Sequence record: OL539459.1
Direction: 5' to 3' (one strand)
Length of the DNA: 51,759 nucleotides
Origin: Escherichia phage vB_EcoD_Fulano1
Shown: positions 1-51,759 of the stretch, piece after piece
Layout of the letters: every line of letters starts with the position of its first letter
Numbering within the stretch: position 1 is the first letter of the stretch
Made by a program: the position numbers and the translations under genes
Notes under the pieces: generated by a model
Database searches by the model: none
What the model saw: only the letters and a program-made list of their open reading frames with translations
Told to the model about the DNA's origin: nothing

Positions 1-49
1 TGCCTGCAATTTGTCTATAATGATGCTTTGTTGTAAAGGAGGGCGCATT

Positions 50-571
50 ATGGCTAAAAACGTTGAGCCAGCAGTAAAGGCTTGCAATTTTAAAAAACTA
101 TATAATAAGCAATATGGCGATATTGCAAAAATGACAAAGGCGCACAAGTACACGCCGGAACAGGTATTTGATCTGGCTGTACGTTACTTTACGTGGGCGG
201 AGGAAAACCATATACAGGCTGCGGAAACGGCATCCTTTCAGGGTGACGTATACGAAAGCAAGATTCACAAGCCGCGAGTGTTCACCTTAAACGGATTCCG
301 ATTATTCGCTGGCCTTTCTGCTTCCGTACTTGAAAAATGGCGACGTGAGCCAGGATTCAGCGATGTTATGGACTTTATCGACGGCGTTGTTTACGAGCAA
401 AAATTCCAGCTTGCTGCAAACAATATTGTTAACGCCGGATTCATTGGTAAGGAGATCGGCATTGAAAAGCCAGCTACCGTTACCATTGAGAATAACACAA
501 GCGCCAGCGTTGACGCTGTAACGGCGGAGGAAGTCAAAGAGGCGGTAATTGACATTCTGGAGAAGATATAA
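50..571 (+). CDS. terminase small subunit (T1-like)
   Basis: ORF track 11..571 trimmed to ATG 50 behind RBS AAGGAGGG (36-43); stop overlaps start of large terminase (ATGA at 571); size and position typical of TerS. Confidence 0.5.
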   Translation: MAKNVEPAVKACNFKKLYNKQYGDIAKMTKAHKYTPEQVFDLAVRYFTWAEENHIQAAETASFQGDVYESKIHKPRVFTLNGFRLFAGLSASVLEKWRREPGFSDVMDFIDGVVYEQKFQLAANNIVNAGFIGKEIGIEKPATVTIENNTSASVDAVTAEEVKEAVIDILEKI

Positions 572-2139
572 TGCTGATTTGGGAAGACTTAACAGCGGCG
601 CAAAAACGCGCCGTTAAGGAAATGAGCGAATATTCATTCGAAAAGATGATCCGCATTTGGTTTCAATTATTGCAAGGTCAGAAATTCTTAGGAAACTGGC
701 ATTTTAGCTACCTATGCAGCGAAGTTGAAAAAATCATCAAAGGAGAGTCACAGAATGTAATTTTCAACATAACGCCAGGCAGCGGTAAAACAGAGATATT
801 CTCGATCCATATGTCACCTTATGCGTCATTGAAAAGTAAGAAGGTGAGAAATCTCAATTTGTCGTTTAGTGATGGCCTTGTCCAGCAGAATAGCAACCGC
901 ATCAAAGAGATTATTGGTTCTCCAGAATGGCAGGAGCTATGGCCTGGAAAGCTGGCAAAGGCGAGCGCAAAGGATTTGATTGTAACCGATGGCGGCAAGG
1001 TTAAATTGCAAGTTAACTCGCGTTCTATCGGTGGTCAGGTTACTGGTCTGCGTGGAGGCTACATGGACGATGGCTTTACTGGTATGCTGGTTCTTGATGA
1101 TCCAGACAAGCCGGATGACATGCTTTCTAAGGTGAAGCGCGAAGCCGGACACATGCGCCTAAAGAACACGGTTCGATCGCGTCGAATGAAGGACACCACG
1201 CCAATTGTGATGGTTCAGCAACGCCTACACGTCAATGATTCAACATGGTTCATGACAAACGGAGGTATGGGCGGCATCCAGTTTAAGGTGGTTAGTATTC
1301 CGGCGCTCGTTACTAAGGAATATCGCGAAACTCTTCCTGATTGGTTAAGGCATGAGTTTGATCGCGATGTTTTGTCCAGCAAGCCAGTAATGATTGATGG
1401 AGTTGCTCATTATTCATTCTGGCCTGCTAAGGAAAGCGCGGAGGAATTACTTGCACTTCGCAATGCTGATCCGTACACGTTCGCTAGTCAGTATCAGCAA
1501 CAGCCTGTTGCGCTTGGCGGTAACGTGTTTAAAACAGAGTGGTTTCAGTATTACGGCAGCAGCGAGAAATGCACGCTACCAAAACCGGATCGCTTTGAAT
1601 ATACATTTATCACGGTTGATACCGCACAGAAAACAGGGGAGCTTAACGACTACTCCGTGATCTGTTATTGGGGGATGTATAAAGATCGCGTTTACTTCAT
1701 TGATGGTGTTCGCGGAAAATGGGAAGCACCAGACCTTGAGACTAATTTTGTTGCGTTCGTTAATCAGTGCTGGAAGCGCAATAAAGAATGCGGAACGTTG
1801 CGAAGGATTCATGTTGAAGATAAATCGTCTGGCACTGGTTTGATTCAGAGTGCAGCGAAAAAAATAATGATCAAGATCAATCCCGTTCAGCGTGATAAAG
1901 ACAAGGTTACTCGCGCAATGGACGCAGCGCCAGTAATGCGCGCCGGACGCGTAGCACTTCCAGAATCGCATCATATGCTGGCTGAGATACTTGCGGAGGT
2001 TGCGGCTTTTGCTTATGATGATTCAGCGCCACACGATGATATTGTGGATACTATAATTGACGCTGTAAACATTGAGCTTAACCTTGCTGATGATGCCGTT
2101 GGTCGAATGAAAAAATTGGCAGGTTTGCGGAACAAATAG
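571..2139 (+). CDS. terminase large subunit
   Basis: 522 aa; P-loop PGSGKT near N-terminus; acidic C-terminal half (DDSAPHDDIVDT) consistent with nuclease domain; first large gene of structural module. Confidence 0.8.
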   Translation: MLIWEDLTAAQKRAVKEMSEYSFEKMIRIWFQLLQGQKFLGNWHFSYLCSEVEKIIKGESQNVIFNITPGSGKTEIFSIHMSPYASLKSKKVRNLNLSFSDGLVQQNSNRIKEIIGSPEWQELWPGKLAKASAKDLIVTDGGKVKLQVNSRSIGGQVTGLRGGYMDDGFTGMLVLDDPDKPDDMLSKVKREAGHMRLKNTVRSRRMKDTTPIVMVQQRLHVNDSTWFMTNGGMGGIQFKVVSIPALVTKEYRETLPDWLRHEFDRDVLSSKPVMIDGVAHYSFWPAKESAEELLALRNADPYTFASQYQQQPVALGGNVFKTEWFQYYGSSEKCTLPKPDRFEYTFITVDTAQKTGELNDYSVICYWGMYKDRVYFIDGVRGKWEAPDLETNFVAFVNQCWKRNKECGTLRRIHVEDKSSGTGLIQSAAKKIMIKINPVQRDKDKVTRAMDAAPVMRAGRVALPESHHMLAEILAEVAAFAYDDSAPHDDIVDTIIDAVNIELNLADDAVGRMKKLAGLRNK

Positions 2140-2153
2140 CACGAATCGACAAA
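2136..2153 (+). promoter_or_regulatory. recurrent element, variant ATAGCACGAATCGACAAA
   Basis: overlaps TerL stop TAG; TATATAAT follows. Confidence 0.3.
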
Positions 2154-2168
2154 CCAATATATAATCAA

Positions 2169-2193
2169 AGGCTGGTGAATCCAGCCTTTTTTA
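2169..2193 (+). terminator. intrinsic terminator
   Basis: stem AGGCTGG/CCAGCCT, loop TGAAT, T-run. Confidence 0.6.
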
Positions 2194-2207
2194 TTGGAGG
2201 AAAGATA

Positions 2208-3488
2208 ATGAGTAAATCACGAATCGTTAAGGCTGATGGCTATAACGAGATCTTTAAAGGCGAGAATTGCAAATCGCGAGTAGAGCAACCATTCTACATG
2301 CAATCAATGCCATACAAGACACTTGCTGACTTTTACGAAAAAGACGGCCTGGCAAAAAGGGTTATTGACGTAGTACCAGAGGAAATGGTTTCCCCTGGCT
2401 TCACGGTTGACGGCGTGGCAGACGAGGCAGCATTCCGTTCTTTGTGGGATGAGAAGCGATTGAATGCAAAAATTATTGATGCGCTTTGCTGGTCGCGTTT
2501 GTTTGGCGGATCTGCAATCATTGCTCTTGTTCAGGATGGGCGGGCGCTCAAATCACCTGTAAAGCCTGGTGCCACGCTGGAAGACGTGCGCGTTTACGAT
2601 CGTTATCAGATTCGCGTTGAAGCGCGAGAAACAAATCCCCGCAAGGTTCGCTATGGTGAGCCAGTGCTTTACACTGTAACGCCAGGAGGAGACTTGCCGG
2701 AATACCAGGTACACTACACGCGCGTTTGCATTATCGACGGTGAGCGGATACCTAACGCAAAGCGACGCAGCAATGACGGCTGGGGTGAGTCAGTTCTTAA
2801 CAAGCGGCTTGTTGAGGCTATTGTTGATTATAACTATTGTGAAACATTAGCTACGCAATTATTGCGAAGAAAACAACAGGCAGTATGGAAGGCCAAAGGT
2901 CTTGCTGACTTGTGCGATGATGAGGAGGGTGTTAGCGCGGCACGCTTGAGACTTGCGCAGGTTGACGACGAGGGCGGCGTTGGCAAGGCCATTGGTATTG
3001 ATGCTGAGGATGAGGAATATGATGTTCTTAACTCTGACATTAGCGGCGTTGATTCTTTTCTGGAAAAGAAAATGGATCGCATCGTTTCCCTTTCAGGTAT
3101 TCATGAAATCATCCTGAAAAATAAAAACGTTGGCGGAGTTAGCGCAAGCCAAAACACGGCGCTTGAAACATTCTATAAACTTATTGAGCGAAAACGCGTC
3201 GAGGATTACAAGCCTATCCTTGAATTTCTATTGCCGTTCATCATTAGTGAGCAGGAATGGAGCATTGAGTTTTCACCTTTGAGCGTACCTAGCGATAAAG
3301 ATCAGGCTGAAATTCTGAATAAGAATATCGACTCAATCAGCAAGGCTATTGATGGTCAGTTCCTTGATGTTGAAGAAGCGCGCGACACGTTGCGAGCAAT
3401 CGCACCAAGCGTTAAACTAAAGGACACCAATAAAATCAAGCTGCCGGAGCCAACTGAGCCGGAGCCAGGCACACAGGGGAATGAGTAA
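2208..3488 (+). CDS. portal protein
   Basis: ORF track 2175..3488 trimmed to ATG 2208 behind GGAGG (2196-2200); ~430 aa gene directly after terminase, acidic C-terminus; position-based call. Confidence 0.65.
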   Translation: MSKSRIVKADGYNEIFKGENCKSRVEQPFYMQSMPYKTLADFYEKDGLAKRVIDVVPEEMVSPGFTVDGVADEAAFRSLWDEKRLNAKIIDALCWSRLFGGSAIIALVQDGRALKSPVKPGATLEDVRVYDRYQIRVEARETNPRKVRYGEPVLYTVTPGGDLPEYQVHYTRVCIIDGERIPNAKRRSNDGWGESVLNKRLVEAIVDYNYCETLATQLLRRKQQAVWKAKGLADLCDDEEGVSAARLRLAQVDDEGGVGKAIGIDAEDEEYDVLNSDISGVDSFLEKKMDRIVSLSGIHEIILKNKNVGGVSASQNTALETFYKLIERKRVEDYKPILEFLLPFIISEQEWSIEFSPLSVPSDKDQAEILNKNIDSISKAIDGQFLDVEEARDTLRAIAPSVKLKDTNKIKLPEPTEPEPGTQGNE

Positions 3489-4252
3489 TGAAAGTGAAGG
3501 GCGTCGTTAAACAATGGCGCTTTCCTGAAGCAAGCGAGCGGCAATTTAGCCGCTCAATTCAGGAGGCAATTAGAGAACTTGTAGTTCTCATGCGCAAGCG
3601 AACAAAAGCGATGAAGTTTGATGCAACAGATAATGAGATCAACAGCGCAGAAGATGAAATTAACAGCCTGGCAACTGACCTTATAGCTGGCATTGTTTCA
3701 ACTCTTCCCGCAATCGCGTTGACAATTTATAAATTCAATGCGAAGCAGTTTATCAATGTTGCCAAGTCAACTGGCGGAAAGGATAATACGGCGGTAATTG
3801 TTTTGATCGCGGTTGGCGCTAACGCTAACGAGGACTGGTATCAGACGCTATACGGTCAATGGCACGGGCTTACAGAATCATCGCTAAGGAAGTTATTCAC
3901 AAACATTGTTTCTGATTGGTCAACAAACATTCGAAATGCAAACTTTCGCGGAAGCAATGATAAACAGGTTAATGATCTTGCAGAAAAGAGATTTGCTGTT
4001 TATAGCTCTTGGGGTAAAACGAGATCAGAAAACATTATCGGCGCGTGGAATAGTCGCCTGATGCGCCAGCGCCTTTATGATGCTAAGGTGACTCATTATT
4101 TCTGGCATGGAATGTTAGATGATAGAGAGCGATTGCAGCATGTGTTATGGGAAGGTAAAAGAATAGCGCTTGATGCAATTCATGATTTCCCTGGTGAGCC
4201 GTGGGGTTGCCGTTGCTGGGCGATTCCAGATTGGAATAATAAAGGAGAGTAA
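3488..4252 (+). CDS. head morphogenesis / minor capsid protein (SPP1 gp7 / Mu F-like)
   Basis: 254 aa, start overlaps portal stop (TAATG); position after portal. Confidence 0.5.
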   Translation: MKVKGVVKQWRFPEASERQFSRSIQEAIRELVVLMRKRTKAMKFDATDNEINSAEDEINSLATDLIAGIVSTLPAIALTIYKFNAKQFINVAKSTGGKDNTAVIVLIAVGANANEDWYQTLYGQWHGLTESSLRKLFTNIVSDWSTNIRNANFRGSNDKQVNDLAEKRFAVYSSWGKTRSENIIGAWNSRLMRQRLYDAKVTHYFWHGMLDDRERLQHVLWEGKRIALDAIHDFPGEPWGCRCWAIPDWNNKGE

Positions 4253-4255
4253 TTA

Positions 4256-5368
4256 ATGAAGGCAAAACAAAGATTTGATAGCGTCCAGGTTAAGGCGCAT
4301 TTTGATGATAATGGCTTTTTAGTGGATCGCCCAATTGTGGCGCGAATTGGTTTGCAGGAGTACCGCACACCGTATGGAATCAGACGAGAGTTCCGACCAG
4401 CGTCAGAAGTGTTTAAGGCGGATTCGCTTGCTACGTTCGCAGGCAAGCCGATCACTATCGGTCACGTCACAGTGACGCCAGATAATGCGGATCAGGTTGT
4501 TGTTGGTTCATGCGCTGGTGCTGGTGTTCCAAATGGTGTTGGCGTTGAAGTTCCGTTAAGTATTTACTCAAAGCGAGCAATTGAGAGCGCAAAAAAGAAA
4601 GACACGGCGGAAATTTCAGTTGGTTACACATCAATTGATATTGATAAACCAGGTTGGGGTAATAATAAAACTGGCGATTACTTGTTTGAGGAAGACATTA
4701 AGGAAGACTGGAAGCCTGATTCCCCTGATTGGGTTAAATTTGACGCCATTCAGACGAATATCCGTGTTAATCACATTGCACTTGTCTTTCGTGGTCGTGC
4801 TGGCATTGCCAAATTAAATCTTGATAGTGAACAAGATTTTCCGTATAGTGACGAGGTTCTAAATGACAAAGGAGATGAGGAAATGACAGTAAAAATTAAA
4901 CTTGATGGCGCGGTAGAATTTGATGTTCCAAAGGCCGTTGCTGATCATATTGAGGCGTTAAAGGCAGATGCAAAAGCTGCAACAGAAAAAGCTGATGGCC
5001 TTGAGGCCGAGCGCGACGCCCTGAAAACTAAAGTCGATGGCATTCCGGCGCAGATTGCAGAAGCTGTTAAGAAGGCAAAGACTGACGCAGAAGAGCACGC
5101 CAAGCTAGTTGCAGATGCAACTGAAATTGGCATCAAGTGTGACGGCTTGGATGCTAAAGCGATCAAAGTTGCTTACGTCAAAGAAGTCACTGGCGCTGAT
5201 ATTTCAGAAAAAGCCGATGCATATATTGAAACAGCTTTTGACCTTGCGAAGCAGTCTGATAAAATGGCGGCGCAGCGTAAATCTGTTAAGGGCGATTCTT
5301 TCGGGTCTGGCAAGAATGAAAAAACCGACTCCCTTGATCCGACTGCGCGTTTGAAAAAACTTAAATAA
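4256..5368 (+). CDS. putative capsid scaffold-like protein
   Basis: 370 aa; globular N-terminal half followed by long Ala/Lys/Glu-rich coiled-coil-like C-terminal half; lies between head morphogenesis gene and capsid gene. Confidence 0.45.
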   Translation: MKAKQRFDSVQVKAHFDDNGFLVDRPIVARIGLQEYRTPYGIRREFRPASEVFKADSLATFAGKPITIGHVTVTPDNADQVVVGSCAGAGVPNGVGVEVPLSIYSKRAIESAKKKDTAEISVGYTSIDIDKPGWGNNKTGDYLFEEDIKEDWKPDSPDWVKFDAIQTNIRVNHIALVFRGRAGIAKLNLDSEQDFPYSDEVLNDKGDEEMTVKIKLDGAVEFDVPKAVADHIEALKADAKAATEKADGLEAERDALKTKVDGIPAQIAEAVKKAKTDAEEHAKLVADATEIGIKCDGLDAKAIKVAYVKEVTGADISEKADAYIETAFDLAKQSDKMAAQRKSVKGDSFGSGKNEKTDSLDPTARLKKLK

Positions 5369-5380
5369 GGAGAAATAAAC

Positions 5381-5893
5381 ATGGCTACAATTGGAGCAAG
5401 TTATTTTGCTGTAATGTCTCGTGCGTTACCTGGTCAGGTTTCTGACACTTCAGCTTATAATATTGATGGCGCTTGTGTTCTTGAGAATGCGGCAGGCAAT
5501 CAGAATCAGTCTGTTTTTGTTGGTGTGGCGGTCCAGCATGGCGGCGTTGATGCGATGGGTAATAAACTGATCAAGCCTATGGCGGCAAGCGGCAAGGCTT
5601 ACGGTGTTGCAATTCGATCCCACTTCCAGACGACTTCGGCTGACGGTCGAATGATTTATGAGTCTGGCGGCGGAATCAACGTAATGACTGAGGGGCGTGT
5701 TTGGATGTTGGCTAAAGACGCTTCCGCGCCAGCGTTCGGCACTACAATCAAGCTGTCTAATGATGGTCAGGTTGATACAGGGTCTGGCACTATCGAAACA
5801 AACTGGATCGCAACTGGTGACTTTACCGAGTTTCAAGACTTGAAGCTGGTAGAGGTTCAGGTGCAAAAAGTTCCGGCAGTTTCTGCTGGTTAA
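5381..5893 (+). CDS. capsid-associated structural protein, paralog 1 (decoration-like)
   Basis: 170 aa; shares motifs VGVAV and GRVWxL...DAxAPxxG...G(D/N)WIxTG with the next gene; RBS AAGGAG upstream. Confidence 0.4.
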   Translation: MATIGASYFAVMSRALPGQVSDTSAYNIDGACVLENAAGNQNQSVFVGVAVQHGGVDAMGNKLIKPMAASGKAYGVAIRSHFQTTSADGRMIYESGGGINVMTEGRVWMLAKDASAPAFGTTIKLSNDGQVDTGSGTIETNWIATGDFTEFQDLKLVEVQVQKVPAVSAG

Positions 5894-5900
5894 TAAATAT

Positions 5901-5924
5901 GGCGCTCACTGAGCGCCTTTTTTA
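5901..5924 (+). terminator. intrinsic terminator
   Basis: stem GGCGCTC/GAGCGCC then T6. Confidence 0.7.
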
Positions 5925-5938
5925 TATTTGGAGTTATC

Positions 5939-6373
5939 ATGAGTGATTATTCAGTCATTGTTGGCGCTGAGTCGCCAGGGTGCATGGTCGATTCTTCAAT
6001 AATGGTGATTAACGGATCTTTCGTGTGCGGAGATGAATTTATTGAGCCAGGTAAGATTGTGCGACTATCACATATAACAAGTGGATACAAAATAGCAAGT
6101 GTTAATGGGGATCTTGTTATTGGCGTGGCGGTAAGGCCACCGGACTCGTGTATATATGAGGAAGGAGATCCAGTTAATGTAGCAAGTCTAGGCAGGGTGT
6201 GGTGCTTAACGCCTGAGAGAGATGCTCCAGAATACGGAGATAAGGTGTTTGTAACGCAAGATGGTGATGCGTCATACAGTGAAGGCGACTTACTGAGCGG
6301 TTGGATCTTTACTGGCGAACATGTAAAGGTTGATCATGATTCATATATTGTCGGGGTAAGCATTAGCGCATAA
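5939..6373 (+). CDS. capsid-associated structural protein, paralog 2
   Basis: 144 aa; paralogous to 5381..5893 (IGVAV, LGRVWCL, GWIFTGE); preceded by terminator and RBS. Confidence 0.4.
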   Translation: MSDYSVIVGAESPGCMVDSSIMVINGSFVCGDEFIEPGKIVRLSHITSGYKIASVNGDLVIGVAVRPPDSCIYEEGDPVNVASLGRVWCLTPERDAPEYGDKVFVTQDGDASYSEGDLLSGWIFTGEHVKVDHDSYIVGVSISA

Positions 6374-6392
6374 CACAAAATTATGTTGCACG

Positions 6393-6410
6393 TTTAACAA
6401 AAAATGCTAT
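6393..6410 (-). promoter_or_regulatory. recurrent element (reverse orientation) TTTAACAAAAAATGCTAT
   Basis: upstream of major capsid gene but antisense to it. Confidence 0.3.
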
Positions 6411-6456
6411 CATTGGGGCGTTACATACTAACAGCCTTTATATATGGAGGAAGAAA

Positions 6457-7431
6457 ATGGAAAAAGAAAAATTTGATCAGCTAGATGCGGATATTGTTTC
6501 TAGCCATCTGGCTACTCGCGGCGTTAAGGGTGATGCTTCTGATATGGGTATCTGGACGGCGCAAGAGCTTCACAAGATCCGCTCAACTGCTTACGAGAAA
6601 GAGTATCCGGCAGGTTCAGCGCTTCGTGTGTTCCCTGTAACTAATGAGCTTTCTGATACTGATAAGACTTTTGAATATCAGATGTTTGACAAGGTTGGTT
6701 ACGCAAAAATTATCGCTGATTACACCGACGATCTGCCAACTGTTGACGCTTTAATGTCAAGCGAGTTTGGCAAGGTGTTCCGCCTGGGTAACGCGTTCTT
6801 GATCTCCATTGACGAAATCAAGGCTGGTCAGCGCACTGGTAAGAGCCTTTCCACTCGCAAGGCAAACGCAGCGCAAAACGCTCATGATCAGGAAGTTAAC
6901 CGCCTGGTGTTTAAGGGTTCAAAGCCGCATAAGATTATTTCGGTGTTTGAACACCCTAACCTGACAAAGATCGTGTCAACTGGATGGTTGAGCAACGATG
7001 AGAACACCAAGTTCCCCGAGACGGCTTCGGACGATCTTGAAAAGGCGATCGAAACCATCGAGAAGATCACGAATGGTCAGCACCGCGCAACCAATATCCT
7101 GATCCCGCCGTCAATGCGCAAGGTTCTTTCCGTTCGAATGGAAAACACCACTGAAAGTTATCTGGAATACTTCCAGAAACAAAACAGCGGAATCACCATC
7201 GACTCAATCGCAGAGCTTGAGGATATTGATGGCACTGGAACGAAAGGTTGCCTGGTATATGAGAAAGACCCGATGAACATGTCGATCGAAATTCCAGAAG
7301 CATTTAACATGCTTCCTGCGCAACCAAAAGATCTGCATTTCAAAGTTCCGTGTACTTCAAAATGTACTGGCCTGACGATTTACCGTCCGTTTACGCTAGT
7401 TCTTATTACTGGCTTGAAAAAATCAGGTTAA
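6457..7431 (+). CDS. major capsid protein
   Basis: 324 aa; RBS GGAGGA; followed by strong terminator; position and size typical of T1-like major capsid protein. Confidence 0.7.
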   Translation: MEKEKFDQLDADIVSSHLATRGVKGDASDMGIWTAQELHKIRSTAYEKEYPAGSALRVFPVTNELSDTDKTFEYQMFDKVGYAKIIADYTDDLPTVDALMSSEFGKVFRLGNAFLISIDEIKAGQRTGKSLSTRKANAAQNAHDQEVNRLVFKGSKPHKIISVFEHPNLTKIVSTGWLSNDENTKFPETASDDLEKAIETIEKITNGQHRATNILIPPSMRKVLSVRMENTTESYLEYFQKQNSGITIDSIAELEDIDGTGTKGCLVYEKDPMNMSIEIPEAFNMLPAQPKDLHFKVPCTSKCTGLTIYRPFTLVLITGLKKSG

Positions 7432-7444
7432 TCGTATAACATTG

Positions 7445-7474
7445 GGGAATCCTTAACTGGATTCCCTTTTTTTA
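7445..7474 (+). terminator. intrinsic terminator after major capsid gene
   Basis: stem GGGAATCC/GGATTCCC then T7. Confidence 0.75.
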
Positions 7475-7488
7475 TTGGAGGTTATGAA

Positions 7489-7761
7489 ATGGCTAAAGAA
7501 AAAACTGTAACGCTAAAGGTTTCCGGCGTGTGCCTTATCATTGTTGATGGTGAGCATTATCATCCAGGCAAAGAGTTTGACGTAGAAGAATCAAAATTGA
7601 AAACAAGCGCGTTTGAATATCTAATTGCAAAAGGCGATCTGGAGGTTAAAGACAACTCCGCATTGAACGAAGAAATCAAACAGAGCGCAGCAAGCAAACG
7701 TAAAAAAGATCCGCGAGAGGGCAAGAGCAAAGCCGAACTTGAAGACGGCGGCATCTATTAA
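7489..7761 (+). CDS. hypothetical protein
   Basis: 90 aa ORF bracketed by terminators, RBS GGAGG. Confidence 0.45.
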
Positions 7762-7766
7762 TAAAG

Positions 7767-7790
7767 AGGGCGCTTATAGCGCCCTTTGTC
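7767..7790 (+). terminator. terminator-like hairpin
   Basis: stem AGGGCGC/GCGCCCT, weak U-tract TTTGTC. Confidence 0.4.
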
Positions 7791-7808
7791 ATATCTGGAG
7801 GAAACACA

Positions 7809-8225
7809 ATGGTTGATGAATTTTTCACTGACGCAGAAATCACGCAGCAAATCGTGAAATTAGCGCCACCGATGAAACAGATTGATCCAGATTTAATGGT
7901 GGCATGGATTGATCTGGCAAAGGAATTTGTTTGCAAGAAGCGGTTTAAAGAATCATATCCTAAAGCGGTTGCTCTTTATACGTTGCACCTTATGACGCTT
8001 GACGGAGCTATGAAGCAAGAGGGGGAAAGCGTAGAGAGTTACTCACGGCGCGTGGCGTCATTTTCCCTGACTGGTGAATTTAGCCAGACATTTGATCGCG
8101 TGTCCGGCGATTCAAGCGGAAAAGAGATCAGGCAAACCCCGTGGGGTAAAATGTATGAGACGTTAAATAGAAAAAAAGGCGGTGGATTTGGCCTTGTGAC
8201 TGGATTTCGGAGGCGCTGCAAATGA
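7809..8225 (+). CDS. putative head-tail adaptor
   Basis: 138 aa, RBS GGAGG, first of four translationally coupled genes between capsid and major tail. Confidence 0.45.
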
Positions 8226-8593
8226 ACTATAACGAGATCGCAAGAATGGCAACCGAAGGAATTAACTTCTTTAGTGATAGCGACGGTGAGTTTAAGTGCA
8301 TAACGCAGCGTGGAAGCGTTGAAATCATCGGAGGCGAAGAAGTAGAAAAGCCAGAGATTAGTGTAATGATTAAGGGTTTAATTAGATCACCCAAAGTCCG
8401 AGAGGTTGACGGCGAGACAATACGAGTAACCGATAAGTTGGGAGTTTTTAACAATAAAGTTGAAATTAAGAACGGGTATCATATTGATGTTGATGGTGAA
8501 TTATATGTTGTAGTTGAAGCAAGACCAATCAGACAAACCAATGTCACAGTTGCTTATCGGCCTATTTTGAGAAGGATTTCCGTGCATGGCTAA
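8222..8593 (+). CDS. putative head-tail joining protein
   Basis: 123 aa, start overlaps previous stop (ATGA). Confidence 0.4.
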
Positions 8594-9029
8594 AAACTAC
8601 ACGATAAGGGAATTTCACGGCAACATTGATGCGTGGATAAACGCCGTTGATAGTGGACTAAAAGATTGCGTGGAATTGTTCGCCGAAAAAGTACACACAG
8701 ATTTGGTTAAGCGTTCTCCGGTAGATACTGGTCGTTACCGTGGAAACTGGCAGGTAACAGCAAATAAGCCGCCATTGTATGCGCTTAACCAGTACGATAA
8801 GCACGGAGACAAAACGATCGCGGAAGGCAAGCGCGCCATATACGCGATTTTACGAGGTGGCGGCGCAGTAAGAGCCATTTATTTTTCTAACATGCTTATT
8901 TATGCTAACGCGCTTGAGTACGGTCATTCAAAACAAGCGCCAGCGGGTGTTCTTGGGATTGTAGCGGTTAAGTTGAGATCTTATATGGCTGAAGCAATAA
9001 AAGAGTCGAGGGCTAAAAATGCACTATGA
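8586..9029 (+). CDS. tail completion protein (HK97 gp10-like)
   Basis: 147 aa; motif PVDTGRYRGNW typical of HK97 gp10 family. Confidence 0.55.
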   Translation: MAKNYTIREFHGNIDAWINAVDSGLKDCVELFAEKVHTDLVKRSPVDTGRYRGNWQVTANKPPLYALNQYDKHGDKTIAEGKRAIYAILRGGGAVRAIYFSNMLIYANALEYGHSKQAPAGVLGIVAVKLRSYMAEAIKESRAKNAL

Positions 9030-9417
9030 ATTAATGCTATCGGCGCGTAAGGCGCTGGCGACTGAATACGAAAGCAGATTCATGATCGCTTATGAAAACG
9101 TAGAGTTTACGCCACCTGGTGACGGTTCGCCGTGGTTGAAGTTTGACTATGCCGAAGTTGATACAGAATACTTGTCATTGGATCGAAAATGCGTTTCTTA
9201 TATCGGAATGATTCAGGTTGGCATTGTGTTTCCACCAGGTTACGGAACTGACAGGCCGCGCGTTCTCGCTAAAGAGATTGCGCAATTCTTTTACGATGGT
9301 AAAATGCTGGAGCATGGTTATATATATGAGGGTGCAAGAGTTCACAAGCCGCTCAAGAGTGAAAGCGGATGGCTTCTCCCTATAAGGTTTTATGTTCGAA
9401 TTGAAACAAAGGAGTAA
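9019..9417 (+). CDS. putative tail terminator protein
   Basis: 132 aa, immediately upstream of major tail gene. Confidence 0.4.
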   Translation: MHYELMLSARKALATEYESRFMIAYENVEFTPPGDGSPWLKFDYAEVDTEYLSLDRKCVSYIGMIQVGIVFPPGYGTDRPRVLAKEIAQFFYDGKMLEHGYIYEGARVHKPLKSESGWLLPIRFYVRIETKE

Positions 9418-9422
9418 AAATT

Positions 9423-10085
9423 ATGCATTTACCAAATGGATCGCAAATTTTCGTTGAGAGCAATCGCGGAAGCGAAATCCAAGCAACAGCAGTGTCAAAC
9501 GCCAAAGATCCTGTTTTCACTGTTGCATCTGGCGGCACTGCGTACAAGAAAGGTGATTATGTGATCATCACTGCGTCTTCTTGGGGTAAGCTGATTGATC
9601 GTGTTATGCGTGTAAAGGCTAACGGTGAAGAAACAAGCGTGACTCTTGAAGGTGTAGATACTACTGATCAGAACGTTTTCCCGACTGGCGGTACTGCATC
9701 TTTTGCCAAAATTGATGCATGGACTGAGATCCCTTGCGTTCAGGATTTGTCGCAGGACGGCGGCGAACAGCAATACTACACTTATCAGTGTTTGGCAGAC
9801 GATCAGGAACAGCAGTTACCTACCTATAAGAGCGCCGTTTCTCTTACCTACACTTTTGCGCACGAATACGATAACGCGATCTATCCGCTATTGCGTTCAG
9901 CAGATGAATCAGGCGCTGTAACGGCGCTTCGCATGTATGTACCAAAAGCAAAAGAGATGCGTTGCTGGGCTGGTGTCCTTTCGTTTAACGAAATCCCGCA
10001 GACCACAGTTAACGAAATGGAAACCGTTTCCCTGTCTGTATCCCTGAAAGGTCGATTCACCTTCCTACCTTCTCAAGTAGCATAA
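9423..10085 (+). CDS. major tail protein
   Basis: 220 aa, RBS AAGGAG, followed by strong terminator; position before chaperone/tape-measure genes. Confidence 0.65.
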   Translation: MHLPNGSQIFVESNRGSEIQATAVSNAKDPVFTVASGGTAYKKGDYVIITASSWGKLIDRVMRVKANGEETSVTLEGVDTTDQNVFPTGGTASFAKIDAWTEIPCVQDLSQDGGEQQYYTYQCLADDQEQQLPTYKSAVSLTYTFAHEYDNAIYPLLRSADESGAVTALRMYVPKAKEMRCWAGVLSFNEIPQTTVNEMETVSLSVSLKGRFTFLPSQVA

Positions 10086-10090
10086 TCACA

Positions 10091-10114
10091 AGGGGCGTTG
10101 CGCCCCTTTTTTTG
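10091..10114 (+). terminator. intrinsic terminator after major tail gene
   Basis: stem GGGGCG/CGCCCC then T7. Confidence 0.75.
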
Positions 10115-10152
10115 TTACTGTACAATCATGCTACACGATTCATAATCAATTC

Positions 10153-10171
10153 TTTTAACAAAAAGTGCTAT
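10153..10171 (-). promoter_or_regulatory. recurrent element (reverse orientation) TTTTAACAAAAAGTGCTAT
   Basis: between major-tail terminator and chaperone RBS; antisense to flanking genes. Confidence 0.3.
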
Positions 10172-10184
10172 CAAGGAGAAAGAA

Positions 10185-10502
10185 ATGTCAAAAATGAAAT
10201 TGACGATTGGGCCGCTTCCTGACTTTAAATTACCAGTGAAATTTGCAATGCCTAACGGAGAAGATCAAACAATTATCTTCACAGTTCGCCACCGCAAAAC
10301 AAGTGAGATTCACGAGCGCTACACGTCAGATACTCCAATGAGAGATGTTGAAATGATCACCTTCCTTGCTTCAGGTTGGAATCTTGATGATGAATTTAAC
10401 GAAGAAAATATTAAACAGCTTCTTGATTACTACCCAGCAACAGCAATCGGATTAACTAGCGCATACATGAAAGCGCTTGCGGGGCAGCGAGTAAAAAACT
10501 AA
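10185..10502 (+). CDS. tail assembly chaperone (lambda G-like)
   Basis: 105 aa between major tail and tape measure genes; ends VKN-stop inside slippery heptamer. Confidence 0.7.
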   Translation: MSKMKLTIGPLPDFKLPVKFAMPNGEDQTIIFTVRHRKTSEIHERYTSDTPMRDVEMITFLASGWNLDDEFNEENIKQLLDYYPATAIGLTSAYMKALAGQRVKN

Positions 10503-10813
10503 AAAGGGCGGTTTACCTGTTTTATCAGAAACCGCCGACAGATGCAGAGCTTGAGGCCGTTGGCCTTACAAGGGCAGACTATGAAGGAGAAGATCCGCCA
10601 GAGGTTATATTTGATGAAAGCATGATGCAATCATGGGATATATTTTGCGCAATGAAAACGCAATGGAGATGTTCTGGCGGTGGCGCTTACGGATTTGATT
10701 ATAATGTCTTGCCTATGCTTTTTGAGATTTACAAGGTTGAGGATCGCGAGATGGCGCTAAACGACTTGCGAATCATGGAGCAAAAAGCACTTGAAATGAT
10801 GCATTCAAAATAA
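10185..10813 (+). CDS. tail assembly chaperone GT-like fusion via -1 frameshift
   Basis: slippery A_AAA_AAC at 10493-10499 in 0-frame; -1 frame is open from 10499 to stop 10811-10813. Confidence 0.6.
10493..10499 (+). promoter_or_regulatory. -1 programmed ribosomal frameshift slippery heptamer AAAAAAC
   Basis: X_XXY_YYZ in frame with chaperone codons AAA-AAC immediately before stop TAA. Confidence 0.6.
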
Positions 10814-10833
10814 GCGCCTACGGGCGCTTTTTT
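10812..10833 (+). terminator. intrinsic terminator
   Basis: stem AAGCGCC/GGCGCTT then T-run; overlaps stop of GT frame. Confidence 0.65.
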
Positions 10834-10852
10834 ATTACCTGGAGGATTAATA

Positions 10853-13525
10853 ATGTCAGAACAATACGCAGGTTTGACGCTTGGGGTTGACGTTTCTCAA
10901 CTCAACAATGCTGTAAAGTCTTTGCAGCAATTCAAGAAGGCAAACGACGACGCAAAGGGGAGCGTTGAGAGTTTTGTTGATTCAGAGGTTGTTGCAAGAC
11001 AAAGAGCCAAACAACTGGCTGAGGAATTGGCAAAGCAGAAGCAAGAATTTAAAGCAATTCAGTCGGCAATAGATCCGACAGCAAGCAAAATGGATAAGTT
11101 GCGCCAGGCTGCGACACAGCTTGATGCGCTTTGGAAAAAAGGAATTGTGCCGGATGATACATTCTTTGAGTTAGGATCAATTCTTGAGACGCAGCAAAAC
11201 AAACTGATCGCAACTAAAAAGGCGCTAACTGAAGAAGGTCGCGCGGCGCTTGAGGAAGCAAAGAATAAAGCCAGGGCAGAGGCTGAGGCCAGAAAGTTCA
11301 TTGCGGCATTGCAGGCGCAAGCTGAAGCAGCCGGAAAAAGCAAGTCTGAATTGCTGGAAATGAAAGCGGCACAGCTTGGAGTTAGCCAAGAGGCGGCGCC
11401 TTACATCGCAAGACTGAAAGAGCAGGAAAAGCAGATTCAAAAACTTGGGATTTCTATGGGGCAGTACAAGCAAGCAATGGCGCAATTGCCAATGCAGATC
11501 ACTGACGTTGTTACTTCTCTTGCTTCAGGTATGCCAGTATGGTTGATCGCAATCCAGCAGGGCGGGCAAATCAAGGACTCATTTGGCGGTGTTGCTAACA
11601 CGTTTAAAGCGCTAATGACATTTGTCACGCCTTTAAGTGTAGGAATGACGGCGCTGACTGGTGCGCTTGGTTATGCTGCATATAATGCATACAAAGCAAA
11701 TGCGCAACTGAAGGAGATCACAAAAACCGTTCAGGAGGCAACTGGTCTTTCTGGTGATTTTGCGGAGCGGATTGCAACTGGAATCCAGGCGCTATCTGAC
11801 AAGACAGGTGAGAGCGCCGACAATCTGGCAAAGGCATACATAAGCACTAAGGATGGAGCAACCGAGGCCATACAAAAACTAGTCGATGTTGGATTTACCT
11901 ATGACGAAGCAAAGGCAAAAGTAAACGAATACAAAAACGCATCAAGTTTTGTAAGTCTTAACAATGAAATTGCTGATCACAAAAACAAAGTTCTTGAGCT
12001 TGGCGATTCATGGTATGCGGTCTTAAAAGCAAAACGTGATTATGCTTCACCGTCCGGCGGGCTGTTGGGGAAAGAGCTTGGTTATGTGAATCCAATGCTG
12101 CAATTTGCGAAGAACACCTATGAGGATATAGGAAAGATTGTAAAAGATGCGAATAAGGATATGGCGGAACGAGCAGCACGCATCGACAGAGAAAACCTTT
12201 CCTTAAACAGAGTTCGAGCGGCGCAAGAGGCTTTAAACAAAGCCATAGAGGATCAGAAGAACGTAGCAAGGACAGCAGACGAAGAGTTGAAGAAGCGCGC
12301 GGCTGAGAACGTGGAGTTCAGGCGAAAAGAGCTTGAAGAGGCGAAGAAGGCGCAGCAGCAAAAGGAAAAAGTTGGTGGAGTTGTAAAAGCACCAACAGAG
12401 CAGCTTGATAAGGAGCTATATGTTCTCAAGGCGCAACTTGAAACGCTGAAAGAGCACAGAACTGTAAATGATGTTATTTCACGCCAGAGGAAATCTTTGT
12501 GGAGCATTGAAAAGCAGATCCAGATCCTTGAGGAAGCGCAAAGTAAACGAAAGCTGACAAAAGCGGAACAGGCGTTACTAAACGAGCAAAAAGCAGTTAT
12601 TGCTATGGCAAAAGAAAAGGCAGAGATAGGCGATCAGATTGTTTTGCAACAGAGAAAGAACAAGCAATACCAGGAAGGGCTTAAATTCATTCAGCAAACA
12701 TCAGATGCTATTGACGCTATGAACTTGCGACAGTCTGGAGCTACAGATCTGCAAATCCAGCGAGAGCTTGAGTTGAAGAAGTTGCGAACTGATTATGTTG
12801 CTGGCGGCGGTAGTATCGACGATGAAATTTATCAGCAGATGGAAGCAAAGCTGAAGGAGTATTACGCCACTGAGGATCAACTTAGAAATAACTGGATTGC
12901 AGGAGCAAAGAACGCATGGGAGGTTTACGGACAAGATGCAATGGATATGTACGGCAACGTGCAAGATATTGCAAGCGAGGCGCTCAACGGTCTAACCAAC
13001 CAAATGGCTACATTCCTTGCAACAGGTAAGGCAAATTTTAAGAGCTTCGCAACGTCAATCATCCAAATGATTATTCAGATGATCACAAAGATGGTTATCT
13101 TTAATGCCATATCTGGTGCGATTGGCGGTGACACTTGGACGATTGGAAGCCTTCTTAAAAATGTTGGATTTGCAACTGGTGGATACACTGGAGACGGCGG
13201 CAAGTATGAGCCAGCAGGTGTTGTTCATAAAGGCGAGTTTGTCATGACTAAGGAGGCCACGAAGCGGATCGGAGTTGGAAATCTTTACAAAATGATGCGC
13301 GGTTATGCAAATGGCGGCGTTGTTGGTGGATCTTCATACACTGGCGGCGGCGTTTCATCTGGAGCCACAAATCTTAATATTGGCGGGATCAGCGTTGATA
13401 TTAACAACGGAAGCGATCCGAAAGGGTTGGAGACTGGCGTAAAAATGATTTTCACTGATATGATTAAGCGTTCCTGTACGCAGGGTGGGGAAGTTTACGA
13501 ATTTGTTATGTCTAAGCGGGGGTGA
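10853..13525 (+). CDS. tape measure protein
   Basis: 890 aa, coiled-coil-rich N-terminal half, hydrophobic Gly-rich segment near C-terminus; lambda-like position. Confidence 0.85.
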
Positions 13526-13878
13526 TAGTGAAACTTGAGCAATTCAAATGGTGTACGCAAACGCAAGGAGGTGGCGGCACTATGACCACATCAAATAACG
13601 ACAGGGAAATCTCATTTGGTAATGGTTACACGCAGGTTGCGTCAGGAGGGTTTAACACTGTACGCAGGGAGTTTTCCATTGTATATGTGGGTAATGATTA
13701 CCGAGATGTTGTTGACTTCCTGAATGGTCACAGGTTGAAGCCGTTTTTATGGTTTATGCCTGACGGTCAACCAGGTCTATTCAGGGTGAAATCTGGTAGT
13801 GTTGGATTAACTCCAATATCAGCAACCGTTCAGGAAGTGAAAGCAACATTTACTGAGCAATTTACATCAATGCAATAA
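13522..13878 (+). CDS. minor tail protein (lambda M-like)
   Basis: 118 aa, GTG start overlapping tape-measure stop; first gene after tape measure. Confidence 0.6.
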
Positions 13879-13882
13879 TTCA

Positions 13883-13906
13883 AGCCGCCTTTGTGCGGCT
13901 TTTTTA
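13883..13906 (+). terminator. intrinsic terminator
   Basis: stem AAGCCGC/GCGGCTT then T-run. Confidence 0.7.
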
Positions 13907-13939
13907 TTGATGATACAATGTACGAAAGGAGGTGCAATT

Positions 13940-14701
13940 ATGGCTAATGAAACAACAGGTCGCGCGGATCTTGAAAATTGTCTGCAAAGCCTTTACCCTG
14001 GCGAGATTATCACGCTAATTGAAATTGACGGAACAAAGTTTGGCGCAAACATTTACCGCATACACAATGAGAACATCTCATACACTGCGGAAGAATTATT
14101 GCAGGCGCGAGAAACTGGAGTTCTTCCGCCGAAAGAGATTACATTCCGTGGCGAGGTTTACGGCGCGCGCCCATTCGGAATATCTGGAATCAACTTCACA
14201 AGCAACGGAAAGGCTGATAAGCCACAATTGATACTATCAAACCTTGATAGCCAGGTGAGCGCGATGATTCGCAACTTTAACGGCATGATGCAAGCAAAGG
14301 TTACAATCTGGATCACGCCAGCGGAATTAATGGGGAAAGATGGCAGCATTAAAGATGGAGCCTCAAGAAAGCTGGTTTACTACATTGAGCGCCCAAGCCA
14401 TTACAATAGAATGATGGCGAAATTTGACCTGACATCGCCTTATGATATGGATGGGATAATGATTCCTCCGCGAATAACTCAAAGCGTTTGTTATTGGGCG
14501 CAGCGTGGATGGTATCGAAGCGGAAAAGGTTGCGGATACAATGGATCGCGAATGTTTGACAAAGACAACAATCCTGTAACCGATCCATCTCAAGACTTTT
14601 GCGCCGGAACTGTAACAGCGTGCAAACTTCGTTTTGGTGCAGATAAGCAGCTTGATTTTGGCGGCGCACCAGTAGCAAGCCTGTTAAGGAGAAATCAGTG
14701 A
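13940..14701 (+). CDS. minor tail protein (lambda L-like)
   Basis: trimmed to ATG 13940 behind AAGGAGG; N-terminal LYPGEIITLIEIDG and several Cys in C-terminal half. Confidence 0.65.
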   Translation: MANETTGRADLENCLQSLYPGEIITLIEIDGTKFGANIYRIHNENISYTAEELLQARETGVLPPKEITFRGEVYGARPFGISGINFTSNGKADKPQLILSNLDSQVSAMIRNFNGMMQAKVTIWITPAELMGKDGSIKDGASRKLVYYIERPSHYNRMMAKFDLTSPYDMDGIMIPPRITQSVCYWAQRGWYRSGKGCGYNGSRMFDKDNNPVTDPSQDFCAGTVTACKLRFGADKQLDFGGAPVASLLRRNQ

Positions 14702-15432
14702 TGATTAGTGCAAAGATAAAACTTGAAATAATGCAGCACGTAAAAGATGAATACCCGCGCGAGGCGTGCGGGGTTATCACTCAAAAATCACGCGTGCAAA
14801 AATACCACCGCATAACCAACGTGCATGATGATCCTGAAAATAATTTTGAGATGAACGCAATTGAATACGTTGAGGCTTGTGAAAGTGGCGAGCTTATTGC
14901 TGTTGTGCATAGCCACACTGGAGACGGGGCAAGTACAATTCCAAGCGCCCATGATACATGCATGTGTGATGAGATGGGTGTTTCATGGGTTATTGTGTCA
15001 TGGCCCGAAGGTGATATGAGAATCATTGAGCCTGAATCTCGTCCTCTGATTGGTCGCCCGTGGTCGCTTGGGGCGTATGATTGCTGGGGGCTTATTATGG
15101 CATGGCATAAGCAACATGGCGTTATCCTGAATGATTTCAGGAAACCATATGAATGGTGGAAGCCTGAGCACGGCGAAAATCTTTACCAGGAGAATTATCT
15201 GAAAGAGGGTTTTGTTGAAACAGGAGAGCCGCCAAAACCTGGTGATATGGTTATCTTTCAGCTTTCCGCGCCAGTGTGGAATCATGCAGGCATTTATCTT
15301 GGAAACAATCAGTTGCTTCATCATGCCTTTGGCAAGTTGTCAAGGGTTGATTTGTATTCTGGATGGTATCAGGAACATGCAAAAATGGTTTGTAGACATA
15401 AGGATCTGAAATATGACTTTGAAGGTAATTAA
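14698..15432 (+). CDS. tail assembly protein (lambda K-like; JAMM/MPN + NlpC/P60)
   Basis: JAMM motif HSHTGDGASTIPSAHD followed by NlpC/P60-like Cys (YDCWGL) and His. Confidence 0.75.
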   Translation: MMISAKIKLEIMQHVKDEYPREACGVITQKSRVQKYHRITNVHDDPENNFEMNAIEYVEACESGELIAVVHSHTGDGASTIPSAHDTCMCDEMGVSWVIVSWPEGDMRIIEPESRPLIGRPWSLGAYDCWGLIMAWHKQHGVILNDFRKPYEWWKPEHGENLYQENYLKEGFVETGEPPKPGDMVIFQLSAPVWNHAGIYLGNNQLLHHAFGKLSRVDLYSGWYQEHAKMVCRHKDLKYDFEGN

Positions 15433-16009
15433 ATTATCTGGATCTTTAGGCCGAAGATTTGGAGTATTTCATAAGCTGGCTGTTGATTCATACCCCGAAG
15501 CAATACGCGCATTATCTTCGCAGGTGGAAGGATTCAAGGACTACATGCAAAGCGAAGTAGGATCGCGAATGCGTTACGCTGTATTTGTTGACGGTAATAA
15601 TGTAGGGCAGCACGATGAAAAAGCGTGGCAATGTGCAAAGGAAGTGAGGATTATTCCAATCCCAACAGGTTCAAAGTCTGGCGGGTTGTTTCAGGTTGTT
15701 CTTGGCGCGGTTATTATGGCGACTGCATTTTTCACTGGCGGCGCTTCACTTGCGTTGATGGGTGCTTTTGCATCGTCTGCTTTCATGATGGGTGGAGCAA
15801 TGGTACTTGGCGGAGTAATGCAAATGATTTCACCGCAGCAAGGCGGATCAAGATTGTCCTCGCAGTCAGCAGAAAACAAACCGTCTTATGCTTTCGGTGG
15901 CGCTGTTAACACAACGGCAGCAGGATACCCAATACCATTGCCATATGGTCAAAGGACAGTTGGGGGAGCTATCTGGTCGGCTGGCAGCTATGCAGAAGAT
16001 AATGCTTAA
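15413..16009 (+). CDS. tail assembly protein (lambda I-like)
   Basis: 198 aa; region KSGGLFQVVLGA...MVLGGVMQM resembles lambda gpI. Confidence 0.7.
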   Translation: MTLKVIKLSGSLGRRFGVFHKLAVDSYPEAIRALSSQVEGFKDYMQSEVGSRMRYAVFVDGNNVGQHDEKAWQCAKEVRIIPIPTGSKSGGLFQVVLGAVIMATAFFTGGASLALMGAFASSAFMMGGAMVLGGVMQMISPQQGGSRLSSQSAENKPSYAFGGAVNTTAAGYPIPLPYGQRTVGGAIWSAGSYAEDNA

Positions 16010-16019
16010 TATAAAAGAG

Positions 16020-16046
16020 TCGCGCGTTGCGCGGCTTTTTTTTTGC
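16020..16046 (+). terminator. intrinsic terminator
   Basis: GC stem CGCGC/GCGCG then T9. Confidence 0.7.
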
Positions 16047-16089
16047 CCGTATAATTCAACAAATCAAATAGCACAAAAGGTGAAAAAGC

Positions 16090-19000
16090 ATGGCTGAAAA
16101 TATGATAACTGGCAGTAAGGGTGGATCATCAAAACCTTATGTGCCGAAAGAGATGGAAGATAACCTGATCTCAATCAACAAAATCAAAATCCTTCTTGCC
16201 GTTTCCGATGGTGAGTGCGATCCAGATTTCACGCTTCGCGATCTGTATCTCGATGATGTTCCGGTAATTGCAGATGATGGAACTGTTAACTATCAGGGTG
16301 TGAAAGCTGAATTTCGACCTGGAACGCAGACGCAAGATTACATCCAGGGGTTTACTGACACATCAAGCGAAGTGACGCTGGCGCGTGACATTACGACAAC
16401 AAATCCTTATGTAATTTCCGTAACCAACAAAACATTATCGGCTATCAGAATCAAAATGCTAATGCCAACAGGCATTAAGCAAGAGGATAACGGCGATCTT
16501 GTCGGCGTTAAGGTTACTTATGCTGTTGATATGGCTGTTGACGGAGACTCTTACAAAGAAGTATTGCGAGACACTATCGAAGGTAAAACGCGATCAGGTT
16601 ACGACAGAAGCAGAAGGATTGACCTTCCGGAATTTAATGATCGCGTATTACTTAGGGTTAGAAGGGTTACGGCAGACAGCACATCCTCTCGTGTTACTGA
16701 TCTGATTAAACTACAAAGTTACGCTGAGGTTATTGATGCAAAATTCCGTTATCCTCTGACTGGTCTTGTATACGTTGAATTTGACAGTGAGTTGTTCCCT
16801 AACCAGATCCCTAACATTTCAATCAAGAAGAAATGGAAGTTGATTAATGTTCCTAGCAATTACGATCCGGTAATGCGAGAGTATCACGGTTCATGGGATG
16901 GTACGTTCAAGAAAGCGTGGTCGAACAATCCGGCGTGGGTACTTTATGACATTATCACAAACCAGCGATACGGATTAGATCAGCGAGAGCTTGGTGTACA
17001 GGTTGATAAATGGAGTCTTTACGAAGCGGCGCAATACTGCGATCAGAAAGTTCCTGACGGGAAAGGCGGTACAGAGCCGCGTTATCTATGCGACGTTGTG
17101 ATTCAAAGCCAGATTGAGGCTTATCAGCTTATTCGTGATATTTGCTCAATCTTCAGAGGCATGAGCTTTTGGAATGGAGAGAGCTTGTCAATCGTCATTG
17201 ATAAGCCGCGCGATCCGTCGTACATCTTCACAAATGACAATGTTGTTGATGGTGATTTTCAGTACACAACAGCAAGTGAAAAGAGCATGTACACGCAGTG
17301 CAACGTGACGTTCGATGACGAACAAAACATGTATCAACAGGACGTAGAGGGTGTATTCGACACAGAGGCCGCATTGCGATTTGGATACAATCCTACAAGC
17401 ATAACCGCGATCGGATGTACACGCAGGAGTGAGGCTAATCGGCGCGGTCGATGGATACTAAAAACCAACTTGCGCAGCACTACGGTAAACTTTGCTACTG
17501 GACTGGAAGGCATGATCCCATCAATAGGTGATGTGATTGCTATTGCTGACAACTTTCACAGCAGCAACCTTAAGTTAAACCTATCAGGGCGAGTGATGGA
17601 AGTTTCCGGCTTGCAGGTATTCGTTCCGTTTAAGATTGATGCTAGACCAGGTGATTTCATTATCATCAACAAGCCGGACGGAAAGCCAGTTAAGCGCACA
17701 ATCTCAAAAGTAAGCGGTGACGGAAAAACCATTGAGCTAAACATAGGGTTTGGATTTGAAGTTAAACCGGACACGGTTTTTGCAATCGACCGCACTGATA
17801 TTGCATTGCAGCAATACGTTGTAACGAGTATCGGCAAAGGTGATGATGATGATGAATTTACATACTCCATCACGGCTGTTGAATATGACCCGAACAAATA
17901 CGACGAGATTGATTATGGAGTAAATATTGACGACAGGCCAACTTCAATTGTCCAGCCTGACACAATGGCAGCGCCTGAAAATGTGCAAATATCCTCATAC
18001 TCGCGAATTGTCCAGGGTGCAAGCGTTGAAACAATGGTTGTGTCGTGGGATAAAGTACCTTACGCATCGCTGTATGAAATGCAATGGCGAAAAGGTGATG
18101 GCAACTGGCTGAATACACCACAGACCGCAAACAAAGAAATTGAGGTTGAAGGTATTTATTCAGGAAACTACCAGGTAAGGGTTAGATCTGTTTCTGCTTC
18201 AGGTTCGACTTCTCCGTGGTCCAGAATTGTAACAGCCTCACTGACAGGTAAGGTAGGAGAGCCAGGCGCTCCAGTTAACTTAACCGCATCCGACAATGAG
18301 GTGTTTGGCATTCGTGTTAAGTGGGGGATGCCAGAAGGGAGCGGAGACACGGCATACATTGAACTTCATCAGTCGCCAGATGGAACAGCGGAAAACTCAA
18401 GCCTGTTAACGCTGATCCCATATCCACAATATGAATACTGGCACGGTACGCTTCCGGCTGGTCATGTTGTATGGTATCGGATCAGGAGCGTAGACAAGAT
18501 CGGCAACGTTTCCGGTTGGACTGATTTTGTTAGAGGTATGGCTTCAGATGATGTTGAGGCTGTTTTAGGAGATATTCTTGATAAGATTTTTGATACTGAA
18601 GCAGGTCAGGATCTGAAAGAGAACGCCATTGACAGTGCAAACAAGATAAAGGACCAGGCGCAAGCAATCATCCAGAATGCTCTTGCTAATGATGCTGATA
18701 TTAAGTGGACGCGAGTACAAAACGGAAAGAGAAAGGCTGAATATGGTCACGCTCTTGAGCTTATCGCCACAGAGACTGAGGCGCGAGTTACGCAGATTGA
18801 AGAATTGAGGGCGTCAATCGACGAGGATATTGTTTCAAGCATAAAGACAGTGCAGGAGGCTATCGCCACAGAATCTGAAACGCGAGCAACTCAAATAAAT
18901 GCTTTGGATTCAAAATTCACAACTGAAATTGACGGTGTAAAACGCGATACAGCCGCAAGCATTAATCAAGTGAATCAAACCATTGCCAATGAGTCAGAAG

Positions 19001-19668
19001 CGCGCGCGCAGGCCGTTAACGCGCTTGATGCGAAGTTCACAAAGGAGATCGAAGATTTAAACGGAGTCATTAAGACTGAGGTTGAGGCTAACATCTCTGA
19101 AGTGAAACAGGCTATCGCTAACGAGACAGAGGCAAGGGTACAGGCTGACCAGGCGTTAACAGCTAAGTTTGGAGACGTTGAATCTGCATTAGCTCAAAAA
19201 CTTGATTCATGGGCTGGCGTATCGTCTGTTGGTGCTAAATACTCAATGAAACTTGGGTTAACTTACAACGGGCAGAAGTACAGCGCAGGAATGGTAATGC
19301 AGCTTTCGCAGAGTTCATCCGGCCTTATCTCGCAAATCTTGTTTGACGCGAACAGGTTCGCGATTATGACTAGCTCGACTGGCGGAACGTTTACTTTGCC
19401 TTTTGTTGTTGAAAACAACCAGGTTTTCATTAATAGCCTGTTAGTTAAAAACGGTTCAATCACAAATGCTATGATCGGTAATTATATTCAGTCGAATAAC
19501 TTTGTTGCCAATCAGCAGGGTTGGAGGCTGGATAAAAGCGGAAGATTTGAGAACTACGGTTCTACATCTGGAGAAGGGGCCATGAAGTTGACAAATGAAA
19601 CGATAAGTGTACGAGACGCAAACGGGCGCTTGCGTGTTCAGATTGGTAGGCTTACTGGTACGTGGTAA
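16090..19668 (+). CDS. host specificity protein J-like central tail fibre
   Basis: 1192 aa, lambda J-like position; C-terminal periodic repeats (ETEARxxQ...ALxAKF). Confidence 0.85.
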   Translation: MAENMITGSKGGSSKPYVPKEMEDNLISINKIKILLAVSDGECDPDFTLRDLYLDDVPVIADDGTVNYQGVKAEFRPGTQTQDYIQGFTDTSSEVTLARDITTTNPYVISVTNKTLSAIRIKMLMPTGIKQEDNGDLVGVKVTYAVDMAVDGDSYKEVLRDTIEGKTRSGYDRSRRIDLPEFNDRVLLRVRRVTADSTSSRVTDLIKLQSYAEVIDAKFRYPLTGLVYVEFDSELFPNQIPNISIKKKWKLINVPSNYDPVMREYHGSWDGTFKKAWSNNPAWVLYDIITNQRYGLDQRELGVQVDKWSLYEAAQYCDQKVPDGKGGTEPRYLCDVVIQSQIEAYQLIRDICSIFRGMSFWNGESLSIVIDKPRDPSYIFTNDNVVDGDFQYTTASEKSMYTQCNVTFDDEQNMYQQDVEGVFDTEAALRFGYNPTSITAIGCTRRSEANRRGRWILKTNLRSTTVNFATGLEGMIPSIGDVIAIADNFHSSNLKLNLSGRVMEVSGLQVFVPFKIDARPGDFIIINKPDGKPVKRTISKVSGDGKTIELNIGFGFEVKPDTVFAIDRTDIALQQYVVTSIGKGDDDDEFTYSITAVEYDPNKYDEIDYGVNIDDRPTSIVQPDTMAAPENVQISSYSRIVQGASVETMVVSWDKVPYASLYEMQWRKGDGNWLNTPQTANKEIEVEGIYSGNYQVRVRSVSASGSTSPWSRIVTASLTGKVGEPGAPVNLTASDNEVFGIRVKWGMPEGSGDTAYIELHQSPDGTAENSSLLTLIPYPQYEYWHGTLPAGHVVWYRIRSVDKIGNVSGWTDFVRGMASDDVEAVLGDILDKIFDTEAGQDLKENAIDSANKIKDQAQAIIQNALANDADIKWTRVQNGKRKAEYGHALELIATETEARVTQIEELRASIDEDIVSSIKTVQEAIATESETRATQINALDSKFTTEIDGVKRDTAASINQVNQTIANESEARAQAVNALDAKFTKEIEDLNGVIKTEVEANISEVKQAIANETEARVQADQALTAKFGDVESALAQKLDSWAGVSSVGAKYSMKLGLTYNGQKYSAGMVMQLSQSSSGLISQILFDANRFAIMTSSTGGTFTLPFVVENNQVFINSLLVKNGSITNAMIGNYIQSNNFVANQQGWRLDKSGRFENYGSTSGEGAMKLTNETISVRDANGRLRVQIGRLTGTW

Positions 19669-19675
19669 AATCAAA

Positions 19676-19700
19676 GCGGGGCATTTGCCCCGCATTTATG
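19676..19700 (+). terminator. terminator-like hairpin after J gene
   Basis: stem GCGGGG/CCCCGC, weak ATTTAT tract. Confidence 0.4.
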
Positions 19701-19711
19701 GAGGTTTAATA

Positions 19712-20017
19712 ATGGCTGAATATGGTGTTTCAACGTGGGATGCTAACGGGAAGTATAACAACTACGGAATCAAGCCAGTTTCCGTTGTTGGTGTCATTAG
19801 CCTTGCGGCTGGTCAGACAAGCGGATCGTGGAGCTTTAGCATTCCAAGTGGTTTTAAGGTTGGGTATGTTGTTTCGCTTGATGAGGGTGCTAGAGGGGTT
19901 GGAAGGGAAATAGTAGCATCTGGAAACACAATAAGAATCAGTCCTACATCTTCAGTTGGTGCAAATAGATATTCTTCTTCAAAGTGTGAGTTAGTTGTTT
20001 TTCTTGAGAGGGCTTAA
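19712..20017 (+). CDS. hypothetical tail-associated protein
   Basis: trimmed to ATG 19712 behind GGAGG; begins MAEYG like next gene. Confidence 0.35.
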   Translation: MAEYGVSTWDANGKYNNYGIKPVSVVGVISLAAGQTSGSWSFSIPSGFKVGYVVSLDEGARGVGREIVASGNTIRISPTSSVGANRYSSSKCELVVFLERA

Positions 20018-20018
20018 A

Positions 20019-20657
20019 ATGGCTGAATATGGAGCAATGTTATCTTTATCAAATGGGAATCCATTTATCACACCAAAATCAACGCCATTTTGCTTATATG
20101 GCAAGTACACTTATTCATCTTCTGGCACTTCTGCCTATCATAGCGCAAGCGCAAATATACCATTGAATCAATCTTATCCATGTATGGCATTTATAAAAAC
20201 AACAAACACACAGCAGCCAACTGCATTAATAGCTTACAGGAATGGTGGCAACATTTATGTAAACGGAGGCAATCCATACGGGCAATCATTTACAATGACT
20301 GTTTATATATTTGCCATATTCCCTCAAACTCTACCCAAATATGGTATGGCTATATGGGATGCAAGCGGCAAGTTGGTTTTAACTAATGAAAGCAGGGTGC
20401 TAACAGATCTTGTTACAATTGGTACTCCTGGTTCTTCAGGTGGAACGAATATAGATCAAACGTTATCTGGTTCTTATGCCGTTTGCCCGTCAAGGCTTGG
20501 TGCGGTTGTAGGCATGGGGGCTTCTGATATATACACATCATGCAGGTATAATGGTTCAAGCACAAGGATAGGTGCAGCAAGGACAACGCCAGGAACAGGA
20601 TCTATAACAAATAACGGAAATTCAATAATTGCAATAAAGACTGATATTTACGACTAA
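20019..20657 (+). CDS. hypothetical Ser/Thr/Gly-rich protein (fibre-like)
   Basis: trimmed to ATG 20019; begins MAEYG and contains internal copy of the WDAxGK module. Confidence 0.35.
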   Translation: MAEYGAMLSLSNGNPFITPKSTPFCLYGKYTYSSSGTSAYHSASANIPLNQSYPCMAFIKTTNTQQPTALIAYRNGGNIYVNGGNPYGQSFTMTVYIFAIFPQTLPKYGMAIWDASGKLVLTNESRVLTDLVTIGTPGSSGGTNIDQTLSGSYAVCPSRLGAVVGMGASDIYTSCRYNGSSTRIGAARTTPGTGSITNNGNSIIAIKTDIYD

Positions 20658-20660
20658 TGA

Positions 20661-20690
20661 AAAAGGGGCTTTCGCCCCTTTATTTTTATT
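20661..20690. terminator. bidirectional intrinsic terminator
   Basis: A-run, stem GGGGC/GCCCC, T-run; between convergent genes. Confidence 0.7.
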
Positions 20691-20917
20691 TACAGACTGC
20701 AATCAGCGTTTTTAAAGTTATCAATACTTACCCACTGAAAATTAAACGGATAGCCAGCCTTAACAAGAGTGCGGTCGCCAACTCGTTTCACTCCGAAAAT
20801 AGCAACTGAATACTGCATTCCGCTATTTTCATAAATAGCCGTGCATTCACGTTTAGGCATATTTGCGCACCCAGTCAGGGTTACGGCTGCAATCAAAACG
20901 GCGATTAACTTTTTCAT
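20690..20917 (-). CDS. cor: lipoprotein, Cor-like superinfection exclusion candidate
   Basis: 75 aa, signal peptide MKKLIAVLIAAVTLTGC with lipobox, RBS AAGGAG; located after tail fibre genes as for cor in T1/phi80-type phages. Confidence 0.5.
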   Translation of the reverse strand: MKKLIAVLIAAVTLTGCANMPKRECTAIYENSGMQYSVAIFGVKRVGDRTLVKAGYPFNFQWVSIDNFKNADCSL

Positions 20918-20973
20918 GTTGGTGTCTCCTTAGTTGTTGTTGGTTGCAACTATACACGATCTTGCGGTGGGCG

Positions 20974-20991
20974 TTTAGCAAAAAGTGCTAT
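20974..20991 (-). promoter_or_regulatory. recurrent element upstream of Cor-like gene
   Basis: on minus strand ATAGCACTTTTTGCTAAA then ~21 nt then TATAGT then RBS then ATG 20917. Confidence 0.45.
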
Positions 20992-21160
20992 TCTTGTTCT
21001 TTTTGTTATCCGGCGTTCTCAAATCTGCGGAGTCTTAAATTTAGCTCAAAAAGTGAACAACAATAGAGCGCAATACATACAGATAAATATATACATACAT
21101 ATAAATCAATAAGTTAGCAGTATATATATTCATGTTTGTTCTTTATTGTTATCTATGTTT

Positions 21161-21224
21161 TGTGTGATTTTGTGTGTCTGGTGATTTTTCTGTGATTATG
21201 CATGTGTCAGTGGTTATGTGTGTC
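21161..21224. repeat. phased TGTG/GTGATT short direct repeats (~10 bp period)
   Basis: TGTGTGATTT TGTGTGTCTG GTGATTTTTC TGTGATTATG CATGTGTCAG TGGTTATGTG TGTC. Confidence 0.5.
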
Positions 21225-21360
21225 TATATATCTATATCCGGCGCAAATTGAGGAACAAGAGAACAAAAAGACAACAAAGATATTTATCAATCACTTACAT
21301 GTAAGTTTTGTTATCAAAGCTGGCTAGAACGTTGCTAGAACAGAAAAAACAAAATAACTA

Positions 21361-21388
21361 TTGACTAAACGCATCAAATAGCTACAAT
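21361..21388 (+). promoter_or_regulatory. sigma70-like promoter TTGACT-16-TACAAT for recombination operon
   Basis: TTGACT 21361-21366, TACAAT 21383-21388, about 30 nt before ATG 21418. Confidence 0.55.
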
Positions 21389-21417
21389 GCAGACATACCA
21401 ACCAATGAGGGCAAATC

Positions 21418-22479
21418 ATGAATAAGTTTATGGCGTACACCAGCGAAGAAATGAGCAATGAGCTTTATCACGATCCAGAAGCGTGGACGGCTGATTATGT
21501 TAGCGGTTCAAGCCTGGCAGAGATTTACAGCACATGCCCGGCAGCGTGGAAGTTCAAGCCGCGTGACGACAAGAGCAAGGCGCTAGTTTTTGGTACGCAG
21601 TCGCATACCAACTTTGAAAGCAAGGAGCTTTTCGAAAAAACCTATCGCCGTGCGCCAGCACCAGAAGACTTTAAGGATCTGATAACCAGCCAAACGGCGC
21701 TTGCTGCAAAGCTGAAATCATTTGGCCTGAAAGGTACAACCGGAAAGACTTATCCCGAACTTATAAAAATGATGGTTGACTGCGGAGAAGACCTTAACGT
21801 CATGTGGTTAATCGACATGATCGCAGAAAGTCAGGCCAGGGCCGATGGGGTTCAGTTAATAGAGTCTAAAGATTACGATTCGTGCGTGGCAATGCGCCAG
21901 GTTCTGGAATCAATACCGGAACATAACGCATGTATGAATAGCAAGACGGCACAACGTGAATTATCGTTGTTCGGTGAAATTAACGGCGTAAAAGTCAAAG
22001 TGCGATGCGATCACGTTGACGTAACAAAGAACGTCACAGCAACGCTGATTGATGGTTACGATGAAAAAGGTCATCCGATTTGCCGCGATATTATTTATCC
22101 AGAGGCCATTGTGATCACAGACTACAAAACTACAATGAGCGCGAATCCGGCTGAGTTTATGCGCCTGGCTTACAATCACGGCTATTATTTGAAAATGGCG
22201 TTGCAATGTGATTTATTCAGAAAAGCGTATCCAGAAGAAAAGCGACCTATAGTTGTGCGACTGTTAGCGCAAGAGAAGAAAGAGCCTTATTTGCCGTTGG
22301 CTTTCCGCATGAACAGCGAGCAATTGAAGATCGGGCGCATTCAGTACATGAGCGTAATTAACCAGTTTGCCATGTGCCAGCAACATGACGTTTGGCCTTC
22401 GTATTCAAACGGCGAGCCGGAGGTTTGCCTTGATACTCCTGACTGGGTGCGACGCCAGTTTAAGCAATATCTTATTTAA
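21418..22479 (+). CDS. recombination exonuclease (PD-(D/E)xK family)
   Basis: 353 aa; motif VITDYKT; first gene of exo-Erf-SSB operon behind TTGACT-16-TACAAT promoter. Confidence 0.55.
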   Translation: MNKFMAYTSEEMSNELYHDPEAWTADYVSGSSLAEIYSTCPAAWKFKPRDDKSKALVFGTQSHTNFESKELFEKTYRRAPAPEDFKDLITSQTALAAKLKSFGLKGTTGKTYPELIKMMVDCGEDLNVMWLIDMIAESQARADGVQLIESKDYDSCVAMRQVLESIPEHNACMNSKTAQRELSLFGEINGVKVKVRCDHVDVTKNVTATLIDGYDEKGHPICRDIIYPEAIVITDYKTTMSANPAEFMRLAYNHGYYLKMALQCDLFRKAYPEEKRPIVVRLLAQEKKEPYLPLAFRMNSEQLKIGRIQYMSVINQFAMCQQHDVWPSYSNGEPEVCLDTPDWVRRQFKQYLI

Positions 22480-22560
22480 ACAGCACAAATAGCTAAACAA
22501 ATGAAAAATGCGGTGTTATAATTCACCGCATAAGTTAACAACAAGCGTAAGGAAATAAAC

Positions 22561-22839
22561 ATGGAAAACAAACAAGTGTCAGAGGTGGCAGTTCATATCA
22601 ATAATTTTGCAACTGGCATGGCTATGTTGCTTCGTGACTTTGTAGCGCCGCTTGATCCAACGGCAGGCGCAGAAGAAATGGAGTACATCAGAAAAGTAAT
22701 GGATGCAGTCGATAACGTCGTACTTGTTGCAACAATGAGCGAAGACAACGAGGAAGCAATCAAGGCGGTAAAAGAAAGTTCTGATCGCATGATGGAAAAT
22801 CTGATTAAATTACACACCAAAGAAGAAACAAAACATTAA
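22561..22839 (+). CDS. hypothetical acidic protein
   Basis: 92 aa, Asp/Glu-rich, between exonuclease and erf. Confidence 0.4.
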   Translation: MENKQVSEVAVHINNFATGMAMLLRDFVAPLDPTAGAEEMEYIRKVMDAVDNVVLVATMSEDNEEAIKAVKESSDRMMENLIKLHTKEETKH

Positions 22840-22848
22840 CAGCAATAA

Positions 22849-22864
22849 GGCGGCGAAAGCCGCC
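22849..22864 (+). other. GC hairpin with GAAA tetraloop (no T-run)
   Basis: GGCGGC-GAAA-GCCGCC between 22561..22839 and erf. Confidence 0.4.
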
Positions 22865-22884
22865 ATTAATTACGGGAATTAATC

Positions 22885-23541
22885 ATGAAACTATCAGAGC
22901 AATTCGACAAGGTTTTACCAGCACTGCATAAGGCGCGTAGTTTGTTTGTAAAAGTGAAGAAGGATAAGCAAAACACGCACCTTAAAAACCGTTACGCGAC
23001 ACTTGATGCCGTACTTGATGCAATCACTCCAGCATTGAATGATAACGAGCTAATGTTGATGCAGGACATGATTGAAAGCGAACAACCTAACAGAATCAAG
23101 GTTGAGACAACAGTTCTTCATGTTTCCGGTCAGTGGGTGAAATTCTACGCAGAGCTACCAATAGTTAAAAACGATCCTCAAGGTGTAGGATCTGCATTCA
23201 CATACGCGCGTCGTTATGCAGCAGCCGCAGCATTTGGCTTAAGCCAGGCAGACGATGACGCACAGATTGCCGTTAAATCTGCAAACGACTGGAAACGTGA
23301 CATTGAGAAATGCGAAAGCGTAAACGAATTACAAGAAGTGCTTAAATCAGCATGGAAGGCAAGCGATCCGGCAAGCAAACAGGTAATTAAAGAGCATTAC
23401 GAAAAACGCAAGGCAGAGCTTGAGATAGGCAAAGCACGAGGATTTAATCCAGCGCAACCAAAGAAAAATCTTGCCTCGCCAGAAGTTGACACAAAAAACG
23501 ACGAGCAAGTAAAATCACAAAGTATCACTGATTTTGAATAA
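22885..23541 (+). CDS. erf: Erf-family single-strand annealing protein
   Basis: motif [24 protein letters not shown] matches the conserved core of P22 Erf-family proteins. Confidence 0.65.
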
Positions 23542-23585
23542 TTGACATGGGGCGCTTGCGCCCATTTCTTACAGGAGTATAAAAC

Positions 23586-24047
23586 ATGCATATTATTACT
23601 GGTGAGATCCGAAAAGAGCCGCGAGTAAAGCAAATGCCTAACGGCAGCACACTTTATGTGGTTGAACTTTCAGAGCGATACAAAGATAAAGATGGAAACT
23701 GGCAATATACAAACTACAGTTTCTTTTTTAATGCAAAAACTGACGGACTTAATGGTTTGTATGCTGAGGCGTTCCAGGTTGGCAAGGTTATTTCTGTTTC
23801 TTGTGACACCCTGCGCATTGAAACGCGAGAATACAACGGAAATCTGTATTCAAGTTTAATGCCAGGAGGATTTGCAAATCTTATCTTCAGTCAGCGCGGG
23901 GAAAGCCAGCAACAATATCAGCAGCGAACGCAAGGAGGATGGGGACAACCACAACAACAGAATCAACCGCAACAACCGCAACAACCGCAACAGCCAAGAC
24001 AAAGCAATCAGCCTCCTATGGACTTTGACGACGACATCCCCTTCTGA
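23586..24047 (+). CDS. ssb: single-stranded DNA-binding protein
   Basis: OB-fold-sized N-terminal domain, Gln/Pro-rich linker and C-terminal DFDDDIPF identical to the canonical SSB acidic tail. Confidence 0.9.
   Translation: MHIITGEIRKEPRVKQMPNGSTLYVVELSERYKDKDGNWQYTNYSFFFNAKTDGLNGLYAEAFQVGKVISVSCDTLRIETREYNGNLYSSLMPGGFANLIFSQRGESQQQYQQRTQGGWGQPQQQNQPQQPQQPQQPRQSNQPPMDFDDDIPF
23964..23990 (+). repeat. perfect 9-bp tandem repeat (CAACCGCAA)x3 inside ssb linker
   Basis: three exact copies encode QPQQPQQPQ. Confidence 0.8.
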
Positions 24048-24052
24048 TCAAC

Positions 24053-24076
24053 AAAGGGGCATTACGCCCCTTTTTC
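24053..24076. terminator. bidirectional intrinsic terminator
   Basis: stem GGGGC/GCCCC then T5; between ssb and convergent leftward gene. Confidence 0.7.
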
Positions 24077-24319
24077 ACTTTCAGCCATTCCAAGAACAGC
24101 AATCACCTTAACAGCAATTCTCTTTGCGAGTTCAGTTTGATGAGCGTTAAGTTTTCCAGTGGTCATTATTGACAGCATTCCGCTCATACTTCCAAGCCCG
24201 TTAAAATCTGACATTGCCGATTTCATAATTGATATTGGTGAGTGACCCTCACCAGCTATTGTGTGCGCTCTCTCTGAAAGGTCTTTAACTACCTGATCAA
24301 TTCCTTCACTTTTCGTCAT
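24062..24319 (-). CDS. hypothetical protein
   Basis: 85 aa ORF, last gene of leftward block. Confidence 0.35.
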   Translation of the reverse strand: MTKSEGIDQVVKDLSERAHTIAGEGHSPISIMKSAMSDFNGLGSMSGMLSIMTTGKLNAHQTELAKRIAVKVIAVLGMAESEKGA

Positions 24320-24797
24320 TTGCTTTTCCTTCAGGAGTTGATTGCTGTCCTGGCATTACAGGCCACGGGCTAATTGATTCCCTTTCTGCTACTGGCTTTT
24401 CAGGTTCAATTCCTAAAAACTTTCCTACAAAATCACCAACAAAATTTGAGCTATCGCTTACATAAACATGCATCCTGTCTAGATCTGCAACAGTAACGCT
24501 ATTTGGTGCGATCATGATCCTCTGTTGGTGAAAACCGATATACATCACATTAGCCGGACGCTCAAGAGTTCCCATATTTGGCGCAATTACGCCCATTATC
24601 CAACAATAATGAATGTTGCCATCAAGCGGCTCACATCCAGCGTTAAGCCAGTTTACTTTCTGGTGTGGGAATGCCATTGATGAATCAGTAGCATCACGCC
24701 GCAACGACCATTTAACGCCTCCAATCTCAATGATTTGTTTTGGCCTCATTCCGTTGAATTGAGTCACGCCAGCGCCATTTTGATTAATGTTTTGCAT
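24306..24797 (-). CDS. hypothetical protein
   Basis: 163 aa ORF, no motif recognised. Confidence 0.4.
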   Translation of the reverse strand: MQNINQNGAGVTQFNGMRPKQIIEIGGVKWSLRRDATDSSMAFPHQKVNWLNAGCEPLDGNIHYCWIMGVIAPNMGTLERPANVMYIGFHQQRIMIAPNSVTVADLDRMHVYVSDSSNFVGDFVGKFLGIEPEKPVAERESISPWPVMPGQQSTPEGKANDEK

Positions 24798-24811
24798 ATC
24801 GGTTCACCTTG

Positions 24812-25135
24812 TTACATTGATTTCATTTTACGCAATGCGCAGATACAAGCGGCAGCAAGATCGGTTAATTCTTTCTCAATGCCATGATGCGAGCCGTCTG
24901 CCTTTTCGGTCATTAGCTCTTTGTACTCCATTTCTACAATCGACATTAAGCCGCCAGACTTGTCAATGTGCGCGTCCCAGGTCTTAGGATAGTGCTTAGT
25001 TCTTTCAATAACACTTCCCATAACTGCATCATGTTCATGATCTCGATCATAATCTTTATCATGGCCATTTCCTCCAATTACTACTCGCGGCAAATGCACG
25101 CGCGGTAAATGATAGCCAGCGACAAGAATTTTCAT
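24812..25135 (-). CDS. hypothetical His-rich protein
   Basis: 107 aa, HLPRVHLPRV repeat and HDKDYDRDHEHD cluster; RBS AAGGGGA; terminator immediately upstream. Confidence 0.4.
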   Translation of the reverse strand: MKILVAGYHLPRVHLPRVVIGGNGHDKDYDRDHEHDAVMGSVIERTKHYPKTWDAHIDKSGGLMSIVEMEYKELMTEKADGSHHGIEKELTDLAAACICALRKMKSM

Positions 25136-25150
25136 GAGTATATCCCCTTA

Positions 25151-25176
25151 TAAAAAAGCGCCCCGAAAGGCGCTTG
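25151..25176 (-). terminator. intrinsic terminator (minus strand)
   Basis: minus strand AGCGCCTTTCGGGGCGCT then T6; between glycine-rich ORF and next gene. Confidence 0.6.
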
Positions 25177-25181
25177 GTTTA

Positions 25182-25559
25182 TTAGCAGCCGCAACAGCCA
25201 GTAGGCGGAGTCTGCGGAGTAGGCAACTTGAAGTTTACCAATTGCTCTACCTGGTTGATTTTGCAATTCAGTGCGGCTGTCTGGTTTGCCTGAGATAGAG
25301 CAAATCGCGCCTCCTGCAACTGAGCTTTCATATCGCAAATCAAAACAGCCTGAGAATCAGCAAACTGTTGGCGCATCAGATCTCGCGTTGCATTGCCTTG
25401 TCGCTCAATATTCAGGTTTGTCTCACAGCAACATCTCTCCGATGCAATTTGTGCCTGATAGGAACGCTCAAGAGCATTAACATCAGCAGCATTAATCGCA
25501 GCAACTGTCTGGTTAGTACCGCTAACAATCGCGGTATTCAGTCCGGCGAAACCTTGCAC
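25182..25559 (-). CDS. glycine-rich / Cys-cluster protein; true start unresolved (frame open to 25889)
   Basis: ORF track gives GTG 25559; same frame stays open and codon-periodic upstream to stop at 25890-25892, with RBS AAGAGGA (25869-25875) but no in-frame ATG/GTG/TTG. Confidence 0.4.
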   Translation of the reverse strand: MQGFAGLNTAIVSGTNQTVAAINAADVNALERSYQAQIASERCCCETNLNIERQGNATRDLMRQQFADSQAVLICDMKAQLQEARFALSQANQTAALNCKINQVEQLVNFKLPTPQTPPTGCCGC

Positions 25560-25992
25560 CGATGCAAGCAGGTTTTGCGTATTCTGGCTGGTAATGCCGT
25601 TAAAGGTTGATGCGGCGGAGCGCTCAACGGTAAGGTTTGTGGAGTTTTGGCCTTGCAGAGTTTGCAGCCCCAGGTTGTTTACGCCTGTCTGGATGTTATT
25701 AATACCATCAAGAACAGCGTTAGCACCGACAGCAACAGCAGCACCATCACCACCATAACCACCACGACCATTAAAGCCGTTACCAAACCATGACCCAATC
25801 AGGCCGCCAACAGCACCGCCAAGACCAGCCGCGCCAGCTTCGCCACCAAAACCACCACCAAGTAAATTCCTCTTTGACGTTAAAAAAAATTAAAAAAGTT
25901 TGCAACATTTATGTTACGACAAAGAGTATGCGCCAAATTACCAGGAATAGATATGAAACATTTGTAAGCGATATGTCAGCAAATGGCATAAA

Positions 25993-26024
25993 GACGAAAA
26001 AAGGCGCAGCCGTAGCCGCGCCTT
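25993..26024 (-). terminator. intrinsic terminator after side tail fibre gene
   Basis: minus strand stem AAGGCGC/GCGCCTT then T6. Confidence 0.6.
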
Positions 26025-26038
26025 GTGATTATTTTTTG

Positions 26039-27898
26039 TTAACTCTCAAGAGTTGTAGGCTTGTTGATCAATGCAGAAACAGCCGCTTTCAGTTCTTCAA
26101 CCTCCTTTTCAAGTTTTGATATTCTTTCTTTGTTTTCAACGTCACGCGCACGTAGAGCCTTTATTGCAGCTAGACCATCCATCAGCAGCGGATTAATGTC
26201 AAGAGTCATAATTCCAGATACAGAATCGCTATGAACATACTCCCTATCTATCATCATGGCATCTTGAGCTATTATTCCGCGTCTTGCGCTCCTTTCGTTG
26301 CTATCAAATGTATACCTAAATAATTTGAAGTTCATCCTTGATATATTATCAAGCGCGCATTCAACATTAAGATTTCCTTTAACATCTTTGAATCTAATAT
26401 CAGACGTTCCAGACTTCTGTAATGTGTTCCACGGCGTAGTTGTTTTTGCTACCTTCGGATCTCCTGTATTGTTATATCTAGTGTATGCATTCCCTGCCGT
26501 ATCAATCCAGAATTGAAATATCCTGTATTTATCATAGGATGATTGAAAACCGCCTCCATTTGTAGCAGCCCACGTAGTAAGACCTTCATTATCACTTATA
26601 AACTGACATCCGGAGTTTGTTATATCATTAGCAAGGTTTTTTACTTGACCAACTCCATATTTTGATGCTACAGGATGCCAAACCCAACCACTCCACCTCC
26701 ACGAATCAGAAACCTTGTCATAACTCCTTGAATAGTAAGATGGATCGTCAATAGGGTAATAATATTGATTTGCCTGTTCCGATCCGTTTGCTGTGGAGCT
26801 TGTAACCAGAAGAACACCGGCTTTTTGTACTGGATAGTTATTTTGAGGAGTTGCGTTAGCATTTGCACCCTGATAGTAATAACCAAAATTACTATAACCA
26901 TATAAGTCATTTAGGTTTCCGCTTAATACACCTCTTTGCTGCCTCATTAAATTTAGGTTGTCTCTTACCGACTCGACTGATTTTGATCCTGTTCCTCCTT
27001 TGCTTATCGGCAAAGCTATATCACTCTGTGATGTAGAATCCCACACACCCCAATTGCCATCATTTTTTACAAAAATTCGTTTTGTTCCATCAGCACTTGA
27101 AACAGCAGTCTCTCCAGATGCACCAGTGCCCTGCACCAACCTGTCTACGCTTAGGTTTTTTCTTGCTTCACCTTTATCTGCAACATCGCTAAGGTTGTTG
27201 TTTTTGTTAAGCATATTTTCCGGATTTATGCTATCTGCATATTCTTTCGCCTTATCTTCAGAAGCCTTAGCGGCATTTTTTGATGTCAGGGCGTCAGAAG
27301 CAGATCTGGCAGCTTCGCTTTTGCTTGTATTAGCCGCGATTTCAGAGTTTTTTGCATTAGTCTCTGACGCCTTTGCTGCGATCTTGCTCGCGTTGGCTGC
27401 GTTTTCTGACTCTTTGGCTTTAGTCTCTGACGCTTTTGCTTCGTTCTTTGAATTAAGCGCATCAGAGGCAGATCTTGCTGCGGCATCCTTACTTTGATTC
27501 GCAGACGCTGCGTTTTCTTCCACCTGTTTAGCCAAATCCTGATAATGCTTCCAATCAAACGTCTTAAAAAATTCCAGCGCTTCCCCGATCTCTGATTCTT
27601 TACTCTGATAGTAGCGCAATGTTTCAGCTACATCTTGAGCAAGCCCATCAACAGTTATTGAGTCATGAAGCAAGATTGCGTAATTTGAGCGAGTAACTAC
27701 CGCACCTCCAGTTGTAATTGCACGAATGCTTGTATCGTTGATAACTTCAGTTATTACAGCGATTTGTAACGGCTGAGTTAAGAATACAATGGTCGCACCA
27801 GGGCGAATGAGTGTTAGTTGCTCTCGCCATTTTGTGTCGTATCCAGTGATATAACCTTGTGCGTCCATTGACGCTTGTCCGGTTCTGTAAATTGCCAT
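26039..27898 (-). CDS. side tail fibre protein with C-terminal intramolecular chaperone-like domain
   Basis: trimmed to ATG 27898 behind GGGAGA; Ala/Ser/Lys repeat shaft, Trp/Tyr-rich distal domain, C-terminal coiled coil. Confidence 0.6.
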   Translation of the reverse strand: MAIYRTGQASMDAQGYITGYDTKWREQLTLIRPGATIVFLTQPLQIAVITEVINDTSIRAITTGGAVVTRSNYAILLHDSITVDGLAQDVAETLRYYQSKESEIGEALEFFKTFDWKHYQDLAKQVEENAASANQSKDAAARSASDALNSKNEAKASETKAKESENAANASKIAAKASETNAKNSEIAANTSKSEAARSASDALTSKNAAKASEDKAKEYADSINPENMLNKNNNLSDVADKGEARKNLSVDRLVQGTGASGETAVSSADGTKRIFVKNDGNWGVWDSTSQSDIALPISKGGTGSKSVESVRDNLNLMRQQRGVLSGNLNDLYGYSNFGYYYQGANANATPQNNYPVQKAGVLLVTSSTANGSEQANQYYYPIDDPSYYSRSYDKVSDSWRWSGWVWHPVASKYGVGQVKNLANDITNSGCQFISDNEGLTTWAATNGGGFQSSYDKYRIFQFWIDTAGNAYTRYNNTGDPKVAKTTTPWNTLQKSGTSDIRFKDVKGNLNVECALDNISRMNFKLFRYTFDSNERSARRGIIAQDAMMIDREYVHSDSVSGIMTLDINPLLMDGLAAIKALRARDVENKERISKLEKEVEELKAAVSALINKPTTLES

Positions 27899-27951
27899 GC
27901 GTTTTCTCCCATGTTGCATGTTAATGTCAATGCAGATAATAGCATTTGCTA

Positions 27952-27980
27952 AGGCCAAAAAAAACCCCGCAATGCGGGGT
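27952..27980 (-). terminator. intrinsic terminator (minus strand)
   Basis: minus strand CCCCGC-ATT-GCGGGG then T9. Confidence 0.75.
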
Positions 27981-27996
27981 AAAGTAGCAGTGACAT

Positions 27997-28929
27997 TTAG
28001 AGAAGTGATTCAGGCTTGTAAACCTTTCTCTCCATCCCTTGCCTGTAATTATCATTAATCGGCATCATAATTTCAAGTCCTCTTTCCTCTGCGGCAATGA
28101 TCGAGTCACGGTCTGTACTCTTACAGACAACTCTCATTCTTCTGTTTCCCTTATACCTGTAAGCCACAATCTCAATGTTAGTTGCATCAAAGCAGGCCCA
28201 AACCTCTTGACCAGTTGCAAGGTGAATATGTTGCGCATCAATCCAGTCAACGCAAAGATAGATCGTCTTATCGGTGCTTCCTGTTCTCACAACCGACCCG
28301 CGCGTGTAGTCCTTTGCGAGAAAAGACTGTTTACCATCTTCATCAATGAAAAGCACATTGCACATTTCATCATCAATATCATCGGAATGCACCAGGTAAC
28401 ATGGTAACGCGTGAATGTATCGACCATCTTTAACGCCGCATTCATAATAACCATTTTCAGGAGGATATATCCCTTCATAGGTGCTTAACGGCGTGCGATC
28501 AAATTTTAGTGTTTTTGACATAACGCGCTCGCAGCATTCATGGCTTGCCTGCTTCCCAAACGAATAACCAGAATCACGAGATACTCTCTTATTTGCCTTG
28601 ATCCTATAGTCCTGCGGAACTTTTCCAAGAAAGCGGCCCAAAATATTGATCACTTCGCTGTAAGGTTCTCCGGTTAGCTTCATGATCCAACCAATTCCAG
28701 TATCGTTTCCGCACACATTGCAGATAGCGCCGCCGTCGCCTTTTTTATCTCCAAGTTTATCAGTCCATCTAAAGCGATCCTTTCCGCCGCAGTGGGGGCA
28801 AGATTGATGCTTGCCGTTAAAAACTTCATTTGGAAGACCACAAATACTTTGTAGCGCCTCACGCCATAATCCCTGCATATATGGGAGAACATCTTCCTTT
28901 TGATAAACCATAAAGTTTTCGTTATTCAT
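27997..28929 (-). CDS. putative DNA primase (zinc-ribbon containing)
   Basis: trimmed to ATG 28929 behind GAGGTG; Cys cluster CPHCGGKDRFRW...CNVCG; acidic stretch HSDDIDDE. Confidence 0.45.
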   Translation of the reverse strand: MNNENFMVYQKEDVLPYMQGLWREALQSICGLPNEVFNGKHQSCPHCGGKDRFRWTDKLGDKKGDGGAICNVCGNDTGIGWIMKLTGEPYSEVINILGRFLGKVPQDYRIKANKRVSRDSGYSFGKQASHECCERVMSKTLKFDRTPLSTYEGIYPPENGYYECGVKDGRYIHALPCYLVHSDDIDDEMCNVLFIDEDGKQSFLAKDYTRGSVVRTGSTDKTIYLCVDWIDAQHIHLATGQEVWACFDATNIEIVAYRYKGNRRMRVVCKSTDRDSIIAAEERGLEIMMPINDNYRQGMERKVYKPESLL

Positions 28930-28984
28930 ATACACCTCAAACAAAAAAGCCTGACAGATGATAACATCATGCCAGGCATTGTTT

Positions 28985-29458
28985 TTAGCAATTAGTGCTT
29001 TCAGGTTTATACAGGAATCCGCCAGGTTCATAATCTGACATTCTTACCACTCGCAACATTTCACGCTTATCACATCTCTTTGTGAGCGGTTTGCCATTGG
29101 AATCAAATCGCAGGTCTGGACGACAGAATGATGCGCGATAGCCTTGACATCCATATTTTTTGTAATCGTTATGCACCTTTTGAGCGCCAGCGGCTGAAAT
29201 CATACCACGAACGCGCCACTGATTTACAGTTTGCTGGCTAACGTTAAGACGTTTTGCCATTGCTGACACGCTTCCGTAATACTCAATAAGGATGTCAAGT
29301 CGCGCTTTTAGTCCGGCGCGCACTTCATCTTTTAAAACATAGTATCCCGTAGGGCGCTTGCGCTTCTTCTTGTCCTTGCCTCTTCGAGTTCCGTTATTGC
29401 CATTAATTGTGCGCTTGTCAATCTTTCCTGTTGATACTGCGATTCGTTGCTCTTTCAT
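28985..29458 (-). CDS. HTH DNA-binding protein (putative regulator)
   Basis: 157 aa; basic N-terminus RRGKDKKKRKRP; helix-turn-helix-like MAKRLNVSQQTVNQWR; divergent from helicase gene. Confidence 0.5.
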   Translation of the reverse strand: MKEQRIAVSTGKIDKRTINGNNGTRRGKDKKKRKRPTGYYVLKDEVRAGLKARLDILIEYYGSVSAMAKRLNVSQQTVNQWRVRGMISAAGAQKVHNDYKKYGCQGYRASFCRPDLRFDSNGKPLTKRCDKREMLRVVRMSDYEPGGFLYKPESTNC

Positions 29459-29471
29459 TATTCATTCTCCA

Positions 29472-29518
29472 ATAGCATTTTTTGTTAAACGATGATTTAA
29501 TGATTGTGTATTATACAC
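29472..29518 (+). promoter_or_regulatory. helicase promoter region: recurrent element plus 13-bp palindrome GTGTATTATACAC
   Basis: ATAGCATTTTTTGTTAAAC 29472-29490; perfect palindrome 29506-29518 overlapping -10-like TATTAT. Confidence 0.45.
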
Positions 29519-29547
29519 GCCAAATGGCATTACTCAAAGGTTTTAGA

Positions 29548-31593
29548 ATGATTCCAAACATTGAAAAGCAAATATCAGCACTTGGTGAAGCGGTAATTAA
29601 ATCCATTCAGGAGCGATTCACTGTTGGAGAGATTGTGCCTTACCCTTACCAGTGCGTTGCATACGCTGAGATCGCAAAGCGTATGAAAAATTATGAGCAT
29701 CCATTCTTTGTTAAAGCGTCGGTATCGGCTGGCAAAACATTGATGTTTGCAATGGTTGCTCACCAGTGCCGTAAAATGGGCTTGAAAATGATGGTCCTTG
29801 CTCGCCAGGCTGAGATTGTGGATCAGGATTCTGAAGAGATAACAAATCTTGGCGTGCCGAACTCTATCTATTGTGCAGGACTGAAGACAAAAAGCGCATA
29901 CTTTCCGATCGTTGTTGGTTCTGAGGGAACTGTAGTTAATGGACTGTTTAAAGCGCTTGGCGACTATGTTCCGCACGTTATCGGGATTGACGAGTGTCAC
30001 CAGGTGGATTGGGAAGACCTTGCCGACGCAATAGAGAAAGACGAATCATTTTTACAAATGACGACGAAGAAAGGCGAAAAAGTACCAAATCCAGATTATG
30101 ACATAACAAAGGGAAGCAGGAACAGAAATACAGAGTTCCTGATTGGTGAGGATGGCTTGCCAATGGAGGGAACAGGCCGCACACAATACACTGTCATTAT
30201 CATGGAAATGATGCGACGTTGCAGGAAAGCATATGGCCATGAACTGCGCATATTTGGCATGACTGGATCGGAGTTTCGCGGTGTAGTCCCAATACTGGTA
30301 GAAGATAAAAAGCAGAAAGGATTTTGGCGTGAACAGGTTACTAATATTGACACCAACTACCTGATCAAGTTCGGTTCTGTTGTTCCGACTAATTTTGGCG
30401 ACGTTGGCGATCTCGGGTATGACCTTTCAGAGTTTGAGGCATCAAGCGAGGATGGCGTTGCAGACTTTGACGCTAAAACGCTTCGTAGGATGGAACAAAA
30501 AATTCATGAAGAAGCGACCATGACAAAGCGCATCATGGCGAAAGTGCACGAGATCTGTAAAAACCGTAACGGTGTACTTGTGACATGTGCAGGCGAAAGG
30601 CACTGTAAAGAGGCAGCGGCAGCATTGCCACCTGGAACGACTTACAGGATCATTACTGGTAAGACTGGAGATAACCAGCGAAAGGAGTGGTTGAAAGAAG
30701 CATACGAGGGGAAGGTTAAATACATCTTCCAGGTGCAGGCGCTAACTACTGGCGTTAACGTGCCGTTTTGGGATACGTCTGTTATTCTGCGTAAGATTGG
30801 ATCTCTTACGTTGCTGATTCAGCTTTTAGGGCGCGGAATGCGACTACTTAAGAAGTGGCATAAGGAGCAAGGATTCCAGAAAGATGATCATCTCGTCATG
30901 GATTTTTCAGGAACGATGGACGAGCTAGGGGAGCTTTATTTTGATCCGATACTGGAACAGGCGCAGCATCAGAAGCGATTCAGAAATGGTAAAGATCCGA
31001 AGCCTTGTCCTGTTTGCGGAACTCTTAACAGCTATTATGCTCGTCGTTGTATGCACGTAGACGAAAACGGCAACAGATGCGAGTGGTTCTTTAAATTCAG
31101 GACATGTGATGATCAGATTGACCCGCGCACTAAAAAGATTATTCATCGCGGTTGCGGAACGAAGAATGATATTGCGGCCAGGGTATGCAGACATTGCGAC
31201 ATGTCATTGATTGACCCCAACGAGAAGTTAAGCGGAAAGCACTACACAAAAAACGACTGGTTCCAAGTGCAATCTTTCGCGGTTAACATGACGAAAAACC
31301 AGAAAGGGATAATATTTAATTATGAGCTTTCCGATGGCATAGATACTTTCAAGGCGAGAGAGATATTTTTCCCTGAATCTGAAAGCCAAATTTGTCGCGC
31401 AAAATGGCGAAGCGTTGCTCTTAAGCACATACCAGATCGCCGTGTCGCTGGCATGGTCGCGAGCTATCGTAATGCACGAAAAATAATGCAGTATGTGAAT
31501 CACATTATGCCACCATCGCGCGTTACTCACCGCAAGACTAGCAAGGGCGAAGATAATTTGTACAAGAAGGAATTTAATTATGGCAATGACTGA
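29548..31593 (+). CDS. SF2 DNA helicase (DEAH-like)
   Basis: Walker A SVSAGKT, motif II GIDECHQV, C-terminal Cys clusters; start ATG 29548 (RBS AAAGG) chosen, ATG 29524 possible. Confidence 0.7.
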   Translation: MIPNIEKQISALGEAVIKSIQERFTVGEIVPYPYQCVAYAEIAKRMKNYEHPFFVKASVSAGKTLMFAMVAHQCRKMGLKMMVLARQAEIVDQDSEEITNLGVPNSIYCAGLKTKSAYFPIVVGSEGTVVNGLFKALGDYVPHVIGIDECHQVDWEDLADAIEKDESFLQMTTKKGEKVPNPDYDITKGSRNRNTEFLIGEDGLPMEGTGRTQYTVIIMEMMRRCRKAYGHELRIFGMTGSEFRGVVPILVEDKKQKGFWREQVTNIDTNYLIKFGSVVPTNFGDVGDLGYDLSEFEASSEDGVADFDAKTLRRMEQKIHEEATMTKRIMAKVHEICKNRNGVLVTCAGERHCKEAAAALPPGTTYRIITGKTGDNQRKEWLKEAYEGKVKYIFQVQALTTGVNVPFWDTSVILRKIGSLTLLIQLLGRGMRLLKKWHKEQGFQKDDHLVMDFSGTMDELGELYFDPILEQAQHQKRFRNGKDPKPCPVCGTLNSYYARRCMHVDENGNRCEWFFKFRTCDDQIDPRTKKIIHRGCGTKNDIAARVCRHCDMSLIDPNEKLSGKHYTKNDWFQVQSFAVNMTKNQKGIIFNYELSDGIDTFKAREIFFPESESQICRAKWRSVALKHIPDRRVAGMVASYRNARKIMQYVNHIMPPSRVTHRKTSKGEDNLYKKEFNYGND

Positions 31594-31999
31594 TAAAGGC
31601 GATTATCTGGAGTTTTACGAAAGAGATCCGACAGATACACTAAAAGAAGAATCGCACCAGATAGGCGCGTTTCAATGGGTAACTTATGCTCATCCTGAAT
31701 TACTGGCATGGCATACGAAAAACGAGGGCGACAAGGGGATCGCCACCGCAATGATGGATCAGCAAGCTGGGCTTGTTAAGGGCGTAAGTGATTTTATCAT
31801 CCTGATTGGATTAAAAGGTCGTTACCCGTTCGCGGCAATTGAGATGAAGCGCGTCAATAAGTCCGGCAAGGGTAAGGCTTCACCAGTCAGCAAGGACCAA
31901 AAAGCCTTCTTGCGTCGTGTGCGTGAGCTTGGCGGATTCGCTGCCGTAACATACGGATATAAGCAATTCATGATCGCGGTAGAATACATGATGAAATAG
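31580..31999 (+). CDS. VRR-NUC domain nuclease
   Basis: 139 aa; PD-(D/E)xK-like core GVSDFIILIG ... AIEMK. Confidence 0.55.
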   Translation: MAMTDKGDYLEFYERDPTDTLKEESHQIGAFQWVTYAHPELLAWHTKNEGDKGIATAMMDQQAGLVKGVSDFIILIGLKGRYPFAAIEMKRVNKSGKGKASPVSKDQKAFLRRVRELGGFAAVTYGYKQFMIAVEYMMK

Positions 32000-32015
32000 C
32001 ACTTTTTGTTAAAAC
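31996..32015 (+). promoter_or_regulatory. recurrent element ATAGCACTTTTTGTTAAAAC
   Basis: overlaps stop TAG of 31580..31999; hairpin 32017-32034 then CATAAT 32034-32039. Confidence 0.45.
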
Positions 32016-32073
32016 AGGCGCGAAGGATTGCGCCATAATAACACCAGTTCAACAAGCAACAGGTAATTAAGAA

Positions 32074-32775
32074 ATGAGCAAAGAAACTGAAGTGACATTT
32101 GAACAAATAGAACGCGAAACATTCATTGGCAATGCTCTTGCTACTGGTGGTCATTACCAGGCTGTTAAACCAAATCAATATTTCAAAGTGACTGGCAACC
32201 GCTATAACGGCAGCAATACGCCGGACATTGTGCGCGATTTGTGGTCTACTCCGTATGAGCTTGTCGCATGGATGGAAAGCGAATACGGTGATTATGACAT
32301 CGACGCGGCGGCGAGCAAAGAAAATGCCGTATGTGAAAAATTCTACAGCAAGGAAACAAATTGCTTAAAGCGTTGGTGGGGTAGTAATAAGCATATCTGG
32401 CTTAATCCACCGTACAGCAATATTACGCCTTTTGTTAAGAAGGCGATTGAGCAAATGGAACACAACAACCAGATCGACATACTGTTACCTTGCGACACAT
32501 CAACAGGATGGTTTTATGAAGCGCAACAGCGCGCAGCGGAAATCATCTGGATCACTGGAGAAGTTTACCAGGAGGACGGAACAGAATATTCCCGCACAGG
32601 ACGCCTTGCGTTTACCTCGGCTCTTACAGGTAAACCAGTGCAGGGCAACAACAAAGGAAGCGTTATTTTCATCATGCGCGAACTTAAAGAAGGTGAGCAG
32701 CAGAAAACGCGATACGTTAAAATCAGCGACATTTGCCCTTCGGTGGCAGACCGTCGCGCACGGAAACGGAGCTAA
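32074..32775 (+). CDS. dam: DNA N6-adenine methyltransferase (phage Dam-like)
   Basis: 233 aa; catalytic motif WLNPPYSN (NPPY). Confidence 0.75.
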   Translation: MSKETEVTFEQIERETFIGNALATGGHYQAVKPNQYFKVTGNRYNGSNTPDIVRDLWSTPYELVAWMESEYGDYDIDAAASKENAVCEKFYSKETNCLKRWWGSNKHIWLNPPYSNITPFVKKAIEQMEHNNQIDILLPCDTSTGWFYEAQQRAAEIIWITGEVYQEDGTEYSRTGRLAFTSALTGKPVQGNNKGSVIFIMRELKEGEQQKTRYVKISDICPSVADRRARKRS

Positions 32776-32779
32776 AACC

Positions 32780-33037
32780 ATGCAGAAAGAAAGAAGAGTT
32801 TTACTTAATGAAGATGGCGAATTTCTTTTGTATCGCGCTATGGTATGCGATGCAATTGATAAAAACCCTAACGTGAAAAAGATGATTGATTGCGATCCGT
32901 GGGAATTTTCAAGCGCATTAGATATGAGCTTTGAGGAGACAAAAAAACTCCCGCTTGAAAAATGGCACGAACAAATCAGAAATGACATGCAAGAATTTGT
33001 CGATTCTTGGAATTTTCAGAACGGAATGATCCACTAA
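32780..33037 (+). CDS. hypothetical protein
   Basis: ORF track 32432..33037 trimmed to ATG 32780 to remove overlap with dam. Confidence 0.4.
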   Translation: MQKERRVLLNEDGEFLLYRAMVCDAIDKNPNVKKMIDCDPWEFSSALDMSFEETKKLPLEKWHEQIRNDMQEFVDSWNFQNGMIH

Positions 33038-33056
33038 TAGCACTTTTTGTTAAAAC
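33037..33056 (+). promoter_or_regulatory. recurrent element ATAGCACTTTTTGTTAAAAC
   Basis: directly after stop TAA 33035-33037; hairpin 33057-33075 then CATAAT 33075-33080. Confidence 0.45.
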
Positions 33057-33112
33057 GCCCGGCCTTGTGTCGGGCATAATTATTTCATCAAAACGAACAA
33101 GAGGAAAACAAA

Positions 33113-33292
33113 ATGGTTGTTTACGATCCACGCGCTTTTAAAATTGCTCAAGAAGTTTCACGCGAATCTGTTGCTGGCGGTTCGGTTAACGGCTATCAGT
33201 TTGATTGGTCGGCAGCAATGACCTTGCTTAAGGTTGCATATGGTCACGCGCCAATTGAAACAGCGGAGGAATATTATAAGCATGAAGGTTGA
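33113..33292 (+). CDS. hypothetical small protein
   Basis: 59 aa ORF not in track; RBS AAGAGGA; downstream of recurrent element plus hairpin. Confidence 0.3.
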   Translation: MVVYDPRAFKIAQEVSRESVAGGSVNGYQFDWSAAMTLLKVAYGHAPIETAEEYYKHEG

Positions 33293-33524
33293 ACAAGGTA
33301 GGCAGGCTGTATGGGATCACGCAAAGGAATGCGGGATCGCAGAAGACATATCCAGGATAGCGGAATATTTTGATATTGCTGACATAAGCATTATCAGCGG
33401 CGACAAAATGACATTTCTCAATGAACGCCCGCGCAAGATGCATCGCGTCCCAGCAATACCAACAAAGATTGATTTCAAAGAGGCTATGGCGAAAATTCGC
33501 GAGCCGCGAAAATACTACAAATGA
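33282..33524 (+). CDS. hypothetical protein
   Basis: ORF track 33234..33524 trimmed to ATG 33282 behind GGAGG. Confidence 0.35.
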   Translation: MKVEQGRQAVWDHAKECGIAEDISRIAEYFDIADISIISGDKMTFLNERPRKMHRVPAIPTKIDFKEAMAKIREPRKYYK

Positions 33525-33622
33525 GGATTATTATCATGTGGCGTTTGTTACTTTTGCCCTTACCTGTTATGATGGCGATCTCTATTGTATATGTTGTCAT
33601 AATGAGATAAGGAGAATTTTTG

Positions 33623-34753
33623 ATGAAGCAAATCAAAATCACAGATGAACAATTTATCAATGAGCGCAAGCAGGGAAAGACATATAAGCAGATCGCTAAT
33701 GAATATGGCATGAACGTTCGCAGCATTGAGCGCCGCGCGGCACGATTAGCAAAGCAAGGTAAAGTTACAACCATCGGATCACCTGGTTTTGGTGTTACTG
33801 GAGAATCAAAGCTAATTGATAAAGATGGCAATGTGGTTATGACATGGATTAAGACAAGTAAGGACCGCGAACAGTTAGAAGCATTAATGCAGGCCGCTAT
33901 GGATGCATTTAGCGAAGAAGTTCCTCGACTTGATCCACAGCCAGAATCACAAAAGGATTATAGCGAGACGTTATCACTGTATCCGATCTTTGACATGCAC
34001 TTGGGCGCAATGGCGCATAAGCATGAATGCGGCGAGAATTGGGATACAGCAACAGCAGAGCGCGTAATGAATAATTTCATTGATTATTCCATCCAGTGCG
34101 CACCTGATAGTGAGAATGCTGTTTTGCTGATTGGCGGTGATATGCTTCACAGTGACGGACTGGAAGCGGTAACACCTGCAAGCGGTCACGTATTGGATCA
34201 AGATAGTCGATACGCAAAGCTTGTTTATGTTGCCATCCGGTCAGTGCGTCGAGCAATTACAAAGCTGTTATCAAAACACAAAAACGTCGAGATTCAGATC
34301 ATTGAAGGCAACCACGACCAAAGCGGCATGATCTGGTTGCGCGCAGCAATGGCGGCAGCATATGAGAATGAGCCACGAGTGCATGTTGATGTGTCTCCGC
34401 GAGTAGTTCATCACACACAATATGGCAAAACGTTCCTGGCATACCATCACGGGCATACTATCCGCAAACCTGAAACATTGCTAATGATGTGCGCGGCAGA
34501 CTGGCGCGAAGACTTCGGCAATTCAAAAATGATGTATGCTCACGTAGGGCACTGGCATCATCAAACAGTAACTGAAACAAGCCTGGGCATTGTTGAAGTG
34601 CATAGCACTATGGCGGCAAAAGATGCATATGCTGCGCGCGGTGGATGGCGTTCTCGTCGCCGTGCGGCTGTTATTGTTTATGATAAAGAATACGGAGAAG
34701 TAGGGCGATTTATGCATTATCCAGAAATGGCCGATCGAACTTTTAATTATTAA
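33623..34753 (+). CDS. HTH domain + calcineurin-like metallophosphoesterase
   Basis: N-terminal HTH-like KTYKQIANEYGMNVRSIERRAARL; phosphoesterase motifs DMH, GGDMLHSD, GNHD, GHWHH; ATG 33623 behind AAGGAG. Confidence 0.6.
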   Translation: MKQIKITDEQFINERKQGKTYKQIANEYGMNVRSIERRAARLAKQGKVTTIGSPGFGVTGESKLIDKDGNVVMTWIKTSKDREQLEALMQAAMDAFSEEVPRLDPQPESQKDYSETLSLYPIFDMHLGAMAHKHECGENWDTATAERVMNNFIDYSIQCAPDSENAVLLIGGDMLHSDGLEAVTPASGHVLDQDSRYAKLVYVAIRSVRRAITKLLSKHKNVEIQIIEGNHDQSGMIWLRAAMAAAYENEPRVHVDVSPRVVHHTQYGKTFLAYHHGHTIRKPETLLMMCAADWREDFGNSKMMYAHVGHWHHQTVTETSLGIVEVHSTMAAKDAYAARGGWRSRRRAAVIVYDKEYGEVGRFMHYPEMADRTFNY

Positions 34754-34781
34754 AATATCAATATAAATCATCAATTTAATT

Positions 34782-34812
34782 GGGCGTGGCATTTTGCTTC
34801 GCCCTTTTTTTA
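34782..34812 (+). terminator. intrinsic terminator before lysis cassette
   Basis: stem GGGCG/CGCCC then T8. Confidence 0.55.
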
Positions 34813-34884
34813 TTCCTTTTTGTGCGTTCAATGGTTAGGATACAATCAATTAATTGTTGACTTTTATCTACAGGAGATCTAATC

Positions 34885-35100
34885 ATGAAAGATTTTTTAA
34901 ACGCTGCAACTTCCGGCACTGGCGGCGCGTCAATCACTGGCGCGGTAACTGGTCAAACAACTATTGCAATAGCCAGCTTCGTTTTGATGGCTGCATTTGG
35001 TATGTGGGGAGCTTATCTTCGCTGGCGTGATAGTAAGGCGCTACGTGACGCGCTTGAATGCGGTGATATTAAGAAAGCTATTGAGATCAGAGGTAAATAA
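34885..35100 (+). CDS. holin
   Basis: 71 aa, hydrophobic helices, charged C-terminus, directly upstream of endolysin with ATGA overlap. Confidence 0.55.
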
Positions 35101-35588
35101 TGAGTATAAAACAAAGAGTGACCGCTGCGGCTTTTGGCGTTGCTCTTGCCCTTACTTCTCCGCTACTGGAGGAAATAGAAGGAGTAAAACATAAGCCGTA
35201 CAAAGATATTGCTGGGATATGGACGGTTTGCGCCGGAATAACTGGACCTGACGTAATACCAAGTAAAACGTACACACAGAGAGAGTGCGATGCGCTACTG
35301 GCAAAGCATATCAAGATCGCAAAGGATGAAGTTGATAAACGTGTGAAGGTTGAGATTCCTGATACAATGCGCGCGGCAATGTATTCATTCACATACAATG
35401 CTGGCACTGGTGCTTTCAGAAATTCAACCATGCTTAAGCTGATTAATAAAGGACGTTACATGGAAGCGTGCGATCAGTTATGGCGATGGACAAAATACAC
35501 CAATCCAAAAACAGGAAAGAAAGAAACGTCTAAAGGACTGCGCAACCGCCGCGCTGTGGAATTTAAATATTGCATTAAGGATCTGTAA
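35100..35588 (+). CDS. endolysin (lysozyme, probable SAR type)
   Basis: catalytic triad E-x8-D-x5-T ([16 protein letters not shown]); N-terminal hydrophobic Gly/Ala-rich segment resembles signal-anchor-release domain. Confidence 0.8.
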
Positions 35589-35590
35589 TT

Positions 35591-35989
35591 ATGAGAAAGC
35601 TATCAGCAATCGCGATCGCTGTTATTTTGTCTGGATGTTCAAGCGTTATGCCACTGACCGGATTAATCGGTAGTAAGCCGGAAATCACAGCACAGGCAGG
35701 AGCGGAGAACGTAAAGCAGACCGTTGGCGTTACCGCAAAGCAGGACACCAGCACGAAACAGGAAACTACAATAAAGGAATCTGCGGTTGATAAGGTGGAC
35801 ACTTCCAGCAAGAAGGATTTCACTACGTCAACCATTCAGGCTAACACCATCAAGGCCGATAAAATCCAGGTCGTGCAGGGGGAGCAAAGGAAGTGGTACG
35901 ATCCTATAATCTATTGCGCTGCAATTTTCAGTGGTCTTTTGACTATGCTTTACTTTTCCTACCGCAAAGATAACAAAAAGGAGGCTTAA
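35591..35989 (+). CDS. unimolecular spanin (u-spanin)
   Basis: lipoprotein signal MRKLSAIAIAVILSGC plus C-terminal transmembrane helix; architecture of the T1 gp11 u-spanin. Confidence 0.7.
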   Translation: MRKLSAIAIAVILSGCSSVMPLTGLIGSKPEITAQAGAENVKQTVGVTAKQDTSTKQETTIKESAVDKVDTSSKKDFTTSTIQANTIKADKIQVVQGEQRKWYDPIIYCAAIFSGLLTMLYFSYRKDNKKEA

Positions 35990-36004
35990 CGCCTCCTTTG
36001 TTAT
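35980..36004. terminator. bidirectional terminator after lysis cassette
   Basis: stem GGAGGC/GCCTCC, T-rich on both sides. Confidence 0.55.
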
Positions 36005-36243
36005 TCGATACGCTTTACAGTAACCAACAAAACGCCGTCCTCATCACACAAATTATGCTCTGATATGTTAAACGCTCGCATGTCAGAATGAATGAGCGTT
36101 AACATTGCGTGCATGAAGTCGCCATGTGAGATTTGAGAAGTAGCGCAAAACTTAAGAATTTCATCTATCAGTTTACTTTCCATGATTTTCATGATAACCA
36201 AGTTTAGCCTCTGCTTGTTCTCTTGCCATAATTGCATCATCAA
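36001..36243 (-). CDS. hypothetical protein
   Basis: 80 aa ORF, overlaps 3' end of HNH gene. Confidence 0.3.
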   Translation of the reverse strand: MMMQLWQENKQRLNLVIMKIMESKLIDEILKFCATSQISHGDFMHAMLTLIHSDMRAFNISEHNLCDEDGVLLVTVKRIE

Positions 36244-36646
36244 TGCTTGAAAATAATCCTAAATGAATACTCTTACCTTTATCATATATGGTTGCATGCC
36301 ATTTTTTTTCTTTCTTCCTCCAGCACACTCCAACCCTACCAGATTTATTTCTTTTTAGTAGAGATACGTTTTTGCTGTTCTCTAATCTTGATGCAAGCCT
36401 TAAATTTTCAATCCTGTTATCCAACCTATTGTGCCATATATGATCTATCTCCATTCCTTCTGGTATTTTTCCATTGTGCATTTCCCATATTATCCTATGC
36501 GCCAAAAGCAATACACCATTATACCTTATTCTTACATAGCCATTTTTATCTACACATCCAGCAACGCTTCCTGGCTTTGCTTTTCCCCTTCTGTTTCTCC
36601 ATCTCAATATTCCATTGTCATATATAAATATTTTATTCCAATCCAT
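36173..36646 (-). CDS. HNH homing endonuclease (HNH + AP2-like domain), copy 1
   Basis: motifs HRIIWEMHNG, IDHIWHNRLDNRIENLRL and AP2-like C-terminal segment. Confidence 0.75.
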   Translation of the reverse strand: MDWNKIFIYDNGILRWRNRRGKAKPGSVAGCVDKNGYVRIRYNGVLLLAHRIIWEMHNGKIPEGMEIDHIWHNRLDNRIENLRLASRLENSKNVSLLKRNKSGRVGVCWRKKEKKWHATIYDKGKSIHLGLFSSIDDAIMAREQAEAKLGYHENHGK

Positions 36647-37025
36647 ATCTTTTCCTTAGAGCTTCTATTTGTTGTCTATTAGCATTTGACGTAAACAATT
36701 CTTCATCGCTCATTTCTCCGATCCTTAAAACATCCCTTACCCATTCGTTTTGCATACCTTCCAGGCTGTAAAGTTCAAACGAGAATGGGCGATTTGCTGA
36801 TCCTTTCTTACACCAGAACTTTCCACCAACTCCATCAAGATAACCAGCGGTCATCATTCTTGAGCAAAATTCTTTTGAAACGGCAGTTGCAAACATCCTC
36901 GGCGTAAATCCTGCGGCCCTTGCGAGCCGCTCACATTCTCTATGCTGAAATATAAATTTCGCTATATGTTGACGTGTAAAATAGTCAAAGGATTCGCACC
37001 ACCTATATAGGTCAAGAATAAACAA
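36633..37025 (-). CDS. hypothetical protein
   Basis: 130 aa ORF wedged between two HNH genes. Confidence 0.4.
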   Translation of the reverse strand: MFILDLYRWCESFDYFTRQHIAKFIFQHRECERLARAAGFTPRMFATAVSKEFCSRMMTAGYLDGVGGKFWCKKGSANRPFSFELYSLEGMQNEWVRDVLRIGEMSDEELFTSNANRQQIEALRKRYGLE

Positions 37026-37028
37026 AAC

Positions 37029-37502
37029 TTATCCCCCGTGATTTTTGTGATAGCCAAGTTTTTCTTCTGCTAGTTTTCTTGCGTCTATAGCGTCACTTAT
37101 ATCTAAAAATCTCCCAAGATGTTTTATTCCATTATCTGTCTTTATCTGCGCCTTCCACTTGCCAGAGTAATTATCAAAGTAAACGCCAGTTACACCAGAT
37201 CTATTATTTTTTGATCTTGATTTGTTTTTACTATTCTCCTTGCATGTTACAAGCCTCAAGTTTTCTATCCTGTTATCGGTTCTTATGTGATTTATGTGAT
37301 CTATCTGCATTCCATCAGGAATATCTCCGTTAAACATTTCCCAAACTATCCTATGCACTCTCCTGAATCTATATCCTACATTAACCTGCAAGTATCCATC
37401 AGGTAGCATCCTACCAGCAGGCTCTCCAGCCTTGACGCGACCATAACTACGCTTCCAACGAAGTATTCCATTGTCATAATCAAAAACATCATGCCAATTC
37501 AT
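37029..37502 (-). CDS. HNH homing endonuclease, copy 2
   Basis: paralog of copy 1: NGILRW, HRIVWEMFNG, IDHINH...DNRIENLRL. Confidence 0.75.
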   Translation of the reverse strand: MNWHDVFDYDNGILRWKRSYGRVKAGEPAGRMLPDGYLQVNVGYRFRRVHRIVWEMFNGDIPDGMQIDHINHIRTDNRIENLRLVTCKENSKNKSRSKNNRSGVTGVYFDNYSGKWKAQIKTDNGIKHLGRFLDISDAIDARKLAEEKLGYHKNHGG

Positions 37503-37506
37503 AAAG

Positions 37507-39090
37507 TTACCCCAGCAATGTTGGATTTACGAAAACAACGCCATTAATCACACAAATATAATTTCTTTCTTCAAGCATCGGCAGCAGTTGCGTTTCCATA
37601 CGCTTCATTACGCCAGCCTGACCAACAAACGGCTTAACTTTTCGTGCAGCCTCATATATGGCGCGCACATTCAAGATCCCCTTGTTAGCCTTACCGTGTC
37701 GAGTGATAATCTCGATTAGTTTACCCATTTCAGCATCATCACCAGCATAGCCAGAAGCGTTTGCGGCGCTAATGTATGTTTTGCTCAACTCGCTAAACAT
37801 CAGTAGTGCTTCCTGAACGGTTTCAACCTCAATCTCTTTCGACTTTTGAGGGTATCCGCCAGGATTAAACCAATTGCGGATAGTGTGCAAAACCGAAGCA
37901 ATTCTGATCACCTGCTTATCCATTTTGCCAAGCGCGCCGCGCAGCATTGTATGAGAATACTTTCCGCCATCGGCAAGGTGCGGTTCCATCTCCTGACGAG
38001 CCATGTTAAGCACTCGCATTGCTGATTTGCTGATCTTAAGCTGGATGTTTGATTCGCTCATTATGTTATGGATCAGCTTAAAATATTGGCTTTTCAGTTC
38101 TCCATCAACAGGCTCATAAGTCGAATCACCGTTATCATCAACAAACTTTCGACGACCTAAAAATGATTCCTCACGCACAAGCAAATAACGCTCACTTACA
38201 CCGATACCGCGTGATCCTGCGTCCATGATGGCATTGATTGTTTCATCCTGGGCAATTACCGCCATGCAGCCAAGAGCTTTAAAACTCATATTGTTGTCAG
38301 CGTTTGCACGAGCTATAGAAACATGACCATGATCCCATGCTTTTAGCACAAGTTCGCTGTTTGTTTTGCGTTCGCTATTGGCATATGTCAGGCCTAAAAG
38401 GCTGTTAATACTCGTTGCCTCGTCTGAAATTACAGCAAAGTTACCCTGGCGATTGTTGATTCTTGCAAGTCCTTCAGGCGTGGTGTCTGAAACAGGGAAA
38501 ACAATGTCACACATCTTTTCCAGCTTTTCTTCAAGATCTTCTTTCTCCTGGTATAGCGATTCCATATCAGCGCCAGATCGCTCGCTTTTCATCTCTTTTG
38601 CAAGACCTGCCAACTTTGCCTGAATCTTTTTTCGTTCCTTCTTTCGCTGATCATTAATTCTTTCTACCTCAGCAACCATAGGAGCAAGTGCCAGGCTGTT
38701 AACGGCAGATTTACCAGTTGAAGGAGGCTGACTTGTAACAACGTAAAGAGCAGTTGGTTGATCCGTTCCGTGATACTCAACCGTGAAGCGTCCAAGCATT
38801 GCAGCAGACACGCAGCCGATAAAATGCATATATGCCGATGATTCAGGGAACTGAACTGATCGAGCAATGTTGCGCGCCAACTTACCAACAACATCAACAT
38901 CATTGCCAAGAGAAATTATAGGGTAGCGATCGTTTCCGTTATTAACATCATTAACCTCACCCCAAAAGCTGGACGATTGACGGTATCCGTTTGCCTGAAT
39001 GGACACGCGCACCGGAGATAATCCTTGTGCATCAGCTAATTCGATAATTTGTTTTGGTGTTAGTTTATTGGTTTCAAACGAAAAATTCAT
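37507..39090 (-). CDS. P-loop NTPase (putative replication/helicase-like ATPase)
   Basis: 527 aa; Walker A PPSTGKS, Walker B-like VISDEATS; function not resolved. Confidence 0.4.
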   Translation of the reverse strand: MNFSFETNKLTPKQIIELADAQGLSPVRVSIQANGYRQSSSFWGEVNDVNNGNDRYPIISLGNDVDVVGKLARNIARSVQFPESSAYMHFIGCVSAAMLGRFTVEYHGTDQPTALYVVTSQPPSTGKSAVNSLALAPMVAEVERINDQRKKERKKIQAKLAGLAKEMKSERSGADMESLYQEKEDLEEKLEKMCDIVFPVSDTTPEGLARINNRQGNFAVISDEATSINSLLGLTYANSERKTNSELVLKAWDHGHVSIARANADNNMSFKALGCMAVIAQDETINAIMDAGSRGIGVSERYLLVREESFLGRRKFVDDNGDSTYEPVDGELKSQYFKLIHNIMSESNIQLKISKSAMRVLNMARQEMEPHLADGGKYSHTMLRGALGKMDKQVIRIASVLHTIRNWFNPGGYPQKSKEIEVETVQEALLMFSELSKTYISAANASGYAGDDAEMGKLIEIITRHGKANKGILNVRAIYEAARKVKPFVGQAGVMKRMETQLLPMLEERNYICVINGVVFVNPTLLG

Positions 39091-39143
39091 TGATGATAAC
39101 TCCTTTTTTGATGCGGCAATAATACCGCACCAATGCTACCCGC

Positions 39144-39162
39144 ATTTAACAAAAAATGCTAT
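39144..39162 (-). promoter_or_regulatory. recurrent element ATAGCATTTTTTGTTAAAT
   Basis: overlaps stop TAG of HNH copy 3; hairpin with TATTAT loop; then RBS AAAAGGAG and ATG 39090. Confidence 0.45.
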
Positions 39163-39659
39163 ACGCCATGATTCTTGTGAAATGAGAAATCTTTCTGAGC
39201 TGTTTTTCTGGCAGTTTCTGCTTCATGTATCGACTCATACCGCCCTAAACTTACGTTTTTACCATTAATTTGAATTTGTGCCCTCCACTTTCCAGTTTGT
39301 TTGCAGAATGTAACTCCAGTCACCCCGCTTGAATTATTTATCTGAACAGACTTGTTCATATTGTTTTCAAGCCTTGTTACCAGCCTTAGATTTTCAATCC
39401 TGTTGTCTGCGCGATTGTGGTTAATGTGATCAACCTCCATGTTTGGCGGAATGTCTCCATTGTGCATAATCCAAACAATTCTATGCGCCAGGTATTTCCT
39501 GCCAAAAATACCAATAGAAATATACCCATTACCTTTTTCGCAGCCAGCTATGAAACCTATTTTATTCTTCTTTCCTGTATTGACCCTCCATATCAAATAT
39601 CCATCTTTGTATTCAAACAGCCTCAAAAGTATTTCGCTTGAAATTTTGCAGTTGCACAT
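39159..39659 (-). CDS. HNH homing endonuclease, copy 3
   Basis: HRIVWIMHNG, VDHINHNRADNRIENLRL, AP2-like tail; RBS GGAGGG. Confidence 0.75.
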   Translation of the reverse strand: MCNCKISSEILLRLFEYKDGYLIWRVNTGKKNKIGFIAGCEKGNGYISIGIFGRKYLAHRIVWIMHNGDIPPNMEVDHINHNRADNRIENLRLVTRLENNMNKSVQINNSSGVTGVTFCKQTGKWRAQIQINGKNVSLGRYESIHEAETARKTAQKDFSFHKNHGV

Positions 39660-40006
39660 TCGAAACCCTCCTCGCAGCGATATAGAGTAAAGCGATCACC
39701 TTGTTCATCGTAAACATACCCAGCAACAGCGCCAAGCACTCTACCACTTTCCACTTGATACCTATTTCCTTGCTTGAAAGTTTTCTTAACGCTAAGAGAA
39801 TGGTCAACGTAAGTGCAAAGTATTGTTTTTGTCTTGATGTGACGATAGTCAGACTCAACAACGTTTTGCCACTTGCTACCCTTTGTAATGCTCTTTACCT
39901 GGAATTGTTCCAACTCGATCACATCATCGCTACCAGCAATTTTTTCGTATACAGCTTTATAACGACCGTCCATCAAAACGTTGGTTTTATTGCAGATAAC
40001 TTTCAT
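39623..40006 (-). CDS. hypothetical protein
   Basis: 127 aa, RBS AAAGGAG; promoter-like element upstream. Confidence 0.4.
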   Translation of the reverse strand: MKVICNKTNVLMDGRYKAVYEKIAGSDDVIELEQFQVKSITKGSKWQNVVESDYRHIKTKTILCTYVDHSLSVKKTFKQGNRYQVESGRVLGAVAGYVYDEQGDRFTLYRCEEGFECATAKFQAKYF

Positions 40007-40062
40007 CGTTTATTTCTCCTTTCGTTTCGGTGAAGTGATTATGCCAGGCTTTTACACCTGGC

Positions 40063-40081
40063 TTTTAACAAAAAGTGCTAT
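40063..40081 (-). promoter_or_regulatory. recurrent element ATAGCACTTTTTGTTAAAA
   Basis: overlaps stop TAG of methyltransferase gene; hairpin GCCAGG..CCTGGC then CATAAT then ATG 40006. Confidence 0.45.
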
Positions 40082-40788
40082 TTTGCGTTAGCTTCAAAGA
40101 CTGCGCGGGCAAAACCGCGCGGGGTTAGGGAGCGGATCATCTTTGTGCGAGATGATTTTCCGCCAGTTTTGGCCCAGCCTGGATTATCTTTGTCATTCTC
40201 TTTCGGCAGGATTAAAGCGCGCGGAGGAATAACAAATCCGTTTCCAGTCCAAAGGCATGTTTTCTTAAAGTACCGATCCCGCGCCGGAATAATATCAGGG
40301 AAGTCGGGATGCTTATCATCTTCCGGCAGATAGCCAGCATAATCGCACGGATGGAACGTATAATCAGGCTTACGCCATAACGTTGACAGCTTGCCTACAG
40401 GATTTTCGATCATGTAAGGAACGCCGAAATAATCAGCGATATGCGCCGCGATTCTGCAAGTGTCGGCGGCCTCATCCTGGAAAGAGGGATTCTCAAGGCG
40501 TTTTTTGGACCAATGGCGAGATCCGCTATTTGCAAGGTCAGTGCACGGCGGAAATGCCATAATGAAATCAGGCTTACCCCAATTTTCAAGTTTTGCGGTA
40601 TATTTGAATAGCTCATCAATCCACACATTAACGTAAAAAATATTATCATGGATTATGCGCACTGATTGGTAATCTCCGTGATCGGCATCATCGTAATTAA
40701 AGCAAATGCATTTATATCCAGCATCAGCCCAATCTTTAACGGCTTTACCAGATCCATCAAACAAAGAGAATATTAAACCTTTATACAT
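40078..40788 (-). CDS. DNA cytosine-5 methyltransferase (Dcm-like)
   Basis: motif I LFDGSG, motif IV FPPCTD, motif VI ENPVG. Confidence 0.6.
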   Translation of the reverse strand: MYKGLIFSLFDGSGKAVKDWADAGYKCICFNYDDADHGDYQSVRIIHDNIFYVNVWIDELFKYTAKLENWGKPDFIMAFPPCTDLANSGSRHWSKKRLENPSFQDEAADTCRIAAHIADYFGVPYMIENPVGKLSTLWRKPDYTFHPCDYAGYLPEDDKHPDFPDIIPARDRYFKKTCLWTGNGFVIPPRALILPKENDKDNPGWAKTGGKSSRTKMIRSLTPRGFARAVFEANAK

Positions 40789-40797
40789 TTCATCACC

Positions 40798-41022
40798 TCA
40801 AAACGGAAAGCATCTAGGACAGTTCGGATCAAAATTGCAACCACAATCATTAACAATCATAGTTGGATCTGCAAATGCAGCGCCGCATTCATGGTCCATA
40901 TCCATTTCACCCAACGCATCATCAAGCGTCCTGATTTTATATGCCACTTCAAGCGCTGCCTCTTTATTTAATCCGGCATCTTCAGCCATTTGCAGGCGCT
41001 CAAAAAATCCGTCCTGACTCAT
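40798..41022 (-). CDS. hypothetical Cys-rich protein
   Basis: 74 aa, C-terminal CGCNFDPNCPRC. Confidence 0.35.
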   Translation of the reverse strand: MSQDGFFERLQMAEDAGLNKEAALEVAYKIRTLDDALGEMDMDHECGAAFADPTMIVNDCGCNFDPNCPRCFPF

Positions 41023-41024
41023 TT

Positions 41025-41129
41025 CATAAACTCCTTGACAACAACCAGAATAATAACAAGACCAGCAGTGACAACCAAAAGACCAGCAAGGCCAATCATC
41101 ACTCCAAATAAAATATCAAGAAATTTCAT
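41025..41129 (-). CDS. hypothetical single-TM peptide
   Basis: 34 aa ORF not in track; RBS AAGGTG. Confidence 0.25.
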
Positions 41130-41179
41130 CATTATTATCACCTTTATTTAAAGGGAGGCGAAAACCTCCCATTGATTAA

Positions 41180-41407
41180 TCAGACAGCCTTCCAGCTTTC
41201 AATAAACATGCTGTTTTCTTCCAGCAGTTTAATCAATTCTTCGCGCGTGTATTTGCGGATTTTACTACCTGGATGCGATCCAACAACAAACACACCTTTA
41301 CCGCTCGTGATTGTTAACTGGTTGATTCCACAAGATTTATCCATCTTAATGGCGACGCGGTGATGTGCATCAACAGTGTGCATGATGTTAGTGACTTTAG
41401 CTTTCAT
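41180..41407 (-). CDS. hypothetical protein
   Basis: ORF track 41180..41470 trimmed to ATG 41407 behind GAGGA. Confidence 0.35.
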   Translation of the reverse strand: MKAKVTNIMHTVDAHHRVAIKMDKSCGINQLTITSGKGVFVVGSHPGSKIRKYTREELIKLLEENSMFIESWKAV

Positions 41408-41462
41408 TATGCAATCCTCATTATATTTGGTGTGGTAACTATACCAAGTTTTCGAAATATTG

Positions 41463-41480
41463 TTTAACAATTCGTGCTAT
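41463..41480 (-). promoter_or_regulatory. recurrent element, GAATT variant ATAGCACGAATTGTTAAA
   Basis: ~21 nt upstream of TATAGT; TATAAT + GAGGA precede ATG 41407. Confidence 0.4.
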
Positions 41481-41581
41481 CAGTTGAAATAGCTATGGCG
41501 CTTTGCTCGCTTTCCATCTCCGCCATAATGATCATTTGCAACAGCTACCATCCAGGCATTATGGAATATTATTAGCTTCAT

Positions 41582-41860
41582 CTAATTAATACCCACCACG
41601 TTAAAACTTACAGCTTTTGTTCTAAACACATACGCTTCAACAGCATCACCAAATACACGAATTTTTCCATAGCCGTACTGCGCATTCATATTTCGCCAAA
41701 CCGTCCTGTTAGAGCAGAGCGCGCTACCAGTCTTAATAAGCGTATCCATCTCTTTTCTTAGATCGCGATAGTCCAGCCAGAATCTAAAGGCACGCTGTTT
41801 AATTCGCGCCGCCTTGATTTTTTCTCTTGCGCTATTGAAATCATTCTTTTCGTATGCCAT
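41582..41860 (-). CDS. hypothetical protein
   Basis: 92 aa ORF in leftward early block. Confidence 0.35.
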   Translation of the reverse strand: MAYEKNDFNSAREKIKAARIKQRAFRFWLDYRDLRKEMDTLIKTGSALCSNRTVWRNMNAQYGYGKIRVFGDAVEAYVFRTKAVSFNVVGIN

Positions 41861-42057
41861 TAAATGATCTCCATGTATGTTTCAAAGCCATTTAACTTGA
41901 ACAGGCCGTTTTCACATTTGCGCACGTTCCAAGTTAGCCCTGAGTGGTACGCCTCCATATCATCAAGGTCAATGGTGATTTCAGCACCTTTCTTAAAGAT
42001 TCCTTTCTCGTGAGTGGTGTCACGCTGTACAACTTTAACATCAACTTGATTTTCCAT
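41860..42057 (-). CDS. hypothetical protein
   Basis: 65 aa, RBS GAGGA, downstream of recurrent element. Confidence 0.35.
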   Translation of the reverse strand: MENQVDVKVVQRDTTHEKGIFKKGAEITIDLDDMEAYHSGLTWNVRKCENGLFKLNGFETYMEII

Positions 42058-42113
42058 TTTTAAATCCTCGTTCGTTGTCGATGCGCATAATATACCAATC
42101 AGAGGCGCATCGG

Positions 42114-42132
42114 TTTTAACAAAAAGTGCTAT
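42114..42132 (-). promoter_or_regulatory. recurrent element ATAGCACTTTTTGTTAAAA
   Basis: adjacent to stop of 42133..42399; hairpin 42079-42112 with TATATTAT loop; then ATG 42057. Confidence 0.45.
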
Positions 42133-42399
42133 TTAGTCCATGAATTCGATTTCGCGCTCGCCAGTTAACGGATCTACAAGCCAGAATCCGAGCGGCTCAC
42201 CGTAAACACCGCCATAGAATCCAAGCGCCGCCAGATCTTCACCGTTAACAAATACCAGATCACCGCTACGGCTTACGTGAGACACGTTAACGATAACCGG
42301 AAATGTGCGGTTTTTAAATGCAGGCCGCAGGGCGTAACACCCGTTATTGAGCAAACGTGCTTTGCGCTTAACTGGAATAGGTGCATTGATTCGCGCCAT
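42133..42399 (-). CDS. hypothetical protein
   Basis: 88 aa, stop overlaps recurrent element. Confidence 0.35.
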   Translation of the reverse strand: MARINAPIPVKRKARLLNNGCYALRPAFKNRTFPVIVNVSHVSRSGDLVFVNGEDLAALGFYGGVYGEPLGFWLVDPLTGEREIEFMD

Positions 42400-42412
42400 C
42401 TTTGTTTCTCCT

Positions 42413-42658
42413 TCATTGTTGATCGTGTTTAACGGCCATCAGAACATCACAGGACTCGTTAATAAATTTTGCCATGCGCTTATCATCACCAGCAGGGATT
42501 AGCGCGTTAAACTCGCGTTTGCTACTGAATACCGTCACTTTATGAAACGATGCGAACGGCATCGACGGGAACTCGACTGTTTGCGTCAAGATCCGCAATC
42601 CCATCTTTTTGGCCCTTACCTGGGCCTCAGCGAGTTCAAAATCCACTTCATTAATCAT
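42413..42658 (-). CDS. hypothetical protein
   Basis: 81 aa ORF. Confidence 0.35.
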   Translation of the reverse strand: MINEVDFELAEAQVRAKKMGLRILTQTVEFPSMPFASFHKVTVFSSKREFNALIPAGDDKRMAKFINESCDVLMAVKHDQQ

Positions 42659-42927
42659 TTCTTGATCTCCTCAGCAATAAACTTCAGGACTTTGCGCAAA
42701 AACACTTCATTATTGATGGTCGCTGGCAATTCCTCTTTCACTTCTTGCGGCAGGTAAACGTTGCCATGCCAGGTTAAGCAATCGTAGTTGATACGATAAG
42801 AGCAAAGCCACTCGCAATCGTTATCCGCTTCCCAAATGCAGAGTTGCAGAACATCACCGAAATCCTCAACAGTCAGATCCAGACCGTGACGCTTTGCAAA
42901 GTTGAAAGTGGTTTTGCTGATGTTCAT
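42655..42927 (-). CDS. hypothetical protein
   Basis: 90 aa ORF. Confidence 0.35.
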   Translation of the reverse strand: MNISKTTFNFAKRHGLDLTVEDFGDVLQLCIWEADNDCEWLCSYRINYDCLTWHGNVYLPQEVKEELPATINNEVFLRKVLKFIAEEIKK

Positions 42928-42975
42928 TGCTATCTCCTGATGGCTATCTCGTTTCGATGAGATAACTATACCAGG

Positions 42976-43212
42976 TTATTCCGATCGCGCTTTAACAAAA
43001 AGTGCTATTTGCTGACTGGTCATTATTCCATCTATTCCATTAATCAGGAATAACAGGAATAATTCATTCGCGATCACCTGGATTGTGAGACTTTGAGTTT
43101 GATCAATTTTAATCAGTTGATTAACTTTTTGTGTGGAGGGGATAGAGAAACGCGGCCCTCTTGCGTCCTTTCCAGCAATCCTGGCGCGCGCATCTGTTAT
43201 TTCTGTTCCCAA
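42976..43212 (-). CDS. questionable ORF (may be non-coding leader)
   Basis: 78 aa; contains dyad repeat 43022-43063 and recurrent element 42991-43008. Confidence 0.2.
   Translation of the reverse strand: MGTEITDARARIAGKDARGPRFSIPSTQKVNQLIKIDQTQSLTIQVIANELFLLFLINGIDGIMTSQQIALFVKARSE
42991..43008 (-). promoter_or_regulatory. recurrent element ATAGCACTTTTTGTTAAA
   Basis: ~70 nt upstream of ATG 42927; not at a stop codon here. Confidence 0.35.
43022..43063. repeat. dyad-symmetric element with ATTCC/GGAAT half-sites
   Basis: ATTATTCC (43022-43029), ATTCC (43034-43038), centre ATTAAT, GGAAT (43047-43051), GGAATAAT (43056-43063). Confidence 0.5.
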
Positions 43213-43549
43213 TGTTATCTCAAATAAGCCTCCGCACTTTTAGATAACAGAAACGGCGTTCATCAACAAAAAGAACAAAATAAAATTTATATATATACCC
43301 ATAAAATCAATAAGTTAGTTATATATGTATTTATATTTGTTATTTACTGTTATGCTTGTTCTGTGGGTATGTGGTGGGTGTTGATGATTCCTTCATTTAA
43401 CATTTGTACTTTTTATGCGGTTATATATATAGATTTTGCGGCATTATCGAGACAACCAGTGAACGAGATTGAACGAGCTTTAAAATCAATCACTTGCGCG
43501 CAATTTTGTTATCGCGTCAAAAAAAGATGTTATTAGAACGAAAAATCAG

Positions 43550-43578
43550 TTGACTACCTGGCTGTGAGTATTGATAAT
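43550..43578 (+). promoter_or_regulatory. sigma70-like promoter TTGACT-17-GATAAT for rightward early operon
   Basis: TTGACT 43550-43555, GATAAT 43573-43578, 33 nt before ATG 43611. Confidence 0.55.
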
Positions 43579-43610
43579 GCACGCAGACAAAACGAAAAGG
43601 GAGACAGCAC

Positions 43611-43910
43611 ATGACAAAAATGCTTGCAATAAACCGAAAACTTGAAGTGAAAGAGATGTCACAAGATGATATTGATGATTTGGCGCGCGGCATGACAACA
43701 GGTTACATGCGGAGAATTGTCAATCACTTGATTAACTCTGAACGAAATAAGGCCGTATACATCAGCATAAATCACGCTGGAGGGAATGCTGCATCAATGC
43801 GACAGATGATTAACAACGTGGCAAAAGAGTTAAATGTTGATGTTAAGACGTTTGTTGTTGATGGATTCCTGGGCCTGGTAATACTTGAAGTTAACGAAGC
43901 GTTTGCATAA
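43611..43910 (+). CDS. hypothetical early protein
   Basis: 99 aa, first gene behind TTGACT-17-GATAAT promoter, RBS AAGGGAG. Confidence 0.4.
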   Translation: MTKMLAINRKLEVKEMSQDDIDDLARGMTTGYMRRIVNHLINSERNKAVYISINHAGGNAASMRQMINNVAKELNVDVKTFVVDGFLGLVILEVNEAFA

Positions 43911-43921
43911 GGAGTAAGAGA

Positions 43922-44383
43922 ATGGAGCAAGAATTTATTAACCGCGCGGCATTTTGCGACACGTTGCGAGATATTGGAAGGGCTATCGGTAGCGGTGAGC
44001 GAGAAACCGTATTTATGCCTGAAATCTACCTGAGAAGTCGAGTTGAGGGGGGCGACGCAATTACAGCATCGTACATGCGCCAGGTGGTCAACCGTGTGCC
44101 AGAAGTAAAGCAAAAAGGCGTGATCAGCATTAAGCGAAAGGTGACTGATGAGGGTGATGGCTTTGTGTTTACGCTCACTGAAGCCAAAAGCAAGCCTCGC
44201 GTGCTGACTGGAGACGATATAGCGAAACTTGAAATCAAGTGGCGAGCAAAGTTTATTGCTCAACTTCTGAAAACCCAGCCGAGAATCAGCGACCTGGAAG
44301 GCGAGCGCCTGGAGGGTGCGGCAATCGCACTTGAGAGAATGAATGAAATGCTCAACGAGATGGTAAAGGTGGGGGATGAATAG
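43922..44383 (+). CDS. hypothetical protein
   Basis: 153 aa, RBS AAGGAG. Confidence 0.4.
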   Translation: MEQEFINRAAFCDTLRDIGRAIGSGERETVFMPEIYLRSRVEGGDAITASYMRQVVNRVPEVKQKGVISIKRKVTDEGDGFVFTLTEAKSKPRVLTGDDIAKLEIKWRAKFIAQLLKTQPRISDLEGERLEGAAIALERMNEMLNEMVKVGDE

Positions 44384-44649
44384 TGAATAAGGCATTAATT
44401 GGAGTTTTGATTGCAATTGCTACCCTGACCGGATGCGAAAAGGCATCTGAATCAACGGTAGTCGTAGGCGTGGAGTCAGATTTTAAAGTCGGTCGCCTGT
44501 TTACTGTTGATGGATGCACTGCGTACCGATTCTATGATAACGGTCACGCGATCTATTACACCAACTGCAAGGGCACGACTAGCTGGGAAGTGTCGAAAAG
44601 CAACGGCAAGGTAACGACAACAGAACATATGACAGTGGAGACAAAATAG
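44383..44649 (+). CDS. lipoprotein (signal peptide near-identical to Cor-like gene)
   Basis: GTG start overlapping previous stop; MNKALIGVLIAIATLTGC lipobox. Confidence 0.5.
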   Translation: MNKALIGVLIAIATLTGCEKASESTVVVGVESDFKVGRLFTVDGCTAYRFYDNGHAIYYTNCKGTTSWEVSKSNGKVTTTEHMTVETK

Positions 44650-44665
44650 CACTTTTTGTTAAAAC
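44646..44665 (+). promoter_or_regulatory. recurrent element ATAGCACTTTTTGTTAAAAC
   Basis: overlaps stop TAG of lipoprotein gene; CATAAT 44684-44689. Confidence 0.45.
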
Positions 44666-44744
44666 TCAAAAACGATAACCAGGCATAATAAATCACATAG
44701 GGCGGCACGGCGTCGCCCAGTTAAACCAATCAGGAGAAAGCACC

Positions 44745-45638
44745 ATGTTAAAACTTGCTGACATTAAATTCCCGATCACTTTCGAATCTCGTGGCGTTGG
44801 TCATTACATTTTTACAGATGAGAAAACATGCCATAACGTTTGGTTGCACAGCGATAAGCCAAGCCCATCAAAAATGGAGATTCAGCACTTCATTGATGCG
44901 CATAATCAGCACTACAACTCAATCCGTGACTACGGCTACGCAATGCCAGGCTACACATGCTTGCACTACAAGCCATATAAGGGCCAGGTGTTACCAGTGC
45001 GCTCACCGGAACGCGCAGAGATTCCGATGGTCAATATGAAAACCTGCGACTACAAAAAGCTGTGGTGCTTAAGTCTGGACAATATCAAGTATCCGATCAC
45101 GTTCCACACGACTGGTAAGTCAACGATTCGCTACACATCGCGCGACAATGGCGTTTATAGCGATGGTACGAAATCAGAGTTGAAAGTTGATTTCTTTGTC
45201 AACGGTCACAACAAATTCAATCCGCACAACGAAGAGGATAAAGTGTACTACGTGGAAGATATTACAAAACACTTGTTTGGCGAAACTCCATTCGGCGGCG
45301 GGAAGACGTCAATTCAAAAAATCATTGGCGAGGAGATCCACAAGGCAGCCGCTGAAATGAAAGCACCAGGAGGCTGGCGTATTGATAAGAGCGCAATTTC
45401 CTATCAAGAAATCGTAACGCAGGGCGCTATTGAAGACATGCCAGTTGCCGCCACGCTAAAAGGCGTTCAGCTTGATGACGGCGTGTGGTATGAATTAACG
45501 GCTAAGCCAAAGACGATCGAGATTCATGATGATGTTGTTATTCTTCTGCTTCATTACGGTAGCGCAAAAAACCGTGCCGTTGCGGGTGAGATTAGCATCA
45601 AGCGCGGAACGATGGTTAAGTGGAAGGTTAAGGTGTAA
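44745..45638 (+). CDS. hypothetical protein with internal tandem duplication
   Basis: 297 aa; LADIKFPITFESRG and LDNIKYPITFHTTG repeat units. Confidence 0.45.
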   Translation: MLKLADIKFPITFESRGVGHYIFTDEKTCHNVWLHSDKPSPSKMEIQHFIDAHNQHYNSIRDYGYAMPGYTCLHYKPYKGQVLPVRSPERAEIPMVNMKTCDYKKLWCLSLDNIKYPITFHTTGKSTIRYTSRDNGVYSDGTKSELKVDFFVNGHNKFNPHNEEDKVYYVEDITKHLFGETPFGGGKTSIQKIIGEEIHKAAAEMKAPGGWRIDKSAISYQEIVTQGAIEDMPVAATLKGVQLDDGVWYELTAKPKTIEIHDDVVILLLHYGSAKNRAVAGEISIKRGTMVKWKVKV

Positions 45639-45658
45639 ATAGCACGAATTGTTAAAAC
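45639..45658 (+). promoter_or_regulatory. recurrent element, GAATT variant ATAGCACGAATTGTTAAAAC
   Basis: follows stop TAA; TATAAT 45676-45681 in loop of GGCC stem. Confidence 0.45.
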
Positions 45659-45711
45659 TCAAATGTGGGGCCAGGTATAATGGCCTCACTTTCAACGAAG
45701 GAGATAAAACG

Positions 45712-45916
45712 ATGTACATTATCAAGAAGATGAAATGCGTTTCCGTTAATTATTGTTGTGCTGGAATGTTCAAGCCTAGCGAAATCTATACGGCGCAAAA
45801 ACTGAATCTTTTTACGTGAGCAATAGTAAGGGGCATCGCATGTTCCTGAACGGCGGCGAAGGCACTAAGGTTATGGCACACGCTATGGTAATGGCTGAAT
45901 TTGAGGAGGTGAAATA
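45712..45916 (+). pseudogene. frameshifted paralog of 45917..46150
   Basis: ORF 45712..45819 (35 aa) and -1 frame 45780..45916 together align to the downstream protein; frames meet at A5 run 45797-45801. Confidence 0.35.
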
Positions 45917-46150
45917 ATGATCATCGAAAACAACTTTCTTTGCGTTAAGAGCAATCGACCATTCTTCACGCCTGGCAAGGTGTACCAGGGCAAGAAGGAC
46001 ACAAGAGATGGTCACTCTTATCATGTTCACTGCAACAACGGATACAAGTTTTACCTCAACGGTAATAATGGAACTGAGATTGTTGCGTTTGAAAACGTAA
46101 TTGCCGAGTTCGAGCAGATTACAGACGCGGAATTTGAGGAAGTGAAATAA
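45917..46150 (+). CDS. hypothetical protein
   Basis: 77 aa, RBS GAGGAGG. Confidence 0.4.
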   Translation: MIIENNFLCVKSNRPFFTPGKVYQGKKDTRDGHSYHVHCNNGYKFYLNGNNGTEIVAFENVIAEFEQITDAEFEEVK

Positions 46151-46152
46151 TC

Positions 46153-46362
46153 ATGGATCAGAACAAAACAGCAAAATATAAATTCACTGACGACTACGGA
46201 GACACTATCGACGTTTATCAGCGTGGGAATCAGATCTTTATCGATGGCACTTTCGAATATGGCCGGATGCCAGACTTTCGGGGAATACTTTCGGCAGATA
46301 GCGCGCGACGCATGGCGAACGTGTTAAATAAACTGGCGGCAAAGATTGAGGCGATGCAATGA
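46153..46362 (+). CDS. hypothetical protein
   Basis: 69 aa ORF. Confidence 0.4.
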   Translation: MDQNKTAKYKFTDDYGDTIDVYQRGNQIFIDGTFEYGRMPDFRGILSADSARRMANVLNKLAAKIEAMQ

Positions 46363-46898
46363 AAAAATACACTTTCGAACTATGGGGCAATAAGTACGAA
46401 TTTACGACAAGCAAGCCTATTGTTGTGTGCGATCTCGACGGCACGCTATCGGACGGATCGCATCGTTTGCATTTGCTGCCAAATGAAAACTTGCACCTTA
46501 CGGAATCGTGGCGCGAGTTTAACAGGGCCGCCGCCGGAGATTCACCGATTAAAAGCACTATCGCGGTTATTAACGGTTTATGGGTGTCGGGATTTGCCAT
46601 CGTCATCTTGACCGGACGCAGCGACGAGGTTCGCTATGAAACCTGCAAATGGTTGAATGAGAACGGCGTGAAGTTTGACGAAATCATCATGCGCCGCCAG
46701 GAGGACAACCGAAAGGATACTGTTATTAAAGAAGAAGCCTTGCGCGCTATTGGCCTGGACAATATTGTTTGCGCCTTTGACGATTCGCCGAGCGTGGTTA
46801 AGCACTTCCGCAGCTTGGGGATCACAACCTATCAGGTCACGGAATACGACAAGCCACACGCTCACATACAATCTCACGGCGTGGATGAATTGAAATGA
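46359..46898 (+). CDS. HAD-family phosphatase (polynucleotide 3'-phosphatase-like)
   Basis: motif I VVCDLDGTL, motif II ILTGRS, motif IV FDDSPS. Confidence 0.6.
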   Translation: MKKYTFELWGNKYEFTTSKPIVVCDLDGTLSDGSHRLHLLPNENLHLTESWREFNRAAAGDSPIKSTIAVINGLWVSGFAIVILTGRSDEVRYETCKWLNENGVKFDEIIMRRQEDNRKDTVIKEEALRAIGLDNIVCAFDDSPSVVKHFRSLGITTYQVTEYDKPHAHIQSHGVDELK

Positions 46899-47056
46899 CC
46901 TGGTTACTTTTAATCTTTGTCACAAGTTACAATTCCGCCGCTATTGAATCGCAAGAGTTCCACGGCGAATCAAGATGCCAGGAAGCACGAAAACAAGTTG
47001 TTCTCCACATGTCAGATAGTGGGAAAGATGTAACAGCGCTATGCGTTCGTAAATAG
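46895..47056 (+). CDS. hypothetical small protein
   Basis: 53 aa ORF not in track, ATGA overlap with phosphatase stop, hydrophobic N-terminus. Confidence 0.25.
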   Translation: MTWLLLIFVTSYNSAAIESQEFHGESRCQEARKQVVLHMSDSGKDVTALCVRK

Positions 47057-47072
47057 CACTTTTTGCAAAAAC
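47053..47072 (+). promoter_or_regulatory. recurrent element ATAGCACTTTTTGCAAAAAC
   Basis: overlaps stop TAG of small ORF; TATAGT 47091-47096 in hairpin loop. Confidence 0.4.
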
Positions 47073-47127
47073 ACATTATCGGGCTTGCGGTATAGTAAGC
47101 CCATCGACAACAAGCGAGGATTAAATC

Positions 47128-47391
47128 ATGGTTAATAAAGTTGAGTTTTTCAAAGCGGTAGACAAGATTGACGGCGCGCCAAGTTTCTTTGCTATCCATT
47201 CCATTGACGGCGAAGACGTTGCATACAACGTGATTAGTCGAGACGGTATATCAAAACTTAGTGACCTGGTGGGTTATATTGTGGCAAACGGGAAATGTGC
47301 ATGGCCCGATTCGCCACGAGAGCCGCGCCGCCGCGACATGCAAAATCCAGTCCTGCTTTACACGCTGGTAATTGAAGGAGTCAACAAATGA
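47128..47391 (+). CDS. hypothetical protein
   Basis: 87 aa ORF behind recurrent element. Confidence 0.35.
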   Translation: MVNKVEFFKAVDKIDGAPSFFAIHSIDGEDVAYNVISRDGISKLSDLVGYIVANGKCAWPDSPREPRRRDMQNPVLLYTLVIEGVNK

Positions 47392-47588
47392 TTTGGTTAC
47401 TTGTATTTTTGGTGGTTTTCTTTTATATTTCAGGCTTATTCATCTTCCGTGCGCTGGTGAAAACATGCGATTGCACGGATAAAGATCAGCCTCTTGTTCT
47501 GATGTTCTGGTTTGTGTGGTTTTGGGTTGTGTGGTTTTGGGTTGCGCTTTATCAGATTGTACGGGATAAAAGCGGATTCAAGTGGTGA
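47388..47588 (+). CDS. small membrane protein (Trp/Phe-rich)
   Basis: 66 aa, two hydrophobic segments, FWFVWFWVVWFWV from DNA direct repeat 47508-47540. Confidence 0.4.
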   Translation: MIWLLVFLVVFFYISGLFIFRALVKTCDCTDKDQPLVLMFWFVWFWVVWFWVALYQIVRDKSGFKW

Positions 47589-47782
47589 TTCTTACTATAG
47601 CGCATTCACGCAGTGCGCTATGTTGAGATAACAACATGAGATCATGAAGATGCGAAACTTCGAAAAAATCGTATCCAAAAAGAAGCGATACAGCTACCAC
47701 GAGCACCAAGAGATGAATCAACGCTATCGCAATAAGCGCCAGCGCAAAGGTAAACATTCCGGTAAACATGGAGAAAATCAAT

Positions 47783-48373
47783 ATGAAACGAGACATTATC
47801 ATCCTTAACGGACCGCCAGGAGTTGGCAAAGATACGCTTGCCGCATACTTAACGGGCCATCGTTACGCAGCGGTTAAAGCGTCGTTTAAACAGCCGATGT
47901 TTGATATTGCATTCTCCATGCTTGGCGTTTACAGATATGACGAGTTCATTGATCTGTATAACGACCGCGAGCAGAAAGAAAAGCCTCAAGCAATCTTGCA
48001 AGGCAAGTCTCCGCGACAATTCATGATTTGGATTAGTGAAGAAGTCATGAAGCCAGCTTTTGGCGAGCAATATTTTGGGAATCGCATGGTTGAGCAGGTA
48101 CACGAGATGTACAGAGATTTAGCTGTTGTAATTAGTGATGGAGGATTCCCTGAAGAAATCAAGCCGCTCGTTAAGGCAGGCCATGAAGTTCACATTTGCC
48201 GACTGCATCGCGAAGGATTCACGTTTGATGGCGATTCGCGAAACTATATTGACCTGAGCGGATACCATTACCGAGTCAAGCATTACGACTTCACAATGAC
48301 TGATGGCGAGCCAGAAAAGACTGTTGATGAGATCATCAAAACGGTGCAGTGGAAACACACAAAGATTAAATAG
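47783..48373 (+). CDS. P-loop kinase (nucleotide/polynucleotide kinase-like)
   Basis: Walker A ILNGPPGVGKDT; ORF track 47768 trimmed to ATG 47783 behind GGAG. Confidence 0.55.
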   Translation: MKRDIIILNGPPGVGKDTLAAYLTGHRYAAVKASFKQPMFDIAFSMLGVYRYDEFIDLYNDREQKEKPQAILQGKSPRQFMIWISEEVMKPAFGEQYFGNRMVEQVHEMYRDLAVVISDGGFPEEIKPLVKAGHEVHICRLHREGFTFDGDSRNYIDLSGYHYRVKHYDFTMTDGEPEKTVDEIIKTVQWKHTKIK

Positions 48374-48389
48374 CACGAATTGCTAAAAG
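48370..48389 (+). promoter_or_regulatory. recurrent element, GAATT variant ATAGCACGAATTGCTAAAAG
   Basis: overlaps kinase stop TAG; hairpin then TATAAT. Confidence 0.45.
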
Positions 48390-48443
48390 CGGGGCGCAAT
48401 GCCTCGCTATAATGCAAACACCAATCAACGAGAGGAAACAATC

Positions 48444-48848
48444 ATGGTAGAGTTAAACGACATTCGCGTAGGCACAAAATTTCGCGTAACCTGGGTATAT
48501 GATGAGCGATGCGGCATTCGCAAAGGTGAGATTGTAACGGCTTCCGATCGTTATATCGGATCGTTAAAAGAGTTTAACCGACCACGCATCAAGAATGGCT
48601 ATATCATTACTCGACGACTTGGCTTTGATCATTATTGCGTAGTGGCAACTCAAGGCGTTTTGATTGAGCTTAAGCGAATCAGCGATCATCGCGGCTGCCA
48701 TGTTAAGACAATGAAAACACCATTTCAGCGAGCGCGATACGATGCGCGACGTATGCGCCGACTTGCGCGCAATGCGATCAAGTTCAAAAAGCCTGGTAAT
48801 GATTTTTACGTCATGTACAAGGGGATTGCGCGAAATGCTGGGAAATAA
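48444..48848 (+). CDS. hypothetical protein
   Basis: trimmed to ATG 48444 behind GAGAGGA. Confidence 0.4.
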   Translation: MVELNDIRVGTKFRVTWVYDERCGIRKGEIVTASDRYIGSLKEFNRPRIKNGYIITRRLGFDHYCVVATQGVLIELKRISDHRGCHVKTMKTPFQRARYDARRMRRLARNAIKFKKPGNDFYVMYKGIARNAGK

Positions 48849-48947
48849 CAACAACGCAACAAATCAAAAGCCGCCATTTGATTTTCATGAAATCATGATT
48901 GTGTTATTCTTGATTCTCTTAGTTATTTATTCAGTGAGGGCCGCACT

Positions 48948-49211
48948 ATGGTTTTTAACGCACTAAAACGAATCTTTAAACCTGAATACCGGATCGTTGC
49001 TTGCACAGAATGCAAGATTTATTACCTGCAACGCCGCCGCGTTATTAGTGGCGATTGGGAATATCTGACGGATGATGCTTTCGGCTTTTGGGCTATGGAG
49101 TTCAATAGCTACAGCGAAGCGCGTGAGTACGCTAAAAAGTTGCACAAGTTCAGACCTTACAAGCTGCGTTTGCTGGTTGTCAAAAAATGCGATGTGTTGG
49201 ATCACGAATGA
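48948..49211 (+). CDS. hypothetical protein
   Basis: 87 aa ORF. Confidence 0.35.
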   Translation: MVFNALKRIFKPEYRIVACTECKIYYLQRRRVISGDWEYLTDDAFGFWAMEFNSYSEAREYAKKLHKFRPYKLRLLVVKKCDVLDHE

Positions 49212-49387
49212 AAAGAGTAATTATCATTTTTATTGCCATTATCGCTGGTTGCTACCTGGCTTATAATTATAGCGGCATTGTTGAGTCAATCGGCAGGTTG
49301 ATTATCTTCATGGCTGGCGGGTATGCTGGCTATTATGATGGATTCGAAAACGGAAAGCGTTACATGCTTACCGGAAAAAAGAAGTAA
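49208..49387 (+). CDS. small membrane protein / possible lipoprotein
   Basis: ATGA overlap at 49208; MKRVIIIFIAIIAGC resembles signal peptide with lipobox. Confidence 0.35.
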   Translation: MKRVIIIFIAIIAGCYLAYNYSGIVESIGRLIIFMAGGYAGYYDGFENGKRYMLTGKKK

Positions 49388-49430
49388 TGTTAACCGCGCC
49401 GCTTCGGTGGCGCTAAAAGGAGGAAACAAA

Positions 49431-49718
49431 ATGGCTAAAAGCAATCGTAAAATGTTGATTAACGCATTCGAAAAGGCGGCGCTTGAGCGTGGTTGGAATG
49501 ACTCATTTCACACAGCAAACTGTATCCGCCGTTACGGATTCAAGAATTGCCGATCCTGGGCGCGTCAAATGGCTTCATGGTATGATCTTGATGCGCATTA
49601 CCTTGATATGGATTGCGCCCTGGTTGAAATGATTGAGCAGGCAGCATTAGAGGATCGACCATTAACGCAATCTGATTTTGACGATTTTGTGCGCGATGAA
49701 ATCTATTACATGAGCTAA
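49431..49718 (+). CDS. hypothetical protein
   Basis: trimmed to ATG 49431 behind AAAGGAGG. Confidence 0.4.
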   Translation: MAKSNRKMLINAFEKAALERGWNDSFHTANCIRRYGFKNCRSWARQMASWYDLDAHYLDMDCALVEMIEQAALEDRPLTQSDFDDFVRDEIYYMS

Positions 49719-49737
49719 TAGCACTTTTTGTTAAAAC
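49718..49737 (+). promoter_or_regulatory. recurrent element ATAGCACTTTTTGTTAAAAC
   Basis: directly after stop TAA of 49431..49718. Confidence 0.4.
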
Positions 49738-49793
49738 TTCCGCGAGGGCATTTGTTAAAGTGTCCTCATTGAAGCGAAACAGAGGAAATAAAA

Positions 49794-50006
49794 ATGAAAA
49801 TTCGAATCACCAGGGTTGACATTGACCGTAACGACGGAAGCATTACCCTTGAGCAATGCGGATTCAAAGTTGGTGACATTGTAGAGGTTGACGGATTCTT
49901 TCGCGATGGTTCTTACTGCGTGTTAGCAATCCGAAACACAGAAGAAATTCGAATCGGTGATAACATCGGCGTAAACCATGACGAATGCGAGGTAGTAGAA
50001 GAATGA
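49794..50006 (+). CDS. hypothetical protein
   Basis: 70 aa, RBS GAGGAA. Confidence 0.35.
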   Translation: MKIRITRVDIDRNDGSITLEQCGFKVGDIVEVDGFFRDGSYCVLAIRNTEEIRIGDNIGVNHDECEVVEE

Positions 50007-50236
50007 TCACGATTAACCTGTCAGAGCAGCAAGCAGCACAGATTATGCGTCATATTTCCGTAATGGGTATTGATGGTGATTTCTCTGAAGTGGTGAAGCA
50101 GATTTATCGCCAACTTGCGCCAGCATCAACAATGGCGTCTGAGGTTGCAGTATGGCGTCACGAGGCAGGATACACGCAAAGGATGATTGAAGACTGGAAG
50201 CGCAAAAACGAGACTGCGGAGGATGCAGGATTATGA
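50003..50236 (+). CDS. hypothetical protein
   Basis: ATGA overlap with previous stop. Confidence 0.35.
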   Translation: MITINLSEQQAAQIMRHISVMGIDGDFSEVVKQIYRQLAPASTMASEVAVWRHEAGYTQRMIEDWKRKNETAEDAGL

Positions 50237-50547
50237 TTTACATTCACTACTACCAGATCGGGACAAACGAAAACAAGCATGATCGCAGAGCAATTTGTGA
50301 CACGCTCGAAGATGCGAAAGCACAGCAACGCGTTTTGGGTGGTGTAATTCAGGCTTTTGAGCCAGTGGAAGACATAGAGCACAGAGAGCATTTGAAAGAG
50401 ATTGTTGTTGATGAAATTTCATCACTAATCGACGACATGACAAATCACGGTCCTGGTTCTCCGTGGGAAGAAGCTGGATCGACGGAGTGGGATTGCGCTA
50501 AAGTTGCAACTCTTAACAACTTTCGTGAGTTGCTCGACGATTTTTAA
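50233..50547 (+). CDS. hypothetical acidic protein
   Basis: 104 aa, ATGA overlap. Confidence 0.4.
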   Translation: MIYIHYYQIGTNENKHDRRAICDTLEDAKAQQRVLGGVIQAFEPVEDIEHREHLKEIVVDEISSLIDDMTNHGPGSPWEEAGSTEWDCAKVATLNNFRELLDDF

Positions 50548-50617
50548 TTAAAATTGAATGCCTTATACAGCGAACAGGACGCATTTTGACGAGGCATTTT
50601 TTAGGTAAGGTGATTCA

Positions 50618-50746
50618 ATGGATAACTACATAAAACCGTCGCAGTGGTGCGCACAGATGCAAGAGGAAGCATTAGAACGAGGCGACACTGAAACGGCAAT
50701 GCACTATTTCGAAATGTACAACTTGTGGAAGGGTAGAGGTCTGTAA
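50618..50746 (+). CDS. hypothetical small protein
   Basis: 42 aa ORF not in track, RBS AAGGTGA, stop overlaps next start. Confidence 0.25.
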   Translation: MDNYIKPSQWCAQMQEEALERGDTETAMHYFEMYNLWKGRGL

Positions 50747-50976
50747 TGTTTGGAATGAACGAGGCACAATTCAACGCTGCAAAACGCCAGGCTAAGAAGT
50801 GCGGAGAGGCAATGAAGGCGGATGTTGAAAAGCGCGGAAAGTATGTTGATGAAGTTATGAAGGGCATTATTGCCGAACATTATCAGCCAGTTTCGCCAAT
50901 GCTGACAATTACCCAATTCATCTGGTTGTGTGGTTATCTTCGTGGGCGATGGGGAAACGCATTTGACCGCGAATGA
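50746..50976 (+). CDS. hypothetical protein
   Basis: 76 aa ORF. Confidence 0.35.
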   Translation: MFGMNEAQFNAAKRQAKKCGEAMKADVEKRGKYVDEVMKGIIAEHYQPVSPMLTITQFIWLCGYLRGRWGNAFDRE

Positions 50977-51005
50977 TTGACAACGATTTACTGATTGGTT
51001 AACAT
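50977..51005 (+). promoter_or_regulatory. sigma70-like promoter TTGACA-17-TAACAT
   Basis: consensus -35 with 17-nt spacer, directly after stop of 50746..50976. Confidence 0.45.
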
Positions 51006-51122
51006 CTTCGGTGTTTACATAAGAGCGGCGTTAGTGCCGAACGGGTGGCGCGGTTGCCACGCAACAACGGCGATATGCAGGTTTTTACCGTAATACGTAT
51101 CGCCTTTTTTATAGGTGAATAT

Positions 51123-51356
51123 ATGGAAAAGTACAAATTAACTTTCATGTTTAATAGTATGGTGATGAATCCCTTAAATGGTTACGCTTGCAATAGCTTT
51201 TCTGTTACCGTGAATGAGGATGAAATTGATGATGATGGCAAATTCATTCGAATTGGTGAATACTTGTACCCAGTTCACAATATCAATTGCATCAAACGCG
51301 AGATTGTAAAAGATGAAGTACAAAGTAAAGCTGACGATCAGGCGAATGGGGCGTAA
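51123..51356 (+). CDS. hypothetical protein
   Basis: ORF track 51045..51356 trimmed to ATG 51123 behind AGGTGA; upstream part spans hairpin plus T-run. Confidence 0.35.
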   Translation: MEKYKLTFMFNSMVMNPLNGYACNSFSVTVNEDEIDDDGKFIRIGEYLYPVHNINCIKREIVKDEVQSKADDQANGA

Positions 51357-51501
51357 TTGCCAGTCATGTAGGCAGGATTTTGAATGCGAGATTTCAGCGC
51401 AAAATCCTGTTGACGCGATTCAATGTGCTAAAGTTATATCAGGTGCAGATCCAGAGACGCATCAATTTTCAATAAATTTTGTAAGGGAAGTATCATGTTA
51501 A
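51346..51501 (+). CDS. hypothetical Cys-rich small protein
   Basis: ORF track 51313..51501 trimmed to ATG 51346 to limit overlap. Confidence 0.2.
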   Translation: MGRNCQSCRQDFECEISAQNPVDAIQCAKVISGADPETHQFSINFVREVSC

Positions 51502-51728
51502 ACTTAATTTCTGCTTTTGTTATTGGTTTTGTTTTTGCTGTGATTATTCTGCTTATCGCGTCGGAAAAGATTTGCAAATTTCTTGCTAAGAACGGGAAGT
51601 TTGCAAGCGCGACATGGAATAACAAGATGCAGCGATGGGATGTGCGCGGTCACTATCTGACGATTGGTAGCAGAATCCATCAGCATCTGAAGAATCAAGA
51701 AGATGAAAAAGTAAAATACAAGTGTTGA
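51495..51728 (+). CDS. small membrane protein
   Basis: 77 aa, hydrophobic N-terminal helix; followed by terminator. Confidence 0.35.
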   Translation: MLNLISAFVIGFVFAVIILLIASEKICKFLAKNGKFASATWNNKMQRWDVRGHYLTIGSRIHQHLKNQEDEKVKYKC

Positions 51729-51735
51729 ACAACTA

Positions 51736-51758
51736 CCCGCCAAATGGCGGGTTTTTTA
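51736..51758 (+). terminator. intrinsic terminator
   Basis: stem CCCGCC/GGCGGG, loop AAAT, then T6. Confidence 0.75.
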
Positions 51759-51759
51759 T

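Follow-up and report, generated by a model that had tools for sequence, protein, structure and literature searches.

What is the function of a 20-bp sequence that recurs between the genes of a T1-like phage, and which protein reads it? The genome analysed, that of Escherichia phage vB_EcoD_Fulano1 (OL539459.1; 51,759 nucleotides, referred to as the window), belongs to the genus Hanrivervirus of the Drexlerviridae and is ~97% identical to phage grams. ATAGCAC-N5-GYTAAAAC occurs 19 times in the window, compared with a chance expectation of ~0.01. With up to three mismatches allowed, the T-class consensus has 14 matches (0.01 expected); the GAATT variant has eight (0.02 expected), and no shuffled sequence attained either count. 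All 17 copies listed in a preliminary description of the sequence are present, with coordinates off by at most 1–2 nt. Two further degenerate copies, at 22480–22499(+) and 29001–28982(−), have full promoter geometry. The two centres originally distinguished, CTTTTT and CGAATT, are borne out and belong to a larger set of central classes (CTTTTTG, CGAATTG, CAAATAG, and CTAATTG).

The repeat itself is already known from T1-like phages. The direct repeat (DR) element of phages TLS, T1, Rtp, and Rogue1, with consensus aaATAGCACnnnTTGnTAAAA and groups A, T, and G defined by the central bases, is the same element; the TLS paper (German, Misra, Kropinski; Phage 2024, PMC11447400) leaves its function unassigned, naming as possibilities stoperators, enhancer sites, and UP elements. 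New here are the match of the element to the marbox and its fixed 18-nt link to a −10 hexamer, on both of which that paper is silent.

Organization of the promoter modules

Sixteen of the 19 copies belong to complete modules, in which the 20-mer is followed by a 17–18-nt spacer, a TATAAT-like hexamer, a conserved A 7 nt on, a leader of 22–49 nt (usually 22–32 nt), a Shine–Dalgarno sequence, and a start codon (Table 1). Eleven modules have 18 nt between the end of the 20-mer and the hexamer, and five have 17 nt; 15 of the 16 hexamers match TATAAT at five or six positions. The coupling to a −10-like hexamer, first placed 21–23 nt past TTGTTA, is therefore real and tighter than claimed (21–22 nt). 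All 16 modules are co-oriented with the downstream gene, as proposed, and the downstream genes are early or DNA-metabolism genes. In 11 of the 16, ATAG lies at the upstream stop codon, which is either the TAG within ATAG or a TAA ending 0–1 nt before the motif. A hexamer had also been assigned to the copies co-oriented with a downstream gene, on both strands, and denied to the two antisense copies. The copy at 2136 is real but has no hexamer at the right distance; among the antisense copies, 6410(−) indeed has a weak hexamer only, but 10171(−) has TAGCAT at 18 nt.

Table 1 Copies of the 20-bp element in the window
Position	Strand	Element	Gap, hexamer	Predicted target	Remarks
2136..2155	+	Degenerate remnant ATAGCACGAATCGACAAACC	No hexamer at 17–18 nt		After large terminase gene; terminator hairpin follows; full module at equivalent junction in Rtp
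6391..6410	−	Antisense copy	Weak hexamer only		Upstream of major capsid gene; positional counterpart T1 15086(−)
10128..10171	−	Copy antisense to tail genes ATAGCACTTTTTGTTAAAAG	18 nt, TAGCAT		Faces bidirectional terminator hairpin; positional counterpart T1 18850(−)
20949..20991	−	Module, T class ATAGCACTTTTTGCTAAACG	17 nt, TATAGT	cor (superinfection exclusion), ATG 20917	Name from grams annotation
22480..22522	+	Module, A class ACAGCACAAATAGCTAAACA	17 nt, TATAAT	92-aa ORF, then erf	Immediately 3′ of exonuclease VIII stop codon; orthologous A-class sites T1 31443, TAH8 33089
28958..29001	−	Module, TAATT class AAAGCACTAATTGCTAAAAA	18 nt, TATCAT	Primase gene, ATG 28929	Overlaps 3′ end of Cro-like regulator gene; hexamer in loop of terminator-like hairpin followed by T6; layout repeated at T1 35995(−), TAH8 35653(−)
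29472..29514	+	Module, GCAT variant ATAGCATTTTTTGTTAAACG	17 nt, TATTAT	Helicase gene, ATG 29548	Variant also ahead of helicase gene in TAH8, Rtp
31996..32039	+	Module, T class exact consensus	18 nt, CATAAT	dam methyltransferase, ATG 32074	VRR-NUC gene stop codon is TAG inside motif
33037..33080	+	Module, T class exact consensus	18 nt, CATAAT	59-aa ORF, ATG 33113	
39119..39162	−	Module, GCAT variant	18 nt, TATTAT	527-aa DNA helicase gene, ATG 39090	HNH endonuclease ORF stop codon is TAG of motif
40038..40081	−	Module, T class	18 nt, CATAAT	127-aa ORF, ATG 40006	
41438..41480	−	Module, GAATT class	17 nt, TATAGT	75-aa ORF, ATG 41407	
42089..42132	−	Module, T class exact consensus	18 nt, TATATT	65-aa ORF, ATG 42057	
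42965..43008	−	Module, T class	18 nt, TATAGT	90-aa ORF, ATG 42927	
44646..44689	+	Module, T class exact consensus	18 nt, CATAAT	297-aa ORF, ATG 44745	
45639..45681	+	Module, GAATT class	17 nt, TATAAT	Small ORF, ATG 45712	
47053..47096	+	Module, T class, GCAAAAAC B-box variant	18 nt, TATAGT	87-aa ORF, ATG 47128	
48370..48413	+	Module, GAATT class	18 nt, TATAAT	134-aa ORF, ATG 48444	
49718..49761	+	Module, T class exact consensus	18 nt, TAAAGT	70-aa ORF, ATG 49794	

Most modules lack a canonical −35 hexamer. A standard −35/−10 scan catches only two of the ten modules in its range, and its matches are depleted in 38000–51759 (15 found, 29.1 expected). In TLS, only three sigma70-like intergenic promoters were found (PMC11447400). 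One explanation is that polymerase alone reads the modules, with the T- and A-tracts serving as a displaced UP-like alpha contact, TTGYTA as a surrogate −35, and the G at −14 helping. The order of T-tract, three bases, and A-tract resembles the UP-element core, TTGYTA matches TTGACA at four of six positions, GG precedes most hexamers, and UP elements are among the TLS authors' suggestions (PMC11447400). However, a hexamer at −12 to −7 puts the 20-mer at about −50 to −31, shifted downstream by ~8 bp from the −57 to −38 range of a UP element, where the preliminary description had placed it. A UP element is thus unsupported, because the 20-mer overlaps the −35 and an alphaCTD contact with A/T-tracts leaves the G/C-specific, invariant ATAGCAC without a role. 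In addition, the T-tract is missing from the GAATT, TAATT, and AAATA classes, and TTGYTA is 21–22 nt from the hexamer, a distance beyond the tolerance of sigma70. Activator-independent promoters are therefore quite improbable.

The element might also be mainly a negative or RNA-level signal, either a stoperator-like roadblock, an analogy raised for TLS (PMC11447400), or a termination or processing signal acting with an adjacent hairpin at upstream gene ends. Consistent with this, the motif adjoins or overlaps the stop codons of upstream genes, almost every copy is followed by a hairpin (mean z −2.05 versus −0.02 in controls, p = 6e-15), and T1 annotators call several such hairpins terminators. 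However, most of the hairpins lack a U-run, Rfam gives no family match, and the phage is virulent, with no annotated repressor or integrase in close relatives. The hairpin sequences vary while the 20-mer stays fixed, indicating that the two are separate signals. A TATAAT-like hexamer at a strict distance of 17–18 nt and a conserved A where +1 is expected are features of a promoter and not of a terminator, which makes a mainly negative or RNA-level role very unlikely.

Conservation across phages

Comparison with related T1-like genomes, a check proposed at the outset, reveals that the modules are kept at orthologous gene junctions across genera. Sixty-two modules are found in four genera (represented by the window, T1, Rtp, and Klebsiella phage TAH8), 53 of them with an 18-nt spacer. 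IMG/VR loci together with the retrieved genomes give 604 unique motif copies, of which 431 are followed by a strong hexamer, in 377 cases at exactly 18 nt. ATAGCAC is invariant, and the B-box is looser. The same module is present in the unrelated T4-like phages KP15 and RB16, where the adjoining genes have no Drexlerviridae homologues.

The fixed −10 spacing, the A at the expected +1, the orientation, the intergenic position, and the cross-genus conservation support the earlier reading of the elements as parts of promoters. By these sequence features, the 20-bp element marks about 16 predicted phage promoters.

Match of the element to the marbox

The marbox consensus of MarA, SoxS, and Rob, stress-response activators of E. 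coli, is AYnGCACnnWnnRYYAAAYn, published as AYNGCACNNWNNRYYAAAYN (PMC2064960). The published form, with at most one mismatch, matches 19 sites in the window, compared with 1.21 expected. The T-class core GCACTTTTTGTTAAA fits the marbox form GCAHWWWWTGYYAAA at 15 of 15 positions (PMC6900184) and satisfies all specified positions of gcannwwntgnnaaa (PMC12052159). By sequence, direction, and spacing, the element is a near-perfect marbox and hence a candidate MarA/SoxS/Rob site.

The closest host counterpart in layout is micF, a class II MarA/SoxS/Rob-dependent promoter (Rob–micF crystal structure 1D5Y), which in E. coli K-12 comprises ACAGCACTGAATGTCAAAAC, an 18-nt gap, and TAGAAT, with the annotated +1 eight nt past the hexamer. 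Of the 20 positions of the micF site, 15 agree with the phage consensus, among them the AAAAC end, and the site shares with the phage modules the forward orientation and the 18-nt gap. Against the match, position 19 of the phage element is A instead of the Y of the marbox consensus, although micF likewise has A. The core centre implied for the phage is ~−40, compared with −41 for micF, −41 for rfaY, and −39 for fumC, and is within the published range of class II activators (−36 to −55). Unlike micF, a single host promoter with extra OmpR input, the phage has ~16 near-identical copies, which as candidate sites would drive most of its early and middle genes. The marRAB marbox ATGCCACGTTTTGCTAAATC (MarA–DNA crystal structure 1BL0) is identical to a TAH8 site at 17 of 20 positions, but it is positioned backward and upstream (class I), off the −35, whereas the phage element is forward and overlaps the −35. 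When scored with a matrix built solely from the 62 phage sites, both crystallised marboxes are the top match in their own regions (micF, 11.6; mar, 16.9), above the best of 200 shuffled 1-kb control sequences (10.0).

A-box mutations are reported to decrease Rob binding 7- to 100-fold and B-box mutations 2- to 4-fold (PMC8279559); the invariant ATAGCAC and the looser B-box are in line with this A-box dominance. Host marboxes vary far more than the phage motif, which is uniform even at positions A1, T2, A3, and C20, where the consensus is free, so the reader of the motif could be more demanding than MarA, SoxS, or Rob.

Candidate readers of the element

We propose that the modules are class II activator-dependent sigma70 promoters, probably read by host Rob, MarA, or SoxS (probability about 0.55). 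The 20-mer would be an asymmetric two-box marbox (A-box, ATAGCAC; B-box, TTGYTAAA), in forward orientation and in place of the −35 hexamer, to which an AraC-family activator of the kind represented by MarA, SoxS, and Rob would bind as a monomer. From this site the activator would contact RNA polymerase; the polymerase would recognise the TATAAT-like hexamer and presumably start at the conserved A, and the short leader would supply the ribosome-binding site for a gene with an early, replication, or recombination role. A host protein is the most likely reader, since no AraC-family gene is recognisable in the phage: six-frame translation of the window gives no AraC-like ORF, and Pfam gives no AraC match among 20 proteins. 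The modules of KP15 and RB16, beside genes foreign to Drexlerviridae, fit a host-supplied reader. Rob is the sole constitutively made protein of the three; when antibiotics, bile, or oxidative conditions stress the cell, MarA and SoxS, and in Klebsiella also RamA, would contribute. No publication connecting T1-like phages with Rob, MarA, or SoxS turned up in a literature search. Without stress, cells contain little MarA or SoxS, and most of their Rob is reported to be sequestered and inactive (PMC2787020). Such low activity counts against reading by the host, since ~16 essential promoters must fire in ordinary laboratory infections.

Alternatively, the promoters are real and the 20-mer is read by a phage protein, either a Cro-like regulator or an unannotated early protein, the marbox likeness being convergence or coincidence. 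Phages commonly have promoter sets of their own that a phage factor reads, as exemplified by T4 MotA and T7 RNA polymerase. In T4 middle promoters (MotA box plus −10, with MotA/AsiA sigma appropriation), a conserved box likewise replaces the −35 while the sigma70 −10 is kept, and the KP15 annotators label the same module 'putative middle promoter'. However, the MotA box TGCTT is 11–13 bp from the −10, whereas TGYTAAA ends 20–21 nt away, and ATAGCAC has no MotA-box counterpart. The preliminary description had named two phage HTH proteins as possible binders. Its idea of a regulator site is partly upheld in that the marbox match makes the element a candidate, but neither named protein is the best candidate reader. 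ORF 33620–34753, labelled HTH as 33623..34753, is rejected as such, since the annotations of close relatives describe it as a phosphoesterase or DNA repair exonuclease. ORF 28985–29458 encodes a single-HTH, Cro/YdaS-like protein, the only HTH regulator recognised, which is conserved in every genus examined. Its recognition helix changes from genus to genus although the motif stays constant, and a single Cro-type HTH contrasts with an asymmetric 20-bp site whose two boxes are dissimilar and spaced by one helical turn. No family is assigned to most of the small early proteins, and with many phage proteins lacking a detectable family, an unrecognised phage-encoded DNA-binding protein is possible; the uniformity of the motif also favours a phage reader. 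However, conservation across genera is seen for the motif but not for the small early proteins, T4-like phages carry the module without Drexlerviridae genes nearby, and coincidence would have to cover sequence, orientation, and spacing, all as in micF. Reading by a phage protein is therefore unlikely. If the host reading is true, a host stress regulator would run the early genes of the phage.

A conserved promoter-like module recurs in the window

The repeated 20-mer ATAGCAC-N5-GYTAAAAC consists of an A-box (ATAGCAC) and a B-box (TTGYTAAA) separated by a variable centre, and its copies are classed by their central bases as T (CTTTTTG), GAATT, A (AAATA), or TAATT. The T-class 20-mer, allowing up to three mismatches, occurs 14 times in the window against 0.01 expected, and the GAATT variant occurs eight times against 0.02 expected. 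All 17 copies listed in the preliminary description are present; two additional degenerate copies, at 22480(+) and 29001(-), had been overlooked.

Alignment of the flanks reveals one layout common to 16 copies, hereafter modules. The 20-mer is followed by a TATAAT-like hexamer after 18 nt (11 of 16 modules) or 17 nt (5 of 16). The hexamer agrees with TATAAT at five or six of its six positions in 15/16 modules, and GG is usually found just 5' of it. Seven nt past the hexamer is a conserved A, probably the +1 (e.g. 32046, 33087, 45688, and 48420 on the + strand; 40031 and 42082 on the - strand). The leader that follows measures 22-49 nt, often contains CATCGAAACGA, and leads to a Shine-Dalgarno sequence and an ATG; most start codons are 73-81 nt from the first base of the motif. 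Two proposals of the preliminary description are borne out by the modules: each is co-oriented with the next gene (16/16), and the motif abuts the upstream stop codon in 11/16, the stop being either the TAG within ATAG or a TAA immediately 5' of the motif.

Two copies lie antisense to structural genes (Table). Because both 6410(-) and 10171(-) have positional counterparts in T1, they are taken as conserved and not accidental. They had been described as lacking a hexamer, which holds at most for the capsid-gene copy; 10171(-) carries one at the usual spacing, and it faces a bidirectional terminator ~25 nt from its predicted start. At the tail-gene junction of phage Rtp, the module is on the sense strand instead (16303+).

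The window is a complete T1-like genome. Over a 6-kb stretch, identity is 97% with Escherichia phage grams and 95% with Shigella phage pSf-1, both assigned to Drexlerviridae, Tempevirinae, Hanrivervirus. The terminase genes come first, and structural genes occupy the + strand up to ~20.8 kb; beyond that point are recombination, replication, and lysis genes and two blocks of small early genes. Three paralogous ORFs with HNH_3 and AP2 domains, which look like homing endonucleases, flank the gene of a 527-aa helicase, and one of them terminates on the motif TAG at 39162.

Table. Coordinates of features in the window and in Klebsiella phage KP15.
Feature	Genome	Coordinates	Strand	Remark
Degenerate remnant copy	Window	2136	+	Outside full module layout
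Antisense copy, capsid gene	Window	6391-6410	-	Positional counterpart T1 15086(-)
Antisense copy, tail gene	Window	10152-10171	-	TAGCAT at 18 nt; positional counterpart T1 18850(-)
Terminator-like hairpin, regulator-primase junction	Window	28930-28981	-	Hexamer in loop
Cro/YdaS-like regulator	Window	28985-29458		Single HTH
ORF earlier read as HTH protein	Window	33620-34753	+	
ORF with HNH_3 and AP2 domains	Window	36173-36646	-	
ORF with HNH_3 and AP2 domains	Window	37029-37502	-	
ORF with HNH_3 and AP2 domains	Window	39159-39659	-	
Hairpin example	Window	45659-45695		Folding z-scores
Hairpin example	Window	47073-47110		Folding z-scores
Hairpin example	Window	42056-42112		Folding z-scores
T1-type module	KP15	10042-10085	-	Annotated 'putative middle promoter (MEME)'

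The module is conserved between genera

A direct repeat of this kind has been reported. The 2024 re-annotation of phage TLS describes a 21-nt direct repeat at 21 sites with the consensus aaATAGCACnnnTTGnTAAAA, which is intergenic, runs along the direction of transcription ~76 nt 5' of start codons, falls into groups A, T, and G, and is present also in T1, Rtp, and Rogue1 (PMC11447400). Only three sigma70-like intergenic promoters were identified in that study, which suggested stoperators, enhancer sites, or UP elements for the repeat and assigned it no function (PMC11447400). The element in the window agrees with the TLS repeat in consensus, orientation, start-codon distance, and classes, and the same element is found in T1, Rtp, and Klebsiella phage TAH8. 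The repeat itself is thus already known, and our analysis supports its reading as a promoter element.

Full modules number 62 across the four genera represented by the window, T1, Rtp, and TAH8, with a gap of exactly 18 nt in 53/62. IMG/VR loci and the fetched genomes together yield 604 unique motif copies, of which 431 have a strong hexamer, placed at 18 nt in 377 of the 431. Each site has its own central-base class and A-box variant, and these are kept at orthologous junctions between genera, which suggests tuned promoter strength or timing. An A-class copy lies 3' of the exonuclease VIII gene (window 22480, T1 31443, TAH8 33089), an A-box variant with GCAT lies 5' of the helicase gene (window 29472, TAH8 36064, Rtp 35294; T1 36444 carries GCAC), and a further copy is placed at the regulator-primase junction in the window, T1 (35995-), and TAH8 (35653-). 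The copy numbers are far above those expected by chance and orthologous sites recur in other genera; neither ground for dismissing the element applies, and the observation therefore stands.

In addition, a complete T1-type module, with hairpin and leader, occurs in the T4-like Straboviridae phages KP15, KP27, RB16, CfP1, and EC-F1. Homologues of the KP15 genes adjoining the module are absent from the Drexlerviridae genomes examined. A second, degenerate copy is located 350 bp upstream of the KP15 module. The semi-conserved leader CATCGAAACGA, positioned after the conserved A at 7-20 nt past the hexamer (e.g. 33087-33100 and 42082-42069 in the window), is common to the four genera and the KP15 copy.

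Hairpins surround the hexamer

Dyad symmetry around the hexamer, between the 20-mer and the leader, is seen in nearly all modules, with folding z-scores that average -2.05, compared with -0.02 in random segments (p = 6e-15). The hairpin arms vary from site to site yet remain complementary (e.g. GGGGCC..GGCCTC, GGGCTT..AAGCCC, and GATGCGC..GCGCATC), and the -10 hexamer is frequently in the loop. Several equivalent hairpins are annotated in T1 as rho-independent terminators. At the regulator-primase junction, a terminator-like hairpin, GCCTGGCA...TGTCAGGC, precedes TTTTTT and holds the hexamer TATCAT in its loop; this layout recurs in T1 (35995-) and TAH8 (35653-). Given this T-run and the hexamer in the loop, the promoter is apparently embedded in a terminator. 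The hairpins look like a separate signal that acts on transcripts coming from upstream.

A purely negative or RNA-level role for the element itself would be at odds with the promoter geometry of the modules, and we regard it as improbable. Searches of the window against Rfam returned no known RNA family.

The 20-mer resembles the marbox

MarA, SoxS, and Rob bind as monomers to an asymmetric, directional site (PMC12052159, PMC6900184), for which the consensus is AYNGCACNNWNNRYYAAAYN, a 20-bp asymmetric sequence written AYnGCACnnWnnRYYAAAYn (PMC2064960). With up to one mismatch, this pattern matches 19 sites in the window against 1.21 expected; T1, Rtp, and TAH8 have 21, 16, and 14 marbox consensus sites, respectively, with ~1 expected in each. 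The phage consensus, ATAGCACTTTTTGTTAAAAC, satisfies all specified marbox positions but Y19, where micF likewise has A. Compared with the 15-bp marbox cores, reported as GCAHWWWWTGYYAAA (PMC6900184) and gcannwwntgnnaaa (PMC12052159), the T class agrees at 15/15 positions and the GAATT class at 14/15.

The element is also non-palindromic, with two boxes one helical turn apart and, by its conservation profile, a dominant A-box. Information content is ~2 bits per position of ATAGCAC, less over the B-box, and least in the N5 centre. This profile of an invariant A-box, a looser B-box, and a free centre parallels the effects of the boxes on Rob binding, which is lowered 7- to 100-fold by A-box changes and just 2- to 4-fold by B-box changes (PMC8279559).

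We built a scoring matrix from 62 phage sites only, with 200 shuffled 1-kb sequences as controls (maximum score, 10.0). For micF (11.6) and mar (16.9), the top match of the matrix in the respective region is the crystallised marbox. The fumC marbox is also the top match, with a score of 2.0 that is not significant, and the inaA marbox is not recovered.

The arrangement of the modules matches that of class II promoters, in which the marbox is in forward orientation, overlaps the -35 region, and is centred at -36 to -55 (PMC12052159, PMC6900184). In each of the 16 modules, AYnGCAC...AAA runs in the direction of the hexamer and the next gene. The hexamer begins 28 nt past the core centre, as in micF, which places that centre at ~-40 relative to a +1 that is predicted, not mapped; this is within the class II range, and the marbox core centres of micF, rfaY, and fumC are at -41, -41, and -39, respectively. 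The micF promoter of E. coli K-12 consists of ACAGCACTGAATGTCAAAAC, 18 nt, and TAGAAT, with its annotated 5' end eight nt past the hexamer, and shares direction and the 18-nt gap with the phage modules. Taken together, sequence and geometry strongly support the reading of the 20-mer as a putative marbox. This reading is new as far as the literature found: we found no publication linking T1-like phages to the marbox, Rob, MarA, or SoxS, within a coverage that is incomplete.

Other promoter classes fit less well

The preliminary description proposed UP elements as one reading. The element spans ~-50 to -31, compared with ~-57 to -38 for UP elements, the invariant ATAGCAC is G/C-specific, and three classes have no T-tract. 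The UP element is rejected on its position and on the invariant G/C-specific bases. The same bases speak against an activator-independent, UP-like mechanism, as does TTGYTA, positioned 21-22 nt from the hexamer, whereas a canonical TTGACA-like element is at 16-18 nt; such a mechanism is improbable. A canonical sigma70 -35/-10 promoter was also rejected, as only 2/10 modules within 38000-51759 pass a 4-of-6 test for the -35. The sigma70 -35/-10 pattern is depleted in that region, with 15 occurrences compared with 29.1 +/- 5.9 in shuffles.

T4 middle promoters have a MotA box, TGCTT, 11-13 bp 5' of the -10. The MotA-box reading, prompted by the KP15 annotation, is rejected: TGYTAAA in the modules ends 20-21 nt from the hexamer. 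Stoperators of the mycobacteriophage L5 type are asymmetric sites at which the repressor of a temperate phage binds and blocks elongation. Bearing on this candidate reading, close relatives lack an annotated repressor or integrase, and each site comes with a -10 of its own at a set spacing.

A host protein is the favoured reader

Six-frame HMM and phmmer searches of the phage with MarA, SoxS, and Rob gave a best E of 0.03, on a non-coding strand, and Pfam searches of 20 phage proteins found no AraC domain. A tblastn search with MarA against 50,697 phage records had no T1-like phage among the 30 matches listed. The sole HTH regulator of the phage is the Cro/YdaS-like protein with a single HTH, encoded next to the primase junction (Table); its recognition helix differs between genera and the motif is constant. 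For the other ORF proposed earlier as an HTH protein, close relatives have the annotation phosphoesterase or DNA repair exonuclease.

Enterobacterales hosts possess the MarA, SoxS, and Rob regulators. All true relatives found infect Enterobacterales, and therefore no natural negative control is available among them. Vibrio phage 1.076.O, from a non-enteric host, has only the terminase in common, does not belong to Drexlerviridae, and was rejected as a control.

Reading of the 20-mer by a phage-encoded protein is unlikely, if less so than the alternatives already weighed. Host marboxes vary more than the phage motif, whose reader could therefore be a different and more stringent one; however, the only recognised HTH regulator is the Cro-like protein with its variable helix. 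The lack of a recognisable AraC-family protein in the phage, the variability of that helix, the Enterobacterales hosts, and the presence of the module in T4-like phages together favour a host-supplied reader as the probable one. Speaking against such a reader, unstressed cells have little MarA or SoxS, and Rob, though made constitutively, is reported to be largely sequestered (PMC2787020).

Implications for T1-like phages

The modules bear on the question of how T1-like phages are transcribed without a polymerase or sigma factor of their own and with almost no canonical promoters. Judging from the DNA, we tentatively put at ~45% the probability that a virulent enterobacterial phage family, the classical T1 included, has placed the majority of its early and middle promoters under the host mar/sox/rob stress regulon. 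Should the reader be a phage factor, the element would still mark the main promoter set of the phage.

If the host-regulon reading is true, Rob, MarA, SoxS, or RamA would be needed for phage gene expression or would raise it. Cells exposed to bile, antibiotics, or oxidative stress would then be better hosts, as would cells with the MarA- or RamA-overproducing mutations of drug-resistant clinical strains, and rob marA soxS mutants would support the phage poorly. T1-like phages are among the commonest coliphage and Klebsiella phage isolates and are present in phage therapy collections. Marbox promoters would tie their development to the regulators of intrinsic antibiotic resistance, and would predict phage-antibiotic interactions and a new route to phage resistance.

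Follow-up and report, generated by a model that had tools for sequence, protein, structure and literature searches.

Diverged tandem copies of a capsid cement gene in a T1-like Hanrivervirus and their probable roles as major and minor cement proteins

Introduction

Two small genes stand in tandem ahead of the major capsid gene of Escherichia phage vB_EcoD_Fulano1 (sequence record OL539459.1). The initial annotation of this DNA, a stretch of 51,759 nucleotides that is called the window below, was made from the letters alone and took the two genes for a local duplication of a capsid-associated gene of the decoration or cement type, with a terminator between the copies. The locus thus raises the question of whether the two genes are indeed paralogs, which proteins of a phage head they correspond to, and how the second copy would be expressed behind a terminator. 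The answer that we favour is that ORF1 and ORF2 encode the major and the minor capsid cement protein of a T1-like Hanrivervirus, and we give a probability of roughly 0.85 to this explanation as a whole.

Results and discussion

The locus and its neighbours

Both open reading frames were found on the plus strand with exactly the limits given in the initial annotation (Table 1), and a GGAG-type ribosome-binding site precedes ORF1 and ORF2 alike. Their products are referred to as CP1 and CP2. The head module of the window has the order protease, CP1, CP2, major capsid gene. The gene downstream of the pair had been taken for the major capsid gene, and Pfam and PHROG both agree with this. The upstream gene had been described as scaffold-like, which holds for its C-terminal half, a coiled coil, but Pfam and PHROG place the gene itself among the DUF2213 prohead proteases.

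Over the segment from the protease to the major capsid gene (4256-7431), identity is 97% with Escherichia phage Henu8 and 95-96% with many other phages, Shigella phage pSf-1 and JakobBernoulli among them. The records of JakobBernoulli and phiE31-2 are classified in the family Drexlerviridae, subfamily Tempevirinae, genus Hanrivervirus. The source of the window is a T1-like siphophage of the genus Hanrivervirus (Drexlerviridae). An antisense frame of 138 aa within ORF1 (5450-5866, minus strand) gave no PHROG match and was treated as spurious. Scanning of 5300-7900 against Rfam at E<=1 returned no known RNA family; the Histone3 stem-loop model fell on the terminator hairpin as a sub-threshold chance match only.

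Table 1. Coordinates of the genes and signals of the head module in the window.
Feature	Position	Strand	Description
Upstream gene, DUF2213 prohead (head maturation) protease	4256..5368	+	370 aa; PF09979, E=4e-27; PHROG 530 'head maturation protease', E=8e-111
ORF1 (CP1)	5381..5893	+	170 aa
Predicted intrinsic terminator between CP1 and CP2	5901..5923	+	GGCGCTC-ACT-GAGCGCC 5901-5917, TTTTTT 5918-5923
CP2 ribosome-binding site	5930..5933	+	GGAG, 5 nt before ATG; right behind the terminator tail
ORF2 (CP2)	5939..6373	+	144 aa
Promoter-like element before the major capsid gene	6386..6413	+	TTGCACGTTTAACAAAAAATGCTATCAT; conserved
Hairpin, imperfect in the window	6417..6436	+	between the promoter-like element and GGAGG
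Ribosome-binding site of the major capsid gene	6446..6450		GGAGG
Major capsid protein	6457..7431	+	324 aa; HK97 fold, DUF2184 family; PF09950, E=2e-54; PHROG 264, E=8e-101
Terminator-like hairpin with T7	7444..7467	+	directly after the major capsid gene

Two diverged copies of one cement protein gene

The two proteins aligned significantly with each other (BLASTP, E=4e-13, 29% identity over 104 aa), and in a MAFFT alignment of 41 sequences their homology extends end to end, from the first residues to the last strand, which makes them full-length paralogs. Residues that are invariant in this alignment include, in ORF2 numbering, Y4, P13, G14, D18, I24, G26 and, towards the C terminus, W122 and G126. 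The duplication had been proposed on four motif pairs, and three of them are in register: GRVWML (ORF1 105-110) pairs with GRVWCL (ORF2 85-90), APAFG (116-120) with APEYG (96-100), and WIATGD (142-147) with WIFTGE (122-127). The pairing of VGVAV with IGVAV has to be given up, as IGVAV of ORF2 (61-65) is aligned not with VGVAV but with YGVAI of ORF1 (74-78). VGVAV of ORF1 (47-51) is instead opposite PGKIV of ORF2 (37-41), and the same register is found in HMMER alignments to T1 gp49. The longer motif DAxAPxxG fits ORF1 (DASAPAFG), but ORF2 reads DAPEYG, which leaves APxxG as the common part.

With the curated Pfam gathering score of 27 bits as the cut-off for membership, both proteins belong to two cement families. 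PF22758 (Phage_cement, with E217 gp24 and Pam3 gp6) gave 90.7 bits for ORF1 (E=1e-25) and 49.6 bits for ORF2 (E=6e-13), and PF23982 (XM1_gp53 minor capsid protein) gave 64.5 bits for ORF1 and 81.2 bits for ORF2 (E=9e-23). PHROG 1989 was matched by both as well (ORF1, E=5e-54; ORF2, E=3e-37). AF2 models of the two proteins are all-beta, with pLDDT of 83.7 for ORF1 and 80.8 for ORF2, and superpose on the cement proteins of T1 and FCWL1 with TM of 0.72-0.89 and Foldseek E down to 3e-17. The ORF1 model reached TM 0.80-0.89 to 9kmg and 9kzj_I, and the ORF2 model 0.72-0.78 to 9kmg, 9kzj_H and 9kmh_ak. After the FCWL1 and T1 chains, which ranked best, came the cement proteins of Pam3, XM1, E217, Borrelia BB1 and TW1; the matches to Pam3 8hdt_G, XM1 7kmx_a and E217 8frs_f share only 12-22% identity with the window proteins. 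Both proteins are predicted from these models to have the beta-tulip cement fold.

Lambda gpD and TW1 gp56 are likewise trimeric beta-tulip stabilisers that occupy threefold positions of an HK97-type shell and reinforce it after expansion (comparison in PMC11945409). They form homotrimers from a single gene and stay on the outer surface, whereas the N-terminal arm of T1 gp49 penetrates the shell, and they have no detectable sequence relation to the window proteins. TW1 5wk1_K was among the Foldseek matches with TM of about 0.6, and lambda gpD was absent among the best 50.

A single capsid cement gene has given rise to both ORF1 and ORF2, which have since diverged. The idea of a duplicated decoration or cement gene agrees with the families, the folds and the T1 orthologs described below. 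That the duplication is local is true in so far as the copies are in tandem, but it is not recent: the identity of 27-29% between the two copies and the spread of the tandem pair across subfamilies rule out a recent event, and the duplication is old and common to the 59 two-copy Drexlerviridae loci of our survey.

Counterparts in phages T1 and FCWL1

T1 belongs to the Drexlerviridae, as does the phage of the window. In its capsid gp49 and gp48 have both been modelled by cryo-EM of the virion, and both have the beta-tulip fold (PMC11945409). The T=7 head of T1 contains 80 homotrimers of gp49 and 60 heterotrimers, each with two gp49 and one gp48, with a copy ratio of 360 gp49 : 60 gp48 : 415 gp47 (PMC11945409). 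The N-terminal arm of gp49 is embedded in the inner capsid surface; gp48 is found outside only, and its Big_2 C terminus projects outward and may aid adsorption (PMC11945409).

ORF1 matched over residues 1-162 a 158-aa chain of the T1 capsid (PDB 9KZJ) and the FCWL1 capsid (9KMG/9KMH) that is deposited as 'cement protein II / decoration protein' (E=5e-46). The match covers the full length, with 51-52% identity in Foldseek; compared with T1 gp49, CP1 has six residues inserted after residue 35 and extends further at the C terminus. ORF2 matched the same chain (E=3e-10) and also the 255-aa 'BIG2 domain-containing protein / decoration protein gp29' (E=1e-8 for 9kzj_H, and 2e-7). It aligned to residues 9-143 of T1 gp48 only, residue 144 of ORF2 corresponding to residue 143 of gp48. 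At 144 aa it is without the C-terminal Big_2 domain of about 100 aa that the 255-aa gp48 has, and Pfam found no Big_2 match in it. Nor was a Big_2 remnant found in the 83 nt between the ORF2 stop and the start of the major capsid gene.

Because of these matches, and because the gene order of T1 is that of the window (protease, CP1 (gp49), terminator, CP2 (gp48), promoter, major capsid gene), ORF1 is the ortholog of T1 gp49 and FCWL1 'cement protein II', and ORF2 corresponds to the N-terminal beta-tulip domain of T1 gp48 and FCWL1 gp29. The two genes are the Hanrivervirus equivalent of the gp49/gp48 cement pair of T1, for which a structural description appeared in 2025. The presence in virions and the trimers have been seen in T1 and FCWL1 by cryo-EM, and are extrapolated from there to this phage; our literature searches found neither virion proteomics nor a structure for Hanrivervirus.

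Proposed positions on the capsid

By analogy with T1 gp49, CP1 would be the abundant subunit and would form beta-tulip trimers at the threefold and quasi-threefold positions of a T=7 shell of the HK97 type. Its N-terminal arm, in which 17 of the first 32 residues do not vary across 30 CP1 sequences (I4, Y8, the run A15-G18 and the run Y26-C32 included), would be threaded into the capsid wall as in gp49. CP2, an old and faster-evolving paralog, would most likely replace one CP1 subunit in 60 of the 140 trimers, and the T1 analogy makes heterotrimers of one CP2 plus two CP1 the most likely arrangement in this phage too.

It could be argued that ORF2 is instead an independent decoration protein, which forms its own homotrimers or sits at other sites, such as the hexon centres or the portal vertex, and does not assemble with CP1. 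CP2 shares only about 30% identity with T1 gp48 and is missing its C-terminal domain, and the T1 mode of assembly need not carry over. We consider this improbable, as the heterotrimer contacts in T1 are made by the N-terminal beta-tulip domain of gp48 (PMC11945409), the very part that ORF2 has retained. CP2 moreover groups with the gp48-type proteins, outside the CP1 clade, and a T=7 shell offers 140 trimer sites, which in T1 are all filled by the two proteins together.

Within the preferred arrangement of shared trimers, three observations suggest that, in the trimers that surround each fivefold vertex, a gp48-type subunit takes the place that faces the vertex: 60 copies per head equal 5 x 12, the FCWL1 portal-vertex model contains five chains of the gp48 homolog, and according to a T1 figure legend two of the six trimers that surround a penton-adjacent hexon are heterotrimers (PMC11945409). 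The T1 paper does not itself state that the heterotrimers are penton-adjacent, and the placement is read from its copy numbers and this legend (PMC11945409). The trimers that carry CP2 would accordingly be those next to the fivefold vertices. Such a placement, if correct, accounts for the retention of the beta-tulip core in CP2 proteins that have lost the Ig-like domain. The CP2 of Hanrivervirus, without the outward Ig-like (Big_2) domain, would have kept a structural beta-tulip role and not one in surface display.

Copy number and length of CP2 in relatives

The pair was followed in relatives with 75 loci retrieved from IMG/VR by a CP1 profile and 10 annotated GenBank loci; for the scoring, a cement HMM was used together with the two flanking proteins of the window, the protease and the major capsid protein. 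In 59 loci there were two tandem cement genes, without exception with the protease before CP1 and the major capsid gene after CP2. One cement gene was found in 21 more distant loci, among them Rtp-like phages, Nouzillyvirus P817 and the outgroup Xanthomonas myophage DIBBI. All 80 scored loci have the cement gene or genes in the head module next to the protease and the major capsid gene. In DIBBI, the one outgroup locus of the cement families that we examined, the cement gene likewise adjoins a DUF2213 protease and a DUF2184 major capsid gene, but is present as a single copy against two in the window.

The CP2 proteins fall into two length classes, 143-173 aa (30 of the 59 loci) and 250-338 aa (the other 29). 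These classes come from an exhaustive representative search and the locus survey; a word-indexed protein search with ORF2 returned close relatives only, in 22 clusters. The long forms that were scanned carry Big_2 (255 aa in T1, 269 aa in W011D), and two matched stretches were found in one form of 338 aa. As 30 of the 59 CP2 proteins are short like ORF2, Big_2 is accessory within the clade, and a CP2 without it, like that of the window, is usual in the genus and no exception in the family. In IsaakIselin the CP2 gene has an in-frame TAG, beyond which Big_2-like sequence continues in the CP2 frame (tblastn), and this looks like a loss of Big_2 caught in progress. A 71-aa ORF is annotated after this CP2, but it has no Pfam or PHROG match and the sequence there is the Big_2-like continuation of the CP2 frame.

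A neighbour-joining tree rooted on DIBBI, which is a quick distance tree without support values and does not resolve CP2 as one clade, placed CP1 in a single clade and CP2 beside it, on longer branches and in three lineages that leave one unresolved node. ORF2 grouped with the other CP2 proteins outside the CP1 clade, and the short and long CP2 forms were interleaved. This pattern agrees with one old duplication, after which the Ig-like domain was repeatedly lost or exchanged.

Selection on the two copies

Among seven Hanriverviruses dN/dS was 0.11 for CP1 and 0.18 for CP2; the protease and the major capsid protein gave lower values, 0.05 and 0.07, and neither CP1 nor CP2 showed stops or indels. 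Identity among Hanriverviruses was 87-92% for CP2 and 93-99% for CP1. CP2 is less constrained than CP1, yet clearly under purifying selection. These values also bear on the idea that ORF2 is a decaying remnant, which lost its function along with Big_2 and is merely still open. The lower identity of CP2, its longer branches in the tree and the occurrence of truncations, such as the TAG in IsaakIselin, are what decay would produce. However, a dN/dS of 0.18 with an intact frame in all seven genomes does not suit a dead gene, and the length of exactly 144 aa is kept in 18 of the 22 CP2 protein clusters. The CP2 ribosome-binding site is conserved, ORF2 retains the invariant residues of the family, and short CP2 proteins of 143-173 aa have persisted in 30 of the 59 loci and in several separate lineages. 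We therefore regard decay as very improbable.

Signals on either side of CP2

The initial annotation had separated the copies by a terminator, and this was borne out. The hairpin at 5901-5917 has a 7-bp stem with 6 GC pairs and a 3-nt loop, and its folding z-score is a modest -1.77. A GC-rich hairpin with a T tract directly follows CP1 in all 59 two-copy loci. A detector based on minimum free energy in a fixed 55-nt segment gave nine false negatives, where alternative folds won, and a direct stem search found all nine. The loci contain 26 distinct hairpin sequences, with three to five pair types at each stem position, and pairing is kept by compensatory changes everywhere. In phage vB_EcoS_G29-2 the hairpin is annotated as 'terminator'. 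Its presence in 59 of 59 loci and the pairing kept across 26 sequences give strong comparative support to 5901-5923 as a functional intrinsic terminator.

Between the T6 run and the CP2 ribosome-binding site there are 6 nt, and between the hairpin stem and the CP2 start codon 21 nt. With the ribosome-binding site directly behind the terminator tail, there is no room for a promoter before CP2. A simple promoter scan of 5381-5938, that is from the start of CP1 up to CP2, found no promoter-like site.

On the other side of CP2 the promoter-like element has a -35 TTGCAC (6386-6391), a 16-nt spacer and an extended -10 that reads TGnTATCAT, with TG at 6405-6406 and TATCAT at 6408-6413. The simple scan missed this element, whose -35 has three of six matches, and it was identified from its conservation and the extended -10. 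In nearly all Drexlerviridae loci, single-copy ones included, TTGCACGTTTAACAAAAARTGCTATCAT or a close variant is found at the same position. We take the element to be the probable promoter of the major capsid gene, with a weak -35. It is followed in the window by the imperfect hairpin, and relatives have hairpins with variable stems at this position (GGCTGTTA/TAACAGCC, GCCGTGA/TCACGGC, GCCGTTA/.. and others). Behind the hairpin at 7444-7467 a ribosome-binding site and the next gene follow at once, in the same layout as between CP1 and CP2. A further hairpin is found at 7767-7785, after the gene that follows the major capsid gene.

In the single-copy relatives the stop of the cement gene is followed by a terminator, the same promoter-like element, a hairpin and the major capsid gene. 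The second gene of the two-copy phages, CP2, thus occupies precisely the interval that separates terminator and promoter.

Read-through and the ratio of CP1 to CP2

CP2 has the terminator of the CP1 message in front of it and, behind it, the promoter-like site expected to drive the major capsid gene, and the promoter scan gave nothing within CP1. For these reasons CP2 is probably transcribed only by read-through of the CP1 terminator, which would make it a minor species. A minor CP2 that arises in this way fits the 6:1 ratio of T1 (360 gp49 : 60 gp48), if the analogy holds.

The hairpin may also have nothing to do with the ratio. It could be the full stop of an upstream operon, or its main effect could be to stabilise the 3' end of the message before it, with the level of CP2 set mainly by translation or by another transcript; the terminator could equally be strong, and CP2 then be made from processed or otherwise initiated RNA. 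The hairpins at 7444-7467 and 7767-7785 suggest that punctuating hairpins are general in the late region, and the stem has only 7 bp, with a 3-nt loop and a modest z-score. We nevertheless judge an uninvolved hairpin unlikely, though it is the most serious of the alternatives considered here. The gap between stem and CP2 start is short and no promoter-like site lies inside CP1, and the CP2 mRNA must therefore cross the hairpin. In addition, hairpin and T tract are kept in every two-copy locus in spite of the 26 different sequences, and the order of terminator and then promoter is found in single-copy relatives too.

Read-through as the source of a minor CP2 can be extended into a further proposal: that the duplicate was fixed in a transcriptional 'dead zone', that read-through alone sets a minor to major ratio of about 1:6, and that the repeated loss of Big_2, of which this genus is one case, points to a geometry-specific structural position next to the vertex, and not display, as the essential role of CP2. 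We offer this as a tentative view, against which the odds are slightly tilted.

Implications

ORF2 and its relatives are called 'hypothetical protein' in GenBank, and wrong names found on the pair are 'zonula occludens toxin', 'scaffolding protein', 'major capsid protein' and 'BIG2 domain-containing protein'. The two can now be named the major and minor capsid cement proteins, which in itself has little import beyond annotation. What is added to the T1 description is comparative: the minor subunit often lacks its Ig-like domain, compensatory changes have preserved the terminator, and the gene of the minor subunit is invariably placed between terminator and promoter. In about half of the lineages sampled this domain is thus dispensable. 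The constant place of the minor gene between a conserved terminator and the capsid-gene promoter offers a simple and testable means by which the stoichiometry of the subunits may be fixed. Phages of this kind are of use in therapy and display, and a non-essential, exposed C terminus on a capsid protein of 60 copies would be a natural display site.

Putative regulatory elements and gene order around the major capsid gene

A promoter-like element (TTGCAC, 16 nt, then the extended -10 sequence TGcTATCAT) lies directly 5' of a hairpin and the ribosome-binding site of the major capsid gene. Across the Drexlerviridae this element is almost unchanged at this place. The stem of the hairpin is variable, and its changes are compensatory. 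In phage T1 the hairpin is followed by a T6 tract, which gives it a terminator-like look. Possible roles for the hairpin are stabilisation, as a 5' stem-loop, or attenuation. Two more hairpins were found further along the late head region, each lying immediately 5' of the next gene's ribosome-binding site. The hairpins punctuating this region may allow expression to be graded gene by gene. The DUF7444 gene, located directly 3' of the major capsid gene, was kept in all Drexlerviridae loci inspected.

Features of the late head region and of cement-protein genes in relatives (coordinates of relatives refer to their own loci)
Feature	Sequence	Position	Strand	Basis or match
Promoter-like element, hairpin, ribosome-binding site of major capsid gene	window	6386-6450	+	conservation
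Hairpin and T7 tract after major capsid gene	window	7444-7467		
90-aa DUF7444 protein, function not assigned	window	7489-7761		PF24231, E=7e-38; PHROG 2716
Hairpin and weak T tract after DUF7444 gene	window	7767-7785		
CP2 gene with in-frame TAG after residue 165	L004 (Escherichia phage IsaakIselin, MZ501077.1)	2501-3203		
338-aa CP2	L056 (IMG/VR UViG_3300045988_004116)	4040-5056		
Single-copy cement protein, 203 aa	L010 (Escherichia phage P817, Nouzillyvirus)	2986-3597		

Annotation and host labels

Misannotation was systematic among the GenBank records matching the head region. For the cement protein CP1 the labels are 'putative zonula occludens toxin' and 'major capsid protein'. Its paralog CP2 goes under 'scaffolding protein' or 'BIG2 domain-containing protein', and the protease is named 'major head subunit precursor' in some records and 'capsid and scaffold protein' in others. 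In phiE31-2, CP2 carries the BIG2 label though it is without a Big_2 domain, and the DUF7444 protein is wrongly annotated as 'major capsid protein'. Among the matches to the head region of Hanrivervirus from E. coli and Shigella were 19 'Campylobacter phage' records, for example A121 and A139, which have Campylobacter jejuni as the stated host. The CP2 of A139 is 91% identical. These host labels look doubtful, with contamination or mislabelling as the likely source.

Variation of the cement proteins in relatives

In IsaakIselin, the reading frame of CP2 continues beyond the TAG and encodes a Big_2-like C-terminal part, where the record has an out-of-frame 71-aa ORF annotated. With tblastn, a single HSP of 41% identity was obtained against residues 1-265 of the long, Big_2-carrying CP2 of W011D. 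The TAG could represent a recent truncation, a sequencing error or a stop codon that is read through. In the 338-aa CP2, two Big_2 stretches were matched (E=6e-19), and the outward domain is therefore open to duplication as well as loss.

In two CP1 homologs, P0110 (168 aa) and P0116 (195 aa), two CP1 loops hold inserted short peptides in tandem repeat, which resemble GKPDGGEV and DGTVKLD; all other aligned sequences have gaps there. At the end of the P817 cement protein is a collagen-like tail of Gly-X-Y repeats, which matched Pfam Collagen at E=7e-6 and also gave many matches to PHROG tail-fibre collagen families. On a trimeric cement protein, a tail of this kind folded as a triple helix would give a capsid fibre.

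What the first reader, a model, noticed from the sequence alone, without database searches (positions are those of the whole stretch)
10185..10813. Programmed -1 frameshift (A_AAA_AAC) joining two tail assembly chaperone frames
The 0-frame chaperone ORF ends AAA-AAC-TAA (10494-10502). The heptamer A AAA AAC (10493-10499) is a classical slippery site, and the -1 frame is open from 10499 to 10813 (about 105 more codons, including the track ORF 10622..10813). This reproduces the lambda G/GT arrangement between major tail and tape measure genes.
Basis: partly seen in the sequence, partly recalled or inferred. Interest (0 to 1): 0.5.

Follow-up and report, generated by a model that had tools for sequence, protein, structure and literature searches.

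The report
Tail chaperone G/GT frameshift, already known
This T1-like coliphage makes a second, longer tail-assembly chaperone when ribosomes occasionally slip back one base at A_AAA_AAC; the trick is real here but already annotated in its close relatives, so it is an ordinary feature that this genome's own annotation missed.

Summary
ORF 10185..10502 (105 aa, Pfam Phage_TAC_4) ends GTA AAA AAC TAA. The heptamer A_AAA_AAC (10493-10499) is in phase. The -1 frame is open 10460..10813 and adds 104 codons carrying Pfam DUF1799. The pair sits between the tail tube gene and the tape measure gene.

On its own the layout is not rare: 11 similar mechanical cases occur in the window. Comparison settles it. 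In 90 non-identical relatives (24-100% identity) the -1 frame runs 99-111 codons past the stop, against a +1 control median of 17. The slip site changes sequence but stays slippery and in phase (AAAAAAC, GGGAAAC, TTTAAAC, GGGAAAG). The 123 nt before the annotated ATG 10622 evolve as -1-frame coding sequence, with no start codon or Shine-Dalgarno.

The window is Escherichia phage vB_EcoD_Fulano1 (Drexlerviridae). Phages TLS (tfmS) and Sazh already annotate the joined frameshift product, and the genome announcements for phages Stevie and U136B mention it. A hairpin 7 nt downstream is a candidate stimulator, but only in part of the family. Nothing was tested experimentally.

The parts
9423..10085 (+). 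Major tail tube protein gene (upstream neighbour; by analogy with lambda, the likely binding partner of the T part)
   Evidence: ORF; Pfam Phage_tail_3 2e-64; annotated as major tail protein in relatives
10090..10116 (+). Intrinsic-terminator-like hairpin plus T-run between the tube gene and the G gene
   Evidence: 8-bp stem, 6 GC pairs, then TTTTTGTT; phage Sazh annotates a terminator at the equivalent place
10173..10179 (+). Shine-Dalgarno AAGGAGA serving the G start codon at 10185
   Evidence: Sequence; anti-SD duplex energy -8.5 kcal/mol
10185..10502 (+). G-like tail assembly (tape measure) chaperone, the 0-frame product, 105 aa (FULANO1_15, UGV22617.1)
   Evidence: Pfam Phage_TAC_4 106.3 bits against a cut-off of 21.1; exact match in the protein collection
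10493..10499 (+). Slippery heptamer A_AAA_AAC, the proposed site of the -1 tandem tRNA slip (Lys in the P site, Asn in the A site)
   Evidence: homologous in-phase heptamers in 82 of 90 relatives: AAAAAAC 61, GGGAAAC 14, TTTAAAC 6, GGGAAAG 1
10500..10502 (+). 0-frame stop codon TAA directly after the heptamer; possibly a pause element
   Evidence: the stop directly follows the heptamer in 79 of 90 relatives as TAA, TGA or TAG
10507..10536 (+). Hairpin GGCGGUUU..CUG/CAG..AAACCGCC, 7 nt after the heptamer; candidate frameshift stimulator restricted to one clade
   Evidence: -15.1 kcal/mol, z = -4.3; paired in about 25 of 35 distinct relatives and lost without compensation in the rest; four-fold sites 10510 and 10534 unusually invariant
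10499..10813 (+). T-like segment read in the -1 frame (104 codons plus stop at 10811-10813); the GT fusion is 10185..10499 joined to 10499..10813, 209 aa
   Evidence: Pfam DUF1799 on fusion residues 127-206, i.e. starting at 10562, upstream of ATG 10622; third-codon-position bias in the -1 frame over 10499-10621
10622..10813 (+). The 63-aa ORF annotated in the source record as a separate hypothetical protein (FULANO1_16); here read as the C-terminal part of GT, not an independent gene
   Evidence: no Shine-Dalgarno (-2.7 kcal/mol); Met at this position in only 54 of 90 relatives
10812..10835 (+). Terminator-like hairpin (bidirectional) between the T segment and the tape measure gene
   Evidence: phage Sazh annotates a terminator at the equivalent place
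10853..13525 (+). Tape measure protein gene (downstream neighbour; by analogy with lambda, the likely binding partner of the G part)
   Evidence: Pfam TMP_2 4.7e-35 and Tape_meas_lam_C 6.5e-22

Best explanation
Most ribosomes translating the chaperone gene 10185..10502 stop at TAA 10500 and release the 105-aa G-like chaperone. A small fraction slip back one base on A_AAA_AAC. The P-site Lys-tRNA moves from AAA 10494-96 to AAA 10493-95, and the A-site Asn-tRNA moves from AAC 10497-99 to AAA 10496-98. Decoding then resumes at CUA 10499 and continues to 10813. The product is a 209-aa GT-like fusion with the junction ...QRVKN-LKRAVY...

By analogy with lambda, the shared G part binds the tape measure protein and the T part (DUF1799) recruits the tail tube protein. 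The low slip rate would then set a low GT:G ratio needed for correct tail assembly.

Shown here: the sequence anatomy, the family memberships, the conservation of the arrangement, selection on the slip site at the nucleotide level, and coding-type evolution of the stretch that has no start codon.

Inferred: that slippage actually happens, its rate, the tandem two-tRNA mechanism, any help from the adjacent stop codon and the downstream hairpin, and the binding partners.
For: 1. Anatomy.

2. Protein families: Phage_TAC_4 on fusion residues 1-105 and DUF1799 on 127-206, both above Pfam's cut-offs. phrog_17368 covers residues 1-208 at 2.5e-101.

3. Conservation in 90 non-identical loci (24-100% G identity). 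The -1 frame extends 99/105/111 codons (min/median/max) past the G stop. The +1 control extends 1/17/84.

4. Slip-site covariation. The residues before the stop vary: VKN, AKN, TKN, LKN, EKN, QGN, SGN, EGN, TGN, MGN, KGN, RLN, LGK. [quoted passage not shown] The 8 exceptions keep an in-phase A_AAA or A_AAG tetramer.

5. The 123 nt from 10499 to 10621 contain no ATG, GTG or TTG in the -1 frame. Yet pairwise differences fall 25/19/56% on -1-frame codon positions 1/2/3. Genuine coding controls give 25/18/56% and 30/15/55%.

6. No independent start. ATG 10622 has no Shine-Dalgarno (-2.7 kcal/mol, against -8.2 to -9.3 for neighbouring genes). It is Met in only 54 of 90 relatives. The first -1-frame ATG lies anywhere from -41 to +57 codons, and none of the 90 has a strong Shine-Dalgarno.

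7. Among the 150 best of 418 T-domain representatives, the domain sits in small orphan ORFs of 50-145 aa, never in-frame behind a G-sized domain.

8. Relatives annotate the joined product: TLS tfmS and Sazh 'Tape measure chaperone frameshift product'. The genome announcements for Stevie (PMC4319613) and U136B (PMC8104045) mention it.

9. A_AAA_AAC is a proven, low-efficiency -1 site in E. coli, used by an IS cluster described as a proven case (PMC4066793). The lambda G/GT mechanism is summarised in PMC5009743.
Against: There is no experimental evidence for this phage, and I found no direct protein evidence for GT in any T1-like phage.

A_AAA_AAC is a poor slip site in E. coli. This fits a low GT:G ratio but also means the rate could be very low.

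The bare configuration is not rare in this genome: 11 mechanical cases.

Eight of the 90 relatives lack a classical heptamer.

The downstream hairpin is not conserved across the family, and an upstream Shine-Dalgarno-like stimulator is not supported.
Confidence: 0.9

Rival explanations
1. There are two independent genes, as the source record annotates them: the 105-aa chaperone, and a separate 63-aa protein started at ATG 10622. No recoding takes place.
For: ORF 10622..10813 exists and is annotated as its own CDS in this phage and most close relatives. Gene callers in other genomes also call stand-alone T-domain ORFs.
Against: ATG 10622 has no Shine-Dalgarno (-2.7 kcal/mol, against -8.2 to -9.3 for neighbouring genes). 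The Met is present in only 54 of 90 relatives. The position of the first -1-frame ATG is scattered, and no locus has a strong Shine-Dalgarno before it. The 41 codons upstream of the ATG evolve as coding sequence in the -1 frame. The DUF1799 match starts 20 codons upstream of the ATG. This model also gives no reason for the conserved in-phase slippery site.
Confidence: 0.04
2. The frame change is made by RNA polymerase, not the ribosome. Transcriptional slippage on the A6 run (10493-10498) adds or removes an A in a fraction of mRNAs, and those mRNAs then encode GT in frame.
For: A homopolymeric A6 run lies at the junction. One relative's assembly differs by one A in this run (L005).
Against: Six As is short for productive bacterial transcriptional slippage (general knowledge; the topic is reviewed in PMC5009743). 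Many relatives have GGGAAAC or TTTAAAC at the same place, with runs of only three identical bases. These cannot support polymerase slippage but are classical ribosomal slip sites in the correct phase. The conserved phase of the heptamer matters only to the ribosome. The L005 record is flagged UNVERIFIED_ASMBLY, so its five-A run is most likely an assembly error.
Confidence: 0.03
3. A mechanistic variant giving the same product: the slip happens after translocation, when the stop codon TAA occupies the A site. The Asn peptidyl-tRNA, alone or together with the E-site Lys-tRNA, re-pairs from AAC to AAA during slow termination. The adjacent stop codon would then be the main stimulator, and the GT:G ratio would depend on release-factor activity.
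For: The 0-frame stop directly follows the heptamer in 79 of 90 relatives, although its identity varies between TAA, TGA and TAG. A stop codon close to a -1 site matters for frameshifting in pea enation mosaic virus (PMC5009743).
Against: Conservation of heptamer position 1 (X_XX) across AAA, GGA and UUA variants shows that the upstream tRNA must also re-pair. This fits classical tandem slippage and is not needed for a slip of the P-site tRNA alone. Three relatives have a sense codon between the heptamer and the stop, and lambda has five. No experiment bears on this question.
Confidence: 0.25

Closest known systems
Phage lambda G/GT tail assembly chaperones (programmed -1 frameshift at G_GGA_AAG; Levin, Hendrix and Casjens 1993; Xu, Hendrix and Duda 2004, 2013, 2014, as summarised in PMC5009743)
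   Same: Two overlapping ORFs lie between the major tail protein and tape measure genes. The second ORF is in the -1 frame, has no start of its own, and is reached through an in-phase X_XXY_YYZ heptamer near the end of the first. The short product is expected to be abundant and the fusion rare.
   Different: No detectable sequence relationship. Lambda G and T are Pfam Phage_TAC_2 and Phage_tail_T. The window's parts are Phage_TAC_4 and DUF1799, and hhalign probabilities are below 1%. The heptamer is A_AAA_AAC, not G_GGA_AAG. The 0-frame stop follows the heptamer directly, whereas lambda has five codons in between. The window's G (105 aa) and T (104 aa) parts are shorter than lambda's (140 and 144 aa).
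Annotated frameshift chaperones of T1-like phages: TLS tfmS (NC_009540, YP_001285532.1) and Citrobacter phage Sazh CPT_Sazh_047 ('Tape measure chaperone frameshift product')
   Same: They are orthologous: same subfamily (Tempevirinae), 74% nucleotide identity over the region, the identical AAAAAAC-TAA junction, the same -1 extension, and in Sazh the same annotated flanking terminators.
   Different: The difference is only in annotation. The window's own record (vB_EcoD_Fulano1) and most Hanrivervirus records list two separate CDSs. RefSeq names both 'tail length tape measure protein'.
-1 frameshifting at A_AAA_AAC in E. coli IS elements (IS1 family)
   Same: The same low-efficiency heptamer is used in E. 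coli to make a small amount of a fusion protein. The proven IS cluster has no established stimulator (PMC4066793).
   Different: The proteins and biology are unrelated: a transposase, not a tail chaperone. The stop-codon context also differs.
E. coli dnaX gamma/tau frameshift (A_AAA_AAG with an upstream Shine-Dalgarno-like element and a downstream hairpin)
   Same: An A-rich Lys-codon heptamer in E. coli, and in the window a stable hairpin 7 nt downstream.
   Different: The A-site codon is AAC, which is far less slippery than AAG in E. coli. No convincing upstream Shine-Dalgarno-like element was found. The hairpin is restricted to one clade. In dnaX the slip produces a truncated protein at high rate; here it would produce an extended protein, presumably at low rate.

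Membership tests
Lambda-type G/GT tail assembly chaperone frameshift (arrangement class of Xu, Hendrix and Duda 2004) | Two overlapping ORFs located between the major tail (tube) gene and the tape measure gene | tested here: met
   Tube 9423..10085, G 10185..10502, T frame to 10813, tape measure 10853..13525
Lambda-type G/GT tail assembly chaperone frameshift (arrangement class of Xu, Hendrix and Duda 2004) | An in-phase slippery sequence inside the overlap of the two frames | tested here: met
   A_AAA_AAC at 10493-10499 within the overlap 10460-10502; it is the only in-phase heptamer in the G ORF
Lambda-type G/GT tail assembly chaperone frameshift (arrangement class of Xu, Hendrix and Duda 2004) | The downstream frame has no translation start of its own | tested here: met
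   No ATG, GTG or TTG in the -1 frame over 10460-10621. ATG 10622 has no Shine-Dalgarno and is not conserved.
Lambda-type G/GT tail assembly chaperone frameshift (arrangement class of Xu, Hendrix and Duda 2004) | The arrangement is conserved among relatives even where the sequence diverges | tested here: met
   90 loci; four different heptamers, all slippery and in phase; -1 extension of 99-111 codons
Lambda-type G/GT tail assembly chaperone frameshift (arrangement class of Xu, Hendrix and Duda 2004) | The fusion protein is made at a low ratio to G and is required for tail assembly | not testable with these tools
   Needs protein detection and genetics
Pfam PF08748 Phage_TAC_4 | Score above the family's gathering threshold | tested here: met
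   106.3 bits against 21.1; residues 1-105 cover the full profile 1-124
Pfam PF08809 DUF1799 | Score above the family's gathering threshold | tested here: met
   46.8 bits against 26; fusion residues 127-206 on profile positions 2-80
Lambda gpG (PF06894) and gpT (PF06223) sequence families | Detectable sequence or profile similarity | tested here: not met
   No Pfam hit to either family. Lambda G and T hit only their own families. hhalign probability is below 1% with the 7- and 90-sequence profiles.
dnaX-type stimulated -1 frameshift | Shine-Dalgarno-like element about 10 nt upstream of the heptamer | tested here: not met
   Window -5.0 kcal/mol; family median -3.2, against a control median of -1.9 and a control 10th percentile of -5.7
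dnaX-type stimulated -1 frameshift | A conserved stable structure 5-8 nt downstream | tested here: inconclusive
   The hairpin 10507-10536 is -15.1 kcal/mol with z = -4.3, and two four-fold sites in it are constrained. However it is lost without compensation in about 10 of 35 distinct relatives, and covariation is weak.
Programmed transcriptional slippage | A long homopolymer run conserved at the junction | tested here: not met
   Only A6 in the window; relatives carry GGGAAAC or TTTAAAC

The most novel reading that the evidence does not exclude
In this chaperone family the slip site is built almost without exception as X_XXA_AAC directly followed by the stop codon. These heptamers are known to be efficient on eukaryotic ribosomes and poor on E. 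coli ribosomes. The T1/TLS/pSf-1 clade adds a hairpin 7 nt downstream. The arrangement could be a termination-coupled frameshift 'rheostat', in which release-factor kinetics and the hairpin, not the heptamer, set the GT:G ratio. That would differ mechanistically from lambda G/GT, which is reported to need no stimulator.
Probability: 0.2. Interest if true: 0.3.

Novelty: already known. Interest (0 to 1): 0.12.

Why it matters
The practical value is in annotation. The source record (vB_EcoD_Fulano1), and most Hanrivervirus and many other Drexlerviridae records, list two separate hypothetical or mis-named proteins; RefSeq calls both 'tail length tape measure protein'. The correct annotation is a chaperone plus a joined ribosomal-slippage product, and the 209-aa fusion is not in the protein collection I checked.

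Correct annotation matters for phage engineering and for studies of tail assembly. It also matters for defence research: a 2026 preprint reports Avs17 receptors that bind the N-terminal chaperone core shared by the short and long isoforms.

Biologically this is one more instance of a textbook mechanism. The only mildly interesting points are the family-wide preference for low-efficiency ...A_AAC heptamers directly followed by the stop codon, and a hairpin restricted to one clade.

Tried and rejected
- Word-indexed protein search with the fusion: only two hits, both T-part ORFs. Uninformative, so loci were collected through DNA and peptide-pattern searches instead.
- PDB sequence search with the fusion: no meaningful hit (best E = 0.45, an unrelated kinase domain).
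- Structure prediction was not attempted.
The -1 part was searched instead.
- Homology to lambda G and T: tested and rejected.
- Upstream Shine-Dalgarno-like stimulator (GGGG at 10481-84): rejected. It is no stronger than control positions inside G, and the Gs come from a conserved Gly codon.
- A hairpin conserved across the whole family: rejected. It is specific to one clade. Folding the longer 68-nt stretch gave an unremarkable z of -1.1.
- Transcriptional slippage and independent initiation at ATG 10622: considered and rejected (see the rival explanations).
- Xu et al. 2004 (Mol Cell) is not held in the library, so I could not check whether T1 is in their table. Two early literature calls failed on term-format rules.

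Full report
**What is there.**
- ORF 10185..10502 encodes 105 aa and ends GTA AAA AAC TAA.
- AAAAAAC at 10493-10499 is in the X_XXY_YYZ phase and is the only in-phase classical heptamer in the ORF.
- The -1 frame is open from 10460 to the stop at 10811-10813. From 10499 it adds 104 codons, which include the mechanical ORF 10622..10813.
- A -1 slip on the heptamer would give a 209-aa protein with the junction ...QRVKN-LKRAVY...
- Upstream is the tail tube gene (9423..10085, Pfam Phage_tail_3, 2e-64). Downstream is the tape measure gene (10853..13525, TMP_2 and Tape_meas_lam_C).
- Further downstream lie ORFs in the positions of the lambda M, L, K and I genes; this is judged from gene order only.

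**Identity of the window.**
The region is 97.6% identical to Hanrivervirus phages (Drexlerviridae, Tempevirinae; the T1-like coliphages). Exact protein look-up identifies the window as Escherichia phage vB_EcoD_Fulano1, 51,759 bp. Its record lists the two ORFs as separate hypothetical proteins, FULANO1_15 and FULANO1_16. Neither possible version of the fusion sequence is deposited.

**Protein families.**
- The 0-frame part is a full-length Pfam Phage_TAC_4 domain (1.7e-30).
- The -1 part carries DUF1799 (3.6e-12) on fusion residues 127-206. The domain therefore begins at 10562, 20 codons upstream of the ATG that annotators use.
- One PHROG profile (phrog_17368, 213 positions) matches residues 1-208 of the hypothetical fusion at 2.5e-101, so fusion-length proteins of this family are already in phage databases.

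**Is it more than chance?**
Within the window alone the evidence is weak. A mechanical six-frame scan finds 11 cases of an open frame of at least 60 codons, a -1 frame open at least 50 codons past its stop, and an in-phase heptamer in the overlap. In addition, 11.5% of such stops have a -1 extension of at least 103 codons.

The case rests on comparison with relatives. I collected 100 related loci from GenBank phages, IMG/VR and GTDB genomes. The quantitative analysis used the 96 held at that stage plus the window. After removing two broken records and identical copies, 90 loci remained, ranging from 24% to 100% G-protein identity.
- The -1 frame stays open 99/105/111 codons (min/median/max) past the G stop. 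The +1 frame, used as a control, stays open 1/17/84.
- The slip site itself shows covariation. The last residues of G vary: VKN, AKN, TKN, LKN, EKN, QGN, SGN, EGN, TGN, MGN, KGN, RLN, LGK.
- In the 82 loci with a classical heptamer, the third base of the codon before the slip codon always matches the next two bases. This gives A_AAA_AAC (61 loci), G_GGA_AAC (14, three of them one codon before the stop), U_UUA_AAC (6) or G_GGA_AAG (1).
- The 8 loci without a classical heptamer keep an in-phase A_AAA or A_AAG tetramer one codon earlier. A_AAG is the classic shift-prone tetramer in E. coli.
- This pattern shows selection on the nucleotide sequence in a defined phase, not on the protein. Ribosomal slippage predicts exactly that.

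**The stretch between the heptamer and ATG 10622.**
- This stretch of 123 nt has no ATG, GTG or TTG in the -1 frame.
- Among 56 collinear relatives, pairwise differences fall 25/19/56% on -1-frame codon positions 1/2/3. The last 41 codons of G give 25/18/56%, and the T part after the ATG gives 30/15/55%.
- The stretch is therefore translated, and not from a start codon of its own.
- ATG 10622 has no Shine-Dalgarno (-2.7 kcal/mol). The G, tube and tape measure starts score -8.5, -8.2 and -9.3.
- The residue at that position is Met in only 54 of 90 relatives.
- The first -1-frame ATG lies anywhere from -41 to +57 codons relative to the slip site, and none of the 90 has a strong Shine-Dalgarno.
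- An exhaustive HMMER search with the -1 part found 418 representatives. In the best 150 the domain always occupies a small orphan ORF of 50-145 aa and never sits in-frame behind a G-sized domain. The one exception is a cohesin scaffoldin that is almost certainly a false hit.

**Mechanism.**
The most likely mechanism is classical tandem slippage. The Lys-tRNA on AAA and the Asn-tRNA on AAC re-pair on AAA AAA, and decoding resumes at CUA 10499.
- Conservation of heptamer position 1 across the AAA, GGA and UUA variants shows that the upstream tRNA must also re-pair.
[quoted passage not shown] They are nevertheless used by IS elements, including one cluster described as a proven case with no known stimulator (PMC4066793; PMC5009743).
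- A low rate fits the lambda model. There G and GT are needed at about 30:1, G binds the tape measure protein, and the T domain binds the tube protein (PMC5009743). These roles are inferred for the window by analogy. They were not tested.

**Possible stimulators.**
- A hairpin at 10507-10536 (GGCGGUUU/AAACCGCC plus CUG/CAG) starts 7 nt after the heptamer. It folds at -15.1 kcal/mol with z = -4.3 against shuffles.
- Two four-fold degenerate sites in its stem are unusually invariant. Site 10510 (Ala GCN) has G in 37 of 43 (entropy 0.72). Site 10534 (Pro CCN) has G in 34 of 36 (entropy 0.37). Neighbouring four-fold sites have entropy 1.2-1.9.
- However, the hairpin is present in only about 25 of 35 distinct junction sequences, those of the T1/TLS/pSf-1 clade. 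It is lost without compensation in the rest, and covariation is weak.
- It is therefore a candidate stimulator restricted to one clade, not a defining feature.
- An upstream Shine-Dalgarno-like element is not supported.
- The 0-frame stop directly follows the heptamer in 79 of 90 loci, although its identity varies. Whether it contributes by slowing termination is an open inference.

**Rivals.**
- Independent initiation at ATG 10622 is contradicted by the points listed above.
- Transcriptional slippage on the A6 run is unlikely. Relatives have GGGAAAC or TTTAAAC at the same place, which a polymerase cannot slip on, and the conserved phase matters only to the ribosome.
- The one record with five As is Shigella phage 2019SD1. 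It is flagged UNVERIFIED_ASMBLY, so it is most likely an assembly error.

**Comparison with what is known.**
- The arrangement matches lambda G/GT, but the proteins are not detectably related. Lambda G and T are Phage_TAC_2 and Phage_tail_T, and hhalign probabilities against the window's parts are below 1%.
- Lambda uses G_GGA_AAG with five codons before the G stop.
- Within the T1-like phages the frameshift is already recognised:
  - TLS annotates a two-piece CDS, tfmS.
  - Sazh annotates a 'Tape measure chaperone frameshift product', flanked by two terminators as in the window.
  - The genome announcements for Stevie (PMC4319613) and U136B (PMC8104045) mention it.
- I could not read Xu et al. 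2004 to check whether T1 itself is listed there.

**Verdict.**
The feature is already known in this phage family, so interest is low (0.12). What remains useful is the annotation fix for this record and many sibling records. There is also a small open question: why does this chaperone family so consistently use low-efficiency ...A_AAC heptamers directly followed by the stop codon?

Noticed in passing
L005:1809-1815 (IMGVR_UViG_2974632794_000001, the 53,145-bp contig of Shigella phage 2019SD1): The A-run at the slip site has five As where all other relatives have six. The G frame therefore runs on to a +1-frame TGA (a 122-aa product) and the G/T arrangement is broken. The GenBank protein is flagged UNVERIFIED_ASMBLY, so this is most likely a homopolymer assembly error and not biology.
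   Followed up: partly
L066 (IMGVR_UViG_2706796530_000001), match 1501-1808: A second relative with a broken G/T junction: the G match length is not a multiple of three, and the -1 extension is only 13 codons. Probably an indel or sequencing error.
   Followed up: no
window 10090-10116 and 10812-10835: Two intrinsic-terminator-like hairpins with T-runs bracket the G/T unit, one after the tube gene and one before the tape measure gene. Sazh and vB_EcoS_G29-2 annotate terminators at the same places. The chaperone genes thus sit between two possible attenuation points inside the tail operon.
   Followed up: partly
window 8171-8177 (gene 7809..8225, Pfam DUF4054): There is an in-phase A_AAA_AAA heptamer (an A7 run followed by G) 16 codons before the stop. 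The -1 frame from there is open into the next gene, 8222..8593. That gene has its own ATG with a GGAGG Shine-Dalgarno, so this is probably fortuitous. Conservation in relatives was not checked.
   Followed up: partly
GenBank hits H40, H41, H43, H44, H56, H87; L092 and L093: About 20 'Campylobacter phage A1xx' records and 'Streptococcus phage MBBL140' carry T1-like coliphage sequence, 74-77% identical to this region in the best-matching records. MAGs labelled Fibrobacter sp. and Peptococcaceae contain T1-like contigs. These are probably mislabelled hosts, contamination or binning errors.
   Followed up: no
RefSeq records NC_049853, NC_049852 and NC_009540: RefSeq names both the G-like chaperone ORF and the T ORF 'tail length tape measure protein', the same name as the true 890-aa tape measure protein. 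This is a systematic naming error that has spread through PHROG descriptions.
   Followed up: no
P0116 (2,059 aa): A protein with 14 cohesin domains (a scaffoldin) scores E = 5.6e-7 against the T part through eight weak repeated stretches. This is almost certainly a false positive from summed repeat scores.
   Followed up: partly
L034, L036, L037, L092 (GCA AAG GTC/CCC TAA) and L055-L058 (GCA AAA GTT TAA): Eight relatives lack a classical heptamer and keep only an in-phase A_AAG or A_AAA tetramer one codon before the last sense codon. This suggests that some lineages rely on slippage of a single P-site Lys-tRNA.
   Followed up: partly

What the first reader, a model, noticed from the sequence alone, without database searches (positions are those of the whole stretch)
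19712..20657. Two post-J genes share an MAEYG...WDAxGK module, repeated internally in the second
19712..20017 begins MAEYGVSTWDANGKYNNYGIKPVS. 20019..20657 begins MAEYGAMLS and contains KYGMAIWDASGKLVLTNES about 115 residues in. The second protein is Ser/Thr/Gly/Asn-rich. This looks like modular shuffling typical of receptor-binding or fibre-accessory proteins downstream of J.
Basis: seen in the sequence. Interest (0 to 1): 0.4.

Follow-up and report, generated by a model that had tools for sequence, protein, structure and literature searches.

The report
FhuA receptor-binding gene pair after J
The two small genes after the tail-tip gene J are the already known, but never tested, receptor-recognition pair of T1-like phages that use FhuA, and their shared opening motif is a real, ancient beta-hairpin that starts each of three roughly 100-residue modules.

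Summary
P1 (19712..20017, 101 aa) and P2 (20019..20657, 212 aa) both start MAEYG. The P1 start recurs at P2 residues 105-118. No shuffle out of 5000 reaches the observed score, and the motif is conserved across about 100 homologues of each protein.

Profile comparison shows more than a motif. P1 is a paralogue of the N-terminal half of P2 (80 columns, E 2e-5). The C-terminal half of P2 keeps only the hairpin.

Both proteins are predicted with high confidence as all-beta. [quoted passage not shown]

The locus is the known J / small protein / large protein / Cor cassette of T1, phi80 and relatives. It tracks FhuA use, and a 96%-identical locus sits in the FhuA-dependent phage JLBYU41. The literature calls it a receptor-binding locus without direct proof.

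New here:
- The FhuA-type large protein is homologous end to end with that of a second cassette type, probably BtuB-specific, and with one in short-tailed Stx phages.
- Every fibre followed by such a pair ends in a similar hairpin.

The idea that the hairpins dock the pair onto the J tip is inferred, not shown. Verdict: a known system with a modest new architectural insight.

The parts
16090..19668 (+). Central tail fibre / tip attachment protein J (1192 aa)
   Evidence: Pfam FNIII-A_GpJ, Phage-tail_3 and Phage_Tail_Tip (residues 1034-1166, E 5e-41); phrog_31 'central tail fiber J'.
19519..19665 (+). Last 49 residues of J: GWRLDKSGRFENYG...ISVRDANGRLRVQIGRLTGTW, two hairpin-like segments at the fibre tip
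   Evidence: This ending is present in every J-type fibre that is followed by a small + large pair (FhuA type, haarsle type, types C and D, phi80, the Stx phage tail fibre). It is absent from J proteins with a fused C-terminal receptor domain. It diverges together with the cassette in the haarsle swap. The P1/P2 motif HMMs do not retrieve it, so its likeness to their hairpins is by eye only.
19676..19693 (.). GC-rich stem-loop (7 G-C pairs, loop of 4) between J and P1
   Evidence: The T-run qualifies it as a terminator for the minus strand only; on the plus strand it is followed by ATTTAT. Its role is unknown.
19712..20017 (+). P1, small subunit (101 aa): N-terminal hairpin module plus a six-strand beta-sandwich
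   Evidence: phrog_557, E 4e-30. 105 homologues. AF2 mean pLDDT 89.3, strands at 24-31, 38-41, 48-55, 65-70, 73-78 and 92-100. No signal peptide or membrane segment.
19712..19783 (+). N-terminal module of P1 (residues 1-24, MAEYGVSTWDANGKYNNYGIKPVS)
   Evidence: Most conserved part of the family: mean majority fraction 0.82 against 0.73 for the rest. G5, N16, N17, Y18, G19, P22 and V23 are invariant; W9, D10 and G13 are nearly so. Low pLDDT (63-76) in the monomer model.
20019..20657 (+). P2, large subunit (212 aa): two tandem hairpin-plus-beta-sandwich modules
   Evidence: phrog_425, E 5e-69. 114 homologues. AF2 mean pLDDT 92.2, pTM 0.88. Its start codon lies 1 nt after the P1 stop.
20019..20099 (+). 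N-terminal module of P2 (residues 1-27, MAEYGAMLSLSNGNPFITPKSTPFCLY)
   Evidence: Conserved at 0.78, against 0.53 for residues 28-95. Predicted as a hairpin (strands 7-9 and 15-17) with low pLDDT of 63-68. It aligns with P1 1-24 inside the 80-column P1 / P2 N-half alignment.
20331..20390 (+). Internal hairpin of P2 (residues 105-124, LPKYGMAIWDASGKLVLTNE), at the start of the second module
   Evidence: Lies in the most conserved stretch of the family (residues 96-135, 0.84). Predicted strands 111-113 and 119-122. Matches P1 3-14 in profile comparison, E 2-3e-5. Aligns with HGIAFYNAHGEMVYHG of the haarsle-type large protein and EYGIAMYNPDGEMIYHG of Stx phage gp60.
20662..20691 (+). Intrinsic-terminator-like hairpin plus T-run after P2, lying between the convergent P2 and cor genes
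20690..20917 (-). Cor superinfection-exclusion lipoprotein (75 aa, lipobox LTGC)
   Evidence: phrog_1119, E 4e-29; Pfam LPAM_1 just under its curated cut-off (19.6 bits against 20, E 0.0012). Cor is the FhuA-blocking lipoprotein of T1 and phi80 (PMC9586334, PMC13164509).

Best explanation
P1 and P2 are the exchangeable receptor-recognition subunits of a T1-like siphovirus (Hanrivervirus) that uses the outer-membrane transporter FhuA.

They are late tail genes read in the same direction as J. P2 starts one base after the P1 stop, so the two are probably made in similar amounts. Both are soluble, all-beta, cytoplasmically made proteins. Together they supply three modules of about 100 residues, each being a beta-hairpin (strand, D-x-x-G turn, strand) followed by a beta-sandwich. 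P1 is one module. P2 is two in tandem, and its first module is a paralogue of P1.

Proposed mechanism (inferred):
- The pair assembles non-covalently on the C-terminal tip of the trimeric J fibre, which itself ends in hairpin-like segments.
- The conserved hairpin segments form the attachment and inter-module surfaces.
- The more variable sandwich loops, chiefly of P2, contact the extracellular loops of FhuA.

The convergent cor gene makes a lipoprotein that blocks FhuA in infected cells. The J tip, P1, P2 and Cor move between phages as one cassette.

Shown here: the repeat and its conservation; P1 / P2 N-half paralogy; soluble all-beta predictions; linkage with J and Cor; the cassette swap; homology with a second cassette type.

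Inferred: presence in the virion, binding to FhuA, and the docking role of the hairpins.
For: Family and context: phrog_557, phrog_425 and Cor lie directly after J. P1 and P2 homologues co-occur in 344 and 349 phage records with almost the same organism breakdown, including T1, phi80 and HK/mEp lambdoid phages.

Receptor link: the locus is 96% identical to that of FhuA-dependent JLBYU41 (PMC10373560). The locus type tracks the receptor in BASEL (PMC8594841) and in 10.64898/2026.04.02.716166. T1, HK022, N15, ES18 and phi80 all carry it and all use FhuA (PMC13164509).

Late-operon linkage: in phi80 the gp22 start is 1 nt after the J stop and gp22/gp23 overlap as TAATG, while cor has its own annotated promoter.

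Not membrane proteins: the highest 19-residue Kyte-Doolittle mean is about 1.0 and neither N-terminus looks like a signal peptide. AF2 models are all-beta with pLDDT 89 and 92.

Module architecture:
- P1 vs P2 1-104: 80 columns, score 32.3, E 2.2e-5, against a column-shuffle null of 11.4 +/- 2.3.
- Sandwich bodies alone: score 21.5, E 1.3e-3, null maximum 19.3.
- P1 3-14 vs P2 107-118: E 2-3e-5.
- The strand pattern of P2 repeats at an offset of 102-104 residues.

Hairpin segments are the best-conserved parts of both families, and the two N-terminal ones have low confidence in the monomer models, as expected of partner-dependent elements.

Co-inheritance with the J tip: phage haarsle has 93-94% identical flanks but a different cassette, and a J ending whose DNA identity drops to 79%. 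The phi80 J is 41% identical overall but visibly better conserved over its last ~130 residues. A short-tailed Stx phage has a different fibre with the same kind of ending, followed by a homologous pair. J proteins with fused receptor domains lack both the ending and the pair.

Parallel case: in the LptD-type protein from the same genomic position, conserved residues map to the base that holds the N-terminus and hairpins, and that protein was shown by cryo-EM to bind its receptor (PMC13035648, PMC12685063).
Against: No experiment places P1 or P2 in a virion or on FhuA. The literature says 'pending experimental validation' (PMC8594841) or relies on AlphaFold3 models (the 2026 preprint).

The cryo-EM map of the T1 tail tip does not resolve the distal part of J, and none of the passages I read mention these proteins (PMC11945409).

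The P1/P2 motif HMMs do not retrieve the J terminal hairpins, so that likeness is by eye.

The two halves of P2 show no sequence similarity above the null. The secondary-structure periodicity is only about 2.4 SD.

I could not superpose the models because coordinates are not exposed, and I could not run a complex prediction.

In the haarsle-type cassette the pair is on the opposite strand to J and overlaps the lipoprotein gene. That arrangement fits a tail operon less obviously.
Confidence: 0.68

Rival explanations
1. Only P2 is the virion receptor-binding protein. P1 is a dedicated assembly factor or chaperone, comparable in role to lambda Tfa or T4 gp38/gp57A, that helps P2 fold or attach and is absent from the finished particle, or present only as an adaptor with no receptor contact.
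For: P1 is small and always sits directly upstream of P2. The 2026 preprint speaks of one bona fide RBP per locus plus 'one or two accessory proteins'. The LptD-type locus manages with a single protein and no P1 equivalent. The small proteins diverge much faster between cassette types than the large ones: the P1 HMM finds haarsle-type small proteins at E 0.003 or worse, whereas the P2 HMM finds the large ones at E 2e-9.
Against: P1 is a paralogue of the first module of P2, with the same hairpin-plus-sandwich layout. That suggests a structural building block rather than a chaperone. It has no similarity to the known fibre-assembly families (no Pfam hit). Its N-terminal module is as strongly conserved as those of P2.
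Confidence: 0.2
2. P1 and P2 are envelope-associated proteins that act with Cor in superinfection exclusion and are not virion parts. The KanT1 paper assumes this from the PHROG labels and the linkage with cor.
For: [quoted passage not shown] Constant linkage with cor (PMC13164509). In the haarsle-type cassette the lipoprotein gene and the pair overlap on one strand.
Against: No signal peptide, lipobox or membrane segment; all-beta soluble predictions. In phi80 the pair is translationally coupled to J, while cor is a separate moron with its own promoter. In this window cor is convergent to the pair, with a terminator between them. The pair changes together with the J ending. Stx phages carry the pair after their tail fibre gene with lom, not cor, next to it.
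Confidence: 0.06
3. The shared motif is a chance or compositional resemblance between two Gly/Ser/Asn-rich proteins and carries no meaning.
For: The pairwise match is only 14 residues long. P1-family HMM searches of 1.84 billion representatives do not retrieve P2-like proteins.
Against: No shuffle out of 5000 reaches the observed score. Reciprocal best non-self hits within the window. Profile-profile E 2e-5 at both sites, with an 80-column extension. The motif columns are among the most conserved in both families and are kept in the homologous haarsle-type and Stx-phage proteins.
Confidence: 0.02

Closest known systems
The gene pair that follows J in phage T1 (a 229-aa P2 homologue plus a small P1-like gene) and phi80 gp22/gp23, with cor: the FhuA-associated cassette downstream of J (Wietzorrek et al. 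2006 as cited in PMC13164509; Maffei et al. 2021, PMC8594841)
   Same: Same families (phrog_557, phrog_425, Cor), same order after J, same sizes (100 and 224 aa in phi80). Identity to phi80 gp22 is 71%; identity of P2 to the T1 homologue is 55%. Proteins 98-100% identical to those of this window are already in GenBank phages such as herni, SFP17 and G29-2.
   Different: Nothing essential. Here cor is convergent rather than co-directional, and a GC-rich stem-loop separates J from P1, whereas phi80 has a 1-nt junction.
Phage T5 pb5 with the Llp lipoprotein (PMC9586334)
   Same: Works alike in outline: a separate receptor-binding protein held non-covalently at the end of a trimeric central fibre binds FhuA, and an adjacent small lipoprotein blocks FhuA from the periplasm.
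   Different: No sequence relationship: the search of all PDB chains, which include pb5, found nothing for P2. pb5 is one protein of about 640 residues; here there are two small proteins. T1 and phi80 need TonB for irreversible adsorption and T5 does not (textbook knowledge, not tested here).
LptD-specific receptor-binding protein of Rtp, Oekolampad and OzMSK (Rtp44 type) with the Rtp45 lipoprotein (PMC12685063, PMC13035648)
   Same: Same genomic position after J with an adjacent exclusion lipoprotein. It is built of two lectin-like beta-sandwiches with a conserved base holding the N-terminus and hairpins. The same weak structural neighbours turn up (3WMP for P2, 4MTM for P1). Its start, MPQGIFIDLNDGRP, looks like the hairpin motif.
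   Different: A single protein of about 320 aa with no small partner. No significant sequence or profile match, and no Foldseek match to its solved structure among the top 50 hits. The motif likeness is not statistically supported.
Haarsle/Warwickvirus-type pair (92 + 204 aa), probably BtuB-specific, and the gp59/gp60 pair of short-tailed Stx phages
   Same: The large proteins are homologous to P2 end to end (E 2e-9 and 8e-10 in a 2674-ORF set), with the internal hairpin in the same columns. The small proteins start MAEYGYAIYDDRGRE and MEYGFAIYNRNN. The preceding fibre ends in the same kind of hairpin.
   Different: About 20-25% identity only. The small proteins are barely detectable with the P1 profile (E 0.003 to above 1). 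In T1-like phages the cassette is inverted relative to J. The receptor assignments are inferred from the literature and were not checked phage by phage.

Membership tests
FhuA-associated post-J cassette (T1 / phi80 gp22-gp23-cor type) | Small protein belongs to the gp22 family (phrog_557) and large protein to the gp23 family (phrog_425) | tested here: met
   E 3.8e-30 and 4.8e-69, full-length matches. tblastn finds phi80 gp22 at 71% identity and the T1 homologue of P2 at 55%.
FhuA-associated post-J cassette (T1 / phi80 gp22-gp23-cor type) | Position directly downstream of the gpJ homologue, in the order small then large, next to a Cor lipoprotein gene | tested here: met
   J 16090..19668, P1 19712..20017, P2 20019..20657, cor 20690..20917 on the minus strand.
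FhuA-associated post-J cassette (T1 / phi80 gp22-gp23-cor type) | The phage depends on FhuA as terminal receptor | not testable with these tools
   Indirect only. The locus is 96.1% identical to that of JLBYU41, reported as FhuA-dependent (PMC10373560). The Hanrivervirus Bas07 is listed as using FhuA.
Virion receptor-binding protein (functional class) | Present in the particle at the tail tip and binds the receptor directly | not testable with these tools
   I found no proteomic or structural data. The distal part of J is unresolved in the T1 map.
Outer-membrane / membrane-associated protein (the database labels) | Signal peptide, lipobox, transmembrane helix or outer-membrane beta-barrel | tested here: not met
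   N-termini MAEYGVSTWD... and MAEYGAMLSL... have no basic-then-hydrophobic start. Maximum 19-residue hydropathy is 1.05 and 0.93. The models are compact beta-sandwiches of 101 and 212 aa.
Lambda-type side tail fibre / tail fibre assembly proteins (Stf, Tfa) | Match to the corresponding Pfam families | tested here: not met
   No Pfam family at E up to 1 for either protein.
T5 pb5 family | Sequence or fold similarity to pb5 | tested here: not met
   No hit for P2 against all PDB sequences at E up to 10, and no relevant hit for P1. pb5 is not among the top 50 Foldseek matches.
LptD-type RBP (Rtp44 / Oekolampad RBP) | Sequence or fold similarity to the solved protein | tested here: not met
   No PDB sequence hit. 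Not among the top 50 Foldseek hits. The P2 HMM against the LptD-type proteins gives E 0.025 at best. The hairpin PSSM is not significant, p 0.57.

The most novel reading that the evidence does not exclude
The hairpin-first modules are a general plug-in system. On this reading, exchangeable receptor-binding pairs start each module with the same strand / D-x-x-G turn / strand hairpin. Examples are the FhuA type here, the haarsle type (probably BtuB), types C and D, and the pair in short-tailed Stx phages. They dock onto any J-type fibre that ends in the matching ...V-x-D-x-N-G-x-L-R-V-x-x-G-R-L segment. The geometry could be a head-to-tail chain (J tip, P1, P2 first module, P2 second module) or a three-module cap on the threefold fibre. 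That would make the families that the literature calls unrelated into one diverged superfamily. It would also give a simple rule for re-targeting phages: move the last ~30 codons of J together with the pair and the lipoprotein gene.
Probability: 0.3. Interest if true: 0.6.

Novelty: already known. Interest (0 to 1): 0.38.

Why it matters
How T1-like and phi80-like phages recognise FhuA is still not known at the protein level, even though T1 is a classic model and a notorious laboratory contaminant. The two genes here are the leading candidates.

Published annotation is contradictory. The genes are variously called 'outer membrane protein', 'membrane associated protein', 'tail fiber protein', part of the Cor exclusion system, or a receptor-binding protein.

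Three results here narrow the question and give concrete residues to mutate:
- The proteins are soluble.
- They are paralogous modules.
- Their best-conserved parts are three hairpins that travel with the J ending.

The homology between the FhuA-type large protein and those of a second cassette type and of Stx phages suggests that fewer independent inventions of receptor-binding proteins are needed than currently assumed. It also helps define the unit to swap when engineering receptor specificity.

Tried and rejected
- Pfam and PDB sequence searches gave nothing for either protein.
- Foldseek against the PDB and BFVD gave no significant fold match. The best hits were the Sf6 tailspike (E 0.11) and AP22 gp53 for P1, and the PCSK9 C-terminal domain (E 0.013, TM 0.25) for P2. 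The BFVD search of P1 did not return P2-like proteins, so it could not serve as an indirect test of fold identity.
- The P1-family profile against 1.84 billion representatives found only about 100-aa relatives, plus large repeat proteins matching the sandwich region. It found no P2-like proteins.
- A hairpin PSSM built with each cassette type left out in turn was significant for the internal site of the FhuA-type and type D large proteins (p 0.0005 or lower). It was not significant for the haarsle type (p 0.27), type C (p 0.32) or the LptD type (p 0.57). I therefore dropped the idea that the 320-aa LptD protein is a fusion of three modules. The OzMSK paper describes it as two sandwiches.
- The two halves of P2 are not similar in sequence above the null.
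- The motif HMMs do not retrieve the J terminal hairpins.
- I looked for virion proteomics of relatives. The Sfin-1 data set concerns an LptD-type phage and is of low specificity, and the mEp study concerns other phages.
- Wietzorrek et al. 2006 is not held.
Full report
**What is in the sequence**

The region holds four genes:

| Gene | Coordinates | Strand | Size |
|---|---|---|---|
| J-type central tail fibre | 16090..19668 | + | 1192 aa |
| P1 | 19712..20017 | + | 101 aa |
| P2 | 20019..20657 | + | 212 aa |
| Small lipoprotein | 20690..20917 | - | 75 aa |

. J carries the Pfam domains FNIII-A_GpJ, Phage-tail_3 and Phage_Tail_Tip. The lipoprotein is Cor (phrog_1119, E 4e-29). P1 and P2 have no Pfam family but belong to phrog_557 and phrog_425.

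P1 has a GGAGG site 6 nt before its ATG. P2 starts one base after the P1 stop codon. A terminator-like hairpin follows P2, and a GC-rich stem-loop lies between J and P1.

The window is a T1-like phage of the Hanrivervirus group. The 2.2-kb locus is 94-97% identical to several such phages, including JLBYU41. The window length, 51,759 bp, equals that listed for vB_EcoD_Fulano1 in PMC10373560. That identification is only an inference.

**Check of the observation**

- P1 residues 1-14 match P2 105-118 (7 of 14 identical, 12 of 14 positive, E 6e-4). They match P2 1-14 more weakly (E 0.14).
- Of all 14-residue stretches in P2, these two are the best matches to the P1 start (scores 49 and 31; the next is 20). 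No shuffle out of 5000 reaches 49.
- Within the window, profile searches started from either family find the other as the best non-self hit.
- P2 is 41% Ser+Thr+Gly+Asn, the highest value among the larger ORFs of the window.
- At DNA level the copies are only 75-84% alike over 25-36 nt, so the repeat is old and not a recent transfer.

**The repeat is more than a motif**

I aligned 93 P1 homologues and 99 P2 homologues and compared the profiles.

| Comparison | Columns | Score | E | Column-shuffle null |
|---|---|---|---|---|
| P1 vs P2 1-104 | 80 | 32.3 | 2.2e-5 | 11.4 +/- 2.3, max 17 |
| Same with the first 20 residues removed | 62 | 21.5 | 1.3e-3 | max 19.3 |
| P1 vs P2 105-212 | 12 (hairpin only) | 32.7 | 2.3e-5 | not run |
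| P2 1-104 vs P2 105-212 | 22 | 12.9 | 0.15 | 11.4 +/- 2.2 (not above null) |

. P1 is therefore a paralogue of the first half of P2. The second half of P2 shares only the hairpin with P1.

The AlphaFold2 models are confident: pLDDT 89.3 for P1, and pLDDT 92.2 with pTM 0.88 for P2. Both are all-beta.

- P1 has a low-confidence N-terminal stretch of 20 residues, then six strands.
- P2 has a low-confidence hairpin (strands 7-9 and 15-17), then six strands in almost the same positions as in P1.
- P2 then has a second hairpin (strands 111-113 and 119-122) followed by eight strands.

The strand pattern of P2 correlates best with itself at an offset of 102-104 residues (r 0.41, about 2.4 SD). This is suggestive only. 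I could not superpose the models.

The hairpin segments are the best-conserved parts of both families. The mean majority fractions are:

| Protein | Segment | Conservation |
|---|---|---|
| P2 | 1-27 | 0.78 |
| P2 | 28-95 | 0.53 |
| P2 | 96-135 | 0.84 |
| P2 | 136-212 | 0.67 |
| P1 | 1-25 | 0.82 |
| P1 | 26-101 | 0.73 |

.

**Not membrane proteins**

[quoted passage not shown] Neither protein has a signal peptide, a lipobox or a hydrophobic stretch; the maximum 19-residue hydropathy is about 1.0. The predicted folds are small soluble sandwiches. The labels are therefore unsupported.

No significant fold match exists in the PDB or BFVD. The weak neighbours (AP22 gp53, 4MTM, for P1; the lectin 3WMP for P2) are the same ones reported for the LptD-type receptor-binding protein of phage OzMSK (PMC13035648).

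**What the locus is**

P1 and P2 homologues occur together in about 345 phage records. These include T1, phi80 (gp22 and gp23), HK and mEp lambdoid phages, Dhillonvirus and T1-like Klebsiella phages. They also occur in many enterobacterial prophages.

The literature holds three views.

- Maffei et al. 2021 matched allelic variants of the locus downstream of gpJ to each terminal receptor. They called them bona fide receptor-binding loci 'pending experimental validation' (PMC8594841).
- A 2026 preprint confirms the correlation in 64 T1-like phages. It speaks of four unrelated protein families for FhuA, BtuB, LptD and YncD plus one or two accessory proteins, and supports this with AlphaFold3 models.
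- The KanT1 paper found no structural or HHpred hits for the two proteins and assumed a role in Cor-mediated exclusion. It also noted that T1, HK022, N15, ES18 and phi80 all carry the cassette and all use FhuA (PMC13164509).

The paper on JLBYU41 treats J itself as the receptor-binding protein. Only the LptD-type protein has been shown by cryo-EM to bind its receptor (PMC12685063).

**Evidence that separates the views**

- In phi80 the gp22 start lies one base after the J stop, and gp22 and gp23 overlap (TAATG). The record annotates cor with its own promoter, transcription start and terminator, i.e. as a moron.
- In this window cor is convergent to P2.
- Phage haarsle has flanks 93-94% identical to the window but a different cassette. 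The replaced stretch runs from the end of J (19685) to codon 18 of cor (20863). The last part of J itself drops to 79% DNA identity, with changes concentrated in the final 25 residues.
- The phi80 J is 41% identical overall but visibly better conserved over its last ~130 residues, which end ...ISVKDGSNVLRVQVGRLTGVF.

These points tie the pair to J and not to cor.

**Survey of 75 related loci**

I fetched 75 loci using the N-terminal 800 residues of J as the query.

- Every J ending in a segment like ISVRDANGRLRVQIGRL is followed by a small protein (92-123 aa) and a large protein (204-265 aa). Both start with a similar hairpin motif.
- J proteins with long fused C-terminal domains (1258-1480 aa) lack both that ending and the pair.
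- The P2 profile finds the haarsle-type large protein end to end (E 2e-9 in a set of 2674 ORFs). The internal hairpin falls in the same columns, HGIAFYNAHGEMVYHG.
- The small proteins are only marginally detectable (E 0.003 at best).
- Types C and D and the LptD type share the motif by eye. Statistical support exists only for the internal site of type D (p 0.0005) and not for the others.

I take the haarsle type to be BtuB-specific for three reasons. It occurs in Warwickvirus phages, several of which are listed as using BtuB. JLBYU01 carries it and does not depend on FhuA alone. And the KanT1 paper reports BtuB phages with Cor and the large protein but no P1-type protein. This assignment remains an inference.

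**Beyond siphoviruses**

The haarsle-type large protein has 44%-identical homologues in short-tailed Stx-converting phages. In Shigella phage 75/02 Stx, a 422-aa tail fibre protein ends ...IEVYDQNGRLAVRIGRLR. It is followed by a 92-aa protein (MEYGFAIYNRNN...), a 205-aa protein (MYGLSIMKPDGSVW..., internal EYGIAMYNPDGEMIYHG) and then lom. The P2 profile finds the 205-aa protein at E 8e-10. The association of this fibre ending with the pair therefore holds in a different tail type.

**Mechanism proposed**

The best reading is that P1 and P2 are soluble tail-tip subunits that sit on the J ending and carry the FhuA specificity. Their conserved hairpins would serve attachment and inter-module packing. 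The variable sandwich loops would contact the receptor. Cor protects infected cells.

The docking role of the hairpins rests on three indirect observations:

- their conservation;
- their low confidence in the monomer models;
- their co-inheritance with the J ending.

The analogous finding for the LptD-type protein, whose conserved base holds the N-terminus, points the same way.

The docking role is not shown. The likeness between the J ending and the P1/P2 hairpins is not statistically supported. Whether P1 is part of the particle or only an assembly helper cannot be decided here.

**Verdict**

The genes are a known, widespread cassette, and proteins 98-100% identical to them are already in databases.

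What this analysis adds:

- P1 is a paralogue of the N-terminal half of P2.
- The pair forms a three-hairpin architecture.
- The membrane labels are rejected.
- The FhuA-type large protein is homologous with those of a second cassette type and of Stx phages.
- The pair is linked to a particular fibre ending.

Interest is moderate.

Noticed in passing
window 19676..19693: A perfect 7-bp G-C stem (GCGGGGC ATTT GCCCCGC) sits between the J stop and the P1 ribosome-binding site. phi80 has a 1-nt J/gp22 junction instead. It could lower or stabilise expression of P1 and P2 relative to J. By the T-run it scores as a terminator only for the minus strand.
   Followed up: partly
window 19701..19725 and 20008..20032: The translation start regions of P1 and P2 are 84% identical over 25 nt (GAGG...ATGGCTGAATATGG). 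The two genes therefore share the ribosome-binding site context and the first five codons.
   Followed up: partly
window 19685..20863 versus L003 (phage haarsle) 8440..9563: A natural cassette swap between phages whose flanks are 93-94% identical. The left boundary lies in the last codons of J. The right boundary lies inside the signal-peptide codons of the lipoprotein gene, so both lipoproteins keep the same MKKLIAV...LTGC start.
   Followed up: yes
L003 and L067, about 30..1200 nt after the J stop, minus strand: In the haarsle-type cassette the order on the minus strand is lipoprotein, small protein, large protein, with overlapping stop and start codons. The whole cassette is inverted relative to J and the exclusion gene appears co-translated with the pair.
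   Followed up: partly
L077 (Shigella phage 75/02 Stx) 1934..4118: Short-tailed Stx-converting phages carry a homologous small + large pair right after a 422-aa tail fibre protein that ends in the same hairpin as J, followed by lom. Whether this pair recognises their receptor is unknown to me. From memory these phages are reported to use BamA/YaeT, which I did not check.
   Followed up: partly
search hits MG065640, MG065641, MG065679, MG065687 and others: Eighteen records named 'Campylobacter phage', with host given as Campylobacter jejuni, are 95-97% identical to this E. coli T1-like locus. They look like T1-like contaminants or mislabelled hosts.
   Followed up: no
protein P0103 (139 aa, from a 1.37-Mb bacterial contig): This ORF reads from the J ending (...VKDGSNVLRVQVGRLTG) through CSD straight into a P1 start (MAYGIQTWDASGK...) and then breaks off. 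It is most likely a decayed prophage in which the J stop was lost.
   Followed up: no
window 18890..19109: J here is 51 residues longer than in close relatives (1192 against 1141 aa). The difference lies in the repetitive coiled-coil part, with repeats of the type IANE(S/T)EAR..Q..ALDAKF.
   Followed up: no
proteins P0250, P0260, P0269, P0286 and others: The P1 profile matches, in 4-19 stretches each, very large repeat proteins whose units read ...SGSWTWNIPSDETLGTDYTVRVLS.... The P1 sandwich may therefore be a common Ig-like repeat type. The summed E-values of such repeat proteins are not reliable evidence of homology.
   Followed up: partly
window 20657..20809 (+): A 50-aa ORF (MKKGLSPLYFYLQ...) overlaps the terminator and runs antisense to cor. 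The same ORF recurs in relatives (L001), but it is most likely not a gene.
   Followed up: no

Follow-up and report, generated by a model that had tools for sequence, protein, structure and literature searches.

Two predicted lipoproteins with similar export signals, Cor and a DUF4884-like protein, in a T1-like coliphage genome

The Cor/Llp group of exclusion lipoproteins comprises Cor of phages phi80, N15, HK022, and T1 as well as Llp of T5 (PDB 8A60), and the product of 20690..20917 in the DNA analyzed here is a member, possessing the lipobox and the Cys pair. Receptor-independent exclusion at the cell envelope is known from the T4 proteins Sp and Imm, which offer an analogy only for the second protein considered in this work, P2 (44383..44649). 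A likewise purely functional analogy is provided by Ltp of Streptococcus phage TP-J34, which is reported to be a receptor-independent envelope exclusion lipoprotein (PMC3952083). No sequence or structural relation of P2 to Sp, Imm, or Ltp was detected. With the Cor/Llp group, P2 has only the general format in common, that of a small lipoprotein with predicted outer membrane sorting. Rtp45 of phage Rtp (PDB 9RPS), an exclusion lipoprotein that binds LptDE (PMC12685063), has a signal peptide of its own, unlike that of the Cor described here. The other outer membrane lipoprotein of the genome, a u-spanin of the T1 gp11 type, uses the same export route as Cor and P2; however, it is a late lysis protein, and P2 lies outside the lysis cassette. 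By sequence, P2 is DUF4884-like and matches PHROG 6360, both standing for uncharacterized lipoproteins of about 90 residues, so that this membership explains nothing mechanistically.

The window, i.e., the whole 51.8-kb stretch of DNA that was analyzed, is a complete T1-like coliphage genome (Drexlerviridae, Tempevirinae, Hanrivervirus-like). Between 19000 and 23000 it shares 95 to 97% nucleotide identity with the Hanrivervirus phages JLBYU09, Henu8, and grams, and its right half is 91 to 94% identical to KarlJaspers, JakobBernoulli, pSf-1, and others. The original prediction for this DNA had placed a Cor-like lipoprotein at 20690..20917 and a second lipoprotein with a near-identical signal peptide at 44383..44649, and had taken the common export signal as a hint of another exclusion or receptor-masking factor. 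Both open reading frames exist at these positions and have the N termini that were given for them.

The cor gene and its locus

The features of the cor locus are as follows.

19607..20657, plus strand: two genes downstream of gpJ, matching PHROG 557 "outer membrane protein" (E=1e-29) and PHROG 425 "membrane associated protein" (E=5.5e-69)
20662..20681, no strand assigned: GC-rich terminator-like hairpin between the convergent PHROG 425 gene and cor, from a terminator scan
20690..20917, minus strand: cor, 75-aa Cor superinfection-exclusion lipoprotein, with signal peptide (residues 1-17), lipobox LTGC, and two further Cys
20867..20917, minus strand: signal-peptide coding segment of cor, in which backbone homology ends, at the lipobox Cys codon
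20974..20988, minus strand: copy of GCACTTTTTGYTAAA on the cor strand, preceding the start codon of cor by 57 nt

Judged by its sequence, 20690..20917 is a textbook member of the Cor family, in line with what had been proposed. Its product matched NCBIfam NF047972 (lamb_exclu_cor) over residues 1-73 with 70.1 bits (cutoff, 31) and PHROG 1119 with E=4.2e-29, and its sequence agrees at 100% identity with the Cor annotated in phage EC147; altogether, 456 phage records matched. T5 Llp (8A60_B) aligned weakly but over the full length. The N terminus reads MKKLIAVLIAAVTLTGC followed by ANMPK (in the longer form, MKKLIAVLIAAVTLTGC followed by ANMPKRECTAIY), so that the mature protein starts with C-A-N. 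Cor is thus a predicted lipoprotein, scoring 19.6 bits with Pfam LPAM_1, slightly below the cutoff of 20, and an outer membrane anchor is most likely, the residue after the lipobox Cys being Ala, an outer membrane sorting residue, and not Asp. Cor also had weak matches in PHROGs 6360 and 902, both of which are matched by P2 as well; these extended solely across the N-terminal signal-peptide region of Cor.

An "extended cor cassette," consisting of cor and both membrane-protein genes after gpJ, was associated with FhuA-using phages in a 2026 paper (PMC13164509). The window has this layout, with gpJ, the PHROG 557 and PHROG 425 genes, and then cor, and phage grams shows the same annotation and synteny for the two genes next to cor. 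Because of the cassette type, we infer FhuA as the receptor here; what is demonstrated is the family membership. The motif GCACTTTTTGYTAAA upstream of cor is repeated in the window, with 14 copies against 0.58 expected, and in KarlJaspers and FritzSarasin, too, it is conserved ahead of the exclusion gene. The Cor part of the finding is already known, and Cor adds nothing new to it.

P2 and the other lipobox genes of the genome

A six-frame lipobox scan of the window returned four open reading frames, against 0.15 expected from 60 Markov-simulated genomes. These are cor, the P2 gene, and the first and last features listed here, together with the surroundings of P2.

35591..35989, plus strand: u-spanin, starting MRKLSAIAIAVILSGC, with a lipobox N terminus and a C-terminal transmembrane helix; PHROG 1804 Rz-like spanin (E=4.5e-50)
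43550..43578, plus strand: sigma-70-like promoter candidate, TTGACT-17-GATAAT, with a 10/12 consensus match, from a promoter scan
43922..44383, plus strand: DUF7174 gene (Pfam PF23796, 144.5 bits), sharing 1 nt of its stop codon with the start codon of P2 (TAGTG)
44383..44649, plus strand: P2, 88-aa DUF4884-like/PHROG 6360 lipoprotein, with GTG start, signal peptide (residues 1-18), and lipobox LTGC
44383..44436, plus strand: signal-peptide coding segment of P2, with invariant lipobox DNA CTGACCGGATGC and a mosaic junction
49208..49387, plus strand: small two-helix membrane protein of 59 aa, having two hydrophobic segments and containing the motif IIAGC

As had been suggested, P2 is a genuine second lipoprotein by its conserved lipobox signal, with lipidation being predicted. 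Its N terminus reads MNKALIGVLIAIATLTGC followed by EKASESTVVVG, the mature protein starts with C-E-K, and Cys45 and Cys62 are conserved. A lipobox was found in 116 of 121 relatives sampled and the variant LFGC in three more; LTGC is the commonest lipobox of the family (56/116). Residue +2, which is Glu in P2, is Asp in only four relatives, and this rarity of Asp predicts an outer membrane destination under the standard E. coli sorting rule. The mature domain contains exactly two Cys in 80 of the 116 relatives and four in 31. Besides the lipobox Cys, the alignments revealed an invariant core, LFTVDGCxxYRFxD...Y(Y/F)TNCxG. P2 is devoid of a transmembrane helix, and its mature part was modeled by AF2 as an all-beta domain, a six-strand beta-meander (mean pLDDT, 75).

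The family to which P2 belongs is known but uncharacterized. It scored 23.9 bits (E=3.5e-5) against Pfam DUF4884 (PF16225), for which the gathering cutoff is 30, and covers the N-terminal two-thirds of this profile (residues 32-61, core LFTVDGCxxYRF...Y(Y/F)TNC); some relatives scored above the cutoff, with 32.7 and 34.5 bits, and all retrieved homologs bear the precomputed label PF16225.11. The match to PHROG 6360 was stronger (E=6.5e-12). In GenBank, near homologs are labeled "hypothetical" or "DUF4884 domain-containing protein," as in the case of Henu8 gp6, which is 74% identical. Homologs were detected in 120 phage records by tblastn; 36 homologous clusters were retrieved at first and then, by profile search, 211 clusters at 90% identity. 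At 50% identity, the family has at least 1,819 representatives (E≤0.001), 845 of them at E≤1e-10. Nearly all members are 80 to 95 residues long. Longer ones (130 to 290 aa), considered as informative fusions, were rejected as such, since an interior signal peptide and the lack of a second Pfam domain identify them as gene-calling run-ons. That P2 might be a pseudo-open reading frame was rejected as well, since phages of several hosts have conserved members of the family, with identities as low as 40%. P0036 (59 aa), a naturally occurring variant with an in-frame deletion, lies on near-complete phage contigs of up to 51 kb, which suggests that P2 is dispensable to the phage.

Searches beyond the family were negative. 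Profile searches of PDB sequences and comparison with PADLOC gave no match to P2, and NCBIfam returned signal-peptide-level noise only, with no hit to NF047972. The predicted fold did not resemble any solved or viral structure outside its own family, including Llp (8A60) and Rtp45 (9RPS). In HHalign profile-profile comparison, mature P2 matched mature Cor and other exclusion proteins with a probability of 0.2%; the mature parts of Cor and P2 are unrelated, and the original prediction was right that they differ. In the literature searched on DUF4884, on Hanrivervirus and Tempevirinae lipoproteins, and on early lipoproteins of T1-like phages, no functional study of P2 was found; DUF4884 is named in just two of these papers, neither of which assigns it a function.

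P2 is translationally coupled to the DUF7174 gene. The pair with its 1-nt overlap recurs in Henu8, Rtp (rtp1-rtp3), KarlJaspers, FritzSarasin, morffagbaw, and tonnikala, and in Drexlerviridae P2 always directly follows the DUF7174 gene, whereas outside this family the DUF7174 gene is not linked to P2. The partner protein has no PDB match, and its PHROG is without assigned function. In the window, the promoter candidate precedes a three-gene unit (43611..44649), of which P2 is the last gene. In Drexlerviridae, the pair lies in a block of small genes beside the polynucleotide kinase gene. In Rtp, rtp1-rtp3 are the first three genes, the P2 homolog rtp3 being third from the left end. P2 homologs were also located in small-gene arrays of Serratia myophage MyoSmar, Pseudomonas phage Dolphis, and Xanthomonas jumbo phage BUDD, among small early-type genes on a 351-kb metagenomic contig, and in a lambdoid Pantoea prophage, where the gene is placed in the nin region, flanked by lambda-P-like and NinH/NinE/NinG genes. 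Among the genomes inspected, P2 was never found beside tail-fiber, receptor-binding, holin, endolysin, or spanin genes. Judged from its position and one consensus promoter match, P2 is presumably an early gene.

The u-spanin gene, directly following holin- and endolysin-sized open reading frames and syntenic with a gene annotated as u-spanin in KarlJaspers, encodes the third true lipoprotein of the genome, which had been overlooked before. The possibility that P2 is an o-spanin was rejected, given that the genome already has the u-spanin and P2 is not part of the lysis cassette. For 49208..49387, the lipobox-like motif noticed earlier is present, but the protein was rejected as a lipoprotein: its Cys is not conserved, the FritzSarasin homolog (49% identity) having LFGSY with Ser in this place, and a second hydrophobic segment follows.

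Export signals and mosaic junctions at the lipobox

Comparison of the cor region with related genomes located a boundary within the gene. Window positions 20868..21600 are 96% identical to KarlJaspers; coming from the exonuclease side, the identity covers the promoter region of cor, the ribosome binding site (RBS), and the signal peptide, halts at the Cys codon (20868), and restarts only at the end of gpJ (19682). IMG/VR contig L024 is 95% identical over 20865..21600, with a junction at 20865, and its homology likewise ends at the Cys codon; in this contig, of the Tempevirinae backbone type, the signal peptide of the window Cor is followed by an Rtp45-like mature domain (PHROG 4281). The same signal peptide is therefore found on three exclusion-protein alleles, Cor, a divergent Cor-like one, and an Rtp45-like one, which implies that it belongs to the phage backbone. 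Cor on other backbones and Rtp45 in Rtp have different signal peptides. As read from these genome comparisons, the mature exclusion domain moves with the receptor-binding module, and the signal peptide stays with the backbone.

The P2 gene shows a similar organization. In an alignment of DNA from five phages, it is identical through the Cys codon, including the 12-nt lipobox DNA, and then splits into alternative alleles, two for the core and at least two for the tail, which reassort downstream of the junction. The exclusion gene of FritzSarasin has identical 12-nt lipobox DNA. Lipobox-junction mosaicism in both genes is a small new observation.

The resemblance between the two signal peptides of the window amounts to 13 of 17 residues and 39 of 51 nucleotides, with one 1-residue gap, or to 11 of the last 14 residues when anchored at Cys; the similarity is thus real, and "near-identical" was a slight overstatement. 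When Cor was compared with the P2 family (110 distinct signal peptides), the median agreement was 5 to 6 of 14 residues, and the u-spanin signal peptide of the same genome agrees with Cor at 5/14 and with P2 at 3/14. Cor and P2 use the same codon for 9 of the 12 shared non-start residues, versus 3.9 expected from the codon usage of the genome (Poisson-binomial P=0.003, post hoc), and the same tendency was seen in FritzSarasin. The P2 signal peptides nearest to that of Cor are the variants of Hanrivervirus genomes (the window, A16a, and KarlJaspers). Resting on one post hoc test of 12 codons, a common descent of the two signal peptides is suggestive.

Coincidence or convergence provides a different explanation of the resemblance. 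Enterobacterial lipoprotein signal peptides are short, of low complexity, and constrained, so that two of three in a genome can look alike, and LTGC is in any case the prevailing lipobox among P2 relatives. Moreover, the signal peptide MKKLIAVLFAAATLAGC of an unrelated SPFH/Band-7 lipoprotein (268 aa), encoded by another viral contig, agrees with that of Cor at 14/17 residues and 37/51 nucleotides, indicating that this type of signal peptide recurs by convergence. However, this protein emerged as the best hit when 2.9 million viral contigs were scanned with Cor peptides, whereas the genome in which Cor and P2 occur together has just three lipoproteins. The codon sharing of the SPFH protein with Cor is at chance level, as opposed to the excess seen between Cor and P2. 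The dissimilarity of the u-spanin signal peptide and the occurrence of the nearest P2 signal peptides in Hanrivervirus genomes that bear the same exclusion-gene signal peptide also argue against convergence, which we consider doubtful as the explanation.

Whatever the origin of the resemblance, it does not speak for a second exclusion or receptor-masking factor, as had been concluded from it. The signal peptide tracks the backbone, and the occurrence of an even closer one in the unrelated SPFH lipoprotein renders the Cor/P2 similarity uninformative on function. All that the similar export signals show is that the cell envelope is the destination of both proteins; a common task does not follow from them.

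Possible functions of P2

P2 is situated 23.5 kb from the receptor-binding/cor locus and occupies the early gene block in every genome inspected. Its homologs are distributed irrespective of the receptor. They occur in the LptD-associated phages Rtp (rtp3) and JeanPiccard, resistance to which maps to lptD (PMC8594841), and in phages with the FhuA-linked cassette (the window, Henu8, and record PGN590), as well as in KarlJaspers and FritzSarasin, the locus of which contains the divergent Cor-like allele (31 to 39% identity to Cor; PHROG 1119, E=4e-11). In Rtp, the P2 homolog lies at the genome end opposite Rtp45, and the presence of both in one phage implies that P2 and the receptor-specific exclusion protein have separate functions. 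Allele pairing was judged from GenBank genomes, IMG/VR contigs having yielded only two paired contigs. One Cor (97 to 99% identical) pairs with three P2 alleles, those of the window, PGN590/A16a, and SLUR29, and one P2 allele was found with differing exclusion alleles; in GenBank genomes, P2 alleles thus assort independently of Cor alleles. Receptor-independent presence and independent allele assortment argue against P2 as the cognate mask of its own receptor, and from these genome data it appears unlikely that P2 masks the receptor of this phage. A broader envelope role, including receptor-independent exclusion, is possible.

According to the reading closest to the original prediction, P2 would be a second exclusion lipoprotein that masks, from the periplasm, the phage's own receptor or co-receptor or the receptor of competitors. 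Its format, with some 70 residues in the mature domain, a short tether, predicted outer membrane sorting, and a Cys pair capable of forming a disulfide, is like that of exclusion lipoproteins, and the mosaic, diversified nature of its alleles would be expected in an arms race. P2 is found in early-type lytic gene blocks, and synthesis of T5 Llp, too, is reported to take place soon after infection. Furthermore, exclusion is the sole established role of early phage outer membrane lipoproteins (PMC9586334, PMC12685063). On the other hand, P2 has neither homology nor fold likeness to Cor, Llp, or Rtp45; unlike these proteins, it lies outside the receptor-binding locus, never adjoining receptor-binding genes, and its alleles do not covary with those of Cor or of that locus. 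It is present whatever the terminal receptor, also in phages of distant hosts, and its conserved core argues for a conserved partner rather than a variable receptor. We regard this reading as unlikely, and the step from a shared signal to a shared function did not hold up.

An action of P2 in lysis control or in envelope stress and host takeover instead of exclusion, for example by modulating links between peptidoglycan and outer membrane, an outer membrane biogenesis machine, or a periplasmic host defense, would fit its receptor-independent distribution, its conservation across gammaproteobacterial hosts, and its place among small genes of the host-takeover type in many phage types, including the lambdoid nin region, but appears improbable in view of its separation from holin, endolysin, and spanin genes in the genomes inspected, the absence of a PADLOC or characterized-fold match, and the lack of precedent for a phage lipoprotein of this kind.

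The reading that we favor, giving it slightly better than an even chance, is that Cor serves in own-receptor exclusion, P2 is an unrelated general envelope or entry factor, and the two signal peptides are a shared export module of Tempevirinae. Cor, as a periplasm-facing lipoprotein anchored in the outer membrane, would bind the periplasmic face of the terminal receptor of the phage, putatively FhuA, and thereby block adsorption of further phages. P2 would be exported by Sec, lipidated by Lgt, cleaved by LspA, and, with Glu at +2, sorted to the outer membrane by Lol. Built from a short flexible tether, the beta-meander domain, and the conserved Cys pair, it most probably binds, from the periplasm, some conserved component of the envelope in lytic growth and would so act as a general envelope- or entry-modifying factor, leaving the masking of the phage's own receptor to Cor. 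We propose an envelope partner because of the tether, the sorting signal, the conserved core, the receptor- and host-independent distribution, and the early context; since P2 has no fold or sequence link to characterized proteins, its anatomy and distribution form the whole basis of the proposed envelope binding. In both genes, promoter, RBS, and signal peptide would stay with the Tempevirinae backbone, and mature domains would be swapped by recombination at the Cys codon.

A bolder extension, which we consider a long shot, is that DUF4884-type lipoproteins represent new receptor-independent lytic envelope effectors across phage types, with the lipobox DNA of T1-like phages serving as a recombination joint. 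If true, this effector class could, for example, block superinfection in a generic way or inhibit a conserved outer membrane machine such as BAM, Lpt, or Tol-Pal; it would be common to sipho-, myo-, jumbo, and lambdoid phages that infect many different Gram-negative hosts, and the lipobox DNA would let new mature domains plug in behind a fixed promoter, RBS, and signal peptide.

For the annotation of phage genomes, these results call for caution, as signal-peptide likeness is no evidence for a common function. The breaks at the lipobox codon are a concrete case of phages swapping secreted effector domains while keeping the expression and export signals, and knowledge of such junctions is useful for the engineering of T1-like phages with respect to host range or exclusion modules. 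The family of phage lipoproteins marked by P2 is very large, with its many clusters at 50% identity, and entirely uncharacterized. Being small and easily cloned, P2 is a cheap experimental target for exclusion and envelope phenotypes, and any clear phenotype of P2 would provide an annotation for thousands of phage genes now called "hypothetical."

Repeated motif and gene boundaries around cor

The 15-nt motif GCACTTTTTGYTAAA occurs in 14 copies in the window, compared with 0.58 expected when up to 2 mismatches are allowed:

Copies of GCACTTTTTGYTAAA (15-nt sites), window positions 6393, 10154, 20974, 28984, 29475, 31999, 33040, 39145, 40064, 42115, 42991, 44649, 47056 and 49721

Those copies that were checked are intergenic and lie 5' of genes. 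One is located 57 nt upstream of cor, the gene of the Cor superinfection-exclusion lipoprotein, and another overlaps the stop codon of P2, the gene of the DUF4884-like lipoprotein, ahead of the next gene. GCACTTTTTGYTAAA is probably a repeated promoter or operator element of the phage.

In the cor cassette, the PHROG 557 and PHROG 425 ORFs, as mechanically listed, overlap at window 19995-20017. The GTG start at 19607 of the first, PHROG 557 ORF was probably set too far upstream; its homolog in the related Hanrivervirus phage grams comprises 101 amino acids, and its PHROG match starts only from residue 38.

MG065636 and about 20 other GenBank records named 'Campylobacter phage' are marked UNVERIFIED, with C. 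jejuni entered as the host. These are Hanrivervirus genomes, approximately 92-95% identical to the window phage in the compared regions, and the attribution to C. jejuni looks doubtful.

Natural variation of P2

At window 44381-44385, the DUF7174 stop codon overlaps the P2 start in the sequence TAGTG, whereas four aligned relatives carry TAATG at this junction. A single A-to-G change converted TAA to TAG and ATG to GTG together, with both signals retained.

P0036, a 59-amino-acid form of P2 with a naturally occurring in-frame deletion, was present on 5 contigs, the longest of 51 kb. It lacks residues 19-45, so that ...TAYRF is fused straight onto the lipobox Cys. The deletion appears to have occurred between GGATGC repeats, one in the lipobox and the other in the VDGC core, and the existence of this variant suggests that P2 is dispensable.

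A DUF4884 gene was also found within the nin region of a lambdoid prophage of Pantoea sp. CCBC3-3-1 (CP034363.1 1253411-1269680), which, past its lysis cassette, also carries a HicAB pair together with an Acb2/Tad1-hairpin gene.

Signal peptides like that of Cor on other lipoproteins

An unrelated 268-amino-acid SPFH/Band-7 phage lipoprotein (L025:2501-3307, IMGVR_UViG_3300046804_001657) carries the signal peptide MKKLIAVLFAAATLAGC, which is identical to that of the window Cor at 14 of 17 residues; excess codon sharing between these two signal peptides was not found.

The window Cor's signal peptide itself is present on an Rtp45-like (PHROG 4281) exclusion lipoprotein encoded on a second viral contig (L024:2501-2698, IMGVR_UViG_3300045988_040344), the backbone of which is 95% identical to the window region upstream of cor. 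The LptD-type module has thus entered a Hanrivervirus-like genome by a swap at the lipobox junction.
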